Source: Antedon mediterranea
Taxonomy: Eukaryota; Animalia; Echinodermata
DNA length: 64,000 bases
Reading direction: 5' to 3'
Assembly: GCF_964355755.1 (NCBI RefSeq)
Contig: NC_092670.1
Coordinates: 20,818,795 to 20,882,794 of the forward strand
The number at the start of each line of letters is the position of its first letter. The stretch's first letter is position 1. The translations under genes and the position numbers were made by a program. The notes beneath the pieces were generated by a model. The model saw nothing but the letters and a program-made list of their open reading frames with translations, was not told the origin of the DNA and ran no database searches. Positions 1 through 64,000 of the stretch are shown here, one piece after another.

Positions 1-87
1 ATTGTTACAAACGTCAACCGCCAATGTTATCCAATGATTACATATAACCAAGAGAATTACAAGAGCATTTTTTATCAACGTCATCAT
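1..87 (-). CDS. 5' end of a secreted or membrane protein gene (signal peptide), truncated by the window edge
   Basis: Minus strand reads tcaacc-ATG at 87: MMTLIKNALVILLVICNHWITLAVDVCNN, open to position 1 with a hydrophobic core. A strong acceptor (ctctttttttctactgcag) lies at 142-160, and a candidate upstream UTR-exon donor (GTAAG on minus) at ~1333-1337. Confidence 0.55.
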   Translation of the reverse strand, partial: MMTLIKNALVILLVICNHWITLAVDVCNN

Positions 88-419
88 GGTTGATGAAAAA
101 TGTGTAGGCCTATCTGACAGAAACGATGAGGAAATATTAACCTGCAGTAGAAAAAAAGAGAAGGTGATTAAGCAAACTTTTGTTAATATATTGATTTCCT
201 TTTAAAATACAAAGTACTGTACGGTAATATATGTAATTATGTTCTGAGTCATCAAGTTATTTCCGTAATGTGCGTAATTCCCCGTGAAGCATATGCCTGT
301 AATGTGACGTCAGTTAAAGTTATCAATGAAACGCCCACCCACGTCACGCGATCGAATGCATTTCCGGTAACGTCATTGTATACGGTATTATTACATTTGT
401 TTGAAAACCTATAGGCAGA

Positions 420-780
420 AGAGGAGATGGGGTGTGGTGGTTGGAGATGGGGTGGGGTAGTTGGAAATGCGGTGGGTGGAGATGGCTGTGGTGGTTGGAG
501 ATGGGGTGGGGTATTGGAGATGGGGTGGGGTATTGGAGATGGGGTGGGGTGGTTGGAGATGGGGTGGGGTGGTATGAGAGTGAGAGGAGTGGTTGGAGAT
601 AGGGTGGGGTGGTATGAGATGTGGTGGTTGGAGATAGGGTGGGTTGGTATGAGAGGGGTGGTTTAAGAGGGGAGGGTGGGGTATGAGATGGGGTGGTTGG
701 AGATAGGGTGGGGTGGTTGGAGATGGGATGGGGTGGTATGAGAGGACTTGTTGGAGATAGAGTGGAAATCAGTGGTGGAG
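420..780 (+). repeat. G-rich degenerate minisatellite (~20-bp unit ggttggagatggggtggggt)
   Basis: Visible reiteration with many GGG/GGGG runs; produces the spurious ORFs 344-823 and 427-666. Confidence 0.85.
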
Positions 781-2388
781 AAAGCTGTTTTTGAGGAAAT
801 CCACTGTCTAAAAATTGCAACATTTTAGATTATTAAACAAAATTGAGCTGATTGGCGATATTCATTCTCACTTAAAGCGTGTGGAGTAGAACGCCTAAAA
901 ATAACGATACCCTACTATTCCATTAGTAATTCCGTCGTTCCTATTCGCCAACATTTCAATTGCTTCATTCAAAACTAGATATCGATCTCATTTTTTTACA
1001 AAACTAAAATAATTTTTCCCAATTTATTTCCTATTCAAGACAGGACAATGCAAAACAAGGTTTTTCTTTTACCTGTGTAATCCTGGATAAAGATGTTGTA
1101 ATATATGAAGTTCTAAACTTAAACTGGTCATTCTCTCTACACCCTTTTCCTAACTTTCCCCTCCCCATTAAACTTGCGCCTATGAGTGTTTGAAACGTAG
1201 GCCTACCTCTAAAATAAAGTGGGGGCAGACCATCGTGTGATTAACTATAGCTATTCAAATCAATTTATCATAACTTAACATTAATTATTTTAAAGTGAAT
1301 CACGTACTAGTTTTAGAATAAATAATATTCGACTTACCTTTCGTATTGGTCCTTCGTACTGCTTGAATGTTACTTGATTGTCAGGCAGTGATGCAATGAT
1401 TGAATGATATAAAATGATAAAATAGATATATATATAGTATTGGTTATCGCTACTATAAATAGTACAATACGAGTAAAATGGGTATTTCCCTTTTATTTAG
1501 TATGAGGGCGCGCTCATTTATGCTGTCAAGCAACATTGATAGGAGGTCTGTGTAGCATGGCCTACGGTTGTACAGGGCTTATCGAAGCATTTTGACCGAA
1601 ACATACACTTTCTCAATTTTAGTTTACTGCAATTATTTAAAATGACACAAAATGCAATTTGACATATAATTCAAAAATTGGTTCTGATATTGTTTGTTTT
1701 GGTTTTGTACCAGGGATTCACATAATTACTGCCACCATATACAGTACTTTATAACGTTAGGTCTACAAAAAAAATAAAAAATCAATTATCGACCTTTTTT
1801 TTACGAGTGGGCCAATGTTTTTGTTTATCGCTAATGTCCATCGCATTCACTCACATTGTATGAAACCCGTAAGGCTTCACATTTTCAGAGCAAATTAATG
1901 TTATCAGACTAAAGTTTAATTCATGTCGCTGAAATACAAAATGTTATATTAAGTAGAAAAATAGGTCTCACTAATATCTTTACACAAATATTACCAGAAA
2001 TAGTTAAACGATGATACTTGATAGGAGACAGTTTTTTTAACTCACAAGTATACAATATTTATATTTTAGTTAATATTTTCTTATATTATATATATGTTTA
2101 TAAATAATAATACACTGAGTGGTATGTACTGGTACAGTATTTCAAACTGTAAACAGCCTCTTCAACCTTGTTATGCTGCAGTAAATGATGGACAAAGGCT
2201 ATTTGATTATAGTAAAAATGTGTGTTTCTGCAGTTCAGGTGGTCAATCCAACAAGGGGACACGGTTTATTTATTTATTTTTATTTATTCTGTAAAAACAC
2301 TCAAAATGCAACAGAAGTTGCAATTCTTGTGAGTTTACAAAAGGTATAACAATTAAAACAGTTATAAAAATAAAATAGATCAAACGTT

Positions 2389-2582
2389 ACAGATGTATTG
2401 TCCCCCAAAAACATGAAAAATTAAGATTAATTAAATCAGACTTTGGATATGTTATTTTGTAGTTTTAATAAAGTTAATCACTTCCGTAGAAGAAAAACCG
2501 AAAAAAATAATGTTTTCAATTATAAAATGACGAAATAAAAAAACCCATTGGCTGGCAGCAAATTGACAATTTTTTGCTTTAA
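2389..2582 (+). mobile_element. Partial copy of the TTAA-flanked non-autonomous DNA element seen complete at 60610-60927
   Basis: agatgtattgtcccccaaaaacatgaaaaattaagattaattaaatcagactttg...aagttaatcacttcc aligns by eye to 60610 onward. Confidence 0.7.
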
Positions 2583-3286
2583 ACAGAACCGATAAATACA
2601 CATTATAAAATCGCTAGATCAGCATCTTACTTTTAGCACATACGACCAAGTGCGCACGCCCCATCTTGGGTCTACAACACTGAAGATTTATGAAGGAATT
2701 AAAATTAGATAGGCAGAAAAGAAAATTGTTATCATGTTTTCTTGTTTATTAATTTAATAAAATAGAAACAACAAGTATAGTGTACCAAGGGTGGCAGAAG
2801 AGGCAGACAGCTTCTGCCCCGACTTAGGCGTGTCTCTCTAACACAAAAACATAAAATAAATTGATTAGATATAAATTATTATATATATAGTTGTGATTTG
2901 AAATAGTGTAAAATAATAAAGTTTTAAACTGTCTGTACAAATGTTTCCAATTTGTTGTCTTTGAAAGAATAAATTTTAAACGTCAATAACCTCACATATT
3001 AATATATATGTTATATACATTTAGGTTACTAAATAAAAACAAACGTTAACAATTTGCTTAATAATTAATTTTGTAATGTCAGTAGGCCAATAACAAGCCT
3101 TGGTATGAGCGTAGGTACTCAATATGCACGCACAAAAGTGTAGTAGGTCCTACAAAATGTTGAACACTTTCGTATTTCTATATACGCGTTTGGATAGACT
3201 CCCGAATATGACGTGATTTTATTCGTTTCACTGTCTTTCTAAGTTCACCTCTTCAAAAGTTGTAATGCGACATCGATATATTGAGT

Positions 3287-5181
3287 ATGTTATATTTTGA
3301 ATCACACGCGAGTTGGTTATTTTTATTTTTTCTTGTTAACAGTTTCGTTGCTACAGGTAAGACAACATTTATTTATAAACTATTTTAAAACAGTTTTTCT
3401 CCTTTTTTTTTTATAGTAGGCCTATAAGTTCTCTCAGTGAATTTCCTTTCCACCTTCACTATTAGGCACCGCGGCCTATGTAAAATATATCCTCCGCGAC
3501 TGTGCTTTCACACGTATTTTAAGTAAGTGAAGTTATTGGATTTCCACACTTTTTATAATTATATATTATAATATTTATTATAATTCATTCCAATAATTAT
3601 TTGACTTTACTATTATTCTTTAAAAACGTTGCAAAAAATCATATTTTATAAAATATAAAAAGTTATATTAGGACTCCAATGGAAACTAATTCTTTTTTGT
3701 AGAACTAATTATAATGAAGACTATAATTAATGAACAAACAGGCCTACATTAATTGTTACAGTTATCAACAATAGGCGGCTAAGCCTCAGATTGATCGGTA
3801 TATCTTCATATTTACTAAACTTGGCAATAATACATAACAGGGAGTGTCCAATCATGTTGCGTAATAAACGTTTGTTATAGCTTACAAACAACAGATCTGA
3901 AATATTTTATAGTATACCTACAGTATATCATCACAAAATCAATACAAACATAAATTGAGAAAGTAGTAATTCAAAACCGTTAATGATCAAAAAATACAAT
4001 CTAGGGGATCTTTTGTATGCATGTAAAAAGACAGTATGTAGGCTAAAACCTTCATTAGGTTTATTTTAATAGGCCTATTTTATTGGATTCGTCACGACAG
4101 ATAAGCTATTGCAGATCCGCCTAAGGAAGTCAAGTCACTGGTTCATGCTCGTTCTAAACATACACATACATTTCAGAGGACCCATTCGGGACTCACCAAA
4201 CTGTCCTCTGCGTAGAGCTGTTCTACTAGAAGGATTATATTGTATACAAATGGAATTATTTATCATTATTTATTTCTTTCAGCTTTACTAGAAACAGACG
4301 AACATTCAGGAAAAGGTAGGCCTATAATGTCTCAATTAATTATAACCAAACACAAAATCAATGGTAGCCTTCATTACTTAGTAATTTTAGTTATTTATAA
4401 TTAATAATAATAATTTTGATGAACTTAATTAAATATTTAATGTAAATAATCAGACGTCTCATGCATTCTGCCGGAAGTAGACAGGCTATAGTAACTAAAA
4501 GTTGCGAGTAACAACATCTGGTTTACCGATTAAGTGTGTTTACAGAATTATTACAAAATCACAAATTACTTAATATTCCACAAAATGTCAATATGAACTA
4601 ACATTTAGTTCATTAATTAGTTTTTTAATGTTGTTTCAATTCATTTTTATTTCGGATTTCATGAACATTTTAACGAAGATAAGGCCTAAACACATACATA
4701 ATATTTTCACATTTATAAATTCTAAAAACAGCGGTGGCAGTATTTGGAACTTCAGGATCTGGAGAGAATGTTTATTTTCACACCGAGGATGAACACAAGC
4801 AAGACAAAGATGTACACGTGATGATGACGGCTGCACCAGTTGTGGCGGGAAGTGGACCTTCCGGTTCAGTAGTAAAGGACACGACATCATATGTTAGAAT
4901 AAATTTACACAACATTGGAACTGTAGTTTCAAACGAAGACACAAGACACACATCTAACACTCATACTGAAGAGAGTACGTCAGGAGGTTGGTGGAAAGAG
5001 GAGACAACAAACAACTATACTCATTATTCGGTAGAAACTGTGACACCAGGAACAACGGAACACAGCTTTAACATCCATGAAGAAAGTGGAGTAGATACAC
5101 TGAGAAACAATTCCGAAAGAGTGGAGTCGGAGATGCCAATTTTAGCAATACCTACAGAACCAACTGTTGACACTGGACCAG
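3287..5181 (+). CDS. Exons 1-3: signal peptide and Thr/Ser/Glu-rich N-terminal stalk
   Basis: MLYFESHASWLFLFFLVNSFVAT|ALLETDEHSGK|AVAVFGTSGSGENV...PTEPTVDTGP; phase-1 introns at each junction. Confidence 0.7.
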
Positions 5182-8100
5182 GTAAAAGACGACTATTGTG
5201 GACTGCAATCAAATTGCAGACGACATCTCAAAGAACGGATGGCAAACAAGAAAGGGATACATTGTTATACAAATTTCGGTCATAGCATTAGTACTTCATG
5301 GTCTTCTCTCAAAAATAAGAATTATAATTATATTATTTAGTACACTTTTCAGGAGAGCGTTTGTCATAAATTAATCCATTTAAACTGATCATTTAAAATA
5401 AATCTTCACGCTGTATATTATTGTAGTTAGAAAAAATTATTTGCATTTTCGTAAACATTTTTGCAAATATTTCAATTAAGTTACTGTTCTATACATTTTA
5501 AGTACATTATTTTAAATGTCGGGTTTTCAGGTACAAGTAATTAGATGAATTCATCTTGCTAATTTTCAAGCTTTTGCTTTTATTTAGGTTACATAGTTCT
5601 CATAAGTGACTATCAGAATGGGGTTATTGAGCATGCGTACTTGGAAGATGAGCACGATACCAATGTGTCTTTTTCTGTGCTACCAATAGGCATTAGGCCT
5701 ACATTCGGTGTATCAGGAATCGCATTTGATCCCGTAGATAGCGTTGTTTACTGGTCTGATCGGAGTAAAAAGGTAATCGAAAGGGCGTATCTGGATGGTA
5801 CACACCGTCACGTGATAGTGAGAAATGTTGGTAAGTCTCTTTTTTTTCTTCTCATTTTATACATTGATTTTTTCATTTCCCTCTTCCCTCTTCTCATTCT
5901 CAAATATGATTTATCTTTATTTATAAAAAAAATATTGTTGATGTTGGTGTAACAAATGCTGTTTTTCAAGCTCGTCAACTTTGTGTTTCCATTTATCTCG
6001 TAATGTATCTTACGAAACTTTATGAGTGACTTCTCAAATTAATTATTAAATCGAAAAAAAACTTCAATAGTATCATCATTTACGTTTTTGTTTATTCTAT
6101 GAAATTCTGCTGGTATTATAGTGTATGGCACAGGTTTGAATATTGCGTCATCGTTTATCAGAAATGAAATGTGTTTACTGTCACTAGACATGATTTATAT
6201 TATTTACAAATAGAAACTATATATATGAACTTGTTTGGTCCTACAGAAATACAAAGTTGTTGAGCATAAATGAAATATCGTGTAGACTTTTTAAACTGTA
6301 TTACTATTATTAGTAACAGGACAGAGTGGAATTGAAATGACTAAACAACATACGATTGATGTGGTGTTATACCTTAAACATAGTATAGTCCAAAAGACAT
6401 ATTATTCTCTACTAAACTGCTACTACTGTTATTTCAAATGCTTATAACATTAAACATGTCTTTATGTTATCATTTATATCGATATCTGCTTTACAATAAT
6501 AACATCCCTATTCATACGTTATGAGCTAAATTTCCAGTGGCAAAACGAGTGAATATACACAACTAAATACTCTGATACCTATGAAGAGGACGCATGGTCA
6601 CAGGAGTGTTTCTGTATATCTACAGTATTCACCGTAGTTAATATTATATCAACTAGAAATGTCCCCCTTTTAATGGCCTCTACTATCAACAATTCAAATT
6701 CCAGATGCCTCTTCACTTGCACTTGACTTGGTCAACAGGAGGTTGTTTTTTGATGTTAACAATAACAAAAATACAGAAATAGAACGATCCAATCTGGATG
6801 GAACTGGACGAGTTACCGTGGTTAAAAATCAAAATTTTGAAATTGACGATGTTGAAATTAATAAACGGTAAATGTGTTTTTTTTTTATTTAGGTAAAGAA
6901 CGTAACGAAATGATTTGTTAAATAATTGCTGTCTTCTAATTGTTGTCCAATCTTTTTTCTTTACTGTCCTACAGTTTAACATATTCTAAATACATAATTT
7001 ACAACTGTAAATTCTTTAGTATAGTGGAATTATAAGTTCATATATTAATGAAAACAATTATTTATGCCCTCAATAAGTATTTAGTAACCTCCGAAAAGCT
7101 GGAGCTAAGTCACACATGAGCCTTTAAACATAATTTAAATATAAAATTGACTTATAGGCCTATTTAAATAAGTTTCTCAAAAAGAACTGTTTTGTTTTCT
7201 TGTCTCGTAGCTTTGTCTATTTTAGTTCTATGGAGGCAAGAAAGATAGAGCGCGCTGTCAAGACGAGTGGAAAGCAAAGGAAAACTCTAGCTGAGGAAAT
7301 TTCCCCAAAAGGCCTGGCCATCTCATCAGACGGTATGTATCATTATCATAGGTCTACTATTTTTCTTAGGGTCCCAAGTACTCCTCCCCGATCAGTTCCT
7401 GAACAACCACATTCAACAACCACGGTCTATATATTGTTGTTTAAGGTAAAGGTATCTACTGGACTGACGGAACATCTAACCATGTGATGGAAAGTGACCT
7501 ATCAGGCGATAGCAAGACGATGGTTTTGGACTCTTCCTACTATCCTGGTCTGAACAACACTCAAGATGTTGCCGCCATTGGAGAGTACCTGTTCGTAATC
7601 ACAGGTGACAGTGACCGTCTTATTCGGATAAATCGAAACAATCTTCAAATACAAGATATTGGAGAAGCTGTTTTCAATGATCCACGCAAAATAAAGATCG
7701 GTAAGTATACAAACAATATAACAAGACTAGTCTAGGTTCTAATATTGGTAAAAATGTTGGCATATATGGTACACTTAAGCTGGAAAAATCAAATTACAGT
7801 AATAAAGAAATCAAGAAAGAAAAAAGAAAGTTGTCTGAGAAAGTTAAATCAACACCATGAGCAATACTAGACTTCCAGAGACATTATTTATATAATAAAC
7901 GATCTGGATTCAACTGGGATGCCTGGATCAGACGTTAACTGCCAATCAATCAATCAATCAATCAACAATTGGGTTTTAATTTGTTTTCTTTTAATTTTTT
8001 GCAGTTTCATTGATGGGAGCATTTCTAGCAATGCCAACAAAGACAGGTAACGTTATCGTATTTAATTTAAATTAATTATTTAGACGATATATCGTTGTTT

Positions 8101-11100
8101 AAATGAAATGTAAATACAATTTCTAGTACCGATAGGAAGAGGGTTTACATGTAAAAGTATACATCCAATCATTACATTAACACAGTTTCTATTGTCAAGT
8201 GGTTAGTAAACTTGGATATTACCATCATTAACTTTTACAATTTGTTTTACAACAAACAGATTCTCTGTTGCAACGTTTTATGGCAACTAATGAAAAAGCA
8301 ACAGCAGAATTTGCACCACAGTGCAAGGCGTTAGGTCTTGATGAACGAGAGCCACTCGTGTACAATGATGAAGCTGGTGAGTATTAAGCTCTGTCTACAC
8401 TATCAAACTAGTTTGCCAAAAGAGGTATGATGTGACAAATATGGTAGTGATATGACATCATCATGTCCATACATGGCCGGCACATCAACATATTTTTGTC
8501 TCAAAAAGTTTCAGACTTTACTACTTTAGGTATCAATCATTGAGAAGTAACCAAACAATTGGCAATTAATCCACGTTGTGAAATCGGGACACAAACATTA
8601 CAGTACTGTGGTTATTATTTTGAAAATTAATTTTTGTTCTTGTATTGGTTTTTGCTTTAGTTGGTACACTGTCAAAATCACGTGGTTCACATACTGACGT
8701 AAATATTCATTCAAGCTCATCGATTTTGTATTCCATATCACCCTACTCATCTCAAGGTAATTGTACAATATCATTTCAACATTTGTAATGGAACGCTCAA
8801 TACGATAAAACTTATTGGCGTGCCAAATATCTCAAGAAAAAACCAAATGTAGCTGTCTATTTTTCATGTCAAAGATTACCAATAGTAAATTATAGACCTA
8901 TCTAAAATGTTCAAAACCTGTGTGTAATAACACGTTATTCTTGTTCTTTTTTTCAAGGAGAGACATGTAGTGTATCGCTATTATGGAACAACTCGTATGA
9001 CAATACTTTAATACAAAGGTTTGTACTGTTGTTAAAGATCAAACATGGATTATGTTTTAAAAAAAAGATAACAAAAAATAACTCACCCCAAACTTCATTG
9101 AATAAGTAACTTGAACGAATGGTTTGTTTGTGCAATTCCCCCTAAAAAAAATCCTAAAACAGTTGCAGGCATGTCACAATCTTTATAAAAAGAAATCAAT
9201 ATATATTATATAGAACTGTCACAATGTGGAAATCGGTTAGATTATATTCGTAACCTAACATAAGGTATAGTCGATAGCATATGTTAAACATAATAAATAG
9301 GCTTACCTGTTTTCCATTTTGGTTTATTTCGGTGGGCCGAAACACATTGAAACTGTATGATGTTCATCATGGATAAAAATGTGTGTAGCTTGAGTTGAGT
9401 TACAACTTTAGAGACTTCTTGTGCAATGAAAGGACCATACCATTCTCATAATAAATTCAATATAGGCTACCTAATGAAGGCCCCGTATCTTTTTTCTACC
9501 CTGATACAAACTATCTTATAAATTAACTAGTATGGTTCTATCATTTGTTTTCTTCTTAGAGTTAACAAAGAAGAAGAAATGGTCTACTTTCTTGCAAGCA
9601 GACTTGTATCCATTGTAACCTATAATGTAAATGAAGATGCAGTCGCTAATGGAAACACCTTTATACATTTTCCTTCGGATGAGGTAATGTCTTTCTACAA
9701 AGTTTGTTCAAAACATAACCTTAAACATTAGGCCTACACAGAAGAAGATTGATAGGCAGTGGGAGATTTGTCTCCTCGCCATGTATTGAATGAACATTGT
9801 AATTGATGTTCTTTATCTTAATAAACCTTTATTTTTAGATACGCTGGAAGAGAAATGGTTACCGTACCAGAGGAACAAGCAAGCCTGTGTGCACATACAT
9901 TGATAGAACTTCACTGTAAGAATTAAACTATATCAATTTTCTTTCTTCAATAAAGTGAACACTTTTTAAAGCTACTTTTTAAAAAAACGTAATGCATACT
10001 TGTTCGTACTCAGCAACTTGTTGCTGATGCAAAATATTAAAAAAAAGCTTGACGTACTTTATTTATAAAGATACAATAATTGATTTGGTCAACAGTTCCT
10101 TTTCTCCGGATGGATGCAAGACCTTCGCAAGTGATGCCAGGAAAAATGGCGTATCGTGCTCTTGCCACGAAGGGACTTCATTCGCACTCCTAATGGATAT
10201 TTCGTCACTGGTACGTACAATGAAAATTGCAAATACTGCTGCAGTTCAGTCTGACTGTGCTCACTATGCAAATATTGTAATATAAATGGGTTGGCCTCCT
10301 CACAAGTTTTTATAAAGACGTACTGTACTACATTAAATTACACACTCTCTAAGCATAATCCAAAAAAGATGCATGGACTACAGCATGTATTACCAGACGT
10401 TACTGAAACTGATTTGAAATAATGCTCATCTTCTTAAAATCTTCTCTATTACAGATTTACTATCCAGAAGCACTGTTGATAGTTACTTGCTTAGCCACAG
10501 TCTTGTCAATTTTAAGTCTACTGCTGATCATCTTCGGAACTGCAATAATGAAGTAATTATGCTTACAAAAGAATATCATGATCTTCATTTTTATAGTTGA
10601 TTGGACAGGAGAAAGTAGTAAAACCATAGCAATTGGAACTTAATCTTAGTGTTTAATATTAGTAAAATTTGACTTCAGGCTAAATATATAGGTGTGCCAT
10701 AATCAAATAATTCCCCTATAAAGACCTATTTACATAACTAGTTCATTGTTTAGTTTTATTTATGTAATACTATAATTGTCTTACAATTTACAGGAGAATG
10801 AAACATCTTCCAGAAAAGAGCCTCATTCGAAATCTGTCAATTGCTTTGCTACTGGCGAATGTTGCACTATTGGCAGATACGGGTGCTGATTTAAACACAT
10901 ATTTTGTAAGTGATCTTTCGTTACAGTTCGTATGACTGAAGAGGTAATACGAAATAGATTGGTAAATCTTGTACTCTTTTATTACAGGAGCTTACAAACA
11001 CGATGGCGTTATCGATTCACTTCTCACTAACATCCGTTTTCGTCTGGTTGTTCTTAATGATTTTCGACCTCTTCATCAAAGAGAAATTCGCATCCTGCCG

Positions 11101-14100
11101 AGCACAGAACTTCAATTGTTTCTACCAGTCGTTTGGTTGGGGAATGCCAATATTGATTTCTGGACTGAGTGCCGGGCTGCTGTGGGACGAATATGCTGCA
11201 CCAGAATACAGGTATGCGAGAAAAGTGGAACTTTGTAGTTATCATGCTTACCTACCAATCCTAGGCTCTTGTTTCAAGGGTTACATAAAGAATTCTGTTT
11301 TTCAAACTAAGCTTGCATTATCGTGAATATAATCTAAACAAACATCATTCAAAAGTATAACTATGACATATGACATGACTTCAGGAATCAATTTCTACCA
11401 TTATCACACAGATCATGGCCAGACCCAGACACTGAAGCTATATGGAGCATGGTTGGACCAATCATTTTCTTTATTGCGGTAAATATTCAAAGCTTTCATT
11501 AGAACACGATAATGTCCTAACTCGGTTTAAACGTTGTAAATCATTAAGGAATTACAAGACTATGTTGCAACGAAGCCATATATATGGCTGCGTTCGCGTG
11601 TTCAAGTTAGTGTTTACCGACCAACCGACCGACATAGTGAGCTGTAGAGTCGCGTTAAAAACTGTATAGTATCGTATTCATCAGTAACAACAGTAGTTTG
11701 TGATTTTTAATAGATATGTAGTTGTGTAATTAGGTGCATTCGAGTTCTCAGTAACCATTCCATACATATTTAAATATAAACATGTATTGTATTTTAGATA
11801 TCATTGTTGATGTTGTTGGTTTTAATTGTTCAAAGTTGCAGTGCCAGCTCTATGCATTTGATCAAACAGCAAGAACGGTACAGGCGACAAAAACGAACAA
11901 GGTATTTTCCATAGCTGTAATATCCATATTTCAGAAATAATTAACTAATAGGATATTTATTATCGGTGCTATCTGAATAAAACTATTAAATGTTTTATAA
12001 TTTTTGTTTAGGTTAAAAATTGGGCTGTTCACCTTTCTACTAATATACATAAGTGCTACGTGGTCTATTGGGGTGTTTGGAATCAAGAACATAGATCTAC
12101 AATATGTGTTTGTCATTCTGAATGGAACAATTGGCTTTGTGCTCTTATTATGCATAAACAGATTGTCAAAGAGGGTGAGTATTTAACGTCTTGTTAAGAT
12201 TGTTTCCTACTAGCTGCGCGTCTACGCAAACTCACAAATGAGTTGGGTTATGGGTACGATGTCATTACAATCATGGGCATCTGGACATAGTAAGCCAAAG
12301 TGTCCGATAGTCCAGATCGCTAGTCATACGAATCAAGTTTTTACAAATTCTTTTTAAATTCAATAAGAGTGAATATTATATTTGTAGACAAAACAGGTAC
12401 AAGCCCGAGTGGAGCCATCTATTCATGGACAGTCTTTACCAGGTGCTTATTATGATGAAGATATTTTGATGCCTCACAGTTCAGATTACAAACAAAGCCA
12501 TTATAATGAAGGATACATTGTGACAGAAAGTCCCATACAAAAGCCGATGGAAAAACCAAGCAGGAAAAAATATAGAAAAGAAACTTCTGATACTAAAGTA
12601 TTCTTTACTGAAGGTTCTGCGCAACAAGAACACTATCAACAAAGAACTAGTGACGTTGGTAAGCGGGATGGTAAAGCACGTGAGAAGGTCTTTCGTGAAG
12701 ATATAACACTTCAGATTTTGGAAGAAGGCAAGCCAAACGATGAAGTAATTGATATTGAAGAAGAATATATTACAGGTATATACCATAAGGATAGAATCTC
12801 TGATGTACCAATGGAAGTTGAACCATCTTCAAAACGTAGATCATTAAAGAGATTGACAGGTTCCCTAAAGGATAAAAGCAAGGCACTGATCCATAGCAGT
12901 ACCGGTTTAGGAAAGAAAATAACAGATTATCAGAAGCAGAAATTTCATGGAAAAAATAAAGAATTAACAAAGGATATTCAGGAGACAACTATTACCACGA
13001 GAATTGAAGACGATTCCATTATTGAAATGGTTGATTATCCACAACAACTTGTAGAAACAGAAAGGAGGCAAACCATGCCAGATAAACATGAAACTACAAT
13101 TATCCAAGAAAAACAAGAAATACAGCAAACAAGATCTCCTGGTGTAAGACGTCACTTACAGGATACTAGTGACAATAACCGAAAAGAACCAGAAACAAGA
13201 CGAACGAGGTCACCTGAGCAACAAAGACGTCCGACACAACCAATAGAAAGGCATCCGATTAGATCAAAAGATCAACATAATAGAGACGTTTATAAAACAT
13301 CTGTAACAAGAACAGAAGAGGATTATATCATTAATGAAGATGACAGAGTAGAACGTAGACCAACAAGGTCACCTGAAAGGCAAAGACGTCCAACAGAAAG
13401 GCGTACAGGTAGACCAGATGAACAAGACAAAACAAAAGATGTTTACGAAACAACTGTTACAACAACTGACTATGTCATAACTGAAGATGACAGAAGAGAA
13501 CCTGAAGACATAAGACGAACAAGGTCACCTGAGAATCAAAGACGTCCAATTCAACCAACAGAAAGACGTCCAGGTAGACCAGATGAACAAGACACAATTA
13601 GGGATGTTTACGAAACAACTGTTACAACAACTGATTATATCATTACTGAAGATGGCAGGAGAGAACCTGAAGACATAAGACGAACAAGGTCACCTGAAAG
13701 GCAAAGACGTCCAACAGAAAGGCGTCCTGCTGAACCAGATGAACAAGACATAATTAGAGATGTTTACGAAACAACTGTTACAAGAACAGAAGATGATTAT
13801 ATCATTACTAAAGGCGACAGAAAAGAACCCGAAGCAATAAGACAAACAAGGTCACCTGAAAAACAAAGACGTTCAATTCAACCACCAGAAAGACGTCCAG
13901 GTAGACCAGATGAACAAGGCACAACTAGAGATGTTTACGAAACAACTGTTACAACAACTGACTATGTCATAACTGAAGATGACAGAAGAGAACCTGAAGA
14001 CATAAGACGAACAAGGTCCCCTGAAAAGCAAAGACGTCAAACTCAACCAGCAGAAAGACGTCCAGGTAAACCAGATGAACAAGACACAATTAGAGATGTT

Positions 14101-17100
14101 TATGAAACAACTGTTAAATCAAAAACAGAAGAGGATTATATCATTACTAAAGGTGACAGAAAAGAACCCGAAGCCATAAGACGAACAAGGTCACCTGAAA
14201 AGGAAAGACGTCCAATTCAACCAACAGAAAGACGTCCAGGTAGACCAGATGAACAAGACACAATTAGAGATGTTTACGAAACAACTATTACAACAACTGA
14301 CTATGTCATAACTGAAGATGACAGAAGAGAACCTGAAGCCATAAGACGAACAAGGTCACCTAAAAAGCAAAGACATCCAATTCAACCCACAGAAAGACGT
14401 TCAGGTAGACCAGATGAACAAGACACAATTAGAGATGTTTACGAAACAACTGTTACAACAACTGACTATGTCATAACTGAAGATGACAGAAGAGAACCTG
14501 AAGACATAAGACGAACAAGGTCCCCTGAAAAGCAAAGACGTCAAACTCAACCAGCAGAAAGACGTCCAGGTAAACCAGATGAACAAGACACAATTAGAGA
14601 TGTTTATGAAACAACTGTTAAATCAAAAACAGAAGAGGATTATATCATTACTAAAGGTGACAGAAAAGAACCCGAAGCCATAAGACGAGCAAGGTCACCT
14701 GAAAAGCAAAGACGTCCAATTCAACCAACAGAAAGACGTCCAGGTAGACCAGATGAACAAGACACCATTAGAGATGTTTACGAAACAACTATTGCAACAA
14801 CTGACTATGTCATAACTGAAGATGACAGAAGAGAACCTGAAGCCATAAGACGAACAAGGTCACCTGAAAAGCAAAGACATCCAATTCAACCCACAGAAAG
14901 ACGTTCAGGTAGACCAGATGAACAAGACACAATTAGAGATGTTTACGAAACAACTGTTACAACAACTGACTATTTCATAACTGAAGATGACAGAAGAGAA
15001 CCTGAAGACGTAAGACGAACAAGGTCCCCTGAAAAGCAAAGACGTCAAATTCAACCAGCAGAAAGACGTCCAGGTAAACCAGATGAACAATACACAACTG
15101 AAGATGTTTACGAAACAACTGTTACAACTGACTATGTCATAACTGAAGATGACAGAAGAGAACATGGAGACATAAGACGGACAGGGTCACCTGAAAGGCA
15201 AAGACGTCCAACAGAAAGGCGTCCAGGTAGACCAGATATACAAGACACAACTAAAGATGTTTACGAAACAACTGTTACAACAAGAACAGAAGATGATTAT
15301 ATCATTACTAAAGGTGACGGAAAAGAACCCGAAGCCATAAGACGAACAAGGTCACCTGAAAAGCAAAGACGTCCAATTCAACCAACAGAAAAACGTCCAG
15401 GTAGACCAGATGAACAAGACACAATTAGAGATGTTTACGAAACAACTGTTACAACTAAAACAGAAGAGGATTATATTACTACTAAAGGTGACAGAAAAGA
15501 ACATGAAGACATAAGACGAACAAGGTCACCTGAAAAGCAAAGACGTTCAATTCAACCAACAGACAGACGTTCAGTTAGACCAGATGAACAAGACACAATT
15601 AGAGATGTTTACGAAACAACTGTTACAACAACTGACTATGTCATAACTGAAGATGACAGAAGAGAACCTGAATACATCAGACGAACAAGGTCACCTGATA
15701 AGCAAAGTAGTCCAATTCAACCAACAGAAAGACGTCCAGGTAGACCAGATGAACAAGACACAAATAGAAATGTTTACGAAACAACTGTTACAACAATAAC
15801 AGAAGAGGATTATATTATAACTGAAGATGACAGAAGAGAACCTAAAGACATAAGACGAACAAGGTCACCTGAAAAGCAAACACGTCCAATTCAACCAACA
15901 GAAAGACGTCCAGGTAGACCAGATGAACAAGACACAATTAGGGATGTTTACGAAACAACTGTTACAACAAAAACAGAAGAGGATTATATCATTACTAAAG
16001 GTGACAGAAAAGAGCCCGAAGCCATAAGACGAACAATGTCACCTGAAAAGCAAAGACGCCCAATTCAACCAACAGAAAGACGTTCAGGTAGACCAGATGA
16101 ACAAGACACAACTAGAGATGTTTATGGATCAACTTTTACAACAACTGACTATGTCATAACTGAAGATGACAGAAGAGAACCTGGAGACATAAGACGAACA
16201 AGGTTACCTCAAAAGCAAAGACGTCCAATTCAACCAACAGAAAGACGCCCTGGTAGACCAGATGAACAAGAAACAATAAGAGATGTTTATGAAACAACTG
16301 TTACAGCAACAACAACTGATTATGTAATTACTGAAGATGACAGACGAGAACCCAAAGACACAAGACGAACAAGGTCACCTGAAAAGCAAAGACGTCGAAT
16401 TCAACAAACAGAAAGACGTCCAGGTAGACCAGATGAACAAGACATAATTCGAGATGTTTACGAAAAAACTGTAACAACAAAAACAGAAGAGGATTATATT
16501 ACTACTAAAGGTGACAGAAAAGAACCTGGAGACATAAGACGAACAAGGTCACCTGAAAAGCAAAGACGTCCAATTCAACCAACAGACAGACGTTCAGTTA
16601 GACCAGATGAACAAGACACAATTAGAGATGTTTACGAAACAACTATTACAACAACTGACTATGTCATAACTGAAGATGACAGAAGAGAACCTGAATACAT
16701 CAGACGAACAAGGTCACCTGATAAGCAAAGTAGTCCAATTCAACCAACAGAAAGACGTCCAGGTAGACCAGATGAACAAGACACAAATAGAAATGTTTAC
16801 GAAACAACTGTTACAACAATAACAGAAGAGGATTATATTATAACTGAAGATGACAGAAGAGAACCTAAAGACATAAGACGAACAAGGTCACCTGAAAAGC
16901 AAACACGTCCAATTCAACCAACAGAAAGACGTCCAGGTAGACCAGATGAACAAGACACAATTAGGGATGTTTACGAAACAACTGTTACAACAAAAACAGA
17001 AGAGGATTATATCATTACTAAAGGTGACAGAAAAGAGCCCGAAGCCATAAGACGAACAATGTCACCTGAAAAGCAAAGACGCCCAATTCAACCAACAGAA

Positions 17101-20100
17101 AGACGTTCAGGTAGACCAGATGAACAAGACACAACTAGAGATGTTTATGGATCAACTTTTACAACAACTGACTATGTCATAACTGAAGATGACAGAAGAG
17201 AACCTGGAGACATAAGACGAACAAGGTTACCTCAAAAGCAAAGACGTCCAATTCAACCAACAGAAAGACGCCCTGGTAGACCAGATGAACAAGAAACAAT
17301 AAGAGATGTTTATGAAACAACTGTTACAGCAACAACAACTGATTATGTAATTACTGAAGATGACAGACGAGAACCCAAAGACACAAGACGAACAAGGTCA
17401 CCTGAAAAGCAAAGACGTCGAATTCAACAAACAGAAAGACGTCCAGGTAGACCAGATGAACAAGACATAATTCGAGATGTTTACGAAAAAACTGTAACAA
17501 CAAAAACAGAAGAGGATTATATTACTACTAAAGGTGACAGAAAAGAACCTGGAGACATAAGACGAACAAGGTCACCTGAAAAGCAAAGACGTCCAATTCA
17601 ACCAACAGACAGACGTTCAGTTAGACCAGATGAACAAGACACAATTAGAGATGTTTACGAAACAACTGTTACAACAACTGACTATGTCATAACTGAAGAT
17701 GACAGAAGAGAACCTAAATACATCAGACGAACAAGGTCACCTGAAAAGCAAAGACGTCCAATTCAACCAACAGAAAGACGTCCAGGTAGACCAGATGAAC
17801 AAGACACAATTAGAGATGTTTATGAAAAAACTGTTAAATCAAAAACAGAAGAGGATTATATCATTACTAAAGGTGACAGAAAAGAACCCGAAGCCATAAG
17901 ACGAACAAGGTCACCTGAAAAGCAAAGACGTCCAATTCAACCAACAGAAAGACGTCCAGGTAGACCAGATGAACAAGACACAATTAGAGATGTTTACGAA
18001 ACAACTATTACAACAACTGACTATGTCATAACTGAAGATGACAGAAGAGAACCTGAAGCCATAAGACGAACAAGGTCACCTGAAAAGCAAAGACATCCAA
18101 TTCAACCCACAGAAAGACGTTCAGGTAGACCAGATGAACAAGACACAATTAGAGATGTTTACGAAACAACTGTTACAACAACTGACTATGTCATAACTGA
18201 AGATGACAGAAGAAAACCTGAAGACATAAGACGAACAAGGTTACCTCAAAAGCAGAGACGTCCAATTCAACAAACAGAAAGACGCCCGGGTAGACCAGAT
18301 GAACAAGACACAATTAGAGATGTTTACGAAACAACTGTTACAACTGATTATGTCATAACTGAAGATGACAGAAGAGAACCTGAATACATAAGACGAACAT
18401 GGTCACCTGAAACGAAAAGGCGTCCAACTCAACCAACAGAAAGACGTCCAGGTAGACCAGATGAACAAGACACAATTAGAGAAAGTTACGAAGCAACTGT
18501 TACAACTGACTATGTCATAACTGAAGATGACAGACGAGAACCTGAAGACACAAGACGAACAAGGTCACACGAAAAGCAAATACGTCCAACTCAACAAACA
18601 GAAAGACGTCGTGGTAGACCAGATGAACAAGACACAATTAGAGATGCTTACGAAACAACTGATTATGTCATTACTGAAGATGACAGACAAGAACCCGAAG
18701 ACACAAGACGAAAAAGGTCACCTGAAAAGCAAAGGCGTCCAATTCAACCAACAGAAAGACGTCTTGGTAGACCAGATGAACAAGAAACAATTAGAGATGT
18801 TTTTGAAACAACTGTTACAGCAACAACAACTGATTATTTCATTACTGACGATGACAGACGAGAACCCGAAGACACAAGACGAACAAGGTCACCTGAAAAG
18901 CAAAGACGCCCAACTCAACAAACAGAAAGACGTCCAGGTAGACCAGATGAACAAGACATAATTAGAGATGTTTACGAAAAAACTGTAACAACTGATTATG
19001 TCATAACTGAAGATGACAGACGAGAACCCGAAGACACAAGACGAACAAGGTCACCTGAAAAGCAAAGACGTCCATCTCAACAAACAGAAAGACGTCCAGG
19101 TAGAACAGATGAACAAGACATAATTAGAGATGTTGACGAAAAAACTGTAACAAATGATTATGTCATAACTGAAGATGACAGACGAGAACCCGAAGACACA
19201 AGGCGAACAAGGTCACCTAAAAGGAAAAGACGTCCTATTCAACCAACAGATAGACGTCAAGGTAGACAAGATGAACAAGACACAATTAGGGATGTTTACG
19301 AAACAACTGTTACAACAACTGATTATATCATTACTGAAGATGGCAGGAGAGAACCTGAAGACATAAGACGAACAAGGTCACCTGAAAGGCAAATACGTCC
19401 AACAGAAAGGCGTCCTGCTGTACCAGATGAACAAGACATAATTAGAGATGTTTACGAAACAATTGTTACAAGAACAGAAGAGGATTATATCATTACTAAA
19501 GGAGACAGAAAAGAACCCGAAGCAATAAGACAACCAAGGTCACCTGAAAAACAAAGACGTCCAATTCAACCAACAGAAAGACGTCCAGGTATACCAGATG
19601 AACAAGACACAATTAGAGATGTTTACGAAACAACTGTAACAACAACTGATTACGTCATAACTGAAGATGGCAGAAAAGAACCTAAAGACATAAGACGAAC
19701 AAGGTCACCTGAAAAGCAGTGGGGTCCGCTTCAACCAACAGATAGACGTCCAGGTAGACCAGATGAACAAGACATAACCAAAGATGTTTATGAAACAACT
19801 GTTACAACAACTGATTATGTCATAACTGAAGATGACAAAAGAGAACCTGAATACATAAGACGAACAAGGTCACCTGAAAAGCAAAGGCGTCCACATCAAC
19901 CAACAGAAAGACGTCCTGGTAGACCAGATGAGCAAGACATAACCAGAGATGTTTATGAAACTGTTACAACAACTGATTTTGTCATTACTGAAGATGACAG
20001 ACGAGAACCTGAAGACAGAAGACGAAAAAAGTCACCTGAAAAGCAAAGGCGTCCAATTCAACCAATACAAAGACGTCCATTTAGACCAGAAGAGCAAGAA

Positions 20101-23100
20101 ACAACTAGGGACAGTTACGAAACAACTGTTACAACAACTGATTATGTCATTACTGAAGATGATAGAAGAGAACCCAAAGACATAAGACGAACAAGGTCAC
20201 CAGAAAAGCAACGACGTTCAACAAAACCAGTAGACAGCAACTTTACTGGAAAAAACAAAAACACAATAAATGAACAATATTCTGATGGCGGAACGAAGCG
20301 CGATTCCAAAACCGAGTTTGGCAGTATTGACCATCCATTTAAATCCCAATATTTTCCTAAAAGAAATGATCGCAGAGACAGTCTTACTAGATTGGGATAC
20401 ACTAAAAGGTTCTCAGATACAACTCAACCATTTACCAGTGACATTGATAGCATTTCTGAAATAGAAGGGCTGCAACTGGAACCACAATTTGTGAAGAAAG
20501 ATGTCGTTCCACTACAAAGAACACTCGACAAGATACTTTTAGAACCAGAAAATATTCTTCAAGAGAATGAGTTAACACAAAGGAATGTTTTACAAGAACT
20601 TGACAAGGAAGTTTTAGAAATTATTTCTGAACGGGGGACGACGACAAAGACAGGTATTATTGCCATACAAGGAACAGACATTGTAGATAAACTAAGAGAA
20701 ATAAAACTAAATGAGCGAAGCTCACAACAAAAAAATCCTAGTAAGTTTGACAGCAAAAAACTTAAGTTCATGATTTTAGATGTTGGTGATAAATTAACAA
20801 CGCTTGAAAGACATTTTGACGAAGCAAGTGGTTTGAAAGCTATTCCACTTGACAGACCATTTGAGGCTTATATAGTGAATGTTGATGGCAGCCTTGTAGT
20901 CAGTCAGCCATTTGTATTCAGTTATGACAGAGATACAGCAACATATCGTAGACTGTCAATAAAACAACCAGTAAAGTATTATGAAGAAGGAGAGAAAATG
21001 AAAGAGACTGGATACACATATCGTAAAGAACAATTAGATGAGTTTTTAGTTCAAGTAGGAAAAGATAAAATAAGAAAGTGTCCTATTAAAATTGTAGAAA
21101 ATGATGACCCTGCTGCAAAATATATGTACGATATTGATCAAATAAAACTAATCATTCCGCATCCAGGAGATGATAGGTATGATATCAAATACATGAAACG
21201 ATATCAAGAAGAACCATGGTATATTGATCCCTATCCCATAAATGAAGATTTTATAGAGGCTATTGTGGTAAGACGGGATGGGACTCCAGAAACAGTCCAC
21301 TTACTGAAATACGAAAGTAAGAATACTTATTCAATAGTGATGTCAACTTCCGATCAAAATGAACTTGAGAGTGCAATAATAGCCAGCGAAAGTAATACCA
21401 AAATGCCTTCTCAAACAATTGAAATACCTTCAAGCCAACAACTTGAATCACCGATAGATAATGATAGCAGCACAGACACTGATATTTCATACGTAATTAA
21501 AACTATTGAGAAAATCGAAGAATCTGAACGAGAGTTGAAAGACGAACAAATAGTTGATGATGAGTCAACTCAAAGACGACGACAAGATATTATAGAAACA
21601 ACTACTACCACTACTACTGATGAAAGAATACGAGAACCTGTTGTACAAAGGTATGGTGATAGGAAATATGTTGTTGAAAGACGTGAAGAGTCACCGCAAA
21701 GACCAAGACAAGATATCATGGAAACAACTACTACCACTACTGCTGATGAAAGAACACGAGAACCTGTTGTACAAAGGTATGGTGATAGGAAATATGTAGT
21801 TGAAAGACGTGAAGAGTCACCTCAAAGACCAAGACAACAAGAAATCATAGAAACAACTACTACAACAACTACTACTGATGAAATCCCACAAAAACCTGCT
21901 GTTAAAAGACCAAGTAGTGAAAAGATAAGAACCTATGTAGTAGAGAGGCGTGACGAATCCCCTCAAAGACCAAGACAACAAGATATCATAGAAACAACTA
22001 CAACCACTACTACTGATCAAAGAACACGAGAACCTGTTGTACAAAGGTATGGTGATAGGAAATCTGTAGTTGAAAGACGTGAAGAGTCACCTCAAAGAAG
22101 ACCAAGACAAGATATTATAGAAACTACAACCACCACTACTGATGAAAGAACACGAGAACCTGCTGTAAAAAGACCAAGTAGTGAAAAGATAAGAACCTAT
22201 GTAGTAGAGAGGCGTGAAGAATCCCCTCAAAGACCAAGACAACAAGATATCACAGAAACAACTACAACCACTACTACTGATCAAAGAACACGAGAACCTG
22301 TTGTACAAAGGTATGGTGATAGGAAATCTGTAGTTCAAAGACGTGAAGAGTCACCTCAAAGAAGACCAAGACAAGATATTATAGAAACAACTACAACCAC
22401 CACTACTGATGAAAGAACACGAGAACCTGATGTAAAAAGGTATGGTGATAGGAAATATGTTGTTGAGAGACGTGAAGAGTCACCACAAAGACCAAGACAA
22501 CAAGAAATCATAGAAACAACTACTACCACTACTACTGATCAAAGAACACCAGAACCTGCTGTAAAAAGACCAAGTAGTGAAAAGATAAGAACCTATGTAG
22601 TAGAGAGGCGTGAAGAATCCCCTCAAAGACCAAGACAACAAGATATCATAGAAACAACTACAACCACTACTACTGATGAAAGAACACGAGAACCTTCTGT
22701 ACAGAGGTATGGTGATAGGAAATCTGTAGTTGAAAGACGTGAAGAGTCACCTCAAAGACCAAGACAAGATATCATAGAAACAACTACTACAACCAATACT
22801 ACTGATGAAAGAACACGAGAACCTGCTGTAAAAAGACCAAGTAGTGAAAAGATAAGAACCTATGTAGTAGAGAGGCGTGAAGAATCCCCTCAAAGACCAA
22901 GACAACAAGATATCATAGAAACAACTACAACCACTACTACTGATGAAAGAACACGAGAACCTGCTGTACAAAGGTATGGTGATAGGAAATCTGTAGTTGA
23001 ACGACGTGAAGAGTCACCTCAAAGACCAAGACAAGACATTATAGAAACAACTACTACAACCACTACTACTGATCAAAGAACACGAGAACCTGTTGTAAAG

Positions 23101-26100
23101 AGACCAAGTAGTGAAAAAATAAGAACATATGTAGTAGAGAGGCGTGAAGAATCACCTCAAAGACCAAGCCAACAAGAAATCATGGAAACAACTATTACCA
23201 CTACTACTGATCAAAGAACACGAGAACCTGTTGTACAAAGGTATGGTGATAGGAAATCTGTAGTTGAAAGACGTGAAGAGTCACCTCAAAAAAGACCAAG
23301 ACAAGATATTATTGAAACAACTACAACCACCACTACTGATGAAAGAACACGAGAACCTGCTGTACAAAGGTATGGTAATAGGAAACATGTTGTTGAGAGA
23401 CGTGAAGAGTCACCGCAAAGACCAAGACAACAAGATATCATAGAAACAACTACTACCACTACTACTGATGACATAACACGAGAACCTGTTGTACAAAGGT
23501 ATGGTGATAGGAAATATGTTGTCGAAAGACGTGAAGAGTCACCGCAAAGACCAAGACAAGATATCATAGAAACAACTACTACCACCACTACTGATGAAAG
23601 AACACGAGAACCTGTTGTACAAAGGTATGGTGATAGGAAATATGTCGTTGAGAGACGTGAAGAGTCACCGCAAAGACCAAGACAACCAGAAATCATAGAA
23701 ACAACTACTACCACTACTACTGATCAAAGAACACAAGAACCTGCTGTAAAAAGACCAAGTAGTGAAAAGATAAGAACCTATGTAGTAGAGAGGCGTGAAG
23801 AATCCCCTCAAAGACCAAGACAACAAGATATCATAGAAACAACTACAACCACTACTACTGATGAAAGAACACGAGAACCTGCTGTACAAAGGTATGGTGA
23901 TAGGAAATCTGTAGTTGAACGACGTGAAGAGTCACCTCAAAGACCAAGACAAGACATTATAGAAACAACTACTACAACCACTACTACTGATCAAAGAACA
24001 CGAGAACCTGTTGTAAAGAGACCAAGTAGTGAAAAAATAAGAACATATGTAGTAGAGAGGCGTGAAGAATCACCTCAAAGACCAAGCCAACAAGAAATCA
24101 TGGAAACAACTATTACCACTACTACTGATCAAAGAACACGAGAACCTGTTGTACAAAGGTATGGTGATAAGAAATCTGTAGTTGAAAGACGTGAAAAGTC
24201 ACCTCAAAAAAGACCAAGACAAGATATTATTGAAACAACTACAACCACCACTACTGATGAAAGAACACGAGAACCTGCTGTACAAAGGTATGGTAATAGG
24301 AAACATGTTGTTGAGAGACGTGAAGAGTCACCGCAAAGACCAAGACAACAAGAAATCATAGAAACAACTACTACCACTACTACTGATCAAAGAACACAAG
24401 AACCTGTTGTACAAAGGTATGGTGATAGGAAATATGTAGTTGAAAGACGTGAAGAGTCACCACAAAGACCAAGACAAGATAATATAGAAACAACTACTAC
24501 CACTACTACTGATGAAAGAACACGAGAACCTGCTCTACAAAGGTATGGTGATAGGAAATATGTTGTTGAAAGACGTGAAAAGTCACCACAAAGACCAAGA
24601 CAACAAGAAATCATAGAAACAACTACTACGACTACTACTGATCAAAGAACACAAGAACCTGCTGTAAAAAGACCAAGTAGTAAAAAGATAAGAACCTATG
24701 TAGTAGAGAGGCGTGAAGAATCCCCTCAAAGACCAACACAACAAGATATCATAGGAACAACTACAACCACTACTACTGATGAAAGAACACAAGAACCTGT
24801 TGTGCAAAGGTATGGTGATAGGAAATATGTTGTTGAAAGACGTGAAGAGTCACCTCAAAGACCAAGACAACAAGAAATCATAGAAACAACTACAACCACT
24901 ACTACTGATGAAATAACACAACAACCTGCTGTACAAAGGTATGGTGATAGGAAATATGTTGTTGAAAGACGTGAAGAGTCACCTCAAAGACCAAGACAAC
25001 AAGAAATCATAGAAACAACTACTACAACCACTACTGATGAAATAACACGAGAACCTGTTATACAAAGGTATGGTGATAGGAAATATATTGTTGAAAGACG
25101 TGAAGAGTCACCTCAAAGACCAAGACAACAAGAAATCATAGAAACAACTACAACCACTACTACTGATGAAATAACACAACAACCTGCTGTACAAAGGTAT
25201 GGTGATAGGAAATATGTTGTTGAAAGACGTGAAAAGTCACCGCAAAGACCAAGACAACAAGAAATCATAGAAACAACTACTACAACGACTACTGATGAAA
25301 TAACACGAGAACCTGTTATACAAAGGTATGGTGATAGGAAATATGTTGTTGAACGACGTGAAGAGTCACCTCAAAGACCAAGACAACAAGAAATCATAGA
25401 AACAACTACAACCACTACTACTGATGAAATAACACAACAACCTGCTGTACAAAGGTATGGTGATAGGAAATATGTTGTTGAAAGACGTGAAAAGTCACCG
25501 CAAAGACCAAGACAACAAGAAATCATAGAAACAACTACTACAACGACTACTGATGAAATAACACGAGAACCTGTTATACAAAGGTATGGTGATAGGAAAT
25601 ATGTTGTTGAACGACGTGAAGAGTCACCGCAAAGACCAGGAAAGGAAATCATAGAAACAACTACAACCACTACTACTGATGAAATAACACAACAACCTGC
25701 TGTACAAAGGTATGGTGATAGGAAATATGTTGTTGAAAGACGTGAAAAGTCACCGCAAAGACCAAGACAACAAGAAATCATAGAAACAACTACTACAACC
25801 ACTACTGATGAAATAACACGAGAACCTGCTGTACAAAGGTATGGTGATAGGAAATATGTTGTTGAAAGACATGAAGAGTCACCTCAAAGACCAAGACAAG
25901 ATATCATAGAAACAACTACTACAACCACTACTACTGACGAAAGAACACAAGAACCTGCTGTAAAAAGACCAGGTAGTGAAAAGATAAGAACCTATGTAGT
26001 AGAGAGGCGTGAAGAATCCCCTCAAAGACCAAGACAACAAGATATCATAGAAACAACTACTACCACTACTACTGATGACATAACACGAGAACCTGTTGTA

Positions 26101-28722
26101 CAAAGGTATGGTGATAGGAAATATGTTGTCGAAAGACGTGAAGAGTCACCGCAAAGACCAAGACAAGATATCATAGAAACAACTACTACCACTACTACTG
26201 ATGAAATAACACAACAACCTGCTGTAAAAAGACCAGGTAGTGAAAAGATAAGAACCTATGTAGTAGAGAGGCGTGAAGAATCCCCTCAAAGACCAAGACA
26301 ACAAGATATCATAGAAACAACTACTACCACTACTACTGATGACATAACACGAGAACCTGTTGTACAAAGGTATGGTGATAGGAAATATGTTGTCGAAAGA
26401 CGTGAAGAGTCACCGCAAAGACCAAGACAACAAGAAATCATAGAAACAACTACAACCACTACTACTGATGAAAGAACACGACAACCTGTTGTACAAAGGT
26501 ATGGTGATAGTAAATATGTTGTTGAAAGACGTGAAGAGTCACCTCAAAGACCAAGACAACAAGAAATCATAGAAACAACTACTACAACTACTACTGATGA
26601 AAGTACACGAGAACCTGCTGTACAAAGGTATGGTGATAGGAAATATGTTGTTGAAAGACGTGAAGAGTCACCGCAAAGACCAAGACAACAAGAAATCATA
26701 GAAACAACTACAACCACTACTACTGATGAAAGAACACGAGAACCTGTTGTACAAAGGTATGGTGATAGGAAATCTGTTGTTGAAAGACGTGAAGAGTCAC
26801 CTCAAAGACCAAGACAACAAGATATCATAGAAACAACTACTACAACCACTACTACTGATGAAAGAACACGAGAACCTTCTGTACAGAGGTATGATAGGAA
26901 ATATGTAGTTGAAAAACGTGAAGAATCCCCTCAAAGACCAAGACAACAAGAAATCATAGAAAGTACTACAACCACTACTACTGATGAAAGAACACGAGAA
27001 CCTGTTGTACAAAGGTATGGTGATAGGAAATCTGTTGTTGAAAGACATGAAGAGTCATCGCAAAGACCAAGACAAGATATCATAGAAACAACTACTACAA
27101 CAACTACTACTGATGAAAGAACACGAGAACCTGCTGTAAAAAGGTACGGTGATAGGAAATCTGTTGTTGAAAGACATGAAGAGTCACCTCAAAGACCAAG
27201 ACAACAAGAAATCATAGAAACAACTACTACAACAACTACTACTAATGAAATAACACGCGAACCTGCTGCACAAATGTATGATTATGAGACTAGAAAATAT
27301 GTAATTGGAAGAAGAGAAGAGTCACCTCAAAGGCCAAGACAAGAAATCATAGAAACGACTACAACTACTACTACTACTGATGAAAGAACACGAGAACCAT
27401 ATGATAAAGAGACAATAAGTTATATAGCAGACAGACGTGAAGAATCACCTCGAAGACAAAGACGAGCAATCATAGAAACAACTACATCTACAGACAAAAT
27501 AACAAAAGAGCCAATTGTTCAAAAATCTGATGAGATAATAAGCTATGTTGTAGAAAATAGAGACGATGATGTGGCAAGAAGACATGGATACGTAGAGACA
27601 ACTACAACAATGAATAGTGGTACAATTGGTGACCTCACGATCGGTGATACTAGAACGTGGACTGATGAAAAACGTGTTGGATATCCAGAATATATTACTA
27701 CTAATACATCTGATGGAAGAATTACAGATGTTTCTCACCAGTACGGGTATGAAACAATTACAACTACAACAGACGAAGAACAAAAAGATCATCATTGCGA
27801 ACATTGTAGCAAGCCTATAGTAAAGGAGGAAGAAGGAGAAGTTGACAGTGAACTGTCTTATGTTATCAATACTATAGAGACAATTGAAGGGGCTGAAGGT
27901 GAGGTGACTGAAGGTTTATATATTACACAAACTAATGAATTTGATAACCAAACCAGTAGTACAACATATCAACAGAATACTGGGCAACAAGAAGTCACTA
28001 GAGACAGGTACAATGCAGGATGGTCGACCGATCAAGCTTCAACACAATATGAATACCCAACTGGCGGTGGTGAAAATATTGTCATTAACGAGGTAGGCCA
28101 GAAAAGTAGTCCATTTTTAACATATAAATCAGTAGGTTACAGGGACCAAGAAGGCACATCTGGCGTCCAAGATATTCAGAGTAGTAGTATAGCCCATGAT
28201 TTCACCAGCTATTCAGCCAGCAGTAACTATGGTTCGACAACATACGGCAATAGTGGGGGAGTTACTGACGGCAACAGTGCTGTGTCTGGAGAAACACAGG
28301 CTTACACAGACATCCAGACCGAAGTAATGGAAACTGATGGACAGACGTTCCGAGGAGTTTCAGGAGGATCCACTTCTGAGCGTGGTAGAAGTCGTTTCAG
28401 AACTCAATTATCAGGTGTTGTCTTAAGACCAAGAGCCAGTGCGAAATCTAGATATGATGTAGACGTGGAATCAGTTAAGATCACAGCTGAAGAAACGACA
28501 CAGATGCAAAGTACACCCATGGACTATGACGGGTCCAATACAGGCTGGTCGACCGATCAAGCTTCAACACAATATGAATACCCAACTGGCGGTGGTGAAC
28601 ATATTCAATCAGTAAGTTACAGAGACCAAGAAGGCACATCTGGTATCCAAGATATTCAGAGTGGTAGTATAGCCCATGAATTCACCAGCTATTCAGTCAG
28701 CAGTAACTATGACCCCAGATAA
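3287..28722 (+). CDS. Adhesion-GPCR-like receptor with YWTD beta-propeller, GAIN/GPS, 7TM and a giant repetitive C-terminal tail (~6,356 aa, 21 coding exons)
   Basis: Exons: 3287-3356, 4283-4315, 4732-5181, 5588-5830, 6705-6867, 7211-7332, 7446-7700, 8005-8046, 8260-8376, 8661-8756, 8958-9018, 9560-9683, 9839-9915, 10096-10210, 10455-10552, 10794-10905, 10988-11211, 11412-11478, 11798-11901, 12012-12174, 12388-28722. All introns are GT-AG with compatible phases. The first 20 exons total 2,736 nt (912 codons) with no stop. Confidence 0.85.
5588..7700 (+). CDS. Exons 4-7: six-bladed YWTD (LDL-receptor class B) beta-propeller
   Basis: Blade motifs: VLISD; GIAFDPVDSVVYWSDRSKKVIERAYLDG; LALDLVNRRLFFD..IERSNLDG; FVYFSS; PKGLAISSDGKGIYWTDG..VMESDLSG; DVAAIGEYLFVIT; closing strand PRKIKI. 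Confidence 0.85.
8005..10210 (+). CDS. Exons 8-14: short GAIN-like region ending in a GPS motif
   Basis: ...LASRLVSIVT...KPVCTYIDRTSLSFSPDGCKTFASDARKNGVSCSCHEGTSFALLM: four GPS cysteines and a Stachel-like TSFALLM directly before TM1. Confidence 0.8.
8387..8515 (+). mobile_element. Harbinger-like MITE (agctctgtctacactatcaaact family), 3'-degenerate copy
   Basis: Same left TIR and internal atatggtagtgatatgacatcatcatgtccat core as eight other copies in the window. Confidence 0.7.
10455..12174 (+). CDS. Exons 15-20: class B2 (adhesion-type) seven-transmembrane domain
   Basis: TM1 LLIVTCLATVLSILSLLLIIF; TM2 LIRNLSIALLLANV; TM3 IHFSLTSVFVWLFLM; TM4 FGWGMPILI; TM5 IWSMVGPIIFFIAISLLML; TM6 LFTFLLIYISATWSIG; TM7 QYVFVILNGTIGFVLLL. 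Confidence 0.88.
12388..28722 (+). CDS. Giant terminal exon (16,335 nt coding, 5,444 aa): predicted intracellular tail
   Basis: Acceptor tttgtag at 12381-12387 is phase 0 and in frame with ORF 12409-28722. It matches the phase-0 donor AGG|gtgag at 12174 after TM7. No stop over 16 kb. Confidence 0.85.
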   Translation, partial: TKQVQARVEPSIHGQSLPGAYYDEDILMPHSSDYKQSHYNEGYIVTESPIQKPMEKPSRKKYRKETSDTKVFFTEGSAQQEHYQQRTSDVGKRDGKAREKVFREDITLQILEEGKPNDEVIDIEEEYITGIYHKDRISDVPMEVEPSSKRRSLKRLTGSLKDKSKALIHSSTGLGKKITDYQKQKFHGKNKELTKDIQETTITTRIEDDSIIEMVDYPQQLVETERRQTMPDKHETTIIQEKQEIQQTRSPGVRRHLQDTSDNNRKEPETRRTRSPEQQRRPTQPIERHPIRSKDQHNRDVYKTSVTRTEEDYIINEDDRVERRPTRSPERQRRPTERRTGRPDEQDKTKDVYETTVTTTDYVITEDDRREPEDIRRTRSPENQRRPIQPTERRPGRPDEQDTIRDVYETTVTTTDYIITEDGRREPEDIRRTRSPERQRRPTERRPAEPDEQDIIRDVYETTVTRTEDDYIITKGDRKEPEAIRQTRSPEKQRRSIQPPERRPGRPDEQGTTRDVYETTVTTTDYVITEDDRREPEDIRRTRSPEKQRRQTQPAERRPGKPDEQDTIRDVYETTVKSKTEEDYIITKGDRKEPEAIRRTRSPEKERRPIQPTERRPGRPDEQDTIRDVYETTITTTDYVITEDDRREPEAIRRTRSPKKQRHPIQPTERRSGRPDEQDTIRDVYETTVTTTDYVITEDDRREPEDIRRTRSPEKQRRQTQPAERRPGKPDEQDTIRDVYETTVKSKTEEDYIITKGDRKEPEAIRRARSPEKQRRPIQPTERRPGRPDEQDTIRDVYETTIATTDYVITEDDRREPEAIRRTRSPEKQRHPIQPTERRSGRPDEQDTIRDVYETTVTTTDYFITEDDRREPEDVRRTRSPEKQRRQIQPAERRPGKPDEQYTTEDVYETTVTTDYVITEDDRREHGDIRRTGSPERQRRPTERRPGRPDIQDTTKDVYETTVTTRTEDDYIITKGDGKEPEAIRRTRSPEKQRRPIQPTEKRPGRPDEQDTIRDVYETTVTTKTEEDYITTKGDRKEHEDIRRTRSPEKQRRSIQPTDRRSVRPDEQDTIRDVYETTVTTTDYVITEDDRREPEYIRRTRSPDKQSSPIQPTERRPGRPDEQDTNRNVYETTVTTITEEDYIITEDDRREPKDIRRTRSPEKQTRPIQPTERRPGRPDEQDTIRDVYETTVTTKTEEDYIITKGDRKEPEAIRRTMSPEKQRRPIQPTERRSGRPDEQDTTRDVYGSTFTTTDYVITEDDRREPGDIRRTRLPQKQRRPIQPTERRPGRPDEQETIRDVYETTVTATTTDYVITEDDRREPKDTRRTRSPEKQRRRIQQTERRPGRPDEQDIIRDVYEKTVTTKTEEDYITTKGDRKEPGDIRRTRSPEKQRRPIQPTDRRSVRPDEQDTIRDVYETTITTTDYVITEDDRREPEYIRRTRSPDKQSSPIQPTERRPGRPDEQDTNRNVYETTVTTITEEDYIITEDDRREPKDIRRTRSPEKQTRPIQPTERRPGRPDEQDTIRDVYETTVTTKTEEDYIITKGDRKEPEAIRRTMSPEKQRRPIQPTERRSGRPDEQDTTRDVYGSTFTTTDYVITEDDRREPGDIRRTRLPQKQRRPIQPTERRPGRPDEQETIRDVYETTVTATTTDYVITEDDRREPKDTRRTRSPEKQRRRIQQTERRPGRPDEQDIIRDVYEKTVTTKTEEDYITTKGDRKEPGDIRRTRSPEKQRRPIQPTDRRSVRPDEQDTIRDVYETTVTTTDYVITEDDRREPKYIRRTRSPEKQRRPIQPTERRPGRPDEQDTIRDVYEKTVKSKTEEDYIITKGDRKEPEAIRRTRSPEKQRRPIQPTERRPGRPDEQDTIRDVYETTITTTDYVITEDDRREPEAIRRTRSPEKQRHPIQPTERRSGRPDEQDTIRDVYETTVTTTDYVITEDDRRKPEDIRRTRLPQKQRRPIQQTERRPGRPDEQDTIRDVYETTVTTDYVITEDDRREPEYIRRTWSPETKRRPTQPTERRPGRPDEQDTIRESYEATVTTDYVITEDDRREPEDTRRTRSHEKQIRPTQQTERRRGRPDEQDTIRDAYETTDYVITEDDRQEPEDTRRKRSPEKQRRPIQPTERRLGRPDEQETIRDVFETTVTATTTDYFITDDDRREPEDTRRTRSPEKQRRPTQQTERRPGRPDEQDIIRDVYEKTVTTDYVITEDDRREPEDTRRTRSPEKQRRPSQQTERRPGRTDEQDIIRDVDEKTVTNDYVITEDDRREPEDTRRTRSPKRKRRPIQPTDRRQGRQDEQDTIRDVYETTVTTTDYIITEDGRREPEDIRRTRSPERQIRPTERRPAVPDEQDIIRDVYETIVTRTEEDYIITKGDRKEPEAIRQPRSPEKQRRPIQPTERRPGIPDEQDTIRDVYETTVTTTDYVITEDGRKEPKDIRRTRSPEKQWGPLQPTDRRPGRPDEQDITKDVYETTVTTTDYVITEDDKREPEYIRRTRSPEKQRRPHQPTERRPGRPDEQDITRDVYETVTTTDFVITEDDRREPEDRRRKKSPEKQRRPIQPIQRRPFRPEEQETTRDSYETTVTTTDYVITEDDRREPKDIRRTRSPEKQRRSTKPVDSNFTGKNKNTINEQYSDGGTKRDSKTEFGSIDHPFKSQYFPKRNDRRDSLTRLGYTKRFSDTTQPFTSDIDSISEIEGLQLEPQFVKKDVVPLQRTLDKILLEPENILQENELTQRNVLQELDKEVLEIISERGTTTKTGIIAIQGTDIVDKLREIKLNERSSQQKNPSKFDSKKLKFMILDVGDKLTTLERHFDEASGLKAIPLDRPFEAYIVNVDGSLVVSQPFVFSYDRDTATYRRLSIKQPVKYYEEGEKMKETGYTYRKEQLDEFLVQVGKDKIRKCPIKIVENDDPAAKYMYDIDQIKLIIPHPGDDRYDIKYMKRYQEEPWYIDPYPINEDFIEAIVVRRDGTPETVHLLKYESKNTYSIVMSTSDQNELESAIIASESNTKMPSQTIEIPSSQQLESPIDNDSSTDTDISYVIKTIEKIEESERELKDEQIVDDESTQRRRQDIIETTTTTTTDERIREPVVQRYGDRKYVVERREESPQRPRQDIMETTTTTTADERTREPVVQRYGDRKYVVERREESPQRPRQQEIIETTTTTTTTDEIPQKPAVKRPSSEKIRTYVVERRDESPQRPRQQDIIETTTTTTTDQRTREPVVQRYGDRKSVVERREESPQRRPRQDIIETTTTTTDERTREPAVKRPSSEKIRTYVVERREESPQRPRQQDITETTTTTTTDQRTREPVVQRYGDRKSVVQRREESPQRRPRQDIIETTTTTTTDERTREPDVKRYGDRKYVVERREESPQRPRQQEIIETTTTTTTDQRTPEPAVKRPSSEKIRTYVVERREESPQRPRQQDIIETTTTTTTDERTREPSVQRYGDRKSVVERREESPQRPRQDIIETTTTTNTTDERTREPAVKRPSSEKIRTYVVERREESPQRPRQQDIIETTTTTTTDERTREPAVQRYGDRKSVVERREESPQRPRQDIIETTTTTTTTDQRTREPVVKRPSSEKIRTYVVERREESPQRPSQQEIMETTITTTTDQRTREPVVQRYGDRKSVVERREESPQKRPRQDIIETTTTTTTDERTREPAVQRYGNRKHVVERREESPQRPRQQDIIETTTTTTTDDITREPVVQRYGDRKYVVERREESPQRPRQDIIETTTTTTTDERTREPVVQRYGDRKYVVERREESPQRPRQPEIIETTTTTTTDQRTQEPAVKRPSSEKIRTYVVERREESPQRPRQQDIIETTTTTTTDERTREPAVQRYGDRKSVVERREESPQRPRQDIIETTTTTTTTDQRTREPVVKRPSSEKIRTYVVERREESPQRPSQQEIMETTITTTTDQRTREPVVQRYGDKKSVVERREKSPQKRPRQDIIETTTTTTTDERTREPAVQRYGNRKHVVERREESPQRPRQQEIIETTTTTTTDQRTQEPVVQRYGDRKYVVERREESPQRPRQDNIETTTTTTTDERTREPALQRYGDRKYVVERREKSPQRPRQQEIIETTTTTTTDQRTQEPAVKRPSSKKIRTYVVERREESPQRPTQQDIIGTTTTTTTDERTQEPVVQRYGDRKYVVERREESPQRPRQQEIIETTTTTTTDEITQQPAVQRYGDRKYVVERREESPQRPRQQEIIETTTTTTTDEITREPVIQRYGDRKYIVERREESPQRPRQQEIIETTTTTTTDEITQQPAVQRYGDRKYVVERREKSPQRPRQQEIIETTTTTTTDEITREPVIQRYGDRKYVVERREESPQRPRQQEIIETTTTTTTDEITQQPAVQRYGDRKYVVERREKSPQRPRQQEIIETTTTTTTDEITREPVIQRYGDRKYVVERREESPQRPGKEIIETTTTTTTDEITQQPAVQRYGDRKYVVERREKSPQRPRQQEIIETTTTTTTDEITREPAVQRYGDRKYVVERHEESPQRPRQDIIETTTTTTTTDERTQEPAVKRPGSEKIRTYVVERREESPQRPRQQDIIETTTTTTTDDITREPVVQRYGDRKYVVERREESPQRPRQDIIETTTTTTTDEITQQPAVKRPGSEKIRTYVVERREESPQRPRQQDIIETTTTTTTDDITREPVVQRYGDRKYVVERREESPQRPRQQEIIETTTTTTTDERTRQPVVQRYGDSKYVVERREESPQRPRQQEIIETTTTTTTDESTREPAVQRYGDRKYVVERREESPQRPRQQEIIETTTTTTTDERTREPVVQRYGDRKSVVERREESPQRPRQQDIIETTTTTTTTDERTREPSVQRYDRKYVVEKREESPQRPRQQEIIESTTTTTTDERTREPVVQRYGDRKSVVERHEESSQRPRQDIIETTTTTTTTDERTREPAVKRYGDRKSVVERHEESPQRPRQQEIIETTTTTTTTNEITREPAAQMYDYETRKYVIGRREESPQRPRQEIIETTTTTTTTDERTREPYDKETISYIADRREESPRRQRRAIIETTTSTDKITKEPIVQKSDEIISYVVENRDDDVARRHGYVETTTTMNSGTIGDLTIGDTRTWTDEKRVGYPEYITTNTSDGRITDVSHQYGYETITTTTDEEQKDHHCEHCSKPIVKEEEGEVDSELSYVINTIETIEGAEGEVTEGLYITQTNEFDNQTSSTTYQQNTGQQEVTRDRYNAGWSTDQASTQYEYPTGGGENIVINEVGQKSSPFLTYKSVGYRDQEGTSGVQDIQSSSIAHDFTSYSASSNYGSTTYGNSGGVTDGNSAVSGETQAYTDIQTEVMETDGQTFRGVSGGSTSERGRSRFRTQLSGVVLRPRASAKSRYDVDVESVKITAEETTQMQSTPMDYDGSNTGWSTDQASTQYEYPTGGGEHIQSVSYRDQEGTSGIQDIQSGSIAHEFTSYSVSSNYDPR
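13200..20220 (+). repeat. Coding tandem array 1, ~165-bp (52-58 aa) unit, ~42 copies
   Basis: Consensus RRTRSPEKQRRPIQPTERRPGRPDEQDTIRDVYETTVTTTDYVITEDDRREPEDI; copy number estimated from span divided by unit length. Confidence 0.95.
21580..27490 (+). repeat. Coding tandem array 2, ~126-138-bp (42-46 aa) unit, ~45 copies, two unit variants
   Basis: Consensus QEIIETTTTTTTDERTREPVVQRYGDRKYVVERREESPQRPRQ; the variant has KRPSSEKIRTY in place of QRYGDRKY. Confidence 0.95.
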
Positions 28723-29489
28723 ACAGTTTGACCCTTTTTCAGGGTTTGTTTATACTGTCACAGGATATAATGCTGTTAAATTAATTATTAAAATGTGTAT
28801 TTCATTATTATCGCGGAGTGGGTTAACATTTTTATCTTTCTGTTAAAAATATATATTATAGGGTATATTAATTTGATATCTGCTGTGTACAATTGGGGAC
28901 TTAAGTGCTGCAGTCCCACGCCGAGAATGTCAAAGAGTTGCTATCCACTGGGTTAGAATCTCAGTTGGGGGACTTTTTCCTCATTCTTACAGATTTCATC
29001 ATCTTCATTGTTTCAAATAATTTAATTTTTAGTATAGAATTTATTCTGTGCCTGTTGATTATATTACTATTATACATTTATTTGTTTGTATTGATTTACT
29101 TATATTATTTTTAAATTTATTATTACGTAATCAAAATTCCTTAAGTTCATTGTTTAAAAAATACAAATGATATTTGTATAGTTGGGTTATTTTTACATCA
29201 AGGGTATAATTAATATCAAAATATTTAATTAGTAGGGTAGGGATATTAAGATTAATACATTTATATAATATTATTACTGATATGTTTGAATGTGATTAAA
29301 CACATTCCTATGCTGTAAATCAGTATTTGACAAGGTTAACATCAACAGGTATAATTTTACACTATATGTTTAAAATGGTTGGATTGTTAACATTGCCTTG
29401 GTTATCAATATCATTACTATCAGCTTTCATGTTTCTAGACACGCTTCTTATTGTTACTCAAATTTTGAAGTACGAATGTATGGTGAATA

Positions 29490-29710
29490 ATTGAAATTCG
29501 TACTTAAGTAATTAATGCTTAAGTAAATAAAGTTTGTGTTAATCTAAATGAAATTCATGCTTAAGTAAATAAAATCTGTGCTTTCGTAAATAAAATCTGT
29601 GGTTAAGTAAATTAAATTTGTGCTCAAGTAAATAAAAACTGTGCTTAAGTAAATGAAATTTGTGCTTATTAAGTAATTAAAATTTATATCTCATAAATGA
29701 AATGTGTGCC
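29490..29710 (+). repeat. AT-rich ~21-bp minisatellite in the presumed 3' UTR of the receptor gene
   Basis: Reiterated aaatttgtgcttaagtaaata-like units. Confidence 0.7.
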
Positions 29711-30224
29711 AAACTTAGAAGCTTATTGTGGATAAGATGAGCTTGACAATTAGTATTTTTCATGTTTGTAATCGGGTCAATATTAGTTTTTGTGAAATTA
29801 TTGACGCTTTGATTTCACATGAAAATCGCCTACGCAGCTATTGAGTCCAAAAGCCATTCTGCTCATGTGATGTTAATGACTTTTTGACTTAATAGATGCA
29901 TAATCTAGTGGTGAATCATAGAAACAAAAGGTTGCTATTAACATTAATATAACATACATCACACTTTTCTTACTATTTCTTCCATTTGATTCACAATGGT
30001 TATGTCAATTGGTATTTGATTGTTGCATTGTAATAATAGCAATTATTTGGTTGTAATTTAGTTATATTGTGATTTGATATCTATTTCTTTTAATGAAATA
30101 TTCTGAAAAATAACCACAATGTAAATGGAATAAAATCATGTTCCTAATTTGTACACGGTTAATAAATAATTATGGTACAAACATTTGTATTTAAAGTAAA
30201 CATATTACTGTTGGTATTTACATC

Positions 30225-30278
30225 AATAAAATCATTCTTTGAAAAAAAAAAAGTTTATTGTATTTCATTACTTTTATT
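30225..30278. terminator. Candidate opposed polyadenylation signals of the two convergent genes
   Basis: AATAAA on + at 30225-30230; AATAAA on - at 30254-30259 and 30273-30278. Such hexamers are common in AT-rich DNA. Confidence 0.3.
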
Positions 30279-31450
30279 GTCCGTATAATAAAAAATCAGA
30301 AACTTATGGAATATATTCAAATAAGGAAGAACTGTATCATAGAAAATATAAATAATTTACTTTAAACCAATGTGCTGGTAATTAATAGACAGACTATACA
30401 CGTTTGGAGTGCTAGTCAAGCATTACCACTTTGGTCAATTTCCAAAATATTAACATCAATAGTTAATCATTGAATTCACCAATAAAAAAGTACAAAATTA
30501 ACTGTCTGTCGTCATATAAACATTGAATCCATCTATGTTATCTAGTGCTCAGCCGCTGATGAACATTGTGTTTGAATAGTTCATTAAACTTAGATTCCAG
30601 ATCAATACATTGCTGATTGCATTTTTGTATGTTTCTAAAGTGACACATTCAATTCATCTTTGCTGCATCATTTAAAGTTACAATTAAAGAACTCTTTTAA
30701 CACCCTGAATACATTATTAATATTTGGTTGAAGAAACTCTGAAATCTACTATAAAATAACTGAAATTGTTATTTAAATATGTCCCCAAACATCACTCCAT
30801 CCAAAAACTGAACCTTATACCATTGTATCAACCTGGAATATCCCAAACCTAAATGTGCTCTACAATTACCCTGACCTGACAACTGACCCGCCCTCTTCTC
30901 TTTCAACTGCACACTATCTCTCAGCAAATTTCCTCTCTCTCTCTGAATTCCTATATAGTGTAATGAGTTATAGTTATACATATTTATTTTCTATTATGAC
31001 ACTCACAAATATGGTGCATTTGTTTTTATTAATAAATTTGTCATTAATAACATTTACAGAAAACACTAATTGTTAGAAACAACAACACAACAACAACTAA
31101 TACAACAGAAGAACATTTACATAAATTCATTTAAATAAGGAAATAAAATGAATTAAAACAACTTTTAAGTGAATCACTGATCTTATACATACAATTTATA
31201 ATTACAAAATAAATTAAAAACATTTAAAAAAAAAACATACATTCATTTAAATAAAAGAAATCAAGTGTATGAAAACAAATAGCAAATACCAAAAAAATAC
31301 TTACAGAAAAATTGATTAATAAAATTGCATATATTAAAACTATTATATTATGATTTCATACTATAAAAGAATACTAAAAATTTCATTTATATACGATATC
31401 TCAGATATATGGAATTAGCACAATGTAAGATACTACTGTAGTATAGTATA

Positions 31451-32454
31451 CAGTAAAACCCTCTCATTCAGCAGGACACCTCTATTAAAGGGACACTTTG
31501 CCAAGAACCTAACAAGGGTAACACTATGGCCAACCCTATTAAAGGGACACTTTGCCAAGAACCTAACAAGGGTAACACTATGGCCAACCTCTATTAAAGG
31601 GACACTTTGCCAAGAACCTCACAAGGGTAACACTATGGCCAACCCTATTAAAGGGACACTTTGCCAAGAACCTAACAAGGGTAACACTATGGCCAACCTC
31701 TATTAAAGGGACACTTTGCCAAGAACCTAACAAGGGTAACACTATGGCCAACCCTATTAAAGGGACACTTTGCCAAGAACCTAACAAGGGCAACACTATG
31801 GCCAACCTCTATTAAAGGGACACTTTGCCAAGAACCTCACAAGGGTAACACTATGGCCAACCTCTATTAAAGGGACACTTTGCCAAGAACCTAACAAGGG
31901 TAACACTATGGCCAACCTCTATTCTAGGGACACTTTGTCAAGAACCTAACAAGGGCAACACTATGGCCAACCTCTATTAAAGGGACACTTTGCCAAGAAC
32001 CTAACAAGGGTAACACTATGGCCAACCTCTATTAAACGGACACTTTGCCAAGAACCTAACAAGGGCAACACTATGGCCAACCTCTATTAAAGGGACACTT
32101 TGCCAAGAACCTAACAAGGGCAACACTATGGCCAACCTCTATTAAACGGACACTTTGCCAAGAACCTAACAAGGGTAACACTATGGCCAACCTCTATTAA
32201 AGGGACACTTTGCCAAGAACCTAACAAGGGTAACACTATGGCCAACCCTATTAAAGGGACACTTTGCCAAGAACCTAACAAGGGTAACACTATGGCCAAC
32301 CTCTATTCTAGGGACACTTTGCCAAGAACCTAACAAGAGTAATACTATGGCCAACCCTATTAAAGGGACACTTTGCCAAGAACCTAACAAGGGTAACACT
32401 ATGGCCAACCTCTATTAAAGGGACACTTTGTTTGGTCCCAACAGTGTTCTACTG
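31451..32454. mobile_element. TA-flanked CAGT...ACTG MITE (Tc1/mariner-like ends) expanded by an internal minisatellite
   Basis: ta|cagtaaaac ... gttctactg|ta. Related non-expanded fragments (cctctattaa/gggacact/ggggttctactgta) occur near 47405-47470, 48780-49010, 52083-52137 and 57170-57205. Confidence 0.65.
31478..32430 (+). repeat. Minisatellite, 53/55-bp unit, ~17 near-identical copies
   Basis: Unit acctctattaaagggacactttgccaagaacctaacaagggtaacactatggcca, head-to-tail with no spacers. Confidence 0.95.
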
Positions 32455-32604
32455 TACAATCACATATTATGGATTACTATTATTATCACCATGATTTTGT
32501 TCTTTTAAATCATTTTCAAATATTTAGTGCAACAAAATGAATGACTACAAAATTACTGTAGTTGAATATAAATTTCAACACTGTACCTACACATACATAC
32601 GCAA

Positions 32605-33911
32605 TCATACTTCTTTTGCTTGGTCAATTGCATGGTACCGCTTTTTCACGAAATCTGAAGCTTTCTTATCTCCATGACGATTACTCAAAATGGTAAACAT
32701 TGTCTGGTCTTCCGCTAGAAATAGATAATATAAATATTACATAATAGAATTAGTAGCTCACTGAAAAAAATACAGTTAATGTATTATAATACAGAGTCTA
32801 CAATTCCATTATTCATGAATTCATTCTTTATTTCAGATAAGTGATAGAGACATAACAAAAAAAATGTATTCTTAGAAGTCAAATATAAAATTATATCAAA
32901 GTAGTGCTGAACCTATGCATATACATTATAAGACTATTGTAAAGCTTTGTCTTCATTATCAAACTTTATGTGACAACAAAATGTGATGTCATATCACTAC
33001 CATATTTAAGCATATCACTACCATATTTGGGCACATCACACTTTTTTTGATAGTGTAGACAGGGCTTTAGTTTATATTATGTAGTATTGTATTTAACAAT
33101 GTTATAGCTGAATAAGTAAACAAATTCAATCAGTTAAGTTGCTTTGAAATGGTCTAACCTGTTAGAACTGGTTTCACAAGCTTAAGCGAATGCTGCTGAG
33201 ATGCCCCTTGTAGGTTTATTCCAGGAATTGTTTCCAACGATATCATCGCCTCTCCTTCTAAATCATTTGAAAACATCATATCATGATCCATCACGCTGAA
33301 CACTACACTAGCTCCTCTTTTTTTACACTGTTCTTCTCGGATATTACTGCAATAAAATATATAAAAGAAACAAATGAGTTCTTGCACTTTATTGCCCCAG
33401 CAGCCAACTTTGAGAAGAGTAGGCAACAGGACTTAGTTAAGAAAATTAAATTGAACTCTAACGTCCCTGAATAATAAATATTTCATATTATTGCTATTAT
33501 TGTTTCGAAAAATACAATGATAATATACAACACATAGTCATGTCATGTGTAATAATCAATAAAACTTACAATTCAAAACTTTGATTAAAAACTGGATTTA
33601 ATGTTTTCTTTATAACCTTTGTTCTCTGTGGATCTAAATTGAACATGTGACGGGGGCAAAGTTCAATCATCACAAAAGGGTCACTAACACCTGAAATAAA
33701 AAAAAATATTTAAAAAATGAATTTATGAAATATTTAATTTTGGAAAATTACCTCTAATAATAATAATTAATTTAATTAATATTTTCTTACCATTACAATC
33801 AAGTGCCCTGAGATTTTTCGCTTTGTTGACTTCAACAATCAGCTTACTGTCCATTGGGTTGTAGTAGCAGACGACATCTAGTTCACCATATGAATTGTCT
33901 GACCTACTCAT
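32605..33911 (-). CDS. BAIAP3: Last four exons of the BAIAP3-like gene: C2B domain and C-terminus
   Basis: LIVEVNKAKNLRALDCNGVSDPFVMIELCP..RTKVIKKTLNPVFNQSFEF..FSVMDHDMMFSNDLEGEA..LSNRHGDKKASDFVKKR..EV*. Confidence 0.9.
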
Positions 33912-36900
33912 CTAAACAAAGAATAACAGAACTTAAATATATATAACCAATCATGTATGGTGTGGTCATTTCAATATATGGCATTGTTTGAAAGACTTTT
34001 GGGCATACATTTTAGAACGGAGCATTGTAGTACAATAAATAATTAGAAACAAGATATAGGGTGATGACTTATACTCATGTCTCTGGTTGTGTTTGTTGTA
34101 CTGTCAGTGGGCCTAGGCTAGAGTTAGGAGTGATGACACTAGACACTTACTTGTTCCTGAGCACGTCGACTGTAGTATGAGGTGATAATTTCCTCCGTTG
34201 TTGACTTGTTGGTTACAAGACACGAGAGTAAAATCTTATAATCTTCTATCATAAGGTCTTCCATTGAAAGACCTTTTCCATCAGCGTTGAAAAACTCCAA
34301 GAGAATCTGGAACAGTAGAATAAATCCGATATTAGTACTCAGCAGTCTTTAAAGATCCAAATGGTTGACTCAAGATTGGTCAGTCGAGTGAGAGGAAAAT
34401 TCGAAATTCGAAAAAAAAAAAGATTGCGTGTGTCAAAAAAAGATTGAGTCAATCAAATCAAACACATTATTCCTGAAACTACATAGCCTAACTTCAATTG
34501 GATTATTTAATTATGGTAGATGTATCAATTGATCATAATCCCATAGAGAAATCACTGTAATCAATTTTTTAATTTTGTTTCAAAACGTACCTCAAGAGCA
34601 GAATGAAGCCGAACAAAGAACTCAAGACCTTTCTAAAAAAATAAACGAAAACAAACATGATTACAATACATATCCCATCTTTAACTGTAAAAAAAGTTAT
34701 TTGTTGTGGCTGCAACTGTTGATTTATCATAATATGAAACTATTGTATTACCATAGAGATATCTAGAGACTATCTCTATGGTAATACACATCATTGCAGA
34801 CAAATTTGTGAAAGACTCTGTCTACACTATCAGAATTTATGTGACAAAAAAAAGTGATGTGCCCATATTTGGACATGATGTTAATATCACTACTACCATA
34901 TTTGGACATATCACACTTTTTTTGTCAAACTAGTTTGATAGTGTAGAGCTTTAGGAAACTTGTGTCTTATAAGGTTCAGATAGTGATGCTGTTTCCTGCC
35001 ATTCATTTTAAATAAAAATTATTCAATTTAAAAAAAATGATGAACAGCAATGATACAGTTGTGGACAGATGAACGGGTGCCGTTTGGTGTCAGCACTTGA
35101 CACAAAGTGAACTTTAGGGGAGAAGAAAGTTCTTGTATGTGTTGTTTATTCCTGCGCGCAATTGAGCTCAGTTAAGCTGCAAGGTAATTTTTAACAACTT
35201 TTTTTTATTTTGTTTCTATTTAATTTGTATATAAAGATACAAAAAACTTACCAATTTGTTAAAATATTATTATTATTTTAGTGTGACTAAAAGTATTGTT
35301 ATGTTGGTGTAGTACATGCTGAACATGCCAAAAAATGAAAGTACTTCAAATGTGAAATTAGTATTAACATGTTAGATTGAACAATACATGCAAAAAATAT
35401 TATTATATCCTTATATTGTATAACATTTATTAATTTGTTTTTAATTAGAATCTATAAATATATAATTATAAAAACAAAAACATAATGGATTCTAGACAAT
35501 CCAAGTTTATCCTTAGCACAGAAGAATCAGGATCCAGAAAAAGTGCTAACATTTTAAAAAAGCAACAAGAATGAAATTAAAAATTTAAAAGTTAATCTAA
35601 TATAAACACTCTAATTTGACAAGATTTGCCAATCAAGAAAAAGAACTAGGGAAACAGAGTAACAACAAGTCAAGTCTGTAACAATGTCTACCTGTTTATT
35701 TCCACTATAAATTTGCGTCATCTTCTCAAAAATAAACCGTCGTCCATATTTACTTAACACTAAACATTCGCCTATTTCTCCCTACATTATCAAATTAAAT
35801 TAAATTATTTTATTTTTATATTACAACACATCCACAGCAAGCATATGACTCACCAACTAAATGATAGGAAAGAAAATTGTGATCTCTAAGCTAATACCCA
35901 TTTCACAATACCTAGCAAAATTCTGGAGTTTACACCAGCGTTTTGTTTGTCACAATCAAATATTCTGCCTTGAGCTAACTTTTATATTGAATGTGTATAT
36001 GCACTAAGCTGGTCTGCAAAATATATATGTACAGTATGTATGTGTGTTTTATTTAACCTTCCGCTTCTGTTTTGAACCTCACCTGGTGGTTTTCCCGGCA
36101 ATGGTACTTTTAATCCTGTCAATTCGTTTATTTATTCTTTTTATGGTATCTTAACAAATGTAACTATAGTCTTTAGTAGGGCCTCCAATCACAAGCCCCT
36201 TGGGGTTTCCTGGAGGTCCTTTTCATCTTTAAAAATATGTTTTACTCCTTGTTTGTTTTGTGTTTTGTTTGCTTATGAGATGAATAAAGAGAAATTATAA
36301 ATACAGTATATGCTCATTATTTCAGAAGGCAATTTTCATGGGTTCATAGTAATATAATTACATATTATAATGCCACTTATGAGATGTCATACTGTTTCTG
36401 TTTACTCATAACAATCATAACCATAAAATTAATACATAAAATGTATTAATTTTTGTTTTTCTGAAAATATGTGCCCTACACAAGTACCAATATTTGAATC
36501 CAATATATATAAAGGTGTATAAATATAACAACATGCTAATTATTACAAAAATTAACATAAATATATAAAGTATATATTTTATCTTTGATATTGTAAAAAT
36601 AAAGTATAAAAGGATAAAATAAATACATAAGTATATAGTATTCTACCTATATATGTAAACTGATAAGTAGATAAAAGTATTGTAACAATAATATTGTATC
36701 ATATATTATATGATAAAATCAACATAAATAATACTATAATATTATTACTATAATATTATTACTATAATATAATAAGTATATAATTATGTAGTGCCCGTTT
36801 TTGTCTACCTGTTCCTCTTTTGATGTTGATGATTTCCTTAACTTCAAAGACTTAGATTTAATCTACAAAGTCCACATAGACACAAAGATATTAAAAAGGT

Positions 36901-39900
36901 GTTTGGAATAGAGGTGAAAGGGAGAATCACAATACAGCATGGTTAGTTAATGTCAGCTAATTGGTAGGTAAATAGCCTGTACAGTTTTTAAAGTGCTGTC
37001 TACACTATCAAAACTAGTTTGATAACAATGGTGTGATGTGCCCAAATATGGTAGTGATATGATTTCATCATGTCCATATATGGCCACATCACATTTTTGC
37101 CACATAAAGTTTGATAGTGTTGACAGAGCTTAAGGAGTGTAAAATGTGAACAATTAAAAAAATCAAGAATCCTTGATTACCATCATCATCATCTTGTATG
37201 GGCATGAAAAGAAAGAAATAACTAGACACCTCTCTTCCTCCCCCAAAAAAATGATTTTTCTTTAAAAAGTTTTAAATTATGCTGTTAATAAATAGCATGC
37301 AAAGATATTCACACAAAAAAAAACATGCATGCTGGTTTTAAACCCTGTCCTAATCAAATTTAGAATTAAAAAACAAAGATATTCAAATAGCTAAAAAATC
37401 ATGCATGCTGGTTTTAAATTCAAAATATGATTTAAAATAAAAATAATTAAAAATATTTCTCTATAAATTTAAACATATTCAATCCGCCCACAGAAATGAA
37501 TTACACTTTCATGTATATATTAAAAGCATTGTTTTAAACATTATAATCTCATGCAGATATGATGCAAGAAAAAGTCTACCTTCATGGTTGGGAGAGCACC
37601 TATTTTCTTTTTGGTGTAATCGGTGATGGTGGATTTTAGTACCTGAATTGTATGGGTACCAAGGCTATGACCATTATGTTGATTTTGATTATGTTGCTGT
37701 TAGAAATGAAACACAAGGAAACATTACAGAAACATATATGGCAACACTTTGGTGTAATCACTCATGGTTGATTAGTACCTACAGTGTGTGGGTACCAAGG
37801 CTATGACCATTATGTTGATTTTGATTATGTTGCTGTTAGAAATGAAACACAAAGAAACATTACAGAAACACATGGCAACACTTTGGTGTAATCACTTGTG
37901 GTTGATTAGTACCTATATTGTATGGGTACCAAGGCTATGACCATTATGGTGATTTTGATTATGTTCCTGTTAGAAATGAAACACAAAGAAACATTACAGA
38001 AACATATGGCAACACTTTGGTGTAATCACTTGTGGTTGATTAGTTCCTATATTGTATGGGTACCAAGGCTATGACCATTATGGTGATTTTGATTATGTTG
38101 CTGTTAGAAATGAAACACAAAGAAACATTACAGAAACATATGGCAACACTTTGGTGTAATCACTTGTGGTTGATTAGTACCTATATTGTATGGGGACCAA
38201 GGCTACGACCATTATGGTGGTGATGATTATGTTACTGTTAGATAAAACACAGAGAAACATTAAAGAAACATATGGCAACATTTTGGTGTAATCACTTGTG
38301 GTTGATTAGTACCTATATTGTGTGAGGACCAAGGCTATGACCATTTTGGTGATTACTGTATGTTGAAATGAAACACATTTGGCAGCATATAAAAACCACA
38401 AACAAATGAATTAGCTCAAAACCACGCATTTTTTTTCAGCAATTAGGGAACAAAAAAGCAAAGAAGAACAGCCCACTGACGAAAAATGAATGAATCATAC
38501 TATTTTTTTTTTTTATCAAACACAGGAGATATCAAATATAAAAAATTCTAAACATAGGCCTATACTGGAGTTAATAAGTGGATACTGTCACTTAGTAGTA
38601 GTAGTAGTAGCACAGATAGCTTAGTTTACCAGTTGCATTTTGTATAATACTGTATATAATGGAACAACATTCAATAAAATATTATTTATACCAACACCAG
38701 CTACTATTATGAAATGATATTGATACTTAAACTAAAATATACCTACCCTTAAATCATGGTGATATTATACCATTTGGCAGCTTTATTGATTAAAAGTGTA
38801 GATTATGATAATAATGATAATAATTTACAATAATTCATATATTAAGTATGGTTAAACGATACTATAGAAGGTGTAGTTTCACAATTTGTGCATAGATAGA
38901 TAGGAATACAAACAATATGTTTTCATCTCACACGTTTTTGTCAGCTACACTGTACCTGATAGTACCTACAAATTGTGTGTTGTAATTGGACTACAATATA
39001 ATCATTTAATAACACAATAAAATAACAAAGGACAAATTTTATTTAAATAGTACGCTTGACTTACCTCATGTTCACCTATGACCTGCTCTCTCATTTCATC
39101 TAAAACAACTTGCCACAAAGTTTCGAGAATTCTGAAAGAGAAACAAAAATTTTAGACCTCATCAAGGCGATAATTTACCTTCTGTATACAAGTCAATAAA
39201 ATGTGTTGTGAACTCATCGTCAAGCCGTTGACGAGTGAACATCGTCTGTTATTTGGCTCCGCATACAATGCTGTAAGCCAACTTGCATGTTTGACTCGTG
39301 GCAATTACTGTATATTATATAACACCTATATAAATTCCTGTCACTTGATTGGACGAATGTGGGTCACATGCCGTGCAATAGTACGCACTATTCAACGATC
39401 GTTAAATAGTACTTTTTGAAACATTTTTGTGTACGAAAAAAAAACGTCTAGATGTTATATAAAACAAATAATGAATGTTTTGTATTCGTGTAATGGTACA
39501 AATAATGGCACTTGGTGAATGATGAAAGGTTATATCAACTCGGCTTTGCCTCGTTGATATAACCTTTCATCATTCACCTCGTGCCATTATTTGTACCATT
39601 GCACTCATAAACATTCATTATTTGTATACTATTCAACAGTGCCTCATTACCTTGTATGTGTATTGGATACGTGAGTTTTGAGTTTTATTTATATTTGATT
39701 TATTTGAACTGTCTACTGACGAATTAAGAGGATGCCTTCTAAAGCCGTACTTGATGTTCTAGCTTCGGCCGAGTTGAGTAAACTAATATCAGACAGTATC
39801 TCAACAGCGCTGACCGGTCCCGCCTTTCGAGCAACCATGAAAGCGATATTGGATGAAGTTTTCAATGAAAAAATGGAAGCTAAATTGAAACCCTTGTTTG

Positions 39901-42900
39901 ATAGGTTAGACCAGGGTGAAACTAGAATTAGTGAACTAGAGGACATTACAAAATCTGTTCCGACTCACAACACTGTTATTTCTGAACTTGAACTTAAAAT
40001 TAGACGTCAAGATTCCTTGATCGATGATTTAGAGCAATACTCCCGTCGGAACTCATTAAGGATATACGGTGTGAAGGAGTCTGACGCCGAAAACACGGAT
40101 AACGTTGTGAGTGATATTTGTAATGTCAAGCTTGGTATTAAGTGTTGTATTGGCGATATTGACCGATCTCATCGCGTTGGGAGGAAGAACTCAGATCGAC
40201 CTAGAGCCATCTTAGTTAAACTCGTTTCGTATAACCTAAGGAACAAGATAATCACGTCTAGGAAAAAACTCAAAGGTTCTGGTGTATCAATACATGAAGA
40301 TCTGACCAAGACCCGTAGTGACTTTTTGCATCGAGTTTATACACACCAAAACGTTTCTAGATCCTGGTCATCGGGAGGACGAATTTATGCAACTTTTACC
40401 AACCGTGGGACAACAGTCACCGCGCTAATAAAATCGCTTGATCAACTTGGTTAATTTCTCAAGATTACTCAGACTGACTACAAAAAGAACTGTTTTCTTT
40501 TGTTGTTTTTTTTTGTTTTTTCCTTGTGAACAGTTAATGCCTGCTGTAACCGCCATTTTATTATTTCATTGCATCTTGAATAAATTAGTCGGTTCTTGTT
40601 GTTTACGTCCTTGAACATTCAAACTGTATTAGCATATTAGTGTATGTGTTCAATTAAATTCCGTATTTGAATATCTGTACCACCTTTTAATATTTGCATA
40701 TCTTGATTTCTTCCTTGAATATTTTAACTGTATTAGCATATTAGTGTATGTCTTTGTTCTTTTGAATTCCGTATTTGCATATCTGTACCACCTTTTGATA
40801 TTTGCATATCTTGTTTTCTTCCTTGAATATTTAAACTGTATATGCATCTGTGTATGTCAATTGAATTCTGTACTTGCATAATTTGTACCGATTTTTCTGT
40901 CCGCATATATTGATTTCACTTAATCAATTGTACACCTATTTGCTTTATATTTACTGCTGTCTAATTTTGCATTTTTAATTTTTGCCTCGTCTCTAAACAT
41001 GTCCTGAATCGATCTCGGCTGCTCTTTCATTTGCTAGTTTTTTATTTTATCAATGTTTAATGTTCCGTCTAATTGTTCTATGTCGTCTCGTCCTACGCAT
41101 CCCTCCAGGGGCACGCATGATGATATTGTATTTAACCCCTTCTCGAACGCTGAAAATTTAAATTCTGAAAGAGATCCTGATAATCAATTTTACACCAATA
41201 AAATTATTTCTAAATACTACCACTCTGATGATTTTATAAATGCCACTAAAAATATTGATAGAAACAATTGTCTATCAATGATACACTTTAACTCTAGAAG
41301 CTTACAACGTAACATTGATTCTATATGTACGTTTCTGAAATCCATTAATTTTACTTTTGATATCATTGCAGGTAGTGAAACATGGCTTGACACTGATAAT
41401 CCAGTTGTTCAAATTCCAAATTACGCTTTTGTTTCTAAAAACAGAGAACTTAAGCGCGGCGGTGGTGTTGGTATATATGTCCACGAACATCTTTCATTTA
41501 AAGTTCGACATGACGTCAGCATGCCTGAATCTGTTTGTGATTCTATCTTTATCGAAATTGAACAATCCTCACAATCTAATATTATTATCGGTTGTATTTA
41601 TAGAGCTGGTAGTCTTGATTTTAATTATTTTTCTGATTTGTTTGATGATATATTAATTAAATTAAATGGTGAAAAGAAATCTGTTTACTTACTCGGAGAC
41701 TTTAATATCGATTTAATCCAATACCAGTATGATAATCGTGTTAATATGTTTATGAATTCTCTTTTTAGCAACTCATTTCTACCTCTTATTCACAGACCTA
41801 CTAGAATGACCGATACAACGGCAACCCTCTTAGATCATATTCATACAAACGAATTTCGATATGAAAATCTAAGTGGAGCTTTCTTCTGCGATGCTACCGA
41901 TCATCTTCCTGTGTTTAATATTGTTTACACTCCAATTGATAAACAATATAATTATCATGAACTTCCACCCTCTAGAAATTTCAGTCCCGAAAATATTAAC
42001 AAATTTAAATTAAAACTTTATTTAACGTCATGGGATCATGTTATTTCCAATAATGATCCAAATTCAGCTTACAACTTATTTGAAACATCTTTAAATGACA
42101 TTTATAATACCTGTTTTCCTTTTAAGTCCAAATTAAAAAAGAATGTAAATATCCAGCCCTGGGTTACAAGTAGCATTCTTAAATCGATTAAGCACAAGCA
42201 AAAACTTTATTCCAGATTTTTAAAAAACCCAACGTCTAAGAATGAAACGATGTTTAAACGATATCGTAATTTGCTCATTACTATAATTCGCTCTTCAAAA
42301 TCTGATTACTTTCTTAAGATCTTCACCAAACATCAACACAATATTAAAAAAACTTGGTCTACAATTAGAAATGTACTTCATACTACTCCCAGCAAAAGCA
42401 ACAATGTAAAACGTATTAATTGTAATGGTACCTTAACTAGTGATCCAAAGATTATTGCTAGCTTCAATGACTTTTTTGTTGACATTGGACCCACACTTGC
42501 CAGTAAAATTCCACATGATCGCAATATTAGTATTACTGACTATTTACCCAATTCCGTTGCGCAGTCTCTATTTATAAACCCAGTTGATGAAAATGAAATT
42601 CTCAAAATTATTTCCTCATTTGGCAACAACAAAGCTCCTGGTTTAGATGGATTTAATACTTTTGTTATTAAACAATCTGCATATTTTATTTCCAAACCCC
42701 TTTGTCATATCTTTAATTCTTCGATTTTACGCGGTATTTTTCCAGACAAATTAAAGCGCGCTATTGTAACTCCCGTCTTTAAATCCGGTAACACCTCTGA
42801 AATCAGCAACTACCGCCCTATTTCTATTCTCTCTATTTTTTCGAAATTATTTGAACGCATTATATATGATCGAACTTATTCCTTTCTTCAAAAGAATAAT

Positions 42901-44844
42901 GTCCTCTTTCAGCATCAGTTTGGATTTAGAAAAGGCTACTCCACCTCAATGGCACTTATTGAGCTGACTAATTATATTTTAGATGCTTTTGAAGAAAATA
43001 AATTATCCATGGGAATTTTGATTGATTTATCGAAAGCTTTTGACACCATTGACCACAACCTCTTGTTATCTAAGCTTTCTCACTATGGCGTTAGAGGGAT
43101 TGCACTTGATTTATTCAAGAGCTATCTTCTTGACCGCACTCAGTGCACAAAATTCAATAATAATACATCGGATTTCCGATCCATCTCGTGTGGCGTTCCA
43201 CAAGGGTCATTGCTTGGCCCTCTATTATTCATAATTTATATTAATGATTTTTATAATTCCTCCATTCTCTCGTCTTTCTTATATGCTGATGACACCACTA
43301 TTTTATATTCGCATAGTGACATTAATACACTATTTGATGTTGTTAACAACGAACTTAAGTCTGTTTTAAAATATTTTTCAGCTAATAAACTTTCGGTAAA
43401 CTTTAAAAAATGCAGTGCTATTATTTTTCACAGTCCTAACAAATCCTTCATTCTTGGAAATAACTTAATTTTGTTAAATAATATTAATATTCCGCTCACT
43501 GATACCGTCCAGTTTCTTGGAGTTTTTCTTGACTCTAAATTAACATGGAAATGTCATATTGATTCGGTTGCTTCGAAGGTTTAAAAAAATATAGGAATTA
43601 TCTATAGGCTTTCTCACTATATCCCTTTAACAATTTTGCGTTTATTATATTGCTCTCTTATTTTGCCCTACCTAAATTATTGCAATATTGTTTGGGCTAA
43701 TAATTACAAGACATCTATTGATAGACTTATTATTTTACAAAAAAAGGCCATTAGGCTTATTACCCATTCGAATCGTCTTTCTCATACTTCGCCTATTTTT
43801 TCCGTACATAATTTTCTTAAATTAGCTGATATCAATCTTTTTCAACAAATGTCATTTATTTATGACTCTTTGACAGCTGATTCTCCTTCATCTCATCTTT
43901 TCAAATTTAATCACTAAGTTCATAATTATAATACTCGTATTGCACAAGACCTACATTTGCCAAAACCAAGACTCACTGCCTTTAAACATTCAATCAGATA
44001 TACTGGTCCCATGAATTGGAATAAAATTCCTTTTCAAATTAAACATTCGGCTACTAAATTTTTATTTAATAAAACATTCAAATCTTTCCTCATTTCTAAA
44101 TATAATGTTTTCCCCTGGTGATGTGTGTTCGGGTGTGTCTGTGCATGTTCTGTTTGTTGATGTCTGTTTGTGTTGTGATTCGTGTCCTGTAAGTTTGTTC
44201 TGTACCTGTGTGTTTGTTGTTCCGTCTAACTTATATATTACTTCATTGTGTAGGCTTCCACATCACAGGCTTGCCTTTCGTGGATTGCCATCTTTTTTTC
44301 CACATGTTGCTGTTCTTTTTATATAAGGTATTATTTGATGTTATCAATATATTAAAAAAAAAATTAAATTATTTATTTATATATAATTTACACAGTGCTA
44401 TGCAACACAATTGATTTGTATATATGTATGTGTGTGTGTGTATGTATATAGCTCTGCTTACTTTTCTGGCTGTTTACTTTATCGTTTTGATTTAGTTTTT
44501 CGCTTTTTTTTGTATCTCCTTTGAGATCCAGCCACTGATACCCATAGCATTGTCATTTTTTTCAGTAATTTGCCTTTGGATTTATATATATTTGTATATA
44601 TATATTTATATGTTCTTTGCCTGATTTGTTTATATATAAATATTGTATATTTATATATATATGTAACTGAAAATAGTCTATATAGGCTATATATTTATAT
44701 TATATTTCCTCATCTTTATCGTTTCAAATTAATTAATTAACATTTCAGTATATCGCCGGGCTGTTTAGAATTAATGTTTATTGTCTGATGAGTTTGTGTG
44801 TATGTATGTATGTATATATGTATATGTGTGTGTGTGTATGTATA

Positions 44845-44877
<33 letters not shown>

Positions 44878-47800
44878 GTGTGTGTGTACATATATACATA
44901 TATATATAAATTAATAAAAATAATTAAATTAATGTTAATGTTCTTTGCCTGATTTGTTTATATATATAAATATGTATATTTATATATGTGTGTAACTAAA
45001 AATAGTCTATATAGGCTATATATTTATATTATATTTCCTCATCTTTATCGTTTCAAATTAATTAATTAAAATTTCAGTATATCACCGGGCGGTTTAGAAC
45101 TAATGTTCTTTGCCTGTCGTGTTTATATATTATATTAATGAAATGTATTATTTGTAACTCGTACTTACTTTTTTTTAATACCTTATTCATTTGTTTTATT
45201 ATTGATTGAAAGAAAGAAAATAAATGTTTATGTTGAATTGAATTGAATTGAACTCTGACCTGTGGTCTTATTGATGGAAAAAAAGGACATAATAATATAC
45301 TGTATTCCAAATATGGAGTATGCTTTGCCTATCAGAGTTTACATGCAATCTTTTATAATCTACCTTTACTATTTATAGATAACTGCGTTAAACCATTTAA
45401 AGTTAATCTTTTAGTAAACTTTCAAAGGGATAAGGTTTTTTATTTCATAGATTACTGCAGTGAACTTTAGAAGTACTGCAGTAATATTTACAAGTACTGC
45501 AGTAACTGTTCATACATTACTAACCTTTGAAAGTTAATTTGTAGTAAACCTTCACTCAAAGTGATAAGGTTTTTGTCCAAATACTGCATCAAAGGTGTTA
45601 TTGCCTAGGTTAAAAGAATAAAAATAAATATTACATGGTAAAAAAAACATTATGAATATTAGCAAGGACATACATATACCAATCAAAGAATTAGGGCATG
45701 TTCGCACTTAGAATGAACACATGTAATAGTGGCGTGTTTGAGATAAAACAGCTGTTTCTAAAACCTACCTCAGTTGCTAGATTTTTCAATTACACCTTAA
45801 ACCACAAGCTGATTAACCACAAGATAAGGAGCAAGTTGTCCTTAGGTTGGTAAAAAGGTAATTGAGTTTAAATAAATACAGTATTATTAATAAATCTCAA
45901 TAAAGAGCAGTGGCTTAACGCAGAGGCCTGCTGGCTTAGGAACCCCAAGTGGCCCTCCAATGCTGGAGGCCTCGGGTGATTTTACCCTTTTTCAACATAA
46001 TTTAATGTCTGTTTTTTCCTCTGGACACTGCTTAGGGGCCCCCATAAGAACCGGGGCCCTGGGATTTGCCAGTAAGCGCTCATGGCCATTACGACACTGG
46101 CAAGAGTAATTTAAGTTACACATTTTATTTGAGTTTACAGTATGAATACAACCTTATAAACTTACATCATCCAAAGACTGCTTTACTGGTGCGTATGCTA
46201 ACTGAAAGATGAATTTCTTAACATCTGGTCGCATTTTGTCACCAACCCTGCCTGCAACTTTCAGTATAATATTAACCATGTCATCGTCGGCGCTCGCCAG
46301 CATCTCTTTCAACGAAGCCTTGCACTGTTCACTCGATTGCTCTCCTTGCTTCATCGCCACCAATGTGAATAGCTTGTCCCAGTTGAGAGATTTCGGTAAA
46401 ACTGCCAACGACCTCCGAACTTGCTCAATATTGTTGATTGCAATGCAGAGCTGAAATGACAGCATGATAAATTGTTTGTGTAAAATGTGATTTAAAATGT
46501 CCATTTATGGACATGATGATGTCATATCACTACTATATTTGGGCATATCAATACCATATTTAGGCACATCACCCTTTTTTTTGTCAAACTAGTTTGATAG
46601 TGTTGACAGAGCAATAAGAAACAGTTATAAAATCATGCACTTAATAATTATCAAACATATTTTTTAGCAATTCTTTTGTTATAGGCCATTCTAATTTCAC
46701 TTTGACCAAAAATTAGATCTAAATAAAAAGTTACCTTACAGTTTGGAAGTCAATGGGTTTTTTTTTTTAATTGATCTGTTTATTTTGGCTGTTTTACAAG
46801 CTAAATCATTATTGTTTTAACTTTAAATTTAAAAAAAACTTGATTAGAACTAAGAAATGGCCTATTCACAGTTTGATTTTAACCACCTTTATTTGTCATG
46901 GCATTTAGAACAATACGTCTTTTAAATGTTTATAAGAAAGGTCATCTCATCAAATCATTACAGAAATAAAACAATATAAGTTATTTTTGTGTGACATTTG
47001 GTAGTTTTTCACTTACCTGATCTGTGACATCAAACTGGCCTTCATCATCATAGTACCCTTTGGATATCAGATCCTTATGAATAATATTGGCATAAAATAG
47101 AGCTGCTCTGCAAATATCCTGAAACACAAATACATTGATGGACATGTTGGAATATATTTCCATACTGGTTTGAGCCTCTGTAAGTACCACTATACAGTAT
47201 TTTATAATGTTTGTATTCAAACTGTTTTTTTTAATATATAAAAATAGGACTTACATCTGTAATCTTCATAACGAATACATAAGAACCTTCAATGTCTGGC
47301 CAATCAAGTTTGGAGTAAAACTCACCAATCTAAAAAATAATAAAGAAGAAAACCACAGCTTACTTTTTATACATAATCTTACAATTTACATAGAAATTTT
47401 TTTGTTAATGGGACACTTTCAGAACCCAAGAATATGTCCTTTTAATAGAAGCGTTCCCTGAATAGGGGTTACGTTTTCAGGACTGGGTAGTAATGGCACA
47501 GTATACAAAGGGTTTAAATCACCACCACATACCTGACCAAAACAGCAAGCAACATCCACAGCAGATGTACTATGCTTCACCATAGCATCCACTTGCTCTA
47601 CCTATATACAAACAAATGTAAAACATATCTTTTGATTAACTGATCTTTTTCAGACACAACAAATACAAAATATATATATAACATATCACACATAATAATA
47701 ATGATAGATATACAAGTTCTTGTATAGTGCCGAATTCCAACGAATGGATCATTGCTCAAGGTGTTGTGGACTCAGTCATGGTGCTCTCTCATCTGTCCAC

Positions 47801-50800
47801 ACAGCTGTGTGAATTAGTACACTGGTAAACCCGTAAATACCTTATCAAGTTCAACTGCTTTCTCTATCCTCTGGATAGCTTTGTTGTATGCCAGAGCGAG
47901 CCAGTTCTGAACAGCCTTCTTGAAGTATTTGTGATAGTCTGCTAATACTAAGGCTTCAGCATCACTAAAGAACAAATAGTAATCATTAAACATTACACAT
48001 ATGAATTTGCAGGACATTGCAAAAGGGTTGTGTCCGACCTAGTTACCCGGAGACCAACTCAAGGAAGAGGAGGTGGGAAGACCTATGGTGACAAATGCTG
48101 ATCAGCTCAAAGAAGACACAGGCAAATACAACCAGAGACATTGAGACCATTTAATGCAAAATAGAAACCTATAGACAACCATCATGGAGTCCATCAGATG
48201 ACACCTGAGTGAGTGAATTAAAGTCATCAAAGTTGAAAGAAATATATCGATTGAGTATTCCAATATATTCATTTACTATCTACATTTTAAAAAAGCCTTT
48301 TAAAATCAGATGCTGTTCAATGTTGGCAAAAAAATAACCCACCTTTTATTTAAGTATTGCTTGAAACCAAGTAAGTCCTTTAAGGCGAGGTACAGTTCAA
48401 ACAAAGATGTGCTAATTTCTGTTGTGTCGATTGTCTGGGACTTTAAACTTTTGTTGACCCCTGTCATAAGTTCTATTACTTCTTCACCGAGCTAAAACCA
48501 ATATAAAATAAATTTTTTTATGTAGAAAGTGTCCTGGGTTTGTATGACCAATTTCTTACTCAATAAAAATTTCCGTCAGTCAATGTCAAACATACTATTT
48601 AAGATATATTCTACATGCACAGGAAATTAATAGCAGATACATAATAAGATTTAGGCTTTCCTTCACAATATTAATATTGGATTAATGTAATATTTGTACT
48701 GACATTCAAAACTTTCTTCATACAACTCAACGAAAAACATTGAACTCATGTTCTATTCTATGTGACAGTGAATTTGTATATGGTAGGACCTCTATTAAGA
48801 CACCCCTATTAAGGGGACACACACCTATAAATGGACACTTTACCGAGGAGTTATATATGTTTTATAACAACCAACCTCTATATAAGGGTAACAGACACAT
48901 TGAGGCTGCTCATCACTGGGCCATTTAAGCTCTGGGGCCCCTGGGTTTAGCCAGTGAGCGCTCATAGCTGTTACACCACTGGCTGTCCATTTAATAGGGG
49001 TTCTACTGTACTATTTCTTACATTTTAGGGAGGGGATGGGAATGGGTGTGTCTGTACATGTTTCTAACATTTTAGGGAGGGGATGGGAATGGGTGTGTCT
49101 GTACATGTTTCTTACATTTTAGGGAGGGGATGGGAATGGGTGTGTCTGTACATGTTTCTTACATTTTAGGGAGGGGATGGGAATGGGTGTGTCTGTACAT
49201 GTTTCTAACATTTTAGGGAGGGGATGGGAATGGGTGTGTCTGTACATATTTCTTACATTTTAGGGAGGGGATGGGAATGGGTGTGTCTGTACATGTTTCT
49301 AACATTTTTGGTGTTGGCTCTGTTTGATTGAATACAAAATGTAACCTTGAATTTTAGTAACTATTCCATACCAATTTATCAAAGTTCTTGTATGCAATAC
49401 TGAAATAGTCAATCTGCAACATGGCTTGATACAGCTTCCCTGTGTACTTGTAACTACGGACAAGGTCAAGGTTCAATGTGTTTGTCATCGCCGCAATTGC
49501 CGACACCATTTCACCATCGGTTGAGGTGCCTGGCTCTGTGAAGGCACGAATCCTGTAAAACCATTCTATTGTACCTTCCTAAAAGAGATAAAATCAAATT
49601 GAATTCTATTTTTATTAAATTGATAATTTCATTTTTAGTATAGAAATTATGATTTGTGGCACCCTGCCGTAACTATTCGGCCACTCAACTCGACAAATAA
49701 AGATAGAATCAGTCAGCAACTTTTGAAGTAAACAAGATTACCATAAGTTCAAGAGTCAGCAGCCTCTTATCTACTAAGTAAACATTTACTAATCACAACA
49801 ATATCTAACTGTACCCATTCCTTTAGGGATATCAATAATATAACACTTCCCATCAATTAATTTTTCAATGACAAACACATTGAAACAAACATGCTTCAAT
49901 ATATTTTGACATTAAACAAAAAACACATAATCAAGGGCATAAAAATACAGACATTTTTTTAATTGCTCAATTTTCCTCCCTCTAATGCAACTACCGGTAA
50001 TACAAATTGTCAAAAGTGCTGCCTATTTTGATCATTATCTCTTTTTTGAAGGACCTTTATTATCTTAATAGTTCTGTACTATAAAGGTTACTATATACTT
50101 TAACATTATGAATCTACAAACTCTCTGCCAACATTAGTCACAGGAAGGAGCAAACAGACAATGCAGGGTATTTGTTAAATTCCAACAATAAACGTTATTG
50201 ACATTTTAAATTATTTCATTTATTATTTATTATTTGGGATGATAAGGCAATTTATTCAAGACTACAATAACAGATAAACAAATAAGCTCTGTCTACTAGT
50301 TTGACAAAATGATGTTATGTGCCCAAATATGGTAGTGATATACCCAAATATGGTAGTGATATGACATCATCATGACCATATATGGGCACATCACACACAC
50401 ACACATAAAGTTTGATAGTGTAGACAGTGTATTAGTGAAGTATTTATAACTAGCTGTTACCCATCCTATTGAGAGTTACCATACTAGTACTTAGTACAAT
50501 CACATACACACATTTGTAGTAGAAAATACATGCTCAGAATTAACAATTTATACAGTATTCGGTCATTGCAAAAGAATTGGTCTAAAACCACATTTGTTAT
50601 TGACAATATTGACATAGCTAAATGTCTAAAGGGGTTAAAAGTTGCCCCAGTTCAAACAGGGTATGTAGAGGTTTCAAAAGGGGATAGAGTACAAAGTTTT
50701 TGGGTTAAGGCTATCATAATATAGATATTATCTAAATAAACAAATATCATATTAACCATACACACACCTACACCAATATGTAAACATACTAAAGAAATGC

Positions 50801-53800
50801 TCAGGTTAATACCATATGTACCCAATAATGAATTCACAAAACAGGACGGTATGTGGATAACAACTGCGTAATGGAGCTTACTGATGCGTAGTCAGGTTTA
50901 TTTTATGCGCACATTGGAAATCATCATTACGCATTCATGCGTCATAATACTGTCTCATTCCGTAAATTGTGTGTCTTAAATTAATCTCAATGTTTCAATA
51001 CTTTAATACTCACATGAATACCATTGATAATTTGGGAATGTATATCTGTTTGTGATGGACATAGTTTCTCATAAATATCTAAAGCTTGGAGATGCTGCAG
51101 ACATCTGTAATACATACAAAAGGTGGAAGTAACAATGAAAATTAATAGTGTTGCAATGACATTATAATTATGTATATGGACCGGTCAATATACTACTGTA
51201 TATATACATACTACTCTGAAAATCAGATAACCTCAACTTCTTATGTTAATTTAGGTTTAGATTCTATGTATGAAATTGAATACATAAAAAATGAATCAAC
51301 TAAAATATGCAATTTTTTGACAGTCACTGTGTTTATCTAACAGTCCCTTTATATCTTACTTAAAACACAGAAAGACACCTGTTAGTTTAGTCAATGTTTT
51401 AGTGAATTTAAAACGTCAGCTGTCAGAACAAACTGTCATTAGAAAATATAATAATAATAATCACGTATGTTGTAGTACACCCTGACATTAATGATGATTA
51501 CGCGAGTTAAGGCTGTACTTCTGTTGATTGAGTCATATGTACATCATATCACATGGTCATTTGAAATTCTGATATAAACAATTTTCAAAAATAGAAATGG
51601 TCAGCTGATATGTTTCTTATTCCATTGTACTTACTTAAGGAGCCATTCAAGTCTAACAACATTTTTCTTCTGTGGAGGGAAGACGTCGCGTTGCTTGCGT
51701 AAAAGACCAATGCAGTATTTGACAAATGCGTCAAAGGATGCTGCTAACGTAACTTCCTGAAAAATGACAAGATACCAAAATAAATCTAAAGAAAATACAG
51801 TGGATAAGCATTCTGTGAAAAGTAGGCAATACTGTACTACAGTATATATCCTGTACTAGTTTACCTATCAATGAAGTTTCACCTCATTCTTTACCCCTAA
51901 CCTAATTTTATTGCCTTAGTTGAATATTAAGCTCTGTCTACACTACCAAACTTTGACAACAAAATGATGTGATGTGCTCACAATATGGTAGTAATATGTC
52001 CATATATGGGCACATCACATTTTTTGTCACATAAAGTACACATGATAGTGTAGAAAGAGGGGGAATAAATGAATTAACACAATTCAAGGGACACTTTGTT
52101 TGGACCGAAGACGTTCCATCAATCAGGGAATTCTACTCAATTTAGGATAACAGATTGAGCCCAAAATAACTTATTAGTCATTGTAGGCCTATCCATTAGT
52201 ATAGTTACAAGTGACTGAATCATAGACAAGTAAATAACTGAAGAAATTCAGCTGATAGGTGATATGTTAGGACAGCTGGGATCAAGCACTGAACTTTAGA
52301 TAACTTGTTAGGTGTTGACATTTCACAGAATGGTAGTGGTACAGACTGGCCCATGGCACACCATTTACATAGAAACATGGAATACTATACTAGAAATTGC
52401 ATAAAAGTAAATTCAAAATATCTAGTCATCAATATTGGGCAAGGCTCTGTCTACACTACCAAAATATGGTAGTGATGTGCCCAAATATGGTAGTGATATA
52501 TGGGCATAAAGTTGACAGTGTAGACAGAGCTTAAGAAAAGTAGATTTTAATTGGCTTTACCTCTTTAGTTGTGAAGCACTCTTTCGATGATGTTTGTTGA
52601 GTTATTTTCCATTGTTCTTCCACCATCTTCAATAAGGAATGTAAGAATCTATAATCCATTGCATACAATGTATGAGCTTTGCTGTAAGCCAGCCACCGAC
52701 TACAAATATTAGAAGCACAAAAAAGAAATGTTTACTGACAGTCCAAATCCAAGATGTTTACATCATTCATCCAGGGTACTACATAATTTAATCCAGGGGC
52801 ATCTACAATATTCAACCAGGGTACCTACAATTTTCACACAGGATACATCTACAGTTCATCCAGGCATAGAGAAATGTTTGGATAGGATAGTAGAGAATTT
52901 ATCCAGGGTACCTAGAGAATTTATCCAGGGTACCTAGAGCATTCATCCAGGGTATTTTCATTGAACATCCGGGTACTTATTACATACCCACTGGGTTCAA
53001 CAAGGGCACCTAAAGTGTTCAGTCGTATTTATTTTAAAATAAGCAATTATTGTTATTTTACCAATAAGCTAAGTTTAATTGTGTGAGCTGGTTTTGTATG
53101 GCTATCTGATGAAGTAGGTAGACTGCCTCATGATTCAGTGTTCCATCCCATCTACTAGAGTTCTCCATCTGCTTCAGTTCATGTTCAACCAACTGTGTTA
53201 ATATACAACGATAACTCTCAACTGGGTTCATACGATCCTCTTCTATCTGCTCATTTTCTTCCTCATCTTCGTCTTTCTGTAAACAAAAATAATTCAGAGG
53301 GAAATTGCTGGCTTATTAATTATAGTCATAGGTGTAGAATTGCCACTGTTCTGGTGAGGGAACTACATATACAAGGTTTCAGGGCTCAAGCGCTTTATGG
53401 TTCTGTTGGATAATGAATAAAAACCATAGGTTCAGTGTACATATCAGGCTCATATGCACTACGAGATGAGTAGGGGGTTACCACAGTGTACTAGTTCAAA
53501 CACAGTCACTGTCACACAAAACCAACCATCATAGTCCAGTACACTGGGGCTCTCAGGCAGAAAAATCTTTGACTGAAGAGGTCACCCAGTATAAGGAATA
53601 ATAAAATAATATAAGCTCTTAATTAATATGTAAAGAACATCTCTAAGCATGTGTACTTACTCTGTATCCTAAATGTAACTGTAATTTTATTTTTCCTTTA
53701 GCTTTTGATTTCTCTGATTTTCCTTCTAACTTAAACCAGTCTGTTTTGCCATGGCTTGGAATATCCTTTAAGAAAAGAATAAAGTCAAGAATGTAACGTT

Positions 53801-56800
53801 CTTCTCCCCCTCTTCCCACGACCTTTCCTCTCCTCCTCTTCCCACGACCTTTCCTCTCCTCCCTCTTACCACAACCTTTCCTCTCCACCTCTTCCCACAA
53901 CCTTTCCTCCCCCACCCTCTTCCCACAACCGTTCCTCCTCCACCCTCTTCCCACAACCTTTCCTCCTCCACCCTCTCCCCACAACCTTTCCTCTCTCCTT
54001 CTTCCCACAACCTTTCCTCTCCCCCTCTTTCCACAACCTTTTCTCCCCGCACCCTTTTCCCACAATCTTTCCTCTCCTCCTCCTCCTCCCCAGCCTTTCT
54101 TCTCCCCAACCTTTCCTCTCCCCCAAGCTCTCTTCCCACAACCTTTCCTCCCCCAAATCCCTCCACCCACAATATTCCCCCTAACTTTCCACCAAACTGT
54201 TCCCATTACATGCAACTACATAACACGTACCTTAATTGGTATGTCAATACTACCAAGAAAGTCATCCACATTGCCATCAGTATTCTTGGCATTGTGGACA
54301 ATCTGCTTAAAGTACCTCTGCATTCCTTTAACACCAGATACCTCGTTGATGTTCCTCATGGCACCAAACACAGTTGTGTCCTCATCATGATCCCTGTAAA
54401 ATAGTACAACAGTATTTTACCAGGAATAGTCTTTATAAACTACATTTTAGATACAATTATAAGTTTCCTTACCAAATTTCCAAATGAAATATATCATCTT
54501 GAAGATCTTGCAAGTCTCTGTAAACCAATTTGTAAAAAAATACAATTACAGCAGGTAAAAAAATAGTATTATATTAAATTGGTTGAGTTAAAAAAAAGCA
54601 AATATTATGAAATTTAATGACTACATTTCTATAATAAAAAAAGGGTTTTTTGCAAGAATTTTTGGAAAATGTACTTTTTAAAGTGATGTTCTTTATCTAA
54701 AGCAGTGGCATAACGTAGAGACCGGAGGCCTCTGGTTTAGGAACCCTAAGTGGCCCCCCAATGTTGGAGGCCTCGGGTTTGACAGTTAATGCCTGTTTTT
54801 TTTTCTTCTGGGCACTAATTAGTGGACCCATAAGCTCAGGGGCCCCTGGGTTTAGCCAGTGAGCGTTCATAGCCGTTATGACATTGATTTAAAGACCCCT
54901 TCCATGTAACTTACAAACTCTCTTTATTCTCACTCCTAACACCACACTCTCTTGCTAAACTTACATTGTGAATGATTCCCCCCATTTAGGGTTCAAATTC
55001 TGATTGATAACTCTTGTCTGCTTTATCGCTTGTTCAGGAACTTTATCTCGAAGTTTTAATTTCTTTTTCTTTTTTTTATTCTTCTTTTTCATTTTGTACC
55101 ATTTCTTTTTCTTCTTGTCCTTCTTTCCATCTACTTCGGTTTCAATGGAATCATTTAGAGAGTCTATGCCAGTTTCAACTTCTTGTTCCTTCGGGGGCAT
55201 TATTCCTAACAAGCAGTATGGATCACTGAAACCTTTATGAATACATTTAATTGGATTAGATAAACTATATAACAATGATTAAAAACTATTTAACATTTTA
55301 TAGACACTCAAATTATCACATTTCACAATCCATGAGCTGCCCTCATAAATACAATGTGAAGTCCACTTAGCGCATTGCATTGCACTTCAATGATAAATAC
55401 GTGTATAACAGGGTAAGTAAATATTATGTAAATTTGTTTGTTTTAGTTAGACCTATAGGGCATATCTTTATTTAAATTTGTTTGTTTTAGTTAGACCTAT
55501 AGGGCCTATCTTTATTTAAATTTGTTTGTTTTAGTTAGACCTATAGGGCCTATATTGTACATTGTATTAAATGTTGTTATATTAGATTATTTAGGGGCGG
55601 ATCTAGGATTTTGATAAAGAGGGGACTGATATGGGAAAATAATCGTCTAGCAGGGTCCCGAAAATTTGTTTCTAGACGCCCGGAGATGGCATCTGAGGCG
55701 TCTTGGCCAGTCGATTCTTGTCATAAACTATCTGAATATAGTGGGTTTTATAGACCATATTTAATATAGACCTACGGAACTGTGTTTTTTTTGTGCCAAT
55801 AGCCTAAACCCTATTTTCCCGTCGACGAAATGTTACAACTAGTTGCTTTAAATTTTCAAATAATTCAAGTTGAAAATAAATAACGATGATCGAGTCAGAC
55901 CGCGAATTTCCAAAATGGTTGATAGTACCGTTTCAGCGTACAACGCTACTGCAATTCAACGTTGTATCCAATCAGAATGTTTCCTGTTATAATGAAAACA
56001 AGGTTTGACCTAGGCTGTATCGTGAGACATGTGAGATGGATTTCAACAACAAAAAAGACCAGAATAAATAAGGCCTAACTAAACTACAAATACAACTATT
56101 GAAAAAAAACTAGGCTACAAACTACATGTATCAACTGATACCATTATTTTTTCTAACAAATGAAATAAATAAATGCATCTTATATTTAAACATAGGGACT
56201 ACGATCCCATCCCCTTTTAGGCCTAGCTGGAGCAGCCATTCACGCATTCATTTAAAAAAAACGCTAAAACGGTCTAACGCCATGGGTCTGAACATAGCCT
56301 AAAATGGTAAAAATGCTGATGTGTTTAAAGTTGTATACCTCTGGGGCCAAGGTTGAAGTCTATTATAAACGCACCCCTGTTTCAAACAGGAGTAAATTAA
56401 AGGTTAATTTATTTTCAAATTTATATATTATGACAATGAATTCAACAATTTAACCTGTAAAAAGTAAAACAAAAAAATAACAAAACATCATGCCAAATTT
56501 TCCACTGTTATGATAACAACTTTTAGTAAGATATAAAAGGTCAAATGTTCTATTATTTTCAAAGGAAGGAAATAGAATATATAGAATCTAAAGTAGATGT
56601 ACACAAGAGGTGTTGGCTTACCATTAGGGTCCTTTGCACCTAAGCCACTTGCAGCAATGACTGTCACATTTAAAATTGGAATTAATATCTATAACAAAAA
56701 CAGATTTAGTGCATTAAATAGGTCTGCAAAGGATGTGATCAAATTATTACAATACAGGTTCTCCTGTAGAAAATCTTTAAATTGTATTCGGAAAATAACG

Positions 56801-59800
56801 AAAATAAAACGATCAAGTAGAAATTATTTAAAAAAAATTAAGTTTCATTACGTCTTGTTCACTGCTACTCTCTAAAAGTAACATATCATGGTCTTCATCA
56901 GCAACAGAAAAAACCTAGAGAAAAAATAAAATCATTTACCGATTACTTAATGTTAATGTTGTTGAATTTACATAGCCCTTTTAAAAATTAGGAGAGTGTC
57001 CCAAAGAGCTTAAAATAAAAAGGTGTTTGATGATAATCAAGAAGTGGCATCTGTTTTTAAATTTGAGAAAGAAAAGTTAGCTAATATGTCAAAGATTTTA
57101 TTTATCTCAACTCAGTATTAATAATTGTATTTTTTTAAGATCTACAAAAGTACCACAAATTATACAAATATAGTAGAACCTGTCATTTGGGACACCCCTA
57201 TTCAGGTTATAGGGAACACTTTCCTGTGAAATAAACAAGGGACAACATACGCTTTAAAGCTCAGGTACAAGCATGAATTTTAAATATAATATCTCGTTAT
57301 TTGTACATAAATCAAATATTTGTAACAGAAATCAAGACAAAAAAACATGAATTTTCCTTAATATGGTCAAAATACAAATTTGGCAATATTCTGCCATAAA
57401 AACCAGGAAGACCTTTTTTCAGTAGTTAGGTAGTTAACCTAATGTAACAACATGTTTGGTGACTCCCTAGAAGGTGAAAAAAGATGGTGGATATACAGTG
57501 GATAATTTCTGCTATAGCATGAAAATAAAATTATGAAGTTGAATAAAAATACCAGAAATGTAAAATTCAGGTTTTATTACCTATATTTAGTCATCTGATA
57601 ACATTTTTTACTTTTTTACAGTTATTATAGCTTTTTAAAATGCCTCTCTATTTACAAAATTTGTGTACAAAAGAATAGAGATTTTACTGTGTAATTTGAA
57701 CTATCCCCCCCACTGATAAGAAAGTGCTTATTTTCAACAAGCTTGTGTAACACAAATAAAATCCCAAAAATTATGAAACATAGGGGAAACTATAGATTGA
57801 TAATTATTGGAATGTATGATCAATAGACATTTTTTTCCCACACCTGGCCTTTAACATTCTCTTGAGGTATATATGTCACTTCATTAAATTGAGGTGACGC
57901 AACGGCGAGTTACACAGTGAGTTACACGGTGAGAGGTATATATTTTGCATAATGTTTTGTATTTAATTCATTTAATAAAGAAACATCTATACATTTATTT
58001 GAATTTGTACAAATATGAAAGTTGTTATAATCTGATACTGAAAGGAGCCTATTGCCATTATAACCTCGTATTCTAGATCAAAACAGTGGAAGCAATTAAA
58101 ACCTCATGATTTGCTTAGCATATTGGCACAGCTTAGGAAAGCGTTTCCTGTTATGAAAACATGTGAGGATTAACCAATCACATGTTAACATTTTAATTTA
58201 TTTCTGCATGGTTGATAAGAAATAAAACATGAATAAATAAAGTTTGAAATATTGAATTACACACTAGCTTGCATCATATTAAACTTCTTGGACCAAATGG
58301 TTAATTTATAATGTGTTGAAATGTTCTATTCAGAAATATAATTAAAGATCTAACAATTTTGTTCCCTACTTTTGGGAGGACGGTACCTGGACCAATATAT
58401 GATAAGCAGTGTTTTTAAAACCTGGCACGAGTTCACTTAATCTTGGCAATGCTTTTGAGTTACTTACATCTTTGACAAAATCAAAAAGGGTGTTTGACGC
58501 TACAACTTCATCTTCAATGGTCATTCCAAGACGATTCTCAATTGTTGATAGTGAAACTTTGTACAAGATTTCATTCTGAAAATAAAATAATCAAACTATT
58601 ATTATTATAGACATAAAGTGGAGAAACTTGTTATTGAATCATGTGGCCAGGGCTTACAACTTATTTATAGCCATAAATTTGTCACAGCTTTTTAAGTTTT
58701 CTCTATGACCATATAGTTCTAGTGGTAGACATTTCTCAATCTCAGATACTGTAAGGAACTCAAACTTGATGTCCAATCTATATATTTGGCTAGTGTGCAC
58801 TTTAAAGAACGACCCACTTCATCTTTGTATTAAAGATTAGGGGATTAACTGCAATGTTCAGTATCATCTTAGCCCAGTTTCTACGGACATTAAGGAACAC
58901 TTTGGGAGATGAAAATTGTTGTCCACCAGGCAATTCAGCCCAGTAGACTACAACAAGTCAGGTTATTTACATCAATTCCCTAAAATGACAGCCTTGGGAG
59001 AGTGAGTGAGTGGCAGAGCGGTTAAGACAGTGGAACCGTAATCACGTAGCCATAACAGACATCGGCAGGGGTTCGAGGCTCACTCACTCCATGGTTCTGG
59101 TGGTAGAACGAGTCTTCTCGGATAAGGACTATAAACCGTAGGTCCAGTGTTAGACTTGCTCCAAGTCTGTATTTATTGTCTTTTTTATGTCATTCCACCA
59201 CACGTTTTGATTTTTGTCTGAGTATCCAAACTCAAGTAATACAACTATGAAACGCCATATGTGCAAAAATATTTATATTTTTACTAATATTAAGAAAAAA
59301 CTCCGTCTGGAGCCCAGACTAGTCCAGTGTACACAACTTGCTTGTGTGCACTTTAAAGAACCTAGTACATCTTTCGAGACGAGTAGGGGGTTACCCCGGT
59401 GTACTAGTACATCACAGCCACTGATCACCAACTGGGCCCTCTGGGAGATCAGTCTTTGACTGAAGAGGTCACCCAGTATAAAGATAAAACAAACAAACAA
59501 ACTTGGCCCTAATGTTCTGCTTTCTAGACACTAGATTCCAGAATGCATTGGTTACTCAACGTCGACTAGAAAACAGGCTTTAGTATATTGCATATCACAG
59601 CATAATATTATATATACAATACAAAATTAATTACATTTTAAAAAGAAAAATAATAAAAGGCTAGGTCTATAATTTATACAATATTAATGATGACATTGAT
59701 ATAATTATACTGTACCATTTGGCTTTCATACACTTCTTCAGGCATCATTGTGTCTTTATAGTATTACTCCTTAATAACAAAGTACTGTATAGTACTGTAC

Positions 59801-62694
59801 CCTTTTGATAGTTCCAATTCATTATTATTACATCTACTTTAAGAAAGTTACATATACCAAAAACTTTAAAAAAAACCCCAACAACATTTAGATCTTTAGA
59901 TAGAAGAACAGAGTTCAGGAAAACTGTAAAGTTTACCTAGTTAGGGAAATACCCAAAAACTTTCACTGCTTCTTTTCAAGGAAAATGAATCTTTATTTAC
60001 CTATGGGGATATTCCTCCTGCTGCTCAGCCGGTTTCATTGTGAAAGTAAATTCGACATTGTACTTATTACGCAAATTACTGTAGGCCTTAATTTTTAAAT
60101 TAAGAAAGAATTATTCAATTATTTGTAGCCTTTAGCATTTGCGGTGAAGGTTACAATACTGTACAAAACATTATGTAAGAAATAAATTGAATCAAAACTC
60201 TTCTTTCTTATAGATGATAACAATATAAGAAAATTAGTTTTAAAATAAGATCAGCAAAGTATTACCAACACAAATTATCTAAAATGTTCAACTTTTAAAA
60301 TAGCATTTTACAAAAATAGTGTTTTAATTTAATTTGTCGATTGAAACAAAAAGTGTGGGGAACCATTTTTCAGTCGTCAAAACTAATTATTTGAACATAC
60401 AGTGGGTTTTATAATTAATTTTACTCTATATACATTAGTACTGTACCCCAGCCATTCTTACTTCCTGGATAGATCTTATCCATCTACAGTATTTGAAAAT
60501 TACAGCCTAACTTATGTAAAAATTAATTATTTTATTTCAACCACCTTTAAAGAGGTCAATGCTTCCAGTTTAGCCCAATGGGTTAACTGATATTCAGGGC
60601 CCTCTTTAAAGATATATTGTCCCCCAAAAACATGAAAAATGAAGATTAATTAAATCAGACTTTGAAAGTTAATCACTTCCATTGAAAAAAAAGGAAAACA
60701 ATAATGTTTTCACTTATAAAATGACAAAATAAATTGTTAAATTCATCCAAAAATCCATTGGCAGCCAATTTGACCATTTTTTGCTTTAAATTACATTTTA
60801 TTCGGGTAAATACATTTTTTTAATCATCCAATTTTTGGTCAAAGTGGATAACTATTATATTACAATAAAATGGAATATTTAAAAAAAAATGTTTTAAGAA
60901 TTATTTTTTCAGGAAGACAATACATCTTTAACACAGTAAATACTGTATAGTATAAATATTGTTACTGGTCCTGTAAGTCTAATGTATATAATTATAATAT
61001 AATACAAATACAACAAATACGTTTATTCATCACATCATAATGAAAACAAAATGATACTGTATGTAGTGTTTAAAAAAACCTTAAATGAAATTGGGTCTCA
61101 GGAAACGAAGGAAGTTTGTACGAAATATACCCAAGATTACTTTAAAAATAATTCAAATTGGTTTTCTACTAGTAGTATACTTACACACACACAAAAAGAC
61201 AAAAAGGAGGAAGACCAAAAAATAGACAAGCTAATTATTTACAAACATGTATTCAGTTTTTTTAAATTGCATAGTTTTACTGTGGTAGCTGCAATAAAAT
61301 GTTAATTAGCTCTACACATCTACCTATAACCTGTAATACTAATAGCAAGATTAAAGTATTTCCTATATAAAAAAAAAACAGGAAATGTTATCCGAATATT
61401 ATTTTTCAAAATCCATGCTATTATTAATCTGAAGGAAAAATCTGTTCTGGATAGCAGTAGTGGGAACATACATTTATTGTGATTGACTTACTTCACATCG
61501 TAATTTATTCATACTGTATGATACTGTACAGTACAATTCGTTTAAATTGCATGTTAGTTAACCAGGATTACACATATTAATTTACAGTAATCATTCATAG
61601 GGAAAAGGCTATAGAGGATGGGAATATCCCAGGGAATTTGCAGGGACTTTTGGCTAAAAATAACTTCGAAAGTTGTCGATGGTCTAAAGCTCTGTCTACA
61701 CTATCAAACTATTAGACAAAATAAAGGTATGATGTGCTCAAATACTGTATGGTAGTGATATGCTCAAACATAGTGATATGACATCACAAAGCATATACGG
61801 GCACATTACATTTTTTGTAACATAAAGTTTGATAGTATAGACAGAGCTTAATGTATTAAACTGATTAACCACATGACTTAACATTTTATGATATCTGATA
61901 TCAACCAGCTTCCCAGAAAAATTCATATTCCATCTGGGATTATCCAAGTTTAAATGTAGTAATCCATCTGGGAATATACTCTAGGGAAGATAATAATATT
62001 TTAAATTTAACCCTAAAAATCTTACCTCTTTTTTGGTCCACCTAAGGAGCTTATTATTCCCATCAGCATCATCTCCATCCTGATCATGTGACAACACATG
62101 CACATCTTCATAATGATCATCTTCCTATACAAAAAAAACCAGAAAACATGGTACAGTACTGTGTAAGTGCTTTTGCATTAATTAAAAGCATTACTGCAGT
62201 AATTACAATCTTTTACTGAATTTACATTTCAATTACAGTAGTTATCCTACTTTAAGCTATATATACAGTATTTTTTAATAATCTGTGAATACCATATTAA
62301 AATTCAATATTTACTGCAGTATTTACAGTAAACTAACAATAGCACAGTAGCAATCTTTTTTATACACCTATTTAAACACCAATGAGCAACTTAATATTTT
62401 AATATGAAACCACACTTACCACATAAATGTGAGACAGCAGTAAATAATAATAACTTTATATGTTGTATTACTGTACATAGTACTAAGTTTTAACGATGAA
62501 TAATGTCTGTAATATATTGAAATCATATCCTGATGTAGGCAGATGCTACTAGACAAAACAATTAATTTAGTTTATTTAAAGGATAGTAATTGTTATGTAC
62601 CTGTGTGTCATGTGAATCTAGTCGGTTCCTATTTTCCTGTTTATCCTGTAATGCTGAGTATGTCTCAAAGAAGTTTCCGTCCGCAGCATTGATC
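32605..62694 (-). CDS. BAIAP3: BAI1-associated protein 3 / Munc13-4 (UNC13D)-family vesicle priming factor, C2A-MUN-C2B; at least 1,157 aa, 28 exons traced, start codon not located
   Basis: Exons (high to low): 62694-62601, 62124-62026, 58575-58468, 56914-56852, 56688-56622, 55232-54965, 54517-54473, 54393-54231, 53765-53661, 53276-53062, 52699-52561, 51756-51635, 51104-51014, 49578-49372, 48491-48343, 47964-47841, 47601-47533, 47329-47255, 47118-47017, 46450-46166, 45604-45525, 39131-39065, 34632-34591, 34306-34151, 33911-33791, 33690-33570, 33346-33159, 32714-32605. Phases are all compatible. Motifs: KDPNGFSDPYC, WDHD..NEVSGVKGMQRYFKQI..DDFLG, KHSTSAVD, LCIAINNIEQVR, PLMQYLD, FFNADGKGL, DCNGVSDPFV, GDKKASDFVK. 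Confidence 0.9.
32942..33067 (-). mobile_element. Harbinger-like MITE copy
   Basis: Degenerate TIRs agctttgtc..tatcaaact / tttgatagtgtagacagggct with the shared core. Confidence 0.7.
34813..34951 (-). mobile_element. Harbinger-like MITE copy
   Basis: ctctgtctacactatcag ... aaactagtttgatagtgtagagct. Confidence 0.75.
36992..37130 (+). mobile_element. Harbinger-like MITE copy
   Basis: ctgtctacactatcaaactagtttg ... aagtttgatagtgttgacagagct|taa. Confidence 0.78.
37611..38385. repeat. Intronic tandem repeat, ~134-bp unit, ~5.7 copies
   Basis: The anchor ggtaccaaggctatgaccatt recurs at 37655, 37791, 37925, 38059, ~38193 and ~38325. Confidence 0.9.
39464..39625. repeat. Long imperfect palindrome (~75-bp arms), probably the end of a non-autonomous DNA element
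   Basis: acaaataatgaatgttt...gaatgatgaaaggttatatcaac-tcggctttgcctc-gttgatataacctttcatcattc...aaacattcattatttgt. Confidence 0.85.
39732..40454 (+). CDS. LINE ORF1p (coiled coil plus RRM-like domain), intact, 240 aa
   Basis: Motifs LEQYSRRNSLRIYGVKE, IDRSHRVG, PRAILVKL, IHEDLT. Confidence 0.88.
   Translation: MPSKAVLDVLASAELSKLISDSISTALTGPAFRATMKAILDEVFNEKMEAKLKPLFDRLDQGETRISELEDITKSVPTHNTVISELELKIRRQDSLIDDLEQYSRRNSLRIYGVKESDAENTDNVVSDICNVKLGIKCCIGDIDRSHRVGRKNSDRPRAILVKLVSYNLRNKIITSRKKLKGSGVSIHEDLTKTRSDFLHRVYTHQNVSRSWSSGGRIYATFTNRGTTVTALIKSLDQLG
40600..40900 (+). repeat. ~105-bp tandem repeat (2-3 copies) in the LINE inter-ORF spacer
   Basis: ccttgaa..aactgtattagcatattagtgtatg..aattccgtatttg.atatctgtaccacctttt repeated. 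Confidence 0.8.
41053..44121 (+). pseudogene. LINE ORF2p (APE endonuclease plus reverse transcriptase) with two in-frame premature stops
   Basis: APE motifs SETWL, GGGVGIYV, GDFNID, TLLDHI, TDHLP; RT motifs KAPGLDG, YRPISIL, QFGFR, DLSKAFD, GVPQGSLLGP, YADD. TAA at 43582-43584 and 43915-43917; the same frame continues through HNYNTR and WNKIP to TGA at 44119-44121. Confidence 0.9.
44610..45115 (+). repeat. ~170-bp direct duplication separated by a (TA/TG)n microsatellite
   Basis: atgttctttgcctgatttgtttatat...cagtatatc.ccgggc.gtttagaa at ~44610 and ~44938; microsatellite at 44795-44908. Confidence 0.8.
45908..46099 (+). mobile_element. hAT-like MITE (CAGTGG...ACACTG)
   Basis: TIRs cagtggcttaac / cattacgacactg; homologous to 54703-54886 and a partial copy at 48915-48982. 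Confidence 0.7.
46480..46612 (-). mobile_element. Harbinger-like MITE copy, one end degraded
   Basis: ggacatgatgatgtcatatcactac...aaactagtttgatagtgttgacagagc. Confidence 0.7.
48020..48215 (+). mobile_element. Degenerate 3' end of an RTE-type LINE
   Basis: Relic translation P.QGR..GRP..T.ADQLKEDTG....MQNR, followed by a short gagt-repeat tail. Confidence 0.4.
49014..49308 (+). repeat. 47-bp minisatellite, 6 copies, each carrying a G-quadruplex motif
   Basis: Unit tttcttacattttagggaggggatgggaatgggtgtgtctgtacatg. Confidence 0.93.
50285..50430 (+). mobile_element. Harbinger-like MITE copy
   Basis: agctctgtctac ... aagtttgatagtgtagacag. Confidence 0.75.
51930..52059 (+). mobile_element. Harbinger-like MITE copy
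   Basis: agctctgtctacactaccaaact ... tgatagtgtagaaagag. Confidence 0.7.
52443..52531 (+). mobile_element. Harbinger-like MITE, internally deleted copy
   Basis: ggctctgtctacactacc ... gacagtgtagacagagct|taa. Confidence 0.72.
53385..53610 (+). mobile_element. Older, 5'-truncated copy of the SINE at 58997-59501
   Basis: Shares gagtagggggttacc.c.gtgtactagt and tctttgactgaagaggtcacccagtataa with the full copy. Confidence 0.7.
53661..56688 (-). CDS. BAIAP3: C2A-domain exons of the BAIAP3-like gene
   Basis: LNVTVIAASGLGAKDPNGFSDPYCLLG...TRVINQNLNPKWGESF..FHLEIWDHD...DDFLGSIDIPIKDIPSHGKTDWFKLE. Confidence 0.9.
53800..54200. repeat. Polypyrimidine/polypurine degenerate minisatellite (cttcccacaacctttcctctcc...) filling most of one intron
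   Basis: Visible ~25-30-bp units; source of the low-complexity ORFs in 53643-54215. Confidence 0.88.
54703..54886 (+). mobile_element. hAT-like MITE with 8-bp TSD
   Basis: atctaaag|cagtggcataac ... gttatgacattg|atttaaag (TSD 7/8 identical). Confidence 0.78.
55428..55553 (+). repeat. ~43-bp tandem triplication
   Basis: taaatttgtttgttttagttagacctatagggc present three times. Confidence 0.85.
58997..59501 (+). mobile_element. tRNA-derived SINE with a Deu/Nin-like central domain, interrupted by a MITE
   Basis: A-box tggcagagcgg; B-box ggttcgaggc; core cggataaggactataaaccgtaggtcc...taaagaacc...gagtagggggttaccccggtgt; (caaa)n tail. Confidence 0.8.
59151..59321. mobile_element. TAG...CTA MITE with 9-bp TSD nested in the SINE
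   Basis: gtccagtgt|tagacttgctcca ... tggagcccagacta|gtccagtgt; second, inverted partial copy at 62751-62860. Confidence 0.8.
60610..60927. mobile_element. TTAA-flanked non-autonomous DNA transposon (AG termini, Kolobok-like)
   Basis: ttaa|agatatattgtccccc ... ggaagacaatacatct|ttaa. Confidence 0.75.
61688..61848 (+). mobile_element. Harbinger-like MITE, complete, with TAA TSD
   Basis: taa|agctctgtctacactatcaaact ... agtttgatagtatagacagagct|taa. Confidence 0.82.
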
Positions 62695-62750
62695 CTGTAC
62701 AGTAGGACAAAAACAAATTTGACTTTTAAAATAACTAACAGGGTGTGTCT

Positions 62751-62860
62751 TAGTCTGGGTTCCAGACGGAGTTTTGTCTTAATATTAGTAAAAAGATAAA
62801 TATTTTGGCACATATGGCGTTTCATACGTATACTACTTGATTTTGGATACTCCGTCTGGA
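62751..62860 (-). mobile_element. Partial inverted copy of the TAG...CTA MITE
   Basis: tagtctgggttccagacggagttttgtcttaatattagtaaaa... is the reverse complement of 59215-59321. Confidence 0.75.
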
Positions 62861-63263
62861 GAAACACGCACAAGTCACGTGGTTTGACACCAAGAATTCT
62901 TGGTGCATACGATTATCCGGTTGACTAGTTTCAGCTGCATGCGATTGGCTACTCACTCGTACACTGTTTTAATATTCATATTTCAGAATTTCAAAGACTC
63001 AACAACAAAGATGATGCGCATGCGCTATGTTACATTTAGACAATGTGTACTTGAGTACATTTATGAAAGTTTCTGAAGGCTAGAAATTATTTTATATGCC
63101 TAGTAGTCTGGTAAACATTTGATGGGATTTTTCCCAAGGACATGAAAACTCGTCTTGATATGATAAGCTAGCTTCTCCGCATATCAAACATTGAATGGAT
63201 CATTCATTACGCGGAGATAATTTTGATTTAATTCCCACCCAGACCCTGTCCTGTTCGAATTAC

Positions 63264-63680
63264 CTCCTGTTCTGTGTGGTGGTGGTGTAGCCCTGTTGTT
63301 GTGTGCCGCCGGTGGTGGTATGTAGGCCTACTTTATTGGCGTTTTATTTGGCAGGTCATACGTGCGAATTGAGTAGGACCTACGAAAGAGGCCTAGGCCA
63401 AGGACTAAACAATTAATAAACAAAACAACTTGGCATTACGATTTTATATTTCAACAGTCTCGATCGTACATTCAGCACTGTACGTACTCGATCTTTTTCA
63501 TTTTGAAACAAAATGATCATTGGTTGATTCGAAATCCATATTTACATACCGCCCGCCCCATATAGCCAAATACGGTATGATAAACTACGTCATTCTTATC
63601 GGACGTTTGCGGTCTGCAAATCGATTTCTATACGTGTTTCACAAGTCTGTATTTTCAGACAAAAATCGCGGTCGAAATAA
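63264..63680. promoter_or_regulatory. CpG-enriched candidate promoter and first non-coding exon of the BAIAP3-like gene
   Basis: Local CpG enrichment; GC-box-like ccgcccgccc at ~63549; attggtt (CCAAT on minus) at ~63519; minus-strand donor GAG|gtaatt at 63264. Confidence 0.35.
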
Positions 63681-64000
63681 AAACAAATAAATAAAAAAAA
63701 AGAAGATAATACAGACTTGGGGCAAGTCTAGGTGTGTCTATACAATTTTGAAAGAATCACAACCAGACAGTTTAGGTGGTGAAAAATATGAAAGTCAGCC
63801 TTGCAACACTATTTTAAAACAATGGAACAAAAATATTCTTAGTTTTTGACACAAGTAGTTTAATTGAACTGACTCAAAAAGAAATACAGGTAGGCCTACT
63901 GTGGTTAGGTTAAGGTTTTTTTGAAGTGGTCTTTAATATATCTGTTGTATATATCTATAGATGTAGAGTGAGCTTGTTTCTTTTGTATAAATATATTATA

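Follow-up and report, generated by a model that had tools for sequence, protein, structure and literature searches.

Does a single gene at this locus encode both a G-protein-coupled receptor of the adhesion type (aGPCR) and the giant repetitive reading frame downstream of it, and what would such a receptor do? The locus lies in a 64,000-nt window, the whole stretch of DNA analyzed here, from Antedon mediterranea, a crinoid of the family Antedonidae. A model of 21 exons was assembled on the forward strand at 3287–28722, with exon borders snapped to AG/GT. The joined frame is 19,071 nt long and encodes 6,356 aa; its only stop codon is the terminal one, at 28720–28722. All 20 introns, which lie between 3287 and 12388 and are 82–926 nt long, are GT–AG. 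Exons 1–20 encode a head of 912 aa, and exon 21 (16,335 nt) is an open frame of 5,444 codons. No stops occur in this frame, against about 353 expected from base composition, and the other five frames over exon 21 contain 138–698 stops. A preliminary description of this DNA had proposed that small exons splice in frame into a multi-domain head and that about 86% of the protein follows the last transmembrane helix (TM7). The model agreed with both points, as 5,450 residues (85.7% of the protein) lie after TM7. It is letter-for-letter identical to RefSeq XP_071964025.1 (6,356 aa), an A. mediterranea "uncharacterized protein", and has the same start codon. The RefSeq cluster contains two isoforms; the other, XP_071964026.1 (isoform X2, 6,206 aa), is without exon 3 (150 aa) and equals the model minus aa 35–184. 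When the mid-tail sequence was used as a query, 2,983 candidates yielded one protein, which was 100% identical, came from A. mediterranea, and carried PF00002.

Elsewhere in the window, exons of a convergent neighbor gene were observed at 33154–55278 on the reverse strand. They include two C2 pieces (33157–33432, E = 0.003; 54964–55278, E = 3e-5) with helical exons between them, and we take this neighbor to resemble BAIAP3/Munc13-4. One of its introns contains a LINE retrotransposon (39720–43917, forward strand) whose ORF1-like frame spans 244 aa; a second frame, of 848 aa, encodes endonuclease and reverse transcriptase (RVT_1, E = 1e-33) and is interrupted by a stop at 43582–43584, beyond which 110 more codons follow. 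Intronic minisatellites were found at 31478–32430, 37636–38354, 49006–49308, and 53797–54156, with periods of 55, 134, 47, and about 26 nt, respectively.

Five sequencing runs contain the region. They come from one organism, and none is recorded as RNA. Four were compared over 10980–13380; three of these (runs X2, X3, and X5) are one sample. In run X1, the TM7 exon was joined to the giant exon at 12174/12388 (GT–AG) in a contig of depth 86.9 with 29 letters on its short side. Three upstream GT–AG joins were present in the same run, at 11211/11412 (depth 86.9), 11478/11798 (67.9), and 11901/12012 (86.8). Each join was represented by one contig, and three of them had only 26–29 letters on the short side. 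Exon contigs in X1 had depths of 87–137, and intron contigs had depths of 4.5–6.2. Runs X2, X3, and X5 had flat depth and contained none of the four joins. The joins and the gap between exon and intron depth, set against the flat depth of the other three runs, indicated that X1 behaves as RNA, although its RNA status is a guess. In this run, splicing of the TM7 exon into the giant exon is as frequent as splicing among the upstream exons. This evidence comes from one study and consists of contigs, not reads; it supports the junctions of exons 17–21 and covers 993 of the 16,335 nt of exon 21, up to 13380. The same RNA may underlie both the RefSeq model and the X1 joins.

The preliminary description had placed a phase-0 GT–AG intron at 12175–12387 in front of the giant exon and had named a missing join across 12174/12388 as fatal to its proposal. 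Run X1 skipped this intron at a depth of 86.9, against 6.2 for the contig that retained it. The latter depth was similar to those of other introns (4.5–5.0), so a short-tail isoform made by retention of intron 20, ending in KRVSI, was unsupported. In intron 18, a very high-copy short interspersed repeat was observed at 11575–11675 (summed depth 1e4–1e5). The allele in the window carries a polymorphic insertion in this intron, as 11618–11674 was skipped in three of the four runs and the fourth had five other letters in that place.

The join also bears on the idea that the head serves for delivery or timing and that the tail acts as a free structural or nuclear protein, either severed from the head or produced additionally from an internal start. 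We consider this quite unlikely. The depth at 12174/12388 equaled that of the upstream junctions, Anneissia japonica, a second crinoid, shares the join (see below), and no sign of a separate first exon for exon 21 was seen. Consistent with a released tail, in-frame ATGs are present at 12469, 12547, 12811, 13027, and 13075, and exon 21 opens with a contig of greater depth (137) than the upstream exon contigs (87–104), but the depths of contigs are no basis for ranking gene parts. Release of a C-terminal tail is known for polycystin-1, which also counts in favor of this idea.

The head was scanned with Pfam as residues 1–800 of RefSeq isoform X2, and single exons were scanned as well. Exon 1 (3287–3356) contains the start codon and a predicted signal peptide (aa 1–23), called from hydropathy by a hydrophobic stretch at aa 8–26. 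Exons 2–3 (4283–4315 and 4732–5181) encode a Ser/Thr/Glu-rich N-terminal stalk. The PDB matches of the head fell into two groups, the propellers of LRP2/4/6 and nidogen on the one side and the membrane domains of aGPCRs on the other. The propeller group corresponds to exons 4–7 (5588–5830, 6705–6867, 7211–7332, and 7446–7700), which encode a YWTD (LDL-receptor class B) β-propeller at aa 185–445 (Ldl_recept_b, PF00058, E = 2.4e-6). Its motifs are degenerate (YWSD, FFDV, YFSS, YWTD, and FVIT). The predicted structure was confident, with pLDDT of about 70–90 over isoform X2 residues 80–280, and it superposed on LRP6, LRP4, and nidogen propellers with rmsd mostly of 2–3 Å over about 220 columns at 17–25% identity. 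The protein thus shares the six-blade propeller fold with LRP4/5/6, LRP2, and nidogen. It differs from them in having a single propeller fused to seven transmembrane helices (7TM) rather than to a single-pass anchor, and Pfam found no EGF or LDLa modules around the propeller in the head. The YWTD–EGF pairs, LDLa repeats, and single helix that characterize the LDL-receptor family were therefore not found.

Exons 8–14 (8005–10210) encode a linker and a short, divergent GAIN-like region with a GPS motif at its end. The motif, CSCHEG/TSFALLM (aa 639–651, slash at the cleavage position), corresponds to CQCYHM/TSFAVLM in CELSR2. In the head, GPS (PF01825) scored E = 0.0044 and 17.9 bits, under the cut-off of 22.5, and exon 14 alone gave E = 0.0004. 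All four GPS cysteines (C610, C625, C639, and C641) align with those of CELSR2 and are kept, and the two Trp positions are Tyr and Phe. No Pfam match to the GAIN family was found in the head. Alignment to CELSR2 and ADGRD1/G6 begins at about aa 578–606, and the ADGRG6/D1 matches reach 15–30 aa before the GPS. The GAIN-like region was modeled with pLDDT below 50, from an alignment containing one GAIN homologue. Since the alignment is poor there, the GAIN and 7TM models are mostly below pLDDT 60, and the head model is usable for the propeller only.

The Stachel sequence TSFALLM (aa 645–651) fits TxFxxLM exactly. The cleavage consensus HL/T is absent, with Glu643 at position −2 and Gly644 at −1. 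In the accessible text of PMC13197933, the GPS consensus is CxCxHL/T, and changing the His at −2 abolishes cleavage. Autoproteolysis is therefore not predicted for this protein; a His one position before Glu643 leaves slight doubt. According to the same text, uncleaved GAIN domains are known in ADGRB2/B3, so the failed consensus does not exclude membership in the aGPCRs.

Exons 15–20 (10455–12174) encode an adhesion-type 7TM domain at aa ~660–906. 7tm_2 (PF00002) matched at E = 1.9e-17 over profile positions 4–249 of 250. The best PDB relatives were ADGRD1 (E = 1e-16), ADGRL3, and ADGRG2, and BLAST placed CELSR2 nearest; aGPCR chains ranged from 1e-16 to 1e-4, against 5e-4 for the secretin-type PAC1R. 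The top Atlas rows were all aGPCRs (scores 0.78–0.81), which serves as a lead only, and exon 20 alone had no PDB match. Hydropathy analysis gave the signal peptide and six helices above 1.6, and TM4 was placed by its GWGMP motif. No hydrophobic segment was found in the tail, where the maximum was 1.08. GPCRs have an established topology, with the N-terminus outside and the C-terminus inside. With this orientation and seven helices, the tail is predicted to be cytoplasmic. Pfam and PDB thus bore out the propeller and the 7TM domain that had been read from the sequence at first; the GPS proved degenerate and below the cut-off, and the GAIN part had no Pfam match.

The 7TM domain keeps some activation residues and has lost others. 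By alignment to CELSR2, Thr729 and Ser802 stand in place of the TM3 and ECL2 cysteines, Met replaces the Glu that follows WLFL, and Ser replaces N5.50. N2.50, H3.41, W3.50, P4.50, and G7.50 are kept, and the toggle Trp875 (W6.53) is present in Antedon and is Leu in Anneissia. The vertebrate signatures LHxxxLxxFxW, GxGxP, and FxxxxxxQG were taken from the accessible part of PMC8584163. GxGxP is complete (GWGMP), LHxxxLxxFxW keeps three of its five fixed positions (IHFSLTSVFVW), and FxxxxxxQG is without its Q (FVILNGTIG); the Leu of the TM3 signature is changed. With some signature residues kept and others lost, the evidence on G-protein signaling is mixed. Signaling may be intact, as the Stachel, N2.50, H3.41, W3.50, GxGxP, G7.50, and, in Antedon, W6.53 are kept.

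A signal peptide, an adhesion-type ectodomain, a GPS motif with a Stachel, and a full 7tm_2 domain are shared with aGPCRs (class B2), and judged by its 7TM domain, GPS cysteines, Stachel, and ectodomain, the gene product is an aGPCR. The class C assignment of GPR158/GPR179 does not apply, as Pfam found 7tm_2 and not 7tm_3, and a propeller and not Cache. The YWTD propeller is absent from the ectodomain types of human and sponge aGPCRs given in the figure legend of PMC13197933 and in the accessible part of PMC4302439, respectively.

These features could also describe a conventional signaling aGPCR, in which ligand or force acting on the propeller moves the Stachel and switches on a G protein without cleavage, and the tail is an oversized regulatory element for phosphorylation, arrestin bias, or trafficking. 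The perfect Stachel, the four GPS cysteines, and W3.50, P4.50, G7.50, and W6.53 in Antedon agree with it, as do the uncleaved GAIN domains of ADGRB2/B3 and the LPHN2 tails of 34–366 aa that tune G-protein/arrestin bias (PMC12236479). However, the TM3–ECL2 cysteine pair is missing, three residues of the family signatures (the TM3 Leu, N5.50, and the TM7 Gln) differ, W6.53 is Leu in Anneissia, and some 86 near-identical repeat units are more than a regulatory code needs. We regard a conventional signaling receptor as rather unlikely.

The tail, encoded by the forward strand throughout, consists in order of a unique start, array A, a middle block, array B, and a unique end. The membrane-proximal unique part (12388–13389, 334 aa) is similar to Anneissia and was covered by X1 contigs. 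Array A (13390–20221) contains about 41 units of 51–58 aa with the core DYVITEDDRREPEDIRRTRSPEK; Tandem Repeats Finder (TRF) gave a period of 165 nt and 41.0 copies. Array B (21558–27398) contains about 45 units of 41–46 aa with the core RREESPQRPRQQDIIETTTTTTT, with a period of 129 nt and 44.7 copies. The two arrays were mutually unrelated by detection (best E = 0.14). Between them lies the non-repetitive middle block (20222–21557, 445 aa), which is also similar to Anneissia. The C-terminal unique region (27399–28722, 440 aa) contains the motif RFRTxxSGVVLRPR near 28411 and the stop codon. Two motifs, GWSTDQASTQYEYPTGGGE and RDQEGTSGxQDIQS, each occur twice (28018–28185 and 28543–28665) and flank the SGVVLRPR motif. 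A terminal PDZ-binding motif is absent from the Antedon tail, which ends in NYDPR.

The tail contains 16% Thr, 15% Arg, 12% Glu, 8.5% Asp, 7.5% Pro, and three Cys, with a net charge of −62. FoldIndex predicted disorder over 97% of it and over 93% of the Anneissia tail. Two scaling laws gave a contour length of about 2 µm and a coil radius of about 23–33 nm. There are 92 SP/TP sites in the Antedon tail (79 in Rxx[S/T]P) and 28 in the Anneissia tail, and most of the ~86 repeats have one proline-directed RxxSP/SPxR site. Where the preliminary description had spoken of a "giant disordered cytoplasmic scaffold", the disorder was supported, and the scaffold role is an inference.

The middle block has a conserved core of about 250 aa (20641–21372, or tail aa of about 2750–2995). 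It had no match in Pfam, PDB, or Atlas, and its model, built from an alignment of two sequences, had a pLDDT of 34. The core is a candidate folded domain of no known family. Two similar halves, marked by EAYIVNVDGS and EAIVVRRDGT, were seen by eye in 20641–21372; they are perhaps a tandem pair of small β-rich domains.

The middle block was run with HMMER against all 1.84 billion representatives and had four matches, including the Antedon protein itself. Two others, P0034 and P0035, were set aside as chance matches of bacterial type inflated by repeats. The informative match was XP_033118469.1 (P0033), a "titin-like" protein of 2,640 aa from A. japonica, a crinoid of the Comatulidae, whose middle block is 47% identical (E = 6e-51). 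Its model begins at about the end of TM5 and thus covers TM6 onward, not the propeller or GPS. TM6–TM7 (LQYVFAVLNGCIGFVLL against LQYVFVILNGTIGFVLL) run into a tail of 2,532 aa with the same order of parts as in Antedon and the same end motif, SGVVLRPR. The Antedon membrane-proximal tail is 30% identical to the start of the Anneissia tail (E = 4e-36 including TM6–7). The label "titin-like" was rejected, as neither XP_033118469.1 nor the three unique segments scanned in the Antedon tail had a Pfam match to Ig or fibronectin-III domains, which make up the titin array. On these sequence features, XP_033118469.1 is likely the orthologue of the Antedon protein from about TM5 onward. Residues 8–35 of XP_033118469.1, at the TM5/ICL3 position, are very Cys-rich (CRCLC...CERCCDTCQCGDICRCCC), unlike Antedon; this start is possibly a palmitoylation cluster or a mis-modeled first exon.

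Array A has seven units of 65 aa in Anneissia, against 41 × 55 aa in Antedon, and array B has about 30 units in Anneissia, most of them 45 aa long, against 45 × 43 aa. Profiles built from the Antedon units had 6 (A) and 30 (B) matches in Anneissia and none in 21 controls (20 shuffles and the reversed Anneissia sequence). The repeat cores, including the SP site, are kept in both families, whereas unit length and number differ. These results indicated that both the TM7–tail join and the repeat cores were already present before the two families diverged; judging by the sequences, unit length and number changed separately in each. Exact tail length is not conserved, as it differs twofold between the two species.

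A metagenome scan with the middle block gave 591 pattern matches, none of which was confirmed. The word-index search with the head gave at least 12 matches among 7,989 shorter candidates listed and 19 among 4,027 candidates of similar length; the matches listed comprised the protein itself, one CELSR2, and otherwise only LRP-type propellers. This search is insensitive and found no close head relative outside Antedon, from which absence in other echinoderms does not follow. Together, the word-index and metagenome searches, both insensitive, found no relative outside crinoids.

With a second genome at hand, an artefact, either a prediction that fused neighboring genes or a misassembly that inflated the arrays, becomes very improbable. 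Of the four runs compared, X1 alone contains the join, the same join exists in the independent Anneissia genome, the repeat units are diverged rather than identical, and the 64,000-nt window contains no N letters. Repeat arrays are assembly-prone, and the contig evidence reaches 13380, short of array A. We regard the artefact reading as largely refuted already, and the architecture is very probably real and translated. The "inverted" architecture first proposed, large inside rather than outside, was thus upheld by splicing at the key junction and by conservation of the TM6–TM7–tail join in Anneissia, and no outcome that the preliminary description had named as fatal was seen.

The two species also provided evidence on whether the repeats matter. 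Possibly the tail works only through its unique segments, namely the start, the middle block, and the end motif, and the arrays are bloat from tandem repeats that a disordered linker tolerates. Copy numbers differ between the species (41 vs. 7 for A, 45 vs. about 30 for B), and units are homogenized within species, with within-array identities of 79% for A (35 of ~41 units aligned) and 82% for B (42 of ~45), as would be expected from bloat. Among units, pN/pS was 0.66 for A (35 units) and 0.38 for B (42 units), by a crude pairwise estimate in which pairs are non-independent; the value for A is only moderately low, but both are below 1. Moreover, the repeat cores with their SP site are kept across two families, and the differences in unit length are all frame-keeping throughout 12.7 kb. 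Bloat therefore has only a small chance of being the full account.

We favor the reading that the main job of the receptor is to be a membrane anchor with a phosphorylation-tuned, multivalent scaffold or brush, at a probability of roughly 0.55. The protein would be an uncleaved seven-pass receptor. Its YWTD propeller likely binds a matrix or neighbor-cell protein, by comparison with the propellers of LRPs and nidogen, and the 7TM domain would fix the molecule at the site of propeller–ligand contact. Beneath the membrane where adhesion takes place, the ~86 near-identical units could then line up as docking sites or serve as a spacer switchable by charge, and phosphorylation at the proline-directed sites may tune this multivalent tail. 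Canonical G-protein signaling would probably be weakened or secondary, by analogy with GPR179.

GPR179, a class C orphan and the nearest analogue, has a highly flexible C-terminal region (736–2367), binds the matrix ligand pikachurin, and recruits RGS complexes without G-protein activation, according to the accessible text of PMC11437087. The likeness is a functional working analogy only: GPR179 is a class C receptor with a Cache ectodomain, whereas the Antedon protein is a class B2 propeller receptor, and the GPR179 tail (~1,630 aa) is 3.3 times shorter. The NF-M/NF-H tails of neurofilaments are long, disordered, and of mixed charge, with repeated phosphorylation sites, and form a tunable brush, as described in the accessible part of PMC11626179. 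The Antedon tail may be compared with them for its length, disorder, and repeated phosphorylation sites; no homology was detected. As NF-H brushes stay compact even when phosphorylated (same part of PMC11626179), brush swelling cannot be assumed.

AHNAK, giant ankyrins, and Futsch offer further comparisons for the tail, and AHNAK and the ankyrins have giant single repeat exons. All of these, neurofilament tails included, are grafted to filaments or are peripheral adaptors, in contrast to a seven-pass receptor. Among aGPCRs, LPHN2 variants have tails of 34–366 aa, and 333 aa is called large (PMC12236479), against 5,450 aa here. The accessible text of PMC13197933 states that aGPCR tails can be very large and that no annotated domains are known in them; the conserved block of ~250 aa may be such a domain.

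The preliminary description had called the architecture unrecognized. Indeed, no published description was found, but the gene model itself was already in RefSeq, unnamed and undescribed; the labels "uncharacterized" (Antedon) and "titin-like" (Anneissia) name no receptor. XP_071964025.1, XP_071964026.1, and XP_033118469.1 were not found in the literature searched. The accessible open literature gave no account of the gene, of a YWTD-bearing aGPCR, or of an aGPCR tail of several thousand residues; sea-urchin, acorn-worm, and amphioxus repertoires in subscription or supplementary material may list a YWTD aGPCR. Neither a YWTD aGPCR nor a giant aGPCR tail is mentioned in the accessible parts of PMC4302439, PMC2396169, PMC7042368, and PMC9897584. 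In Ciona, according to the accessible text, the LDL repeats carried by rhodopsin-type receptors are of class A and not of class B. The receptor architecture is thus apparently real, conserved, and undescribed.

A large extracellular part is what defines aGPCRs; in this receptor of 6,356 aa, 86% of the residues are predicted to lie inside the cell, with a tail about 15 times that of latrophilin and over three times that of GPR179. As it is common to two crinoid families, the design is no one-off, and it extends the design space of GPCRs toward receptor–cytoskeleton hybrids. The conserved middle block could be the first folded domain in the tail of an aGPCR. The gene also offers a natural test of what an aGPCR does once self-cleavage, whose loss is predicted, and several activation residues are gone. 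Work is under way to establish A. mediterranea as a model for development (PMC11336682), so expression is directly testable. A bolder reading, less likely than not, is that feather stars have turned an aGPCR into a non-cleaving, largely G-protein-independent anchor that ties an extracellular ligand to a micrometer-long, kinase-switchable polymer with a new folded domain in mid-tail. If so, the receptor itself would be a cortical skeleton under its own control, with the longest GPCR tail found.

Follow-up and report, generated by a model that had tools for sequence, protein, structure and literature searches.

We revealed that the SPx[KR]-rich repeat region of the Antedon mediterranea DNA analyzed here can be explained, still tentatively, as the last exon of a gene for an adhesion-type (family B) seven-helix receptor, with a tail for which a cytoplasmic location and disorder are predicted and which would likely serve as a platform presenting many copies of short linear motifs. 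The window comprises 64,000 nucleotides, and all coordinates given below refer to it. The host gene is annotated by NCBI as coding for an uncharacterised protein of 6,206 aa (P0002).

Host gene and its receptor part

In P0002, the YWTD, putative GPS and 7tm_2 parts are followed by a giant repeat tail. The following exons were delineated:

5563..5949, plus strand, ectodomain exon with a YWTD (LDL-receptor class B) repeat, in an open stretch (Pfam Ldl_recept_b, E 2.2e-4, 22.1 bits, cutoff 21; residues present in P0002)
10028..10210, plus strand, putative GPS motif exon, end approximate, taken from the GT donor (Pfam GPS, E 9.5e-4, 20.1 bits, below the cutoff of 22.5; CSCHEGTSFALLMD in P0002)
10455..10552, plus strand, TM1 exon (AG acceptor; joint 10552>10794 in a run-X1 contig; hydropathy peak at residues 505-541)
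10794..10905, plus strand, TM2 exon (run-X1 contig joints 10552>10794 and 10905>10988, GT..AG)
10988..11211, plus strand, TM3-TM4 exon (Pfam 7tm_2, E 2e-5, model positions 79-154; contig joints)
11412..11478, plus strand, TM5 exon, first part (Pfam 7tm_2 positions 148-174, E 0.02; joints 11207>11408, cut +4, and 11477>11797, cut +1)
11798..11901, plus strand, exon coding for the last part of TM5 and for intracellular loop 3 (contig joints; residues in P0002)
12012..12174, plus strand, TM6-TM7 exon, donor AGG/GTGAGT, phase 0 (sequence; hydropathy peaks at residues 709-732 and 735-760; 38.6% identity to Anneissia P0053 over TM6-7 and the tail start)
12388..28722, plus strand, last exon with the entire 5,444-codon tail and the TAA stop (open frame; joint 12173>12387, cut +1, GT..AG; 100% identity to P0002)

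The secretin-type seven-helix core of adhesion GPCRs (family B2) was recognized by a 7tm_2 match of 24.4 bits (cutoff 20.6), with E 2e-5 on the TM3-TM4 exon, and PF00002 is precomputed for P0002. Six TM peaks were visible in the hydropathy profile, the last of them ending by residue 760, and TM4 was located via the Pfam alignment. The core is preceded by a large ectodomain with adhesion-type modules (the Ldl_recept_b match and YWTD-like repeats in P0002) behind a signal-like hydrophobic N-terminal peak at residues 7-29. The usual GPS contains His-Leu ahead of the cleaved Thr or Ser. This pair is absent from the candidate GPS/GAIN region before TM1 (CSCHEGTSFALLMD), so that self-cleavage at this site is doubtful. 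The best named matches listed for residues 1-775 were to CELSR1, most of them with 23-30% identity over 38-42% of the query; no close orthologue of the receptor part was present among the matches listed.

The preliminary description of this DNA had placed the repeats on a receptor tail, and several observations bear this out. The donor (12174/12175) and the acceptor (12387/12388) are consensus splice sites, both in phase 0. The NCBI model joins the two exons, and their boundary in P0002 reads ...CINRLSKR on the TM7 side and TKQVQARVEPS on the tail side. In the RNA-like run X1, a contig splices the TM7 exon to the tail exon (GT..AG), the shorter side of this joint being 29 letters, below the required 31, and an X1 contig of 1,010 letters spans 12387-13380. 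Six GT..AG intervals skipped by X1 contigs are read through in X2-X4; the assignment of X1 to RNA is a guess, and X2-X5 carry no label. No run marked as RNA was listed for 12388-21557, and the indication for transcription of the arrays themselves is a 0.58 share of sampled words. Finally, the peak 19-residue hydropathy of the tail is 1.08 and no hydrophobic segment follows TM7; the tail is therefore predicted to be cytoplasmic.

These data also bear on the possibility that the repeats form an extracellular mucin-like Thr-rich domain, in which case the motifs could not be kinase sites. Although runs of 6-8 Thr, 42 in total, recall O-glycosylated mucin repeats, we regard such a topology as extremely unlikely. 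The exon follows TM7 of a receptor protein that starts with a signal-like segment and has a putative GPS in its ectodomain, the hydropathy maximum of 1.08 leaves no later hydrophobic segment, and about 40-46% of the residues are charged, unlike in PTS mucin repeats. The order of TM6-7 and then the tail is also the same in Anneissia, where the model P0053 begins at TM6 and may be partial.

Two tandem arrays with SPx[KR] motifs

The tail exon contains two tandem arrays and several non-repeat parts:

12388..12792, plus strand, unique tail start, conserved in Anneissia (blastp A701-897 versus J44-244, 38.6% over 210 residues, E 3e-35)
13390..20221, plus strand, array 1, about 41 units of 51-58 aa (TRF: 165 bp x 41.0, 84% matches)
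20659..21390, plus strand, middle domain, conserved in Anneissia and lying between the two arrays (P0002 residues 3520-3763; alignment with P0053 over 251 residues, 46.6% identical, E 3e-59)
21558..27398, plus strand, array 2, about 45 units of 41-47 aa with Thr runs (TRF: 129 bp x 44.7, 83% matches)
28150..28476, plus strand, conserved C-terminal stretch, P0002 residues 6017-6125 (36% over 110 residues to P0053 2527-2621, E 4e-9)

Frame 1 of 12388-28722 on the plus strand is open across 5,444 codons (16.3 kb), while the other forward frames contain 254 and 698 stops. The lengths of all repeat units are divisible by 3, and all indels are in frame.

In total, 80 SPx[KR] motifs were found in the tail exon, from 13369 to 27445. 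All of them lie within 13200..27490, for which about 85 had been estimated; the observation holds, with this correction of the number. The motifs are represented by SPQR (41), SPEK (28), SPER (4), SPDK (2), SPQK (2), SPKK (1), SPKR (1) and SPRR (1). Array 1 contains 35 of them and array 2 contains 43, the remaining two lying just outside, and the spacing is one motif per 65.1 residues in array 1 and per 45.3 residues in array 2. Residue shuffles of the tail (n=200) gave 3.6 +/- 1.8 motifs, with a maximum of 11. This excess should be ascribed to tandem duplication of two founder motifs and not to 80 independent events. S/T-P-x-K/R is the consensus of CDK-type proline-directed kinases, and all 80 sites conform to it; TP occurs only three times in the tail, although Thr makes up 15.6% of its residues.

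It had also been stated that nearly all units of array 1 contain RTRSPEK/R and nearly all units of array 2 contain EESPQR. This holds for the core of both motifs, since SPx[KR] is present in 34 of 40 and 44 of 45 units, but the full motifs are less frequent (22 of 40 units have RTRSPE[KR], and 36 of 45 have EESPQR). Distinct units number 34 of 40 in array 1 and 40 of 45 in array 2, and recent duplications of identical blocks were detected.

Constraint on the motifs in Antedon and Anneissia

The proposed test of whether SPxK/R is more conserved than its neighbours gave a split result, positive for array 2 and negative for array 1. The pN/pS ratio in array 2 was 0.04 at SPQR, 0.45 in the remainder and 0.40 overall, and SPQR ranked first among all four-column windows; in array 1 it was 0.67 at SPEK versus 0.72 for the neighbours, and the best window was PDEQ (in both arrays pairwise pN/pS overcounts, because the units are non-independent through recent block duplications). 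In array 2 the Ser is invariant in 45 of 45 units and the Pro in 44 of 45, with synonymous changes in 9 and 15 units, respectively.

The comparison between species covered two of them, Antedon and Anneissia japonica. In the latter, 36 units match the Antedon array-2 model. They agree with the consensus of the Antedon units at a level of 0.75 in SPQR and 0.40 elsewhere, with the best windows at positions 10-17; SP is found in 24 and [ST]Px[KR] in 23 of these 36 units. SPQR is kept in Anneissia inside an 11-residue block, RRxESPQRPRQ, which together with the Thr run and an EP pair makes up the conserved array-2 unit. As judged from these alignments, purifying selection on RRxESPQRPRQ and the Thr run is shown for Antedon array 2, as is their retention in Anneissia. 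In array 1 the situation is different: SPEK is present in none of the eight Anneissia units, and AR, SR or GR is found instead in all eight. As part of the same tentative explanation, the array-1 SPEK sites may be younger or dispensable additions.

Copy number also differs greatly between the two species (about 41 in Antedon versus 7-8 in Anneissia for array 1; about 45 versus 36 for array 2). Together with the array-1 pN/pS of 0.72 and the recent block duplications, this would suit a runaway, mostly neutral growth of a disordered tail that is simply tolerated and whose motifs have no specific function. We consider such an origin very unlikely in view of the 16.3 kb open frame with its in-frame indels (the other frames have 254 and 698 stops), the low pN/pS of array 2 both overall and at SPQR, the spliced RNA-like contigs, and the fact that the motif, the middle domain and the C-terminal stretch are common to two crinoid families.

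Composition and predicted disorder of the tail

The Thr runs and the mixed Arg/Glu/Asp charge noted previously were confirmed. Besides Thr, the tail contains 15.0% R, 12.3% E and 8.5% D, and its 42 runs of at least six Thr are encoded by ACT (184), ACA (72), ACC (39) and ACG (4); such mixed codon use argues against simple slippage. The polyampholyte character of the arrays was confirmed as well, with a charged fraction of 0.46 in array 1 and 0.40 in array 2 and a net charge per residue of -0.010 and +0.006. By composition both arrays fall on the disordered side (mean hydropathy 0.30 and 0.32, boundary 0.417), while the middle domain and the ectodomain fall on the folded side. An AF2 model of four array-1 units contained no DSSP elements versus 15 in the middle-domain control at equal pLDDT; pLDDT alone does not demonstrate disorder, as similarly low values (33-34) were obtained for the middle domain, which is likely folded. 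The model of the middle domain itself (2-row alignment, pLDDT 34) is unusable. Blocky charge was rejected as a driver of self-association, charge segregation being equal to that of shuffles in array 1 (z 0.3) and below it in array 2 (z -3.0).

The tail had been likened to a neurofilament brush, in which multisite SP phosphorylation would alter the net charge, and so the extension or condensation, of a grafted polyampholyte. Both arrays are indeed near-neutral strong polyampholytes and together carry 78 SPx[KR] sites. According to PMC11626179, unphosphorylated NF-H is a charge-neutral condensed polyampholyte that expands upon KSP phosphorylation. The likeness to the NF-H and NF-M tails thus consists in a long disordered polyampholyte with many tandem Ser-Pro-x-Lys-type sites, near-neutral before phosphorylation (for NF-H, the same paper). 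However, the crinoid tail sits on a seven-helix receptor and not on an intermediate-filament rod (no rod was found by Pfam in the five tail pieces scanned, and the remainder is a 7TM receptor), and its units are 43-58 residues long and contain Thr runs. The published figures for NF-H are about 50 KSP motifs (PMC11626179) in a tail of 660 residues (PMC2132801), or about one per 13 residues, which makes the density of the crinoid sites approximately 3.5-5 times lower. With one site per 45 (array 2) to 65 (array 1) residues, full phosphorylation at -2 per site would bring the net charge per residue to -0.041 in array 1 and -0.038 in array 2, a shift of only about -0.04. Moreover, the array-1 SPEK sites are not conserved, the conserved block of array 2 reaches well past SPxR, which a pure charge role does not need, and a brush would require dense grafting of the receptor. 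A charge-driven brush is therefore quite unlikely, though the conserved array-2 SPQR and the polyampholyte nature of the tail survive from that proposal, and a platform of repeated linear motifs fits better.

The extended conservation of the array-2 unit leads to a further alternative, since an 11-residue block could bind a partner without ever being phosphorylated. RRxESPQRPRQ would then be a constitutive binding motif in a passive tether, spacer or non-phospho docking array, and Ser-Pro would be kept for binding or conformation. Conservation of the block, the Thr run and the EP pair beyond SPxR agrees with this, as do the well-mixed charges, expected for an expanded chain, and the name 'titin-like' automatically given to the Anneissia relative by NCBI. 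On the other hand, S and P vary least of all array-2 residues, and the replacement of Ser by Thr in two Anneissia units (GETPQRP) preserves the phospho-acceptor. The array-2 site also presumably fits the preferences of several proline-directed kinases, and scanning of five tail pieces detected no titin domain, neither Ig nor FN3 nor any other. On the whole, we consider a passive tether, spacer or non-phospho docking array unlikely.

A possible role of the tail and its comparison with known systems

Judging from its sequence, the tail is unusual and would likely function as a many-copy docking or phosphorylation platform. In such a platform, each of the about 45 array-2 blocks would be recognized by a partner. 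The most probable one would be a proline-directed kinase (the site has the form S-P-x-R, with Arg at -3 and -4), followed by a phospho-dependent binder. The tail would recruit many copies of the partner beneath the membrane in a manner tuned by phosphorylation, and, being long and near-neutral with mixed charges, it may also act as a flexible tether.

The RNA polymerase II CTD is a disordered array of YSPTSPS heptads on a nuclear enzyme, with a copy number that varies between lineages, and serves as a phosphorylation-coded docking platform. By analogy, the proposed crinoid platform resembles the CTD more than a charge-driven brush, as both would have a short conserved Ser-Pro motif repeated in tandem in a disordered tail. 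The analogy is functional only: the two have no sequence relation, and the crinoid tail has units of 43-55 residues in place of seven and belongs to a membrane receptor.

With adhesion GPCRs such as CELSR1 (ADGRC1), the crinoid protein shares the 7tm_2 core and a large ectodomain, together with a candidate GPS region; in the ectodomain, YWTD repeats are found in place of the cadherin, EGF and laminin domains of CELSR1. Characterised adhesion GPCR tails generally have some hundreds of residues, unlike the repetitive crinoid tail of 5,444 residues, which, if made as annotated, is about seven times as long as the receptor part (762 residues). Tails of adhesion GPCRs are reported, in PMC12236479, to shape G-protein and arrestin signalling, and the crinoid protein, if the proposed structure is true, represents an extreme case for what such intracellular tails do. 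The titin PEVK region is likewise very long, repetitive, charged, proline-containing and probably unfolded, a possible flexible tether. The crinoid tail differs in that P, E, V and K together account for only about 30% of its residues and in belonging to a membrane receptor; in addition, the scanned tail pieces gave no match to Ig or FN3, and P0053 has no precomputed Pfam domain.

A bolder generalization, which we think unlikely on present data, is that we are dealing with a new crinoid class of receptor appendages. The 5,444-residue cytoplasmic tail of an adhesion GPCR, with RRxESPQRPRQ and Thr runs held 45-fold by selection, would then carry a CTD-like phosphorylation code and make the receptor a switchable high-valency hub, tether or condensate seed under the membrane. 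If the tail is made as annotated, its natural array with about 45 copies of one conserved 11-residue motif may serve as a model of how motif number, multisite phosphorylation and chain length act in membrane-proximal signalling or anchoring, and the combination of a constrained and a barely constrained array in one gene is useful for studying repeat evolution in disordered regions.

Non-repeat parts and distribution of the tail

When the five tail pieces were scanned against Pfam, no family exceeded the cutoff. For the middle domain, we found no Pfam family, no atlas lead and no PDB match better than E 0.49. Among 1.84 billion representatives, as well as in a second search, matching proteins were found only in Antedon and Anneissia, which points to a lineage-restricted crinoid gene. 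An unnamed ENA protein (P0054, E 1e-10) was discarded, since it appears to be a repeat protein of a different kind, with no relation to the tail. In full-text term searches of one literature collection, neither this gene nor adhesion GPCRs with giant tails were found to be described.

As to a possible homology of the two arrays, comparison of their unit profiles with hhalign gave alignments that were weak and disagreed with each other (probability 3% and 23%), while the array-1 model matches one Anneissia unit with E 0.0034.

Receptor Gene and Terminal Exon

The window is eukaryotic in character (~34% G+C, short exons, GT..AG introns), and one frame is open over 5,444 codons at 12388–28722, with 254 and 698 stops in the remaining forward frames. 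Open stretches upstream of this exon, which encodes the tail of the receptor, gave several Pfam matches.

5563–5949, +, Ldl_recept_b match
10028–10282, +, GPS match, slightly below cutoff
10958–11323 and 11374–11499, +, 7tm_2 matches
12388–28722, +, tail exon
13390–20221, +, array 1, Tandem Repeats Finder: 165 bp x 41.0, 84% matches
21558–27398, +, array 2, Tandem Repeats Finder: 129 bp x 44.7, 83% matches

These sequence matches identify the protein core as an adhesion-type family-B receptor: the 7tm_2 domain and an ectodomain are present and the GPS is borderline. The nearest named relatives among the matches listed were CELSR1 proteins, most with 23–30% identity. The receptor class is known; what appears new is a predicted intracellular appendage of this size and repeat structure, for which we know of no parallel. 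The GPS motif at 10140–10200 reads CSCHEGTSFALLMD. Since the customary His-Leu ahead of the cleaved Thr/Ser is replaced in it, the receptor may not self-cleave.

A search of 5.8 billion proteins revealed a single giant match (100% identity, with PF00002): P0002, 6,206 aa long and annotated as "uncharacterized protein isoform X2". It comes from Antedon mediterranea, a comatulid crinoid (feather star) of the family Antedonidae. The gene model is thus already in NCBI, but without name or description; full-text literature searches revealed no paper on this Antedon gene or on giant adhesion-GPCR tails.

The preliminary description had placed the repeats on a receptor tail, and the gene structure supports this. 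The TM6–TM7 exon ends at 12174 in phase 0 (donor AGG/GTGAGT), the tail exon starts at 12388, preceded by AG and also in phase 0, and P0002 joins ...CINRLSKR to TKQVQARVEPS precisely at this junction. Five public sequencing runs each contain half or more of the words sampled from 12388–21557, and reads of four of these runs (X1–X4) were placed on 10400–13380 only (TM exons through tail start). Reads of X2–X4 are continuous across the introns, so these runs are DNA-like. Contigs of X1, which comes from a separate study and is only guessed to be RNA, skip six GT..AG intervals (10552>10794, 10905>10988, 11207>11408, 11477>11797, 11899>12010 and 12173>12387), with a depth of ~70–140 in exons and 0–27 in most intron bins. 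One 1,010-letter X1 contig spans 12387–13380. The TM7-to-tail joint (12173>12387) has a shorter side of 29 letters, below the required 31, and is weak on its own; it agrees with the splice consensus and the NCBI model.

A short CGACC-type repeat with many loose ends is located at 11600–11660, in the intron between TM5 exons. Its depth in the DNA-like runs is ~1e5–1e6 vs ~30–300 nearby; the element is either a genomic repeat present in many copies or the seed of a satellite.

Repeat Arrays and Motif Content

The translation was divided into 40 array-1 units (51–58 aa) and 45 array-2 units (41–47 aa), and all unit lengths in both arrays are multiples of three. In total, 80 SPx[KR] motifs were found in the tail (the first at 13369, the last at 27445): SPQR (41), SPEK (28), SPER (4), SPDK (2), SPQK (2) and three singletons. 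Array 1 contains 35 of them, array 2 43, and two lie just outside the arrays. Residue shuffles of the tail gave 3.6 +/- 1.8, and the excess is genuine, yet it arose as two founder motifs were duplicated in tandem. The abundance noted in the preliminary description is therefore real, although the exact number is 80 and not about 85. Most units have SPx[KR]; the exact strings RTRSPEK/R and EESPQR, which that description placed in almost every unit, are rarer.

Motif conservation among units (array 1; array 2). The pN/pS ratios count shared history many times, because recent duplications of whole blocks connect the units (distinct units 34/40; 40/45)
Units with SPx[KR]: 34/40; 44/45
Units with the exact string: RTRSPE[KR] 22/40; EESPQR 36/45
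Motif columns vs consensus: S 0.93, P 0.97, E 0.82, K 0.85; S 45/45, P 44/45, Q 44/45, R 45/45
Pairwise pN/pS, motif columns: 0.67; 0.04
Pairwise pN/pS, outside motif: 0.72; 0.45
Top-conserved 4-column window: PDEQ; SPQR, Thr run close second

It should be mentioned that a block of ~1 kb within array 1 was duplicated recently (15652–17532), with units 14–19 recurring as 20–25 in near-identical protein sequence; this higher-order structure is also visible as a 339-bp period in Tandem Repeats Finder. Scattered over 21844–26300, about a quarter of the array-2 units belong to a 46–47-aa variant with KRP[SG]SEKIRTY in place of QRYGD-RKY. This variant gains a Ser-Ser pair, further possible phospho-acceptors outside the motif count. 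The C-terminal unique region (27900–28700) has an internal duplication, with GWSTDQASTQYEYPTGGGE ... SYRDQEGTSG.QDIQS.SIAH.FTSYS.SSNY present twice.

Conservation of the Motifs

The expectation that SPxK/R is more conserved than neighbouring codons holds for array 2 and fails for array 1, where six non-motif columns are invariant. Synonymous changes occur in array 2 in the S codon of nine units and the P codon of 15. The Thr runs are maintained at the protein level, since four different codons are used (ACT 184, ACA 72, ACC 39, ACG 4). Neutral expansion of the repeats, on which these ratios bear, is quite improbable.

With 636 residues (array-1 end, middle domain between the arrays, array-2 start) as query, 1.84 billion representatives were searched exhaustively by HMMER. 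Apart from P0002, two proteins matched: P0053 (E 2e-173) and P0054 (E 1e-10), the latter an unnamed repeat protein, apparently unrelated to the tail. P0053 (XP_033118469.1, "titin-like") comes from Anneissia japonica, a feather star of a different family, Comatulidae. It starts at TM6–TM7 and then follows the same plan as the Antedon tail, with 38.6% identity over 210 residues at the tail start, 46.6% over 251 in the middle domain and 36% over 110 in the C-terminal stretch.

An HMM of Antedon array-2 units detected 36 units in P0053. Their mean agreement with the Antedon consensus is 0.43 over 43 positions (SPQR 0.75, elsewhere 0.40), the best windows are positions 10–17 (ESPQRPRQ), and SP is present in 24/36 and [ST]Px[KR] in 23/36. 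The array-1 HMM detected seven full units and one partial unit, which have VITEDxxREPExIRxTR in common with Antedon; SP occurs in 0/8 of them, with AR, SR or GR at that position. The array-2 SP site is thus of old origin and is held under constraint together with the rest of an 11-residue block; the array-1 site is either a novelty of the Antedon lineage or was lost in Anneissia.

Topology, Disorder and Charge

Hydropathy of P0002 revealed a signal-like N-terminus (residues 7–29) and transmembrane peaks through residue 760, with no peak >1.08 anywhere in the tail after TM7. Because the GPS-bearing ectodomain lies outside and seven helices follow, the predicted location of the tail is the cytoplasm; an extracellular mucin-like domain is therefore hardly credible. 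The tail consists of 15.6% Thr, 15.0% Arg, 12.3% Glu, 8.5% Asp and 7.6% Pro. In the charge-hydropathy plot the arrays (0.30 and 0.32 vs a boundary of 0.417) fall far into the disordered side, and the ectodomain and middle domain on the folded side. AlphaFold2 gave four array-1 units (19-row alignment of other unit blocks) a pLDDT of 33 and zero secondary-structure elements. The middle-domain control (2-row alignment) had pLDDT 34, yet 15 helices and strands; since it is equally low, pLDDT alone proves little, and the informative signal in these models is that the array units show no predicted element at all.

With charged fractions of 0.46 and 0.40 and net charges per residue of -0.010 and +0.006 in arrays 1 and 2, both are strong, near-neutral polyampholytes, as had been proposed. 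The chains are not blocky, because charges are mixed as in shuffles (array 1, z 0.3) or more evenly (array 2, z -3.0). The comparison with neurofilaments holds in kind; in dose it is several-fold weaker. Sites are spaced one per 65.1 residues in array 1 and one per 45.3 in array 2, and computed full phosphorylation (-2 per site) shifts net charge per residue to just -0.041 and -0.038. A charge brush is accordingly unlikely. For NF-H, published work gives ~50 KSP motifs (PMC11626179), a tail of 660 residues (PMC2132801) and a transition upon phosphorylation from condensed neutral polyampholyte to expanded brush (PMC11626179). The protein belongs to neither the neurofilament nor the titin family: motif density and composition differ, and rod, Ig and FN3 domains were absent from the five tail pieces scanned against Pfam.

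Possible Role of the Tail

The data show how the tail is built and how selection acts on it: it is a striking object, and part of it is clearly under selection. Its phosphorylation, its partners and its cell-biological role, and with them every functional step, we only infer, and the organism is difficult to work with. The tail is very long, predicted cytoplasmic and predicted disordered, and its array 2 would display the conserved linear motif RRxESPQRPRQ ~45 times beside a Thr run. The most likely readers of these motifs would be a proline-directed kinase and, after it, partners that bind in a phospho-dependent way; the site (S-P-x-R, Arg at -3 and -4) presumably matches kinase preferences. 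A passive tether or a non-phospho docking array is a lesser possibility. The kinase-read motifs would result in a high-valency, tunable platform or tether under the receptor, to which array 1 would add length as well as SPEK sites that are younger and under weak constraint. The tail may work like neurofilament tails or, by a closer analogy, like the Pol II CTD.

Other Features of the Window

39720–43917, +, non-LTR (LINE-type) retrotransposon copy
39720–40454, +, its ORF1-like frame, 244 codons
41038–43584, +, its second frame, 848 codons, Exo_endo_phos (E 1.3e-4) and RVT_1 (E 1.4e-33)
54961–55278, -, exon-like open stretch, C2-domain match (E 2.8e-5, 24.7 bits vs cutoff 22)
46154–46504, -, exon-like open stretch without Pfam match
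423–737, non-coding tandem repeat, G-rich 20-mer x17
31478–32430, non-coding tandem repeat, 55-mer x17.4, 95% matches
37636–38354, non-coding tandem repeat, 134-mer x5.4
49006–49308, non-coding tandem repeat, 47-mer x6.5
53797–54107, non-coding tandem repeat, CT-rich 26-mer x11.4

The second LINE-type frame continues beyond a stop over 43585–43917, and the two minus-strand stretches resemble exons of a neighbouring gene.
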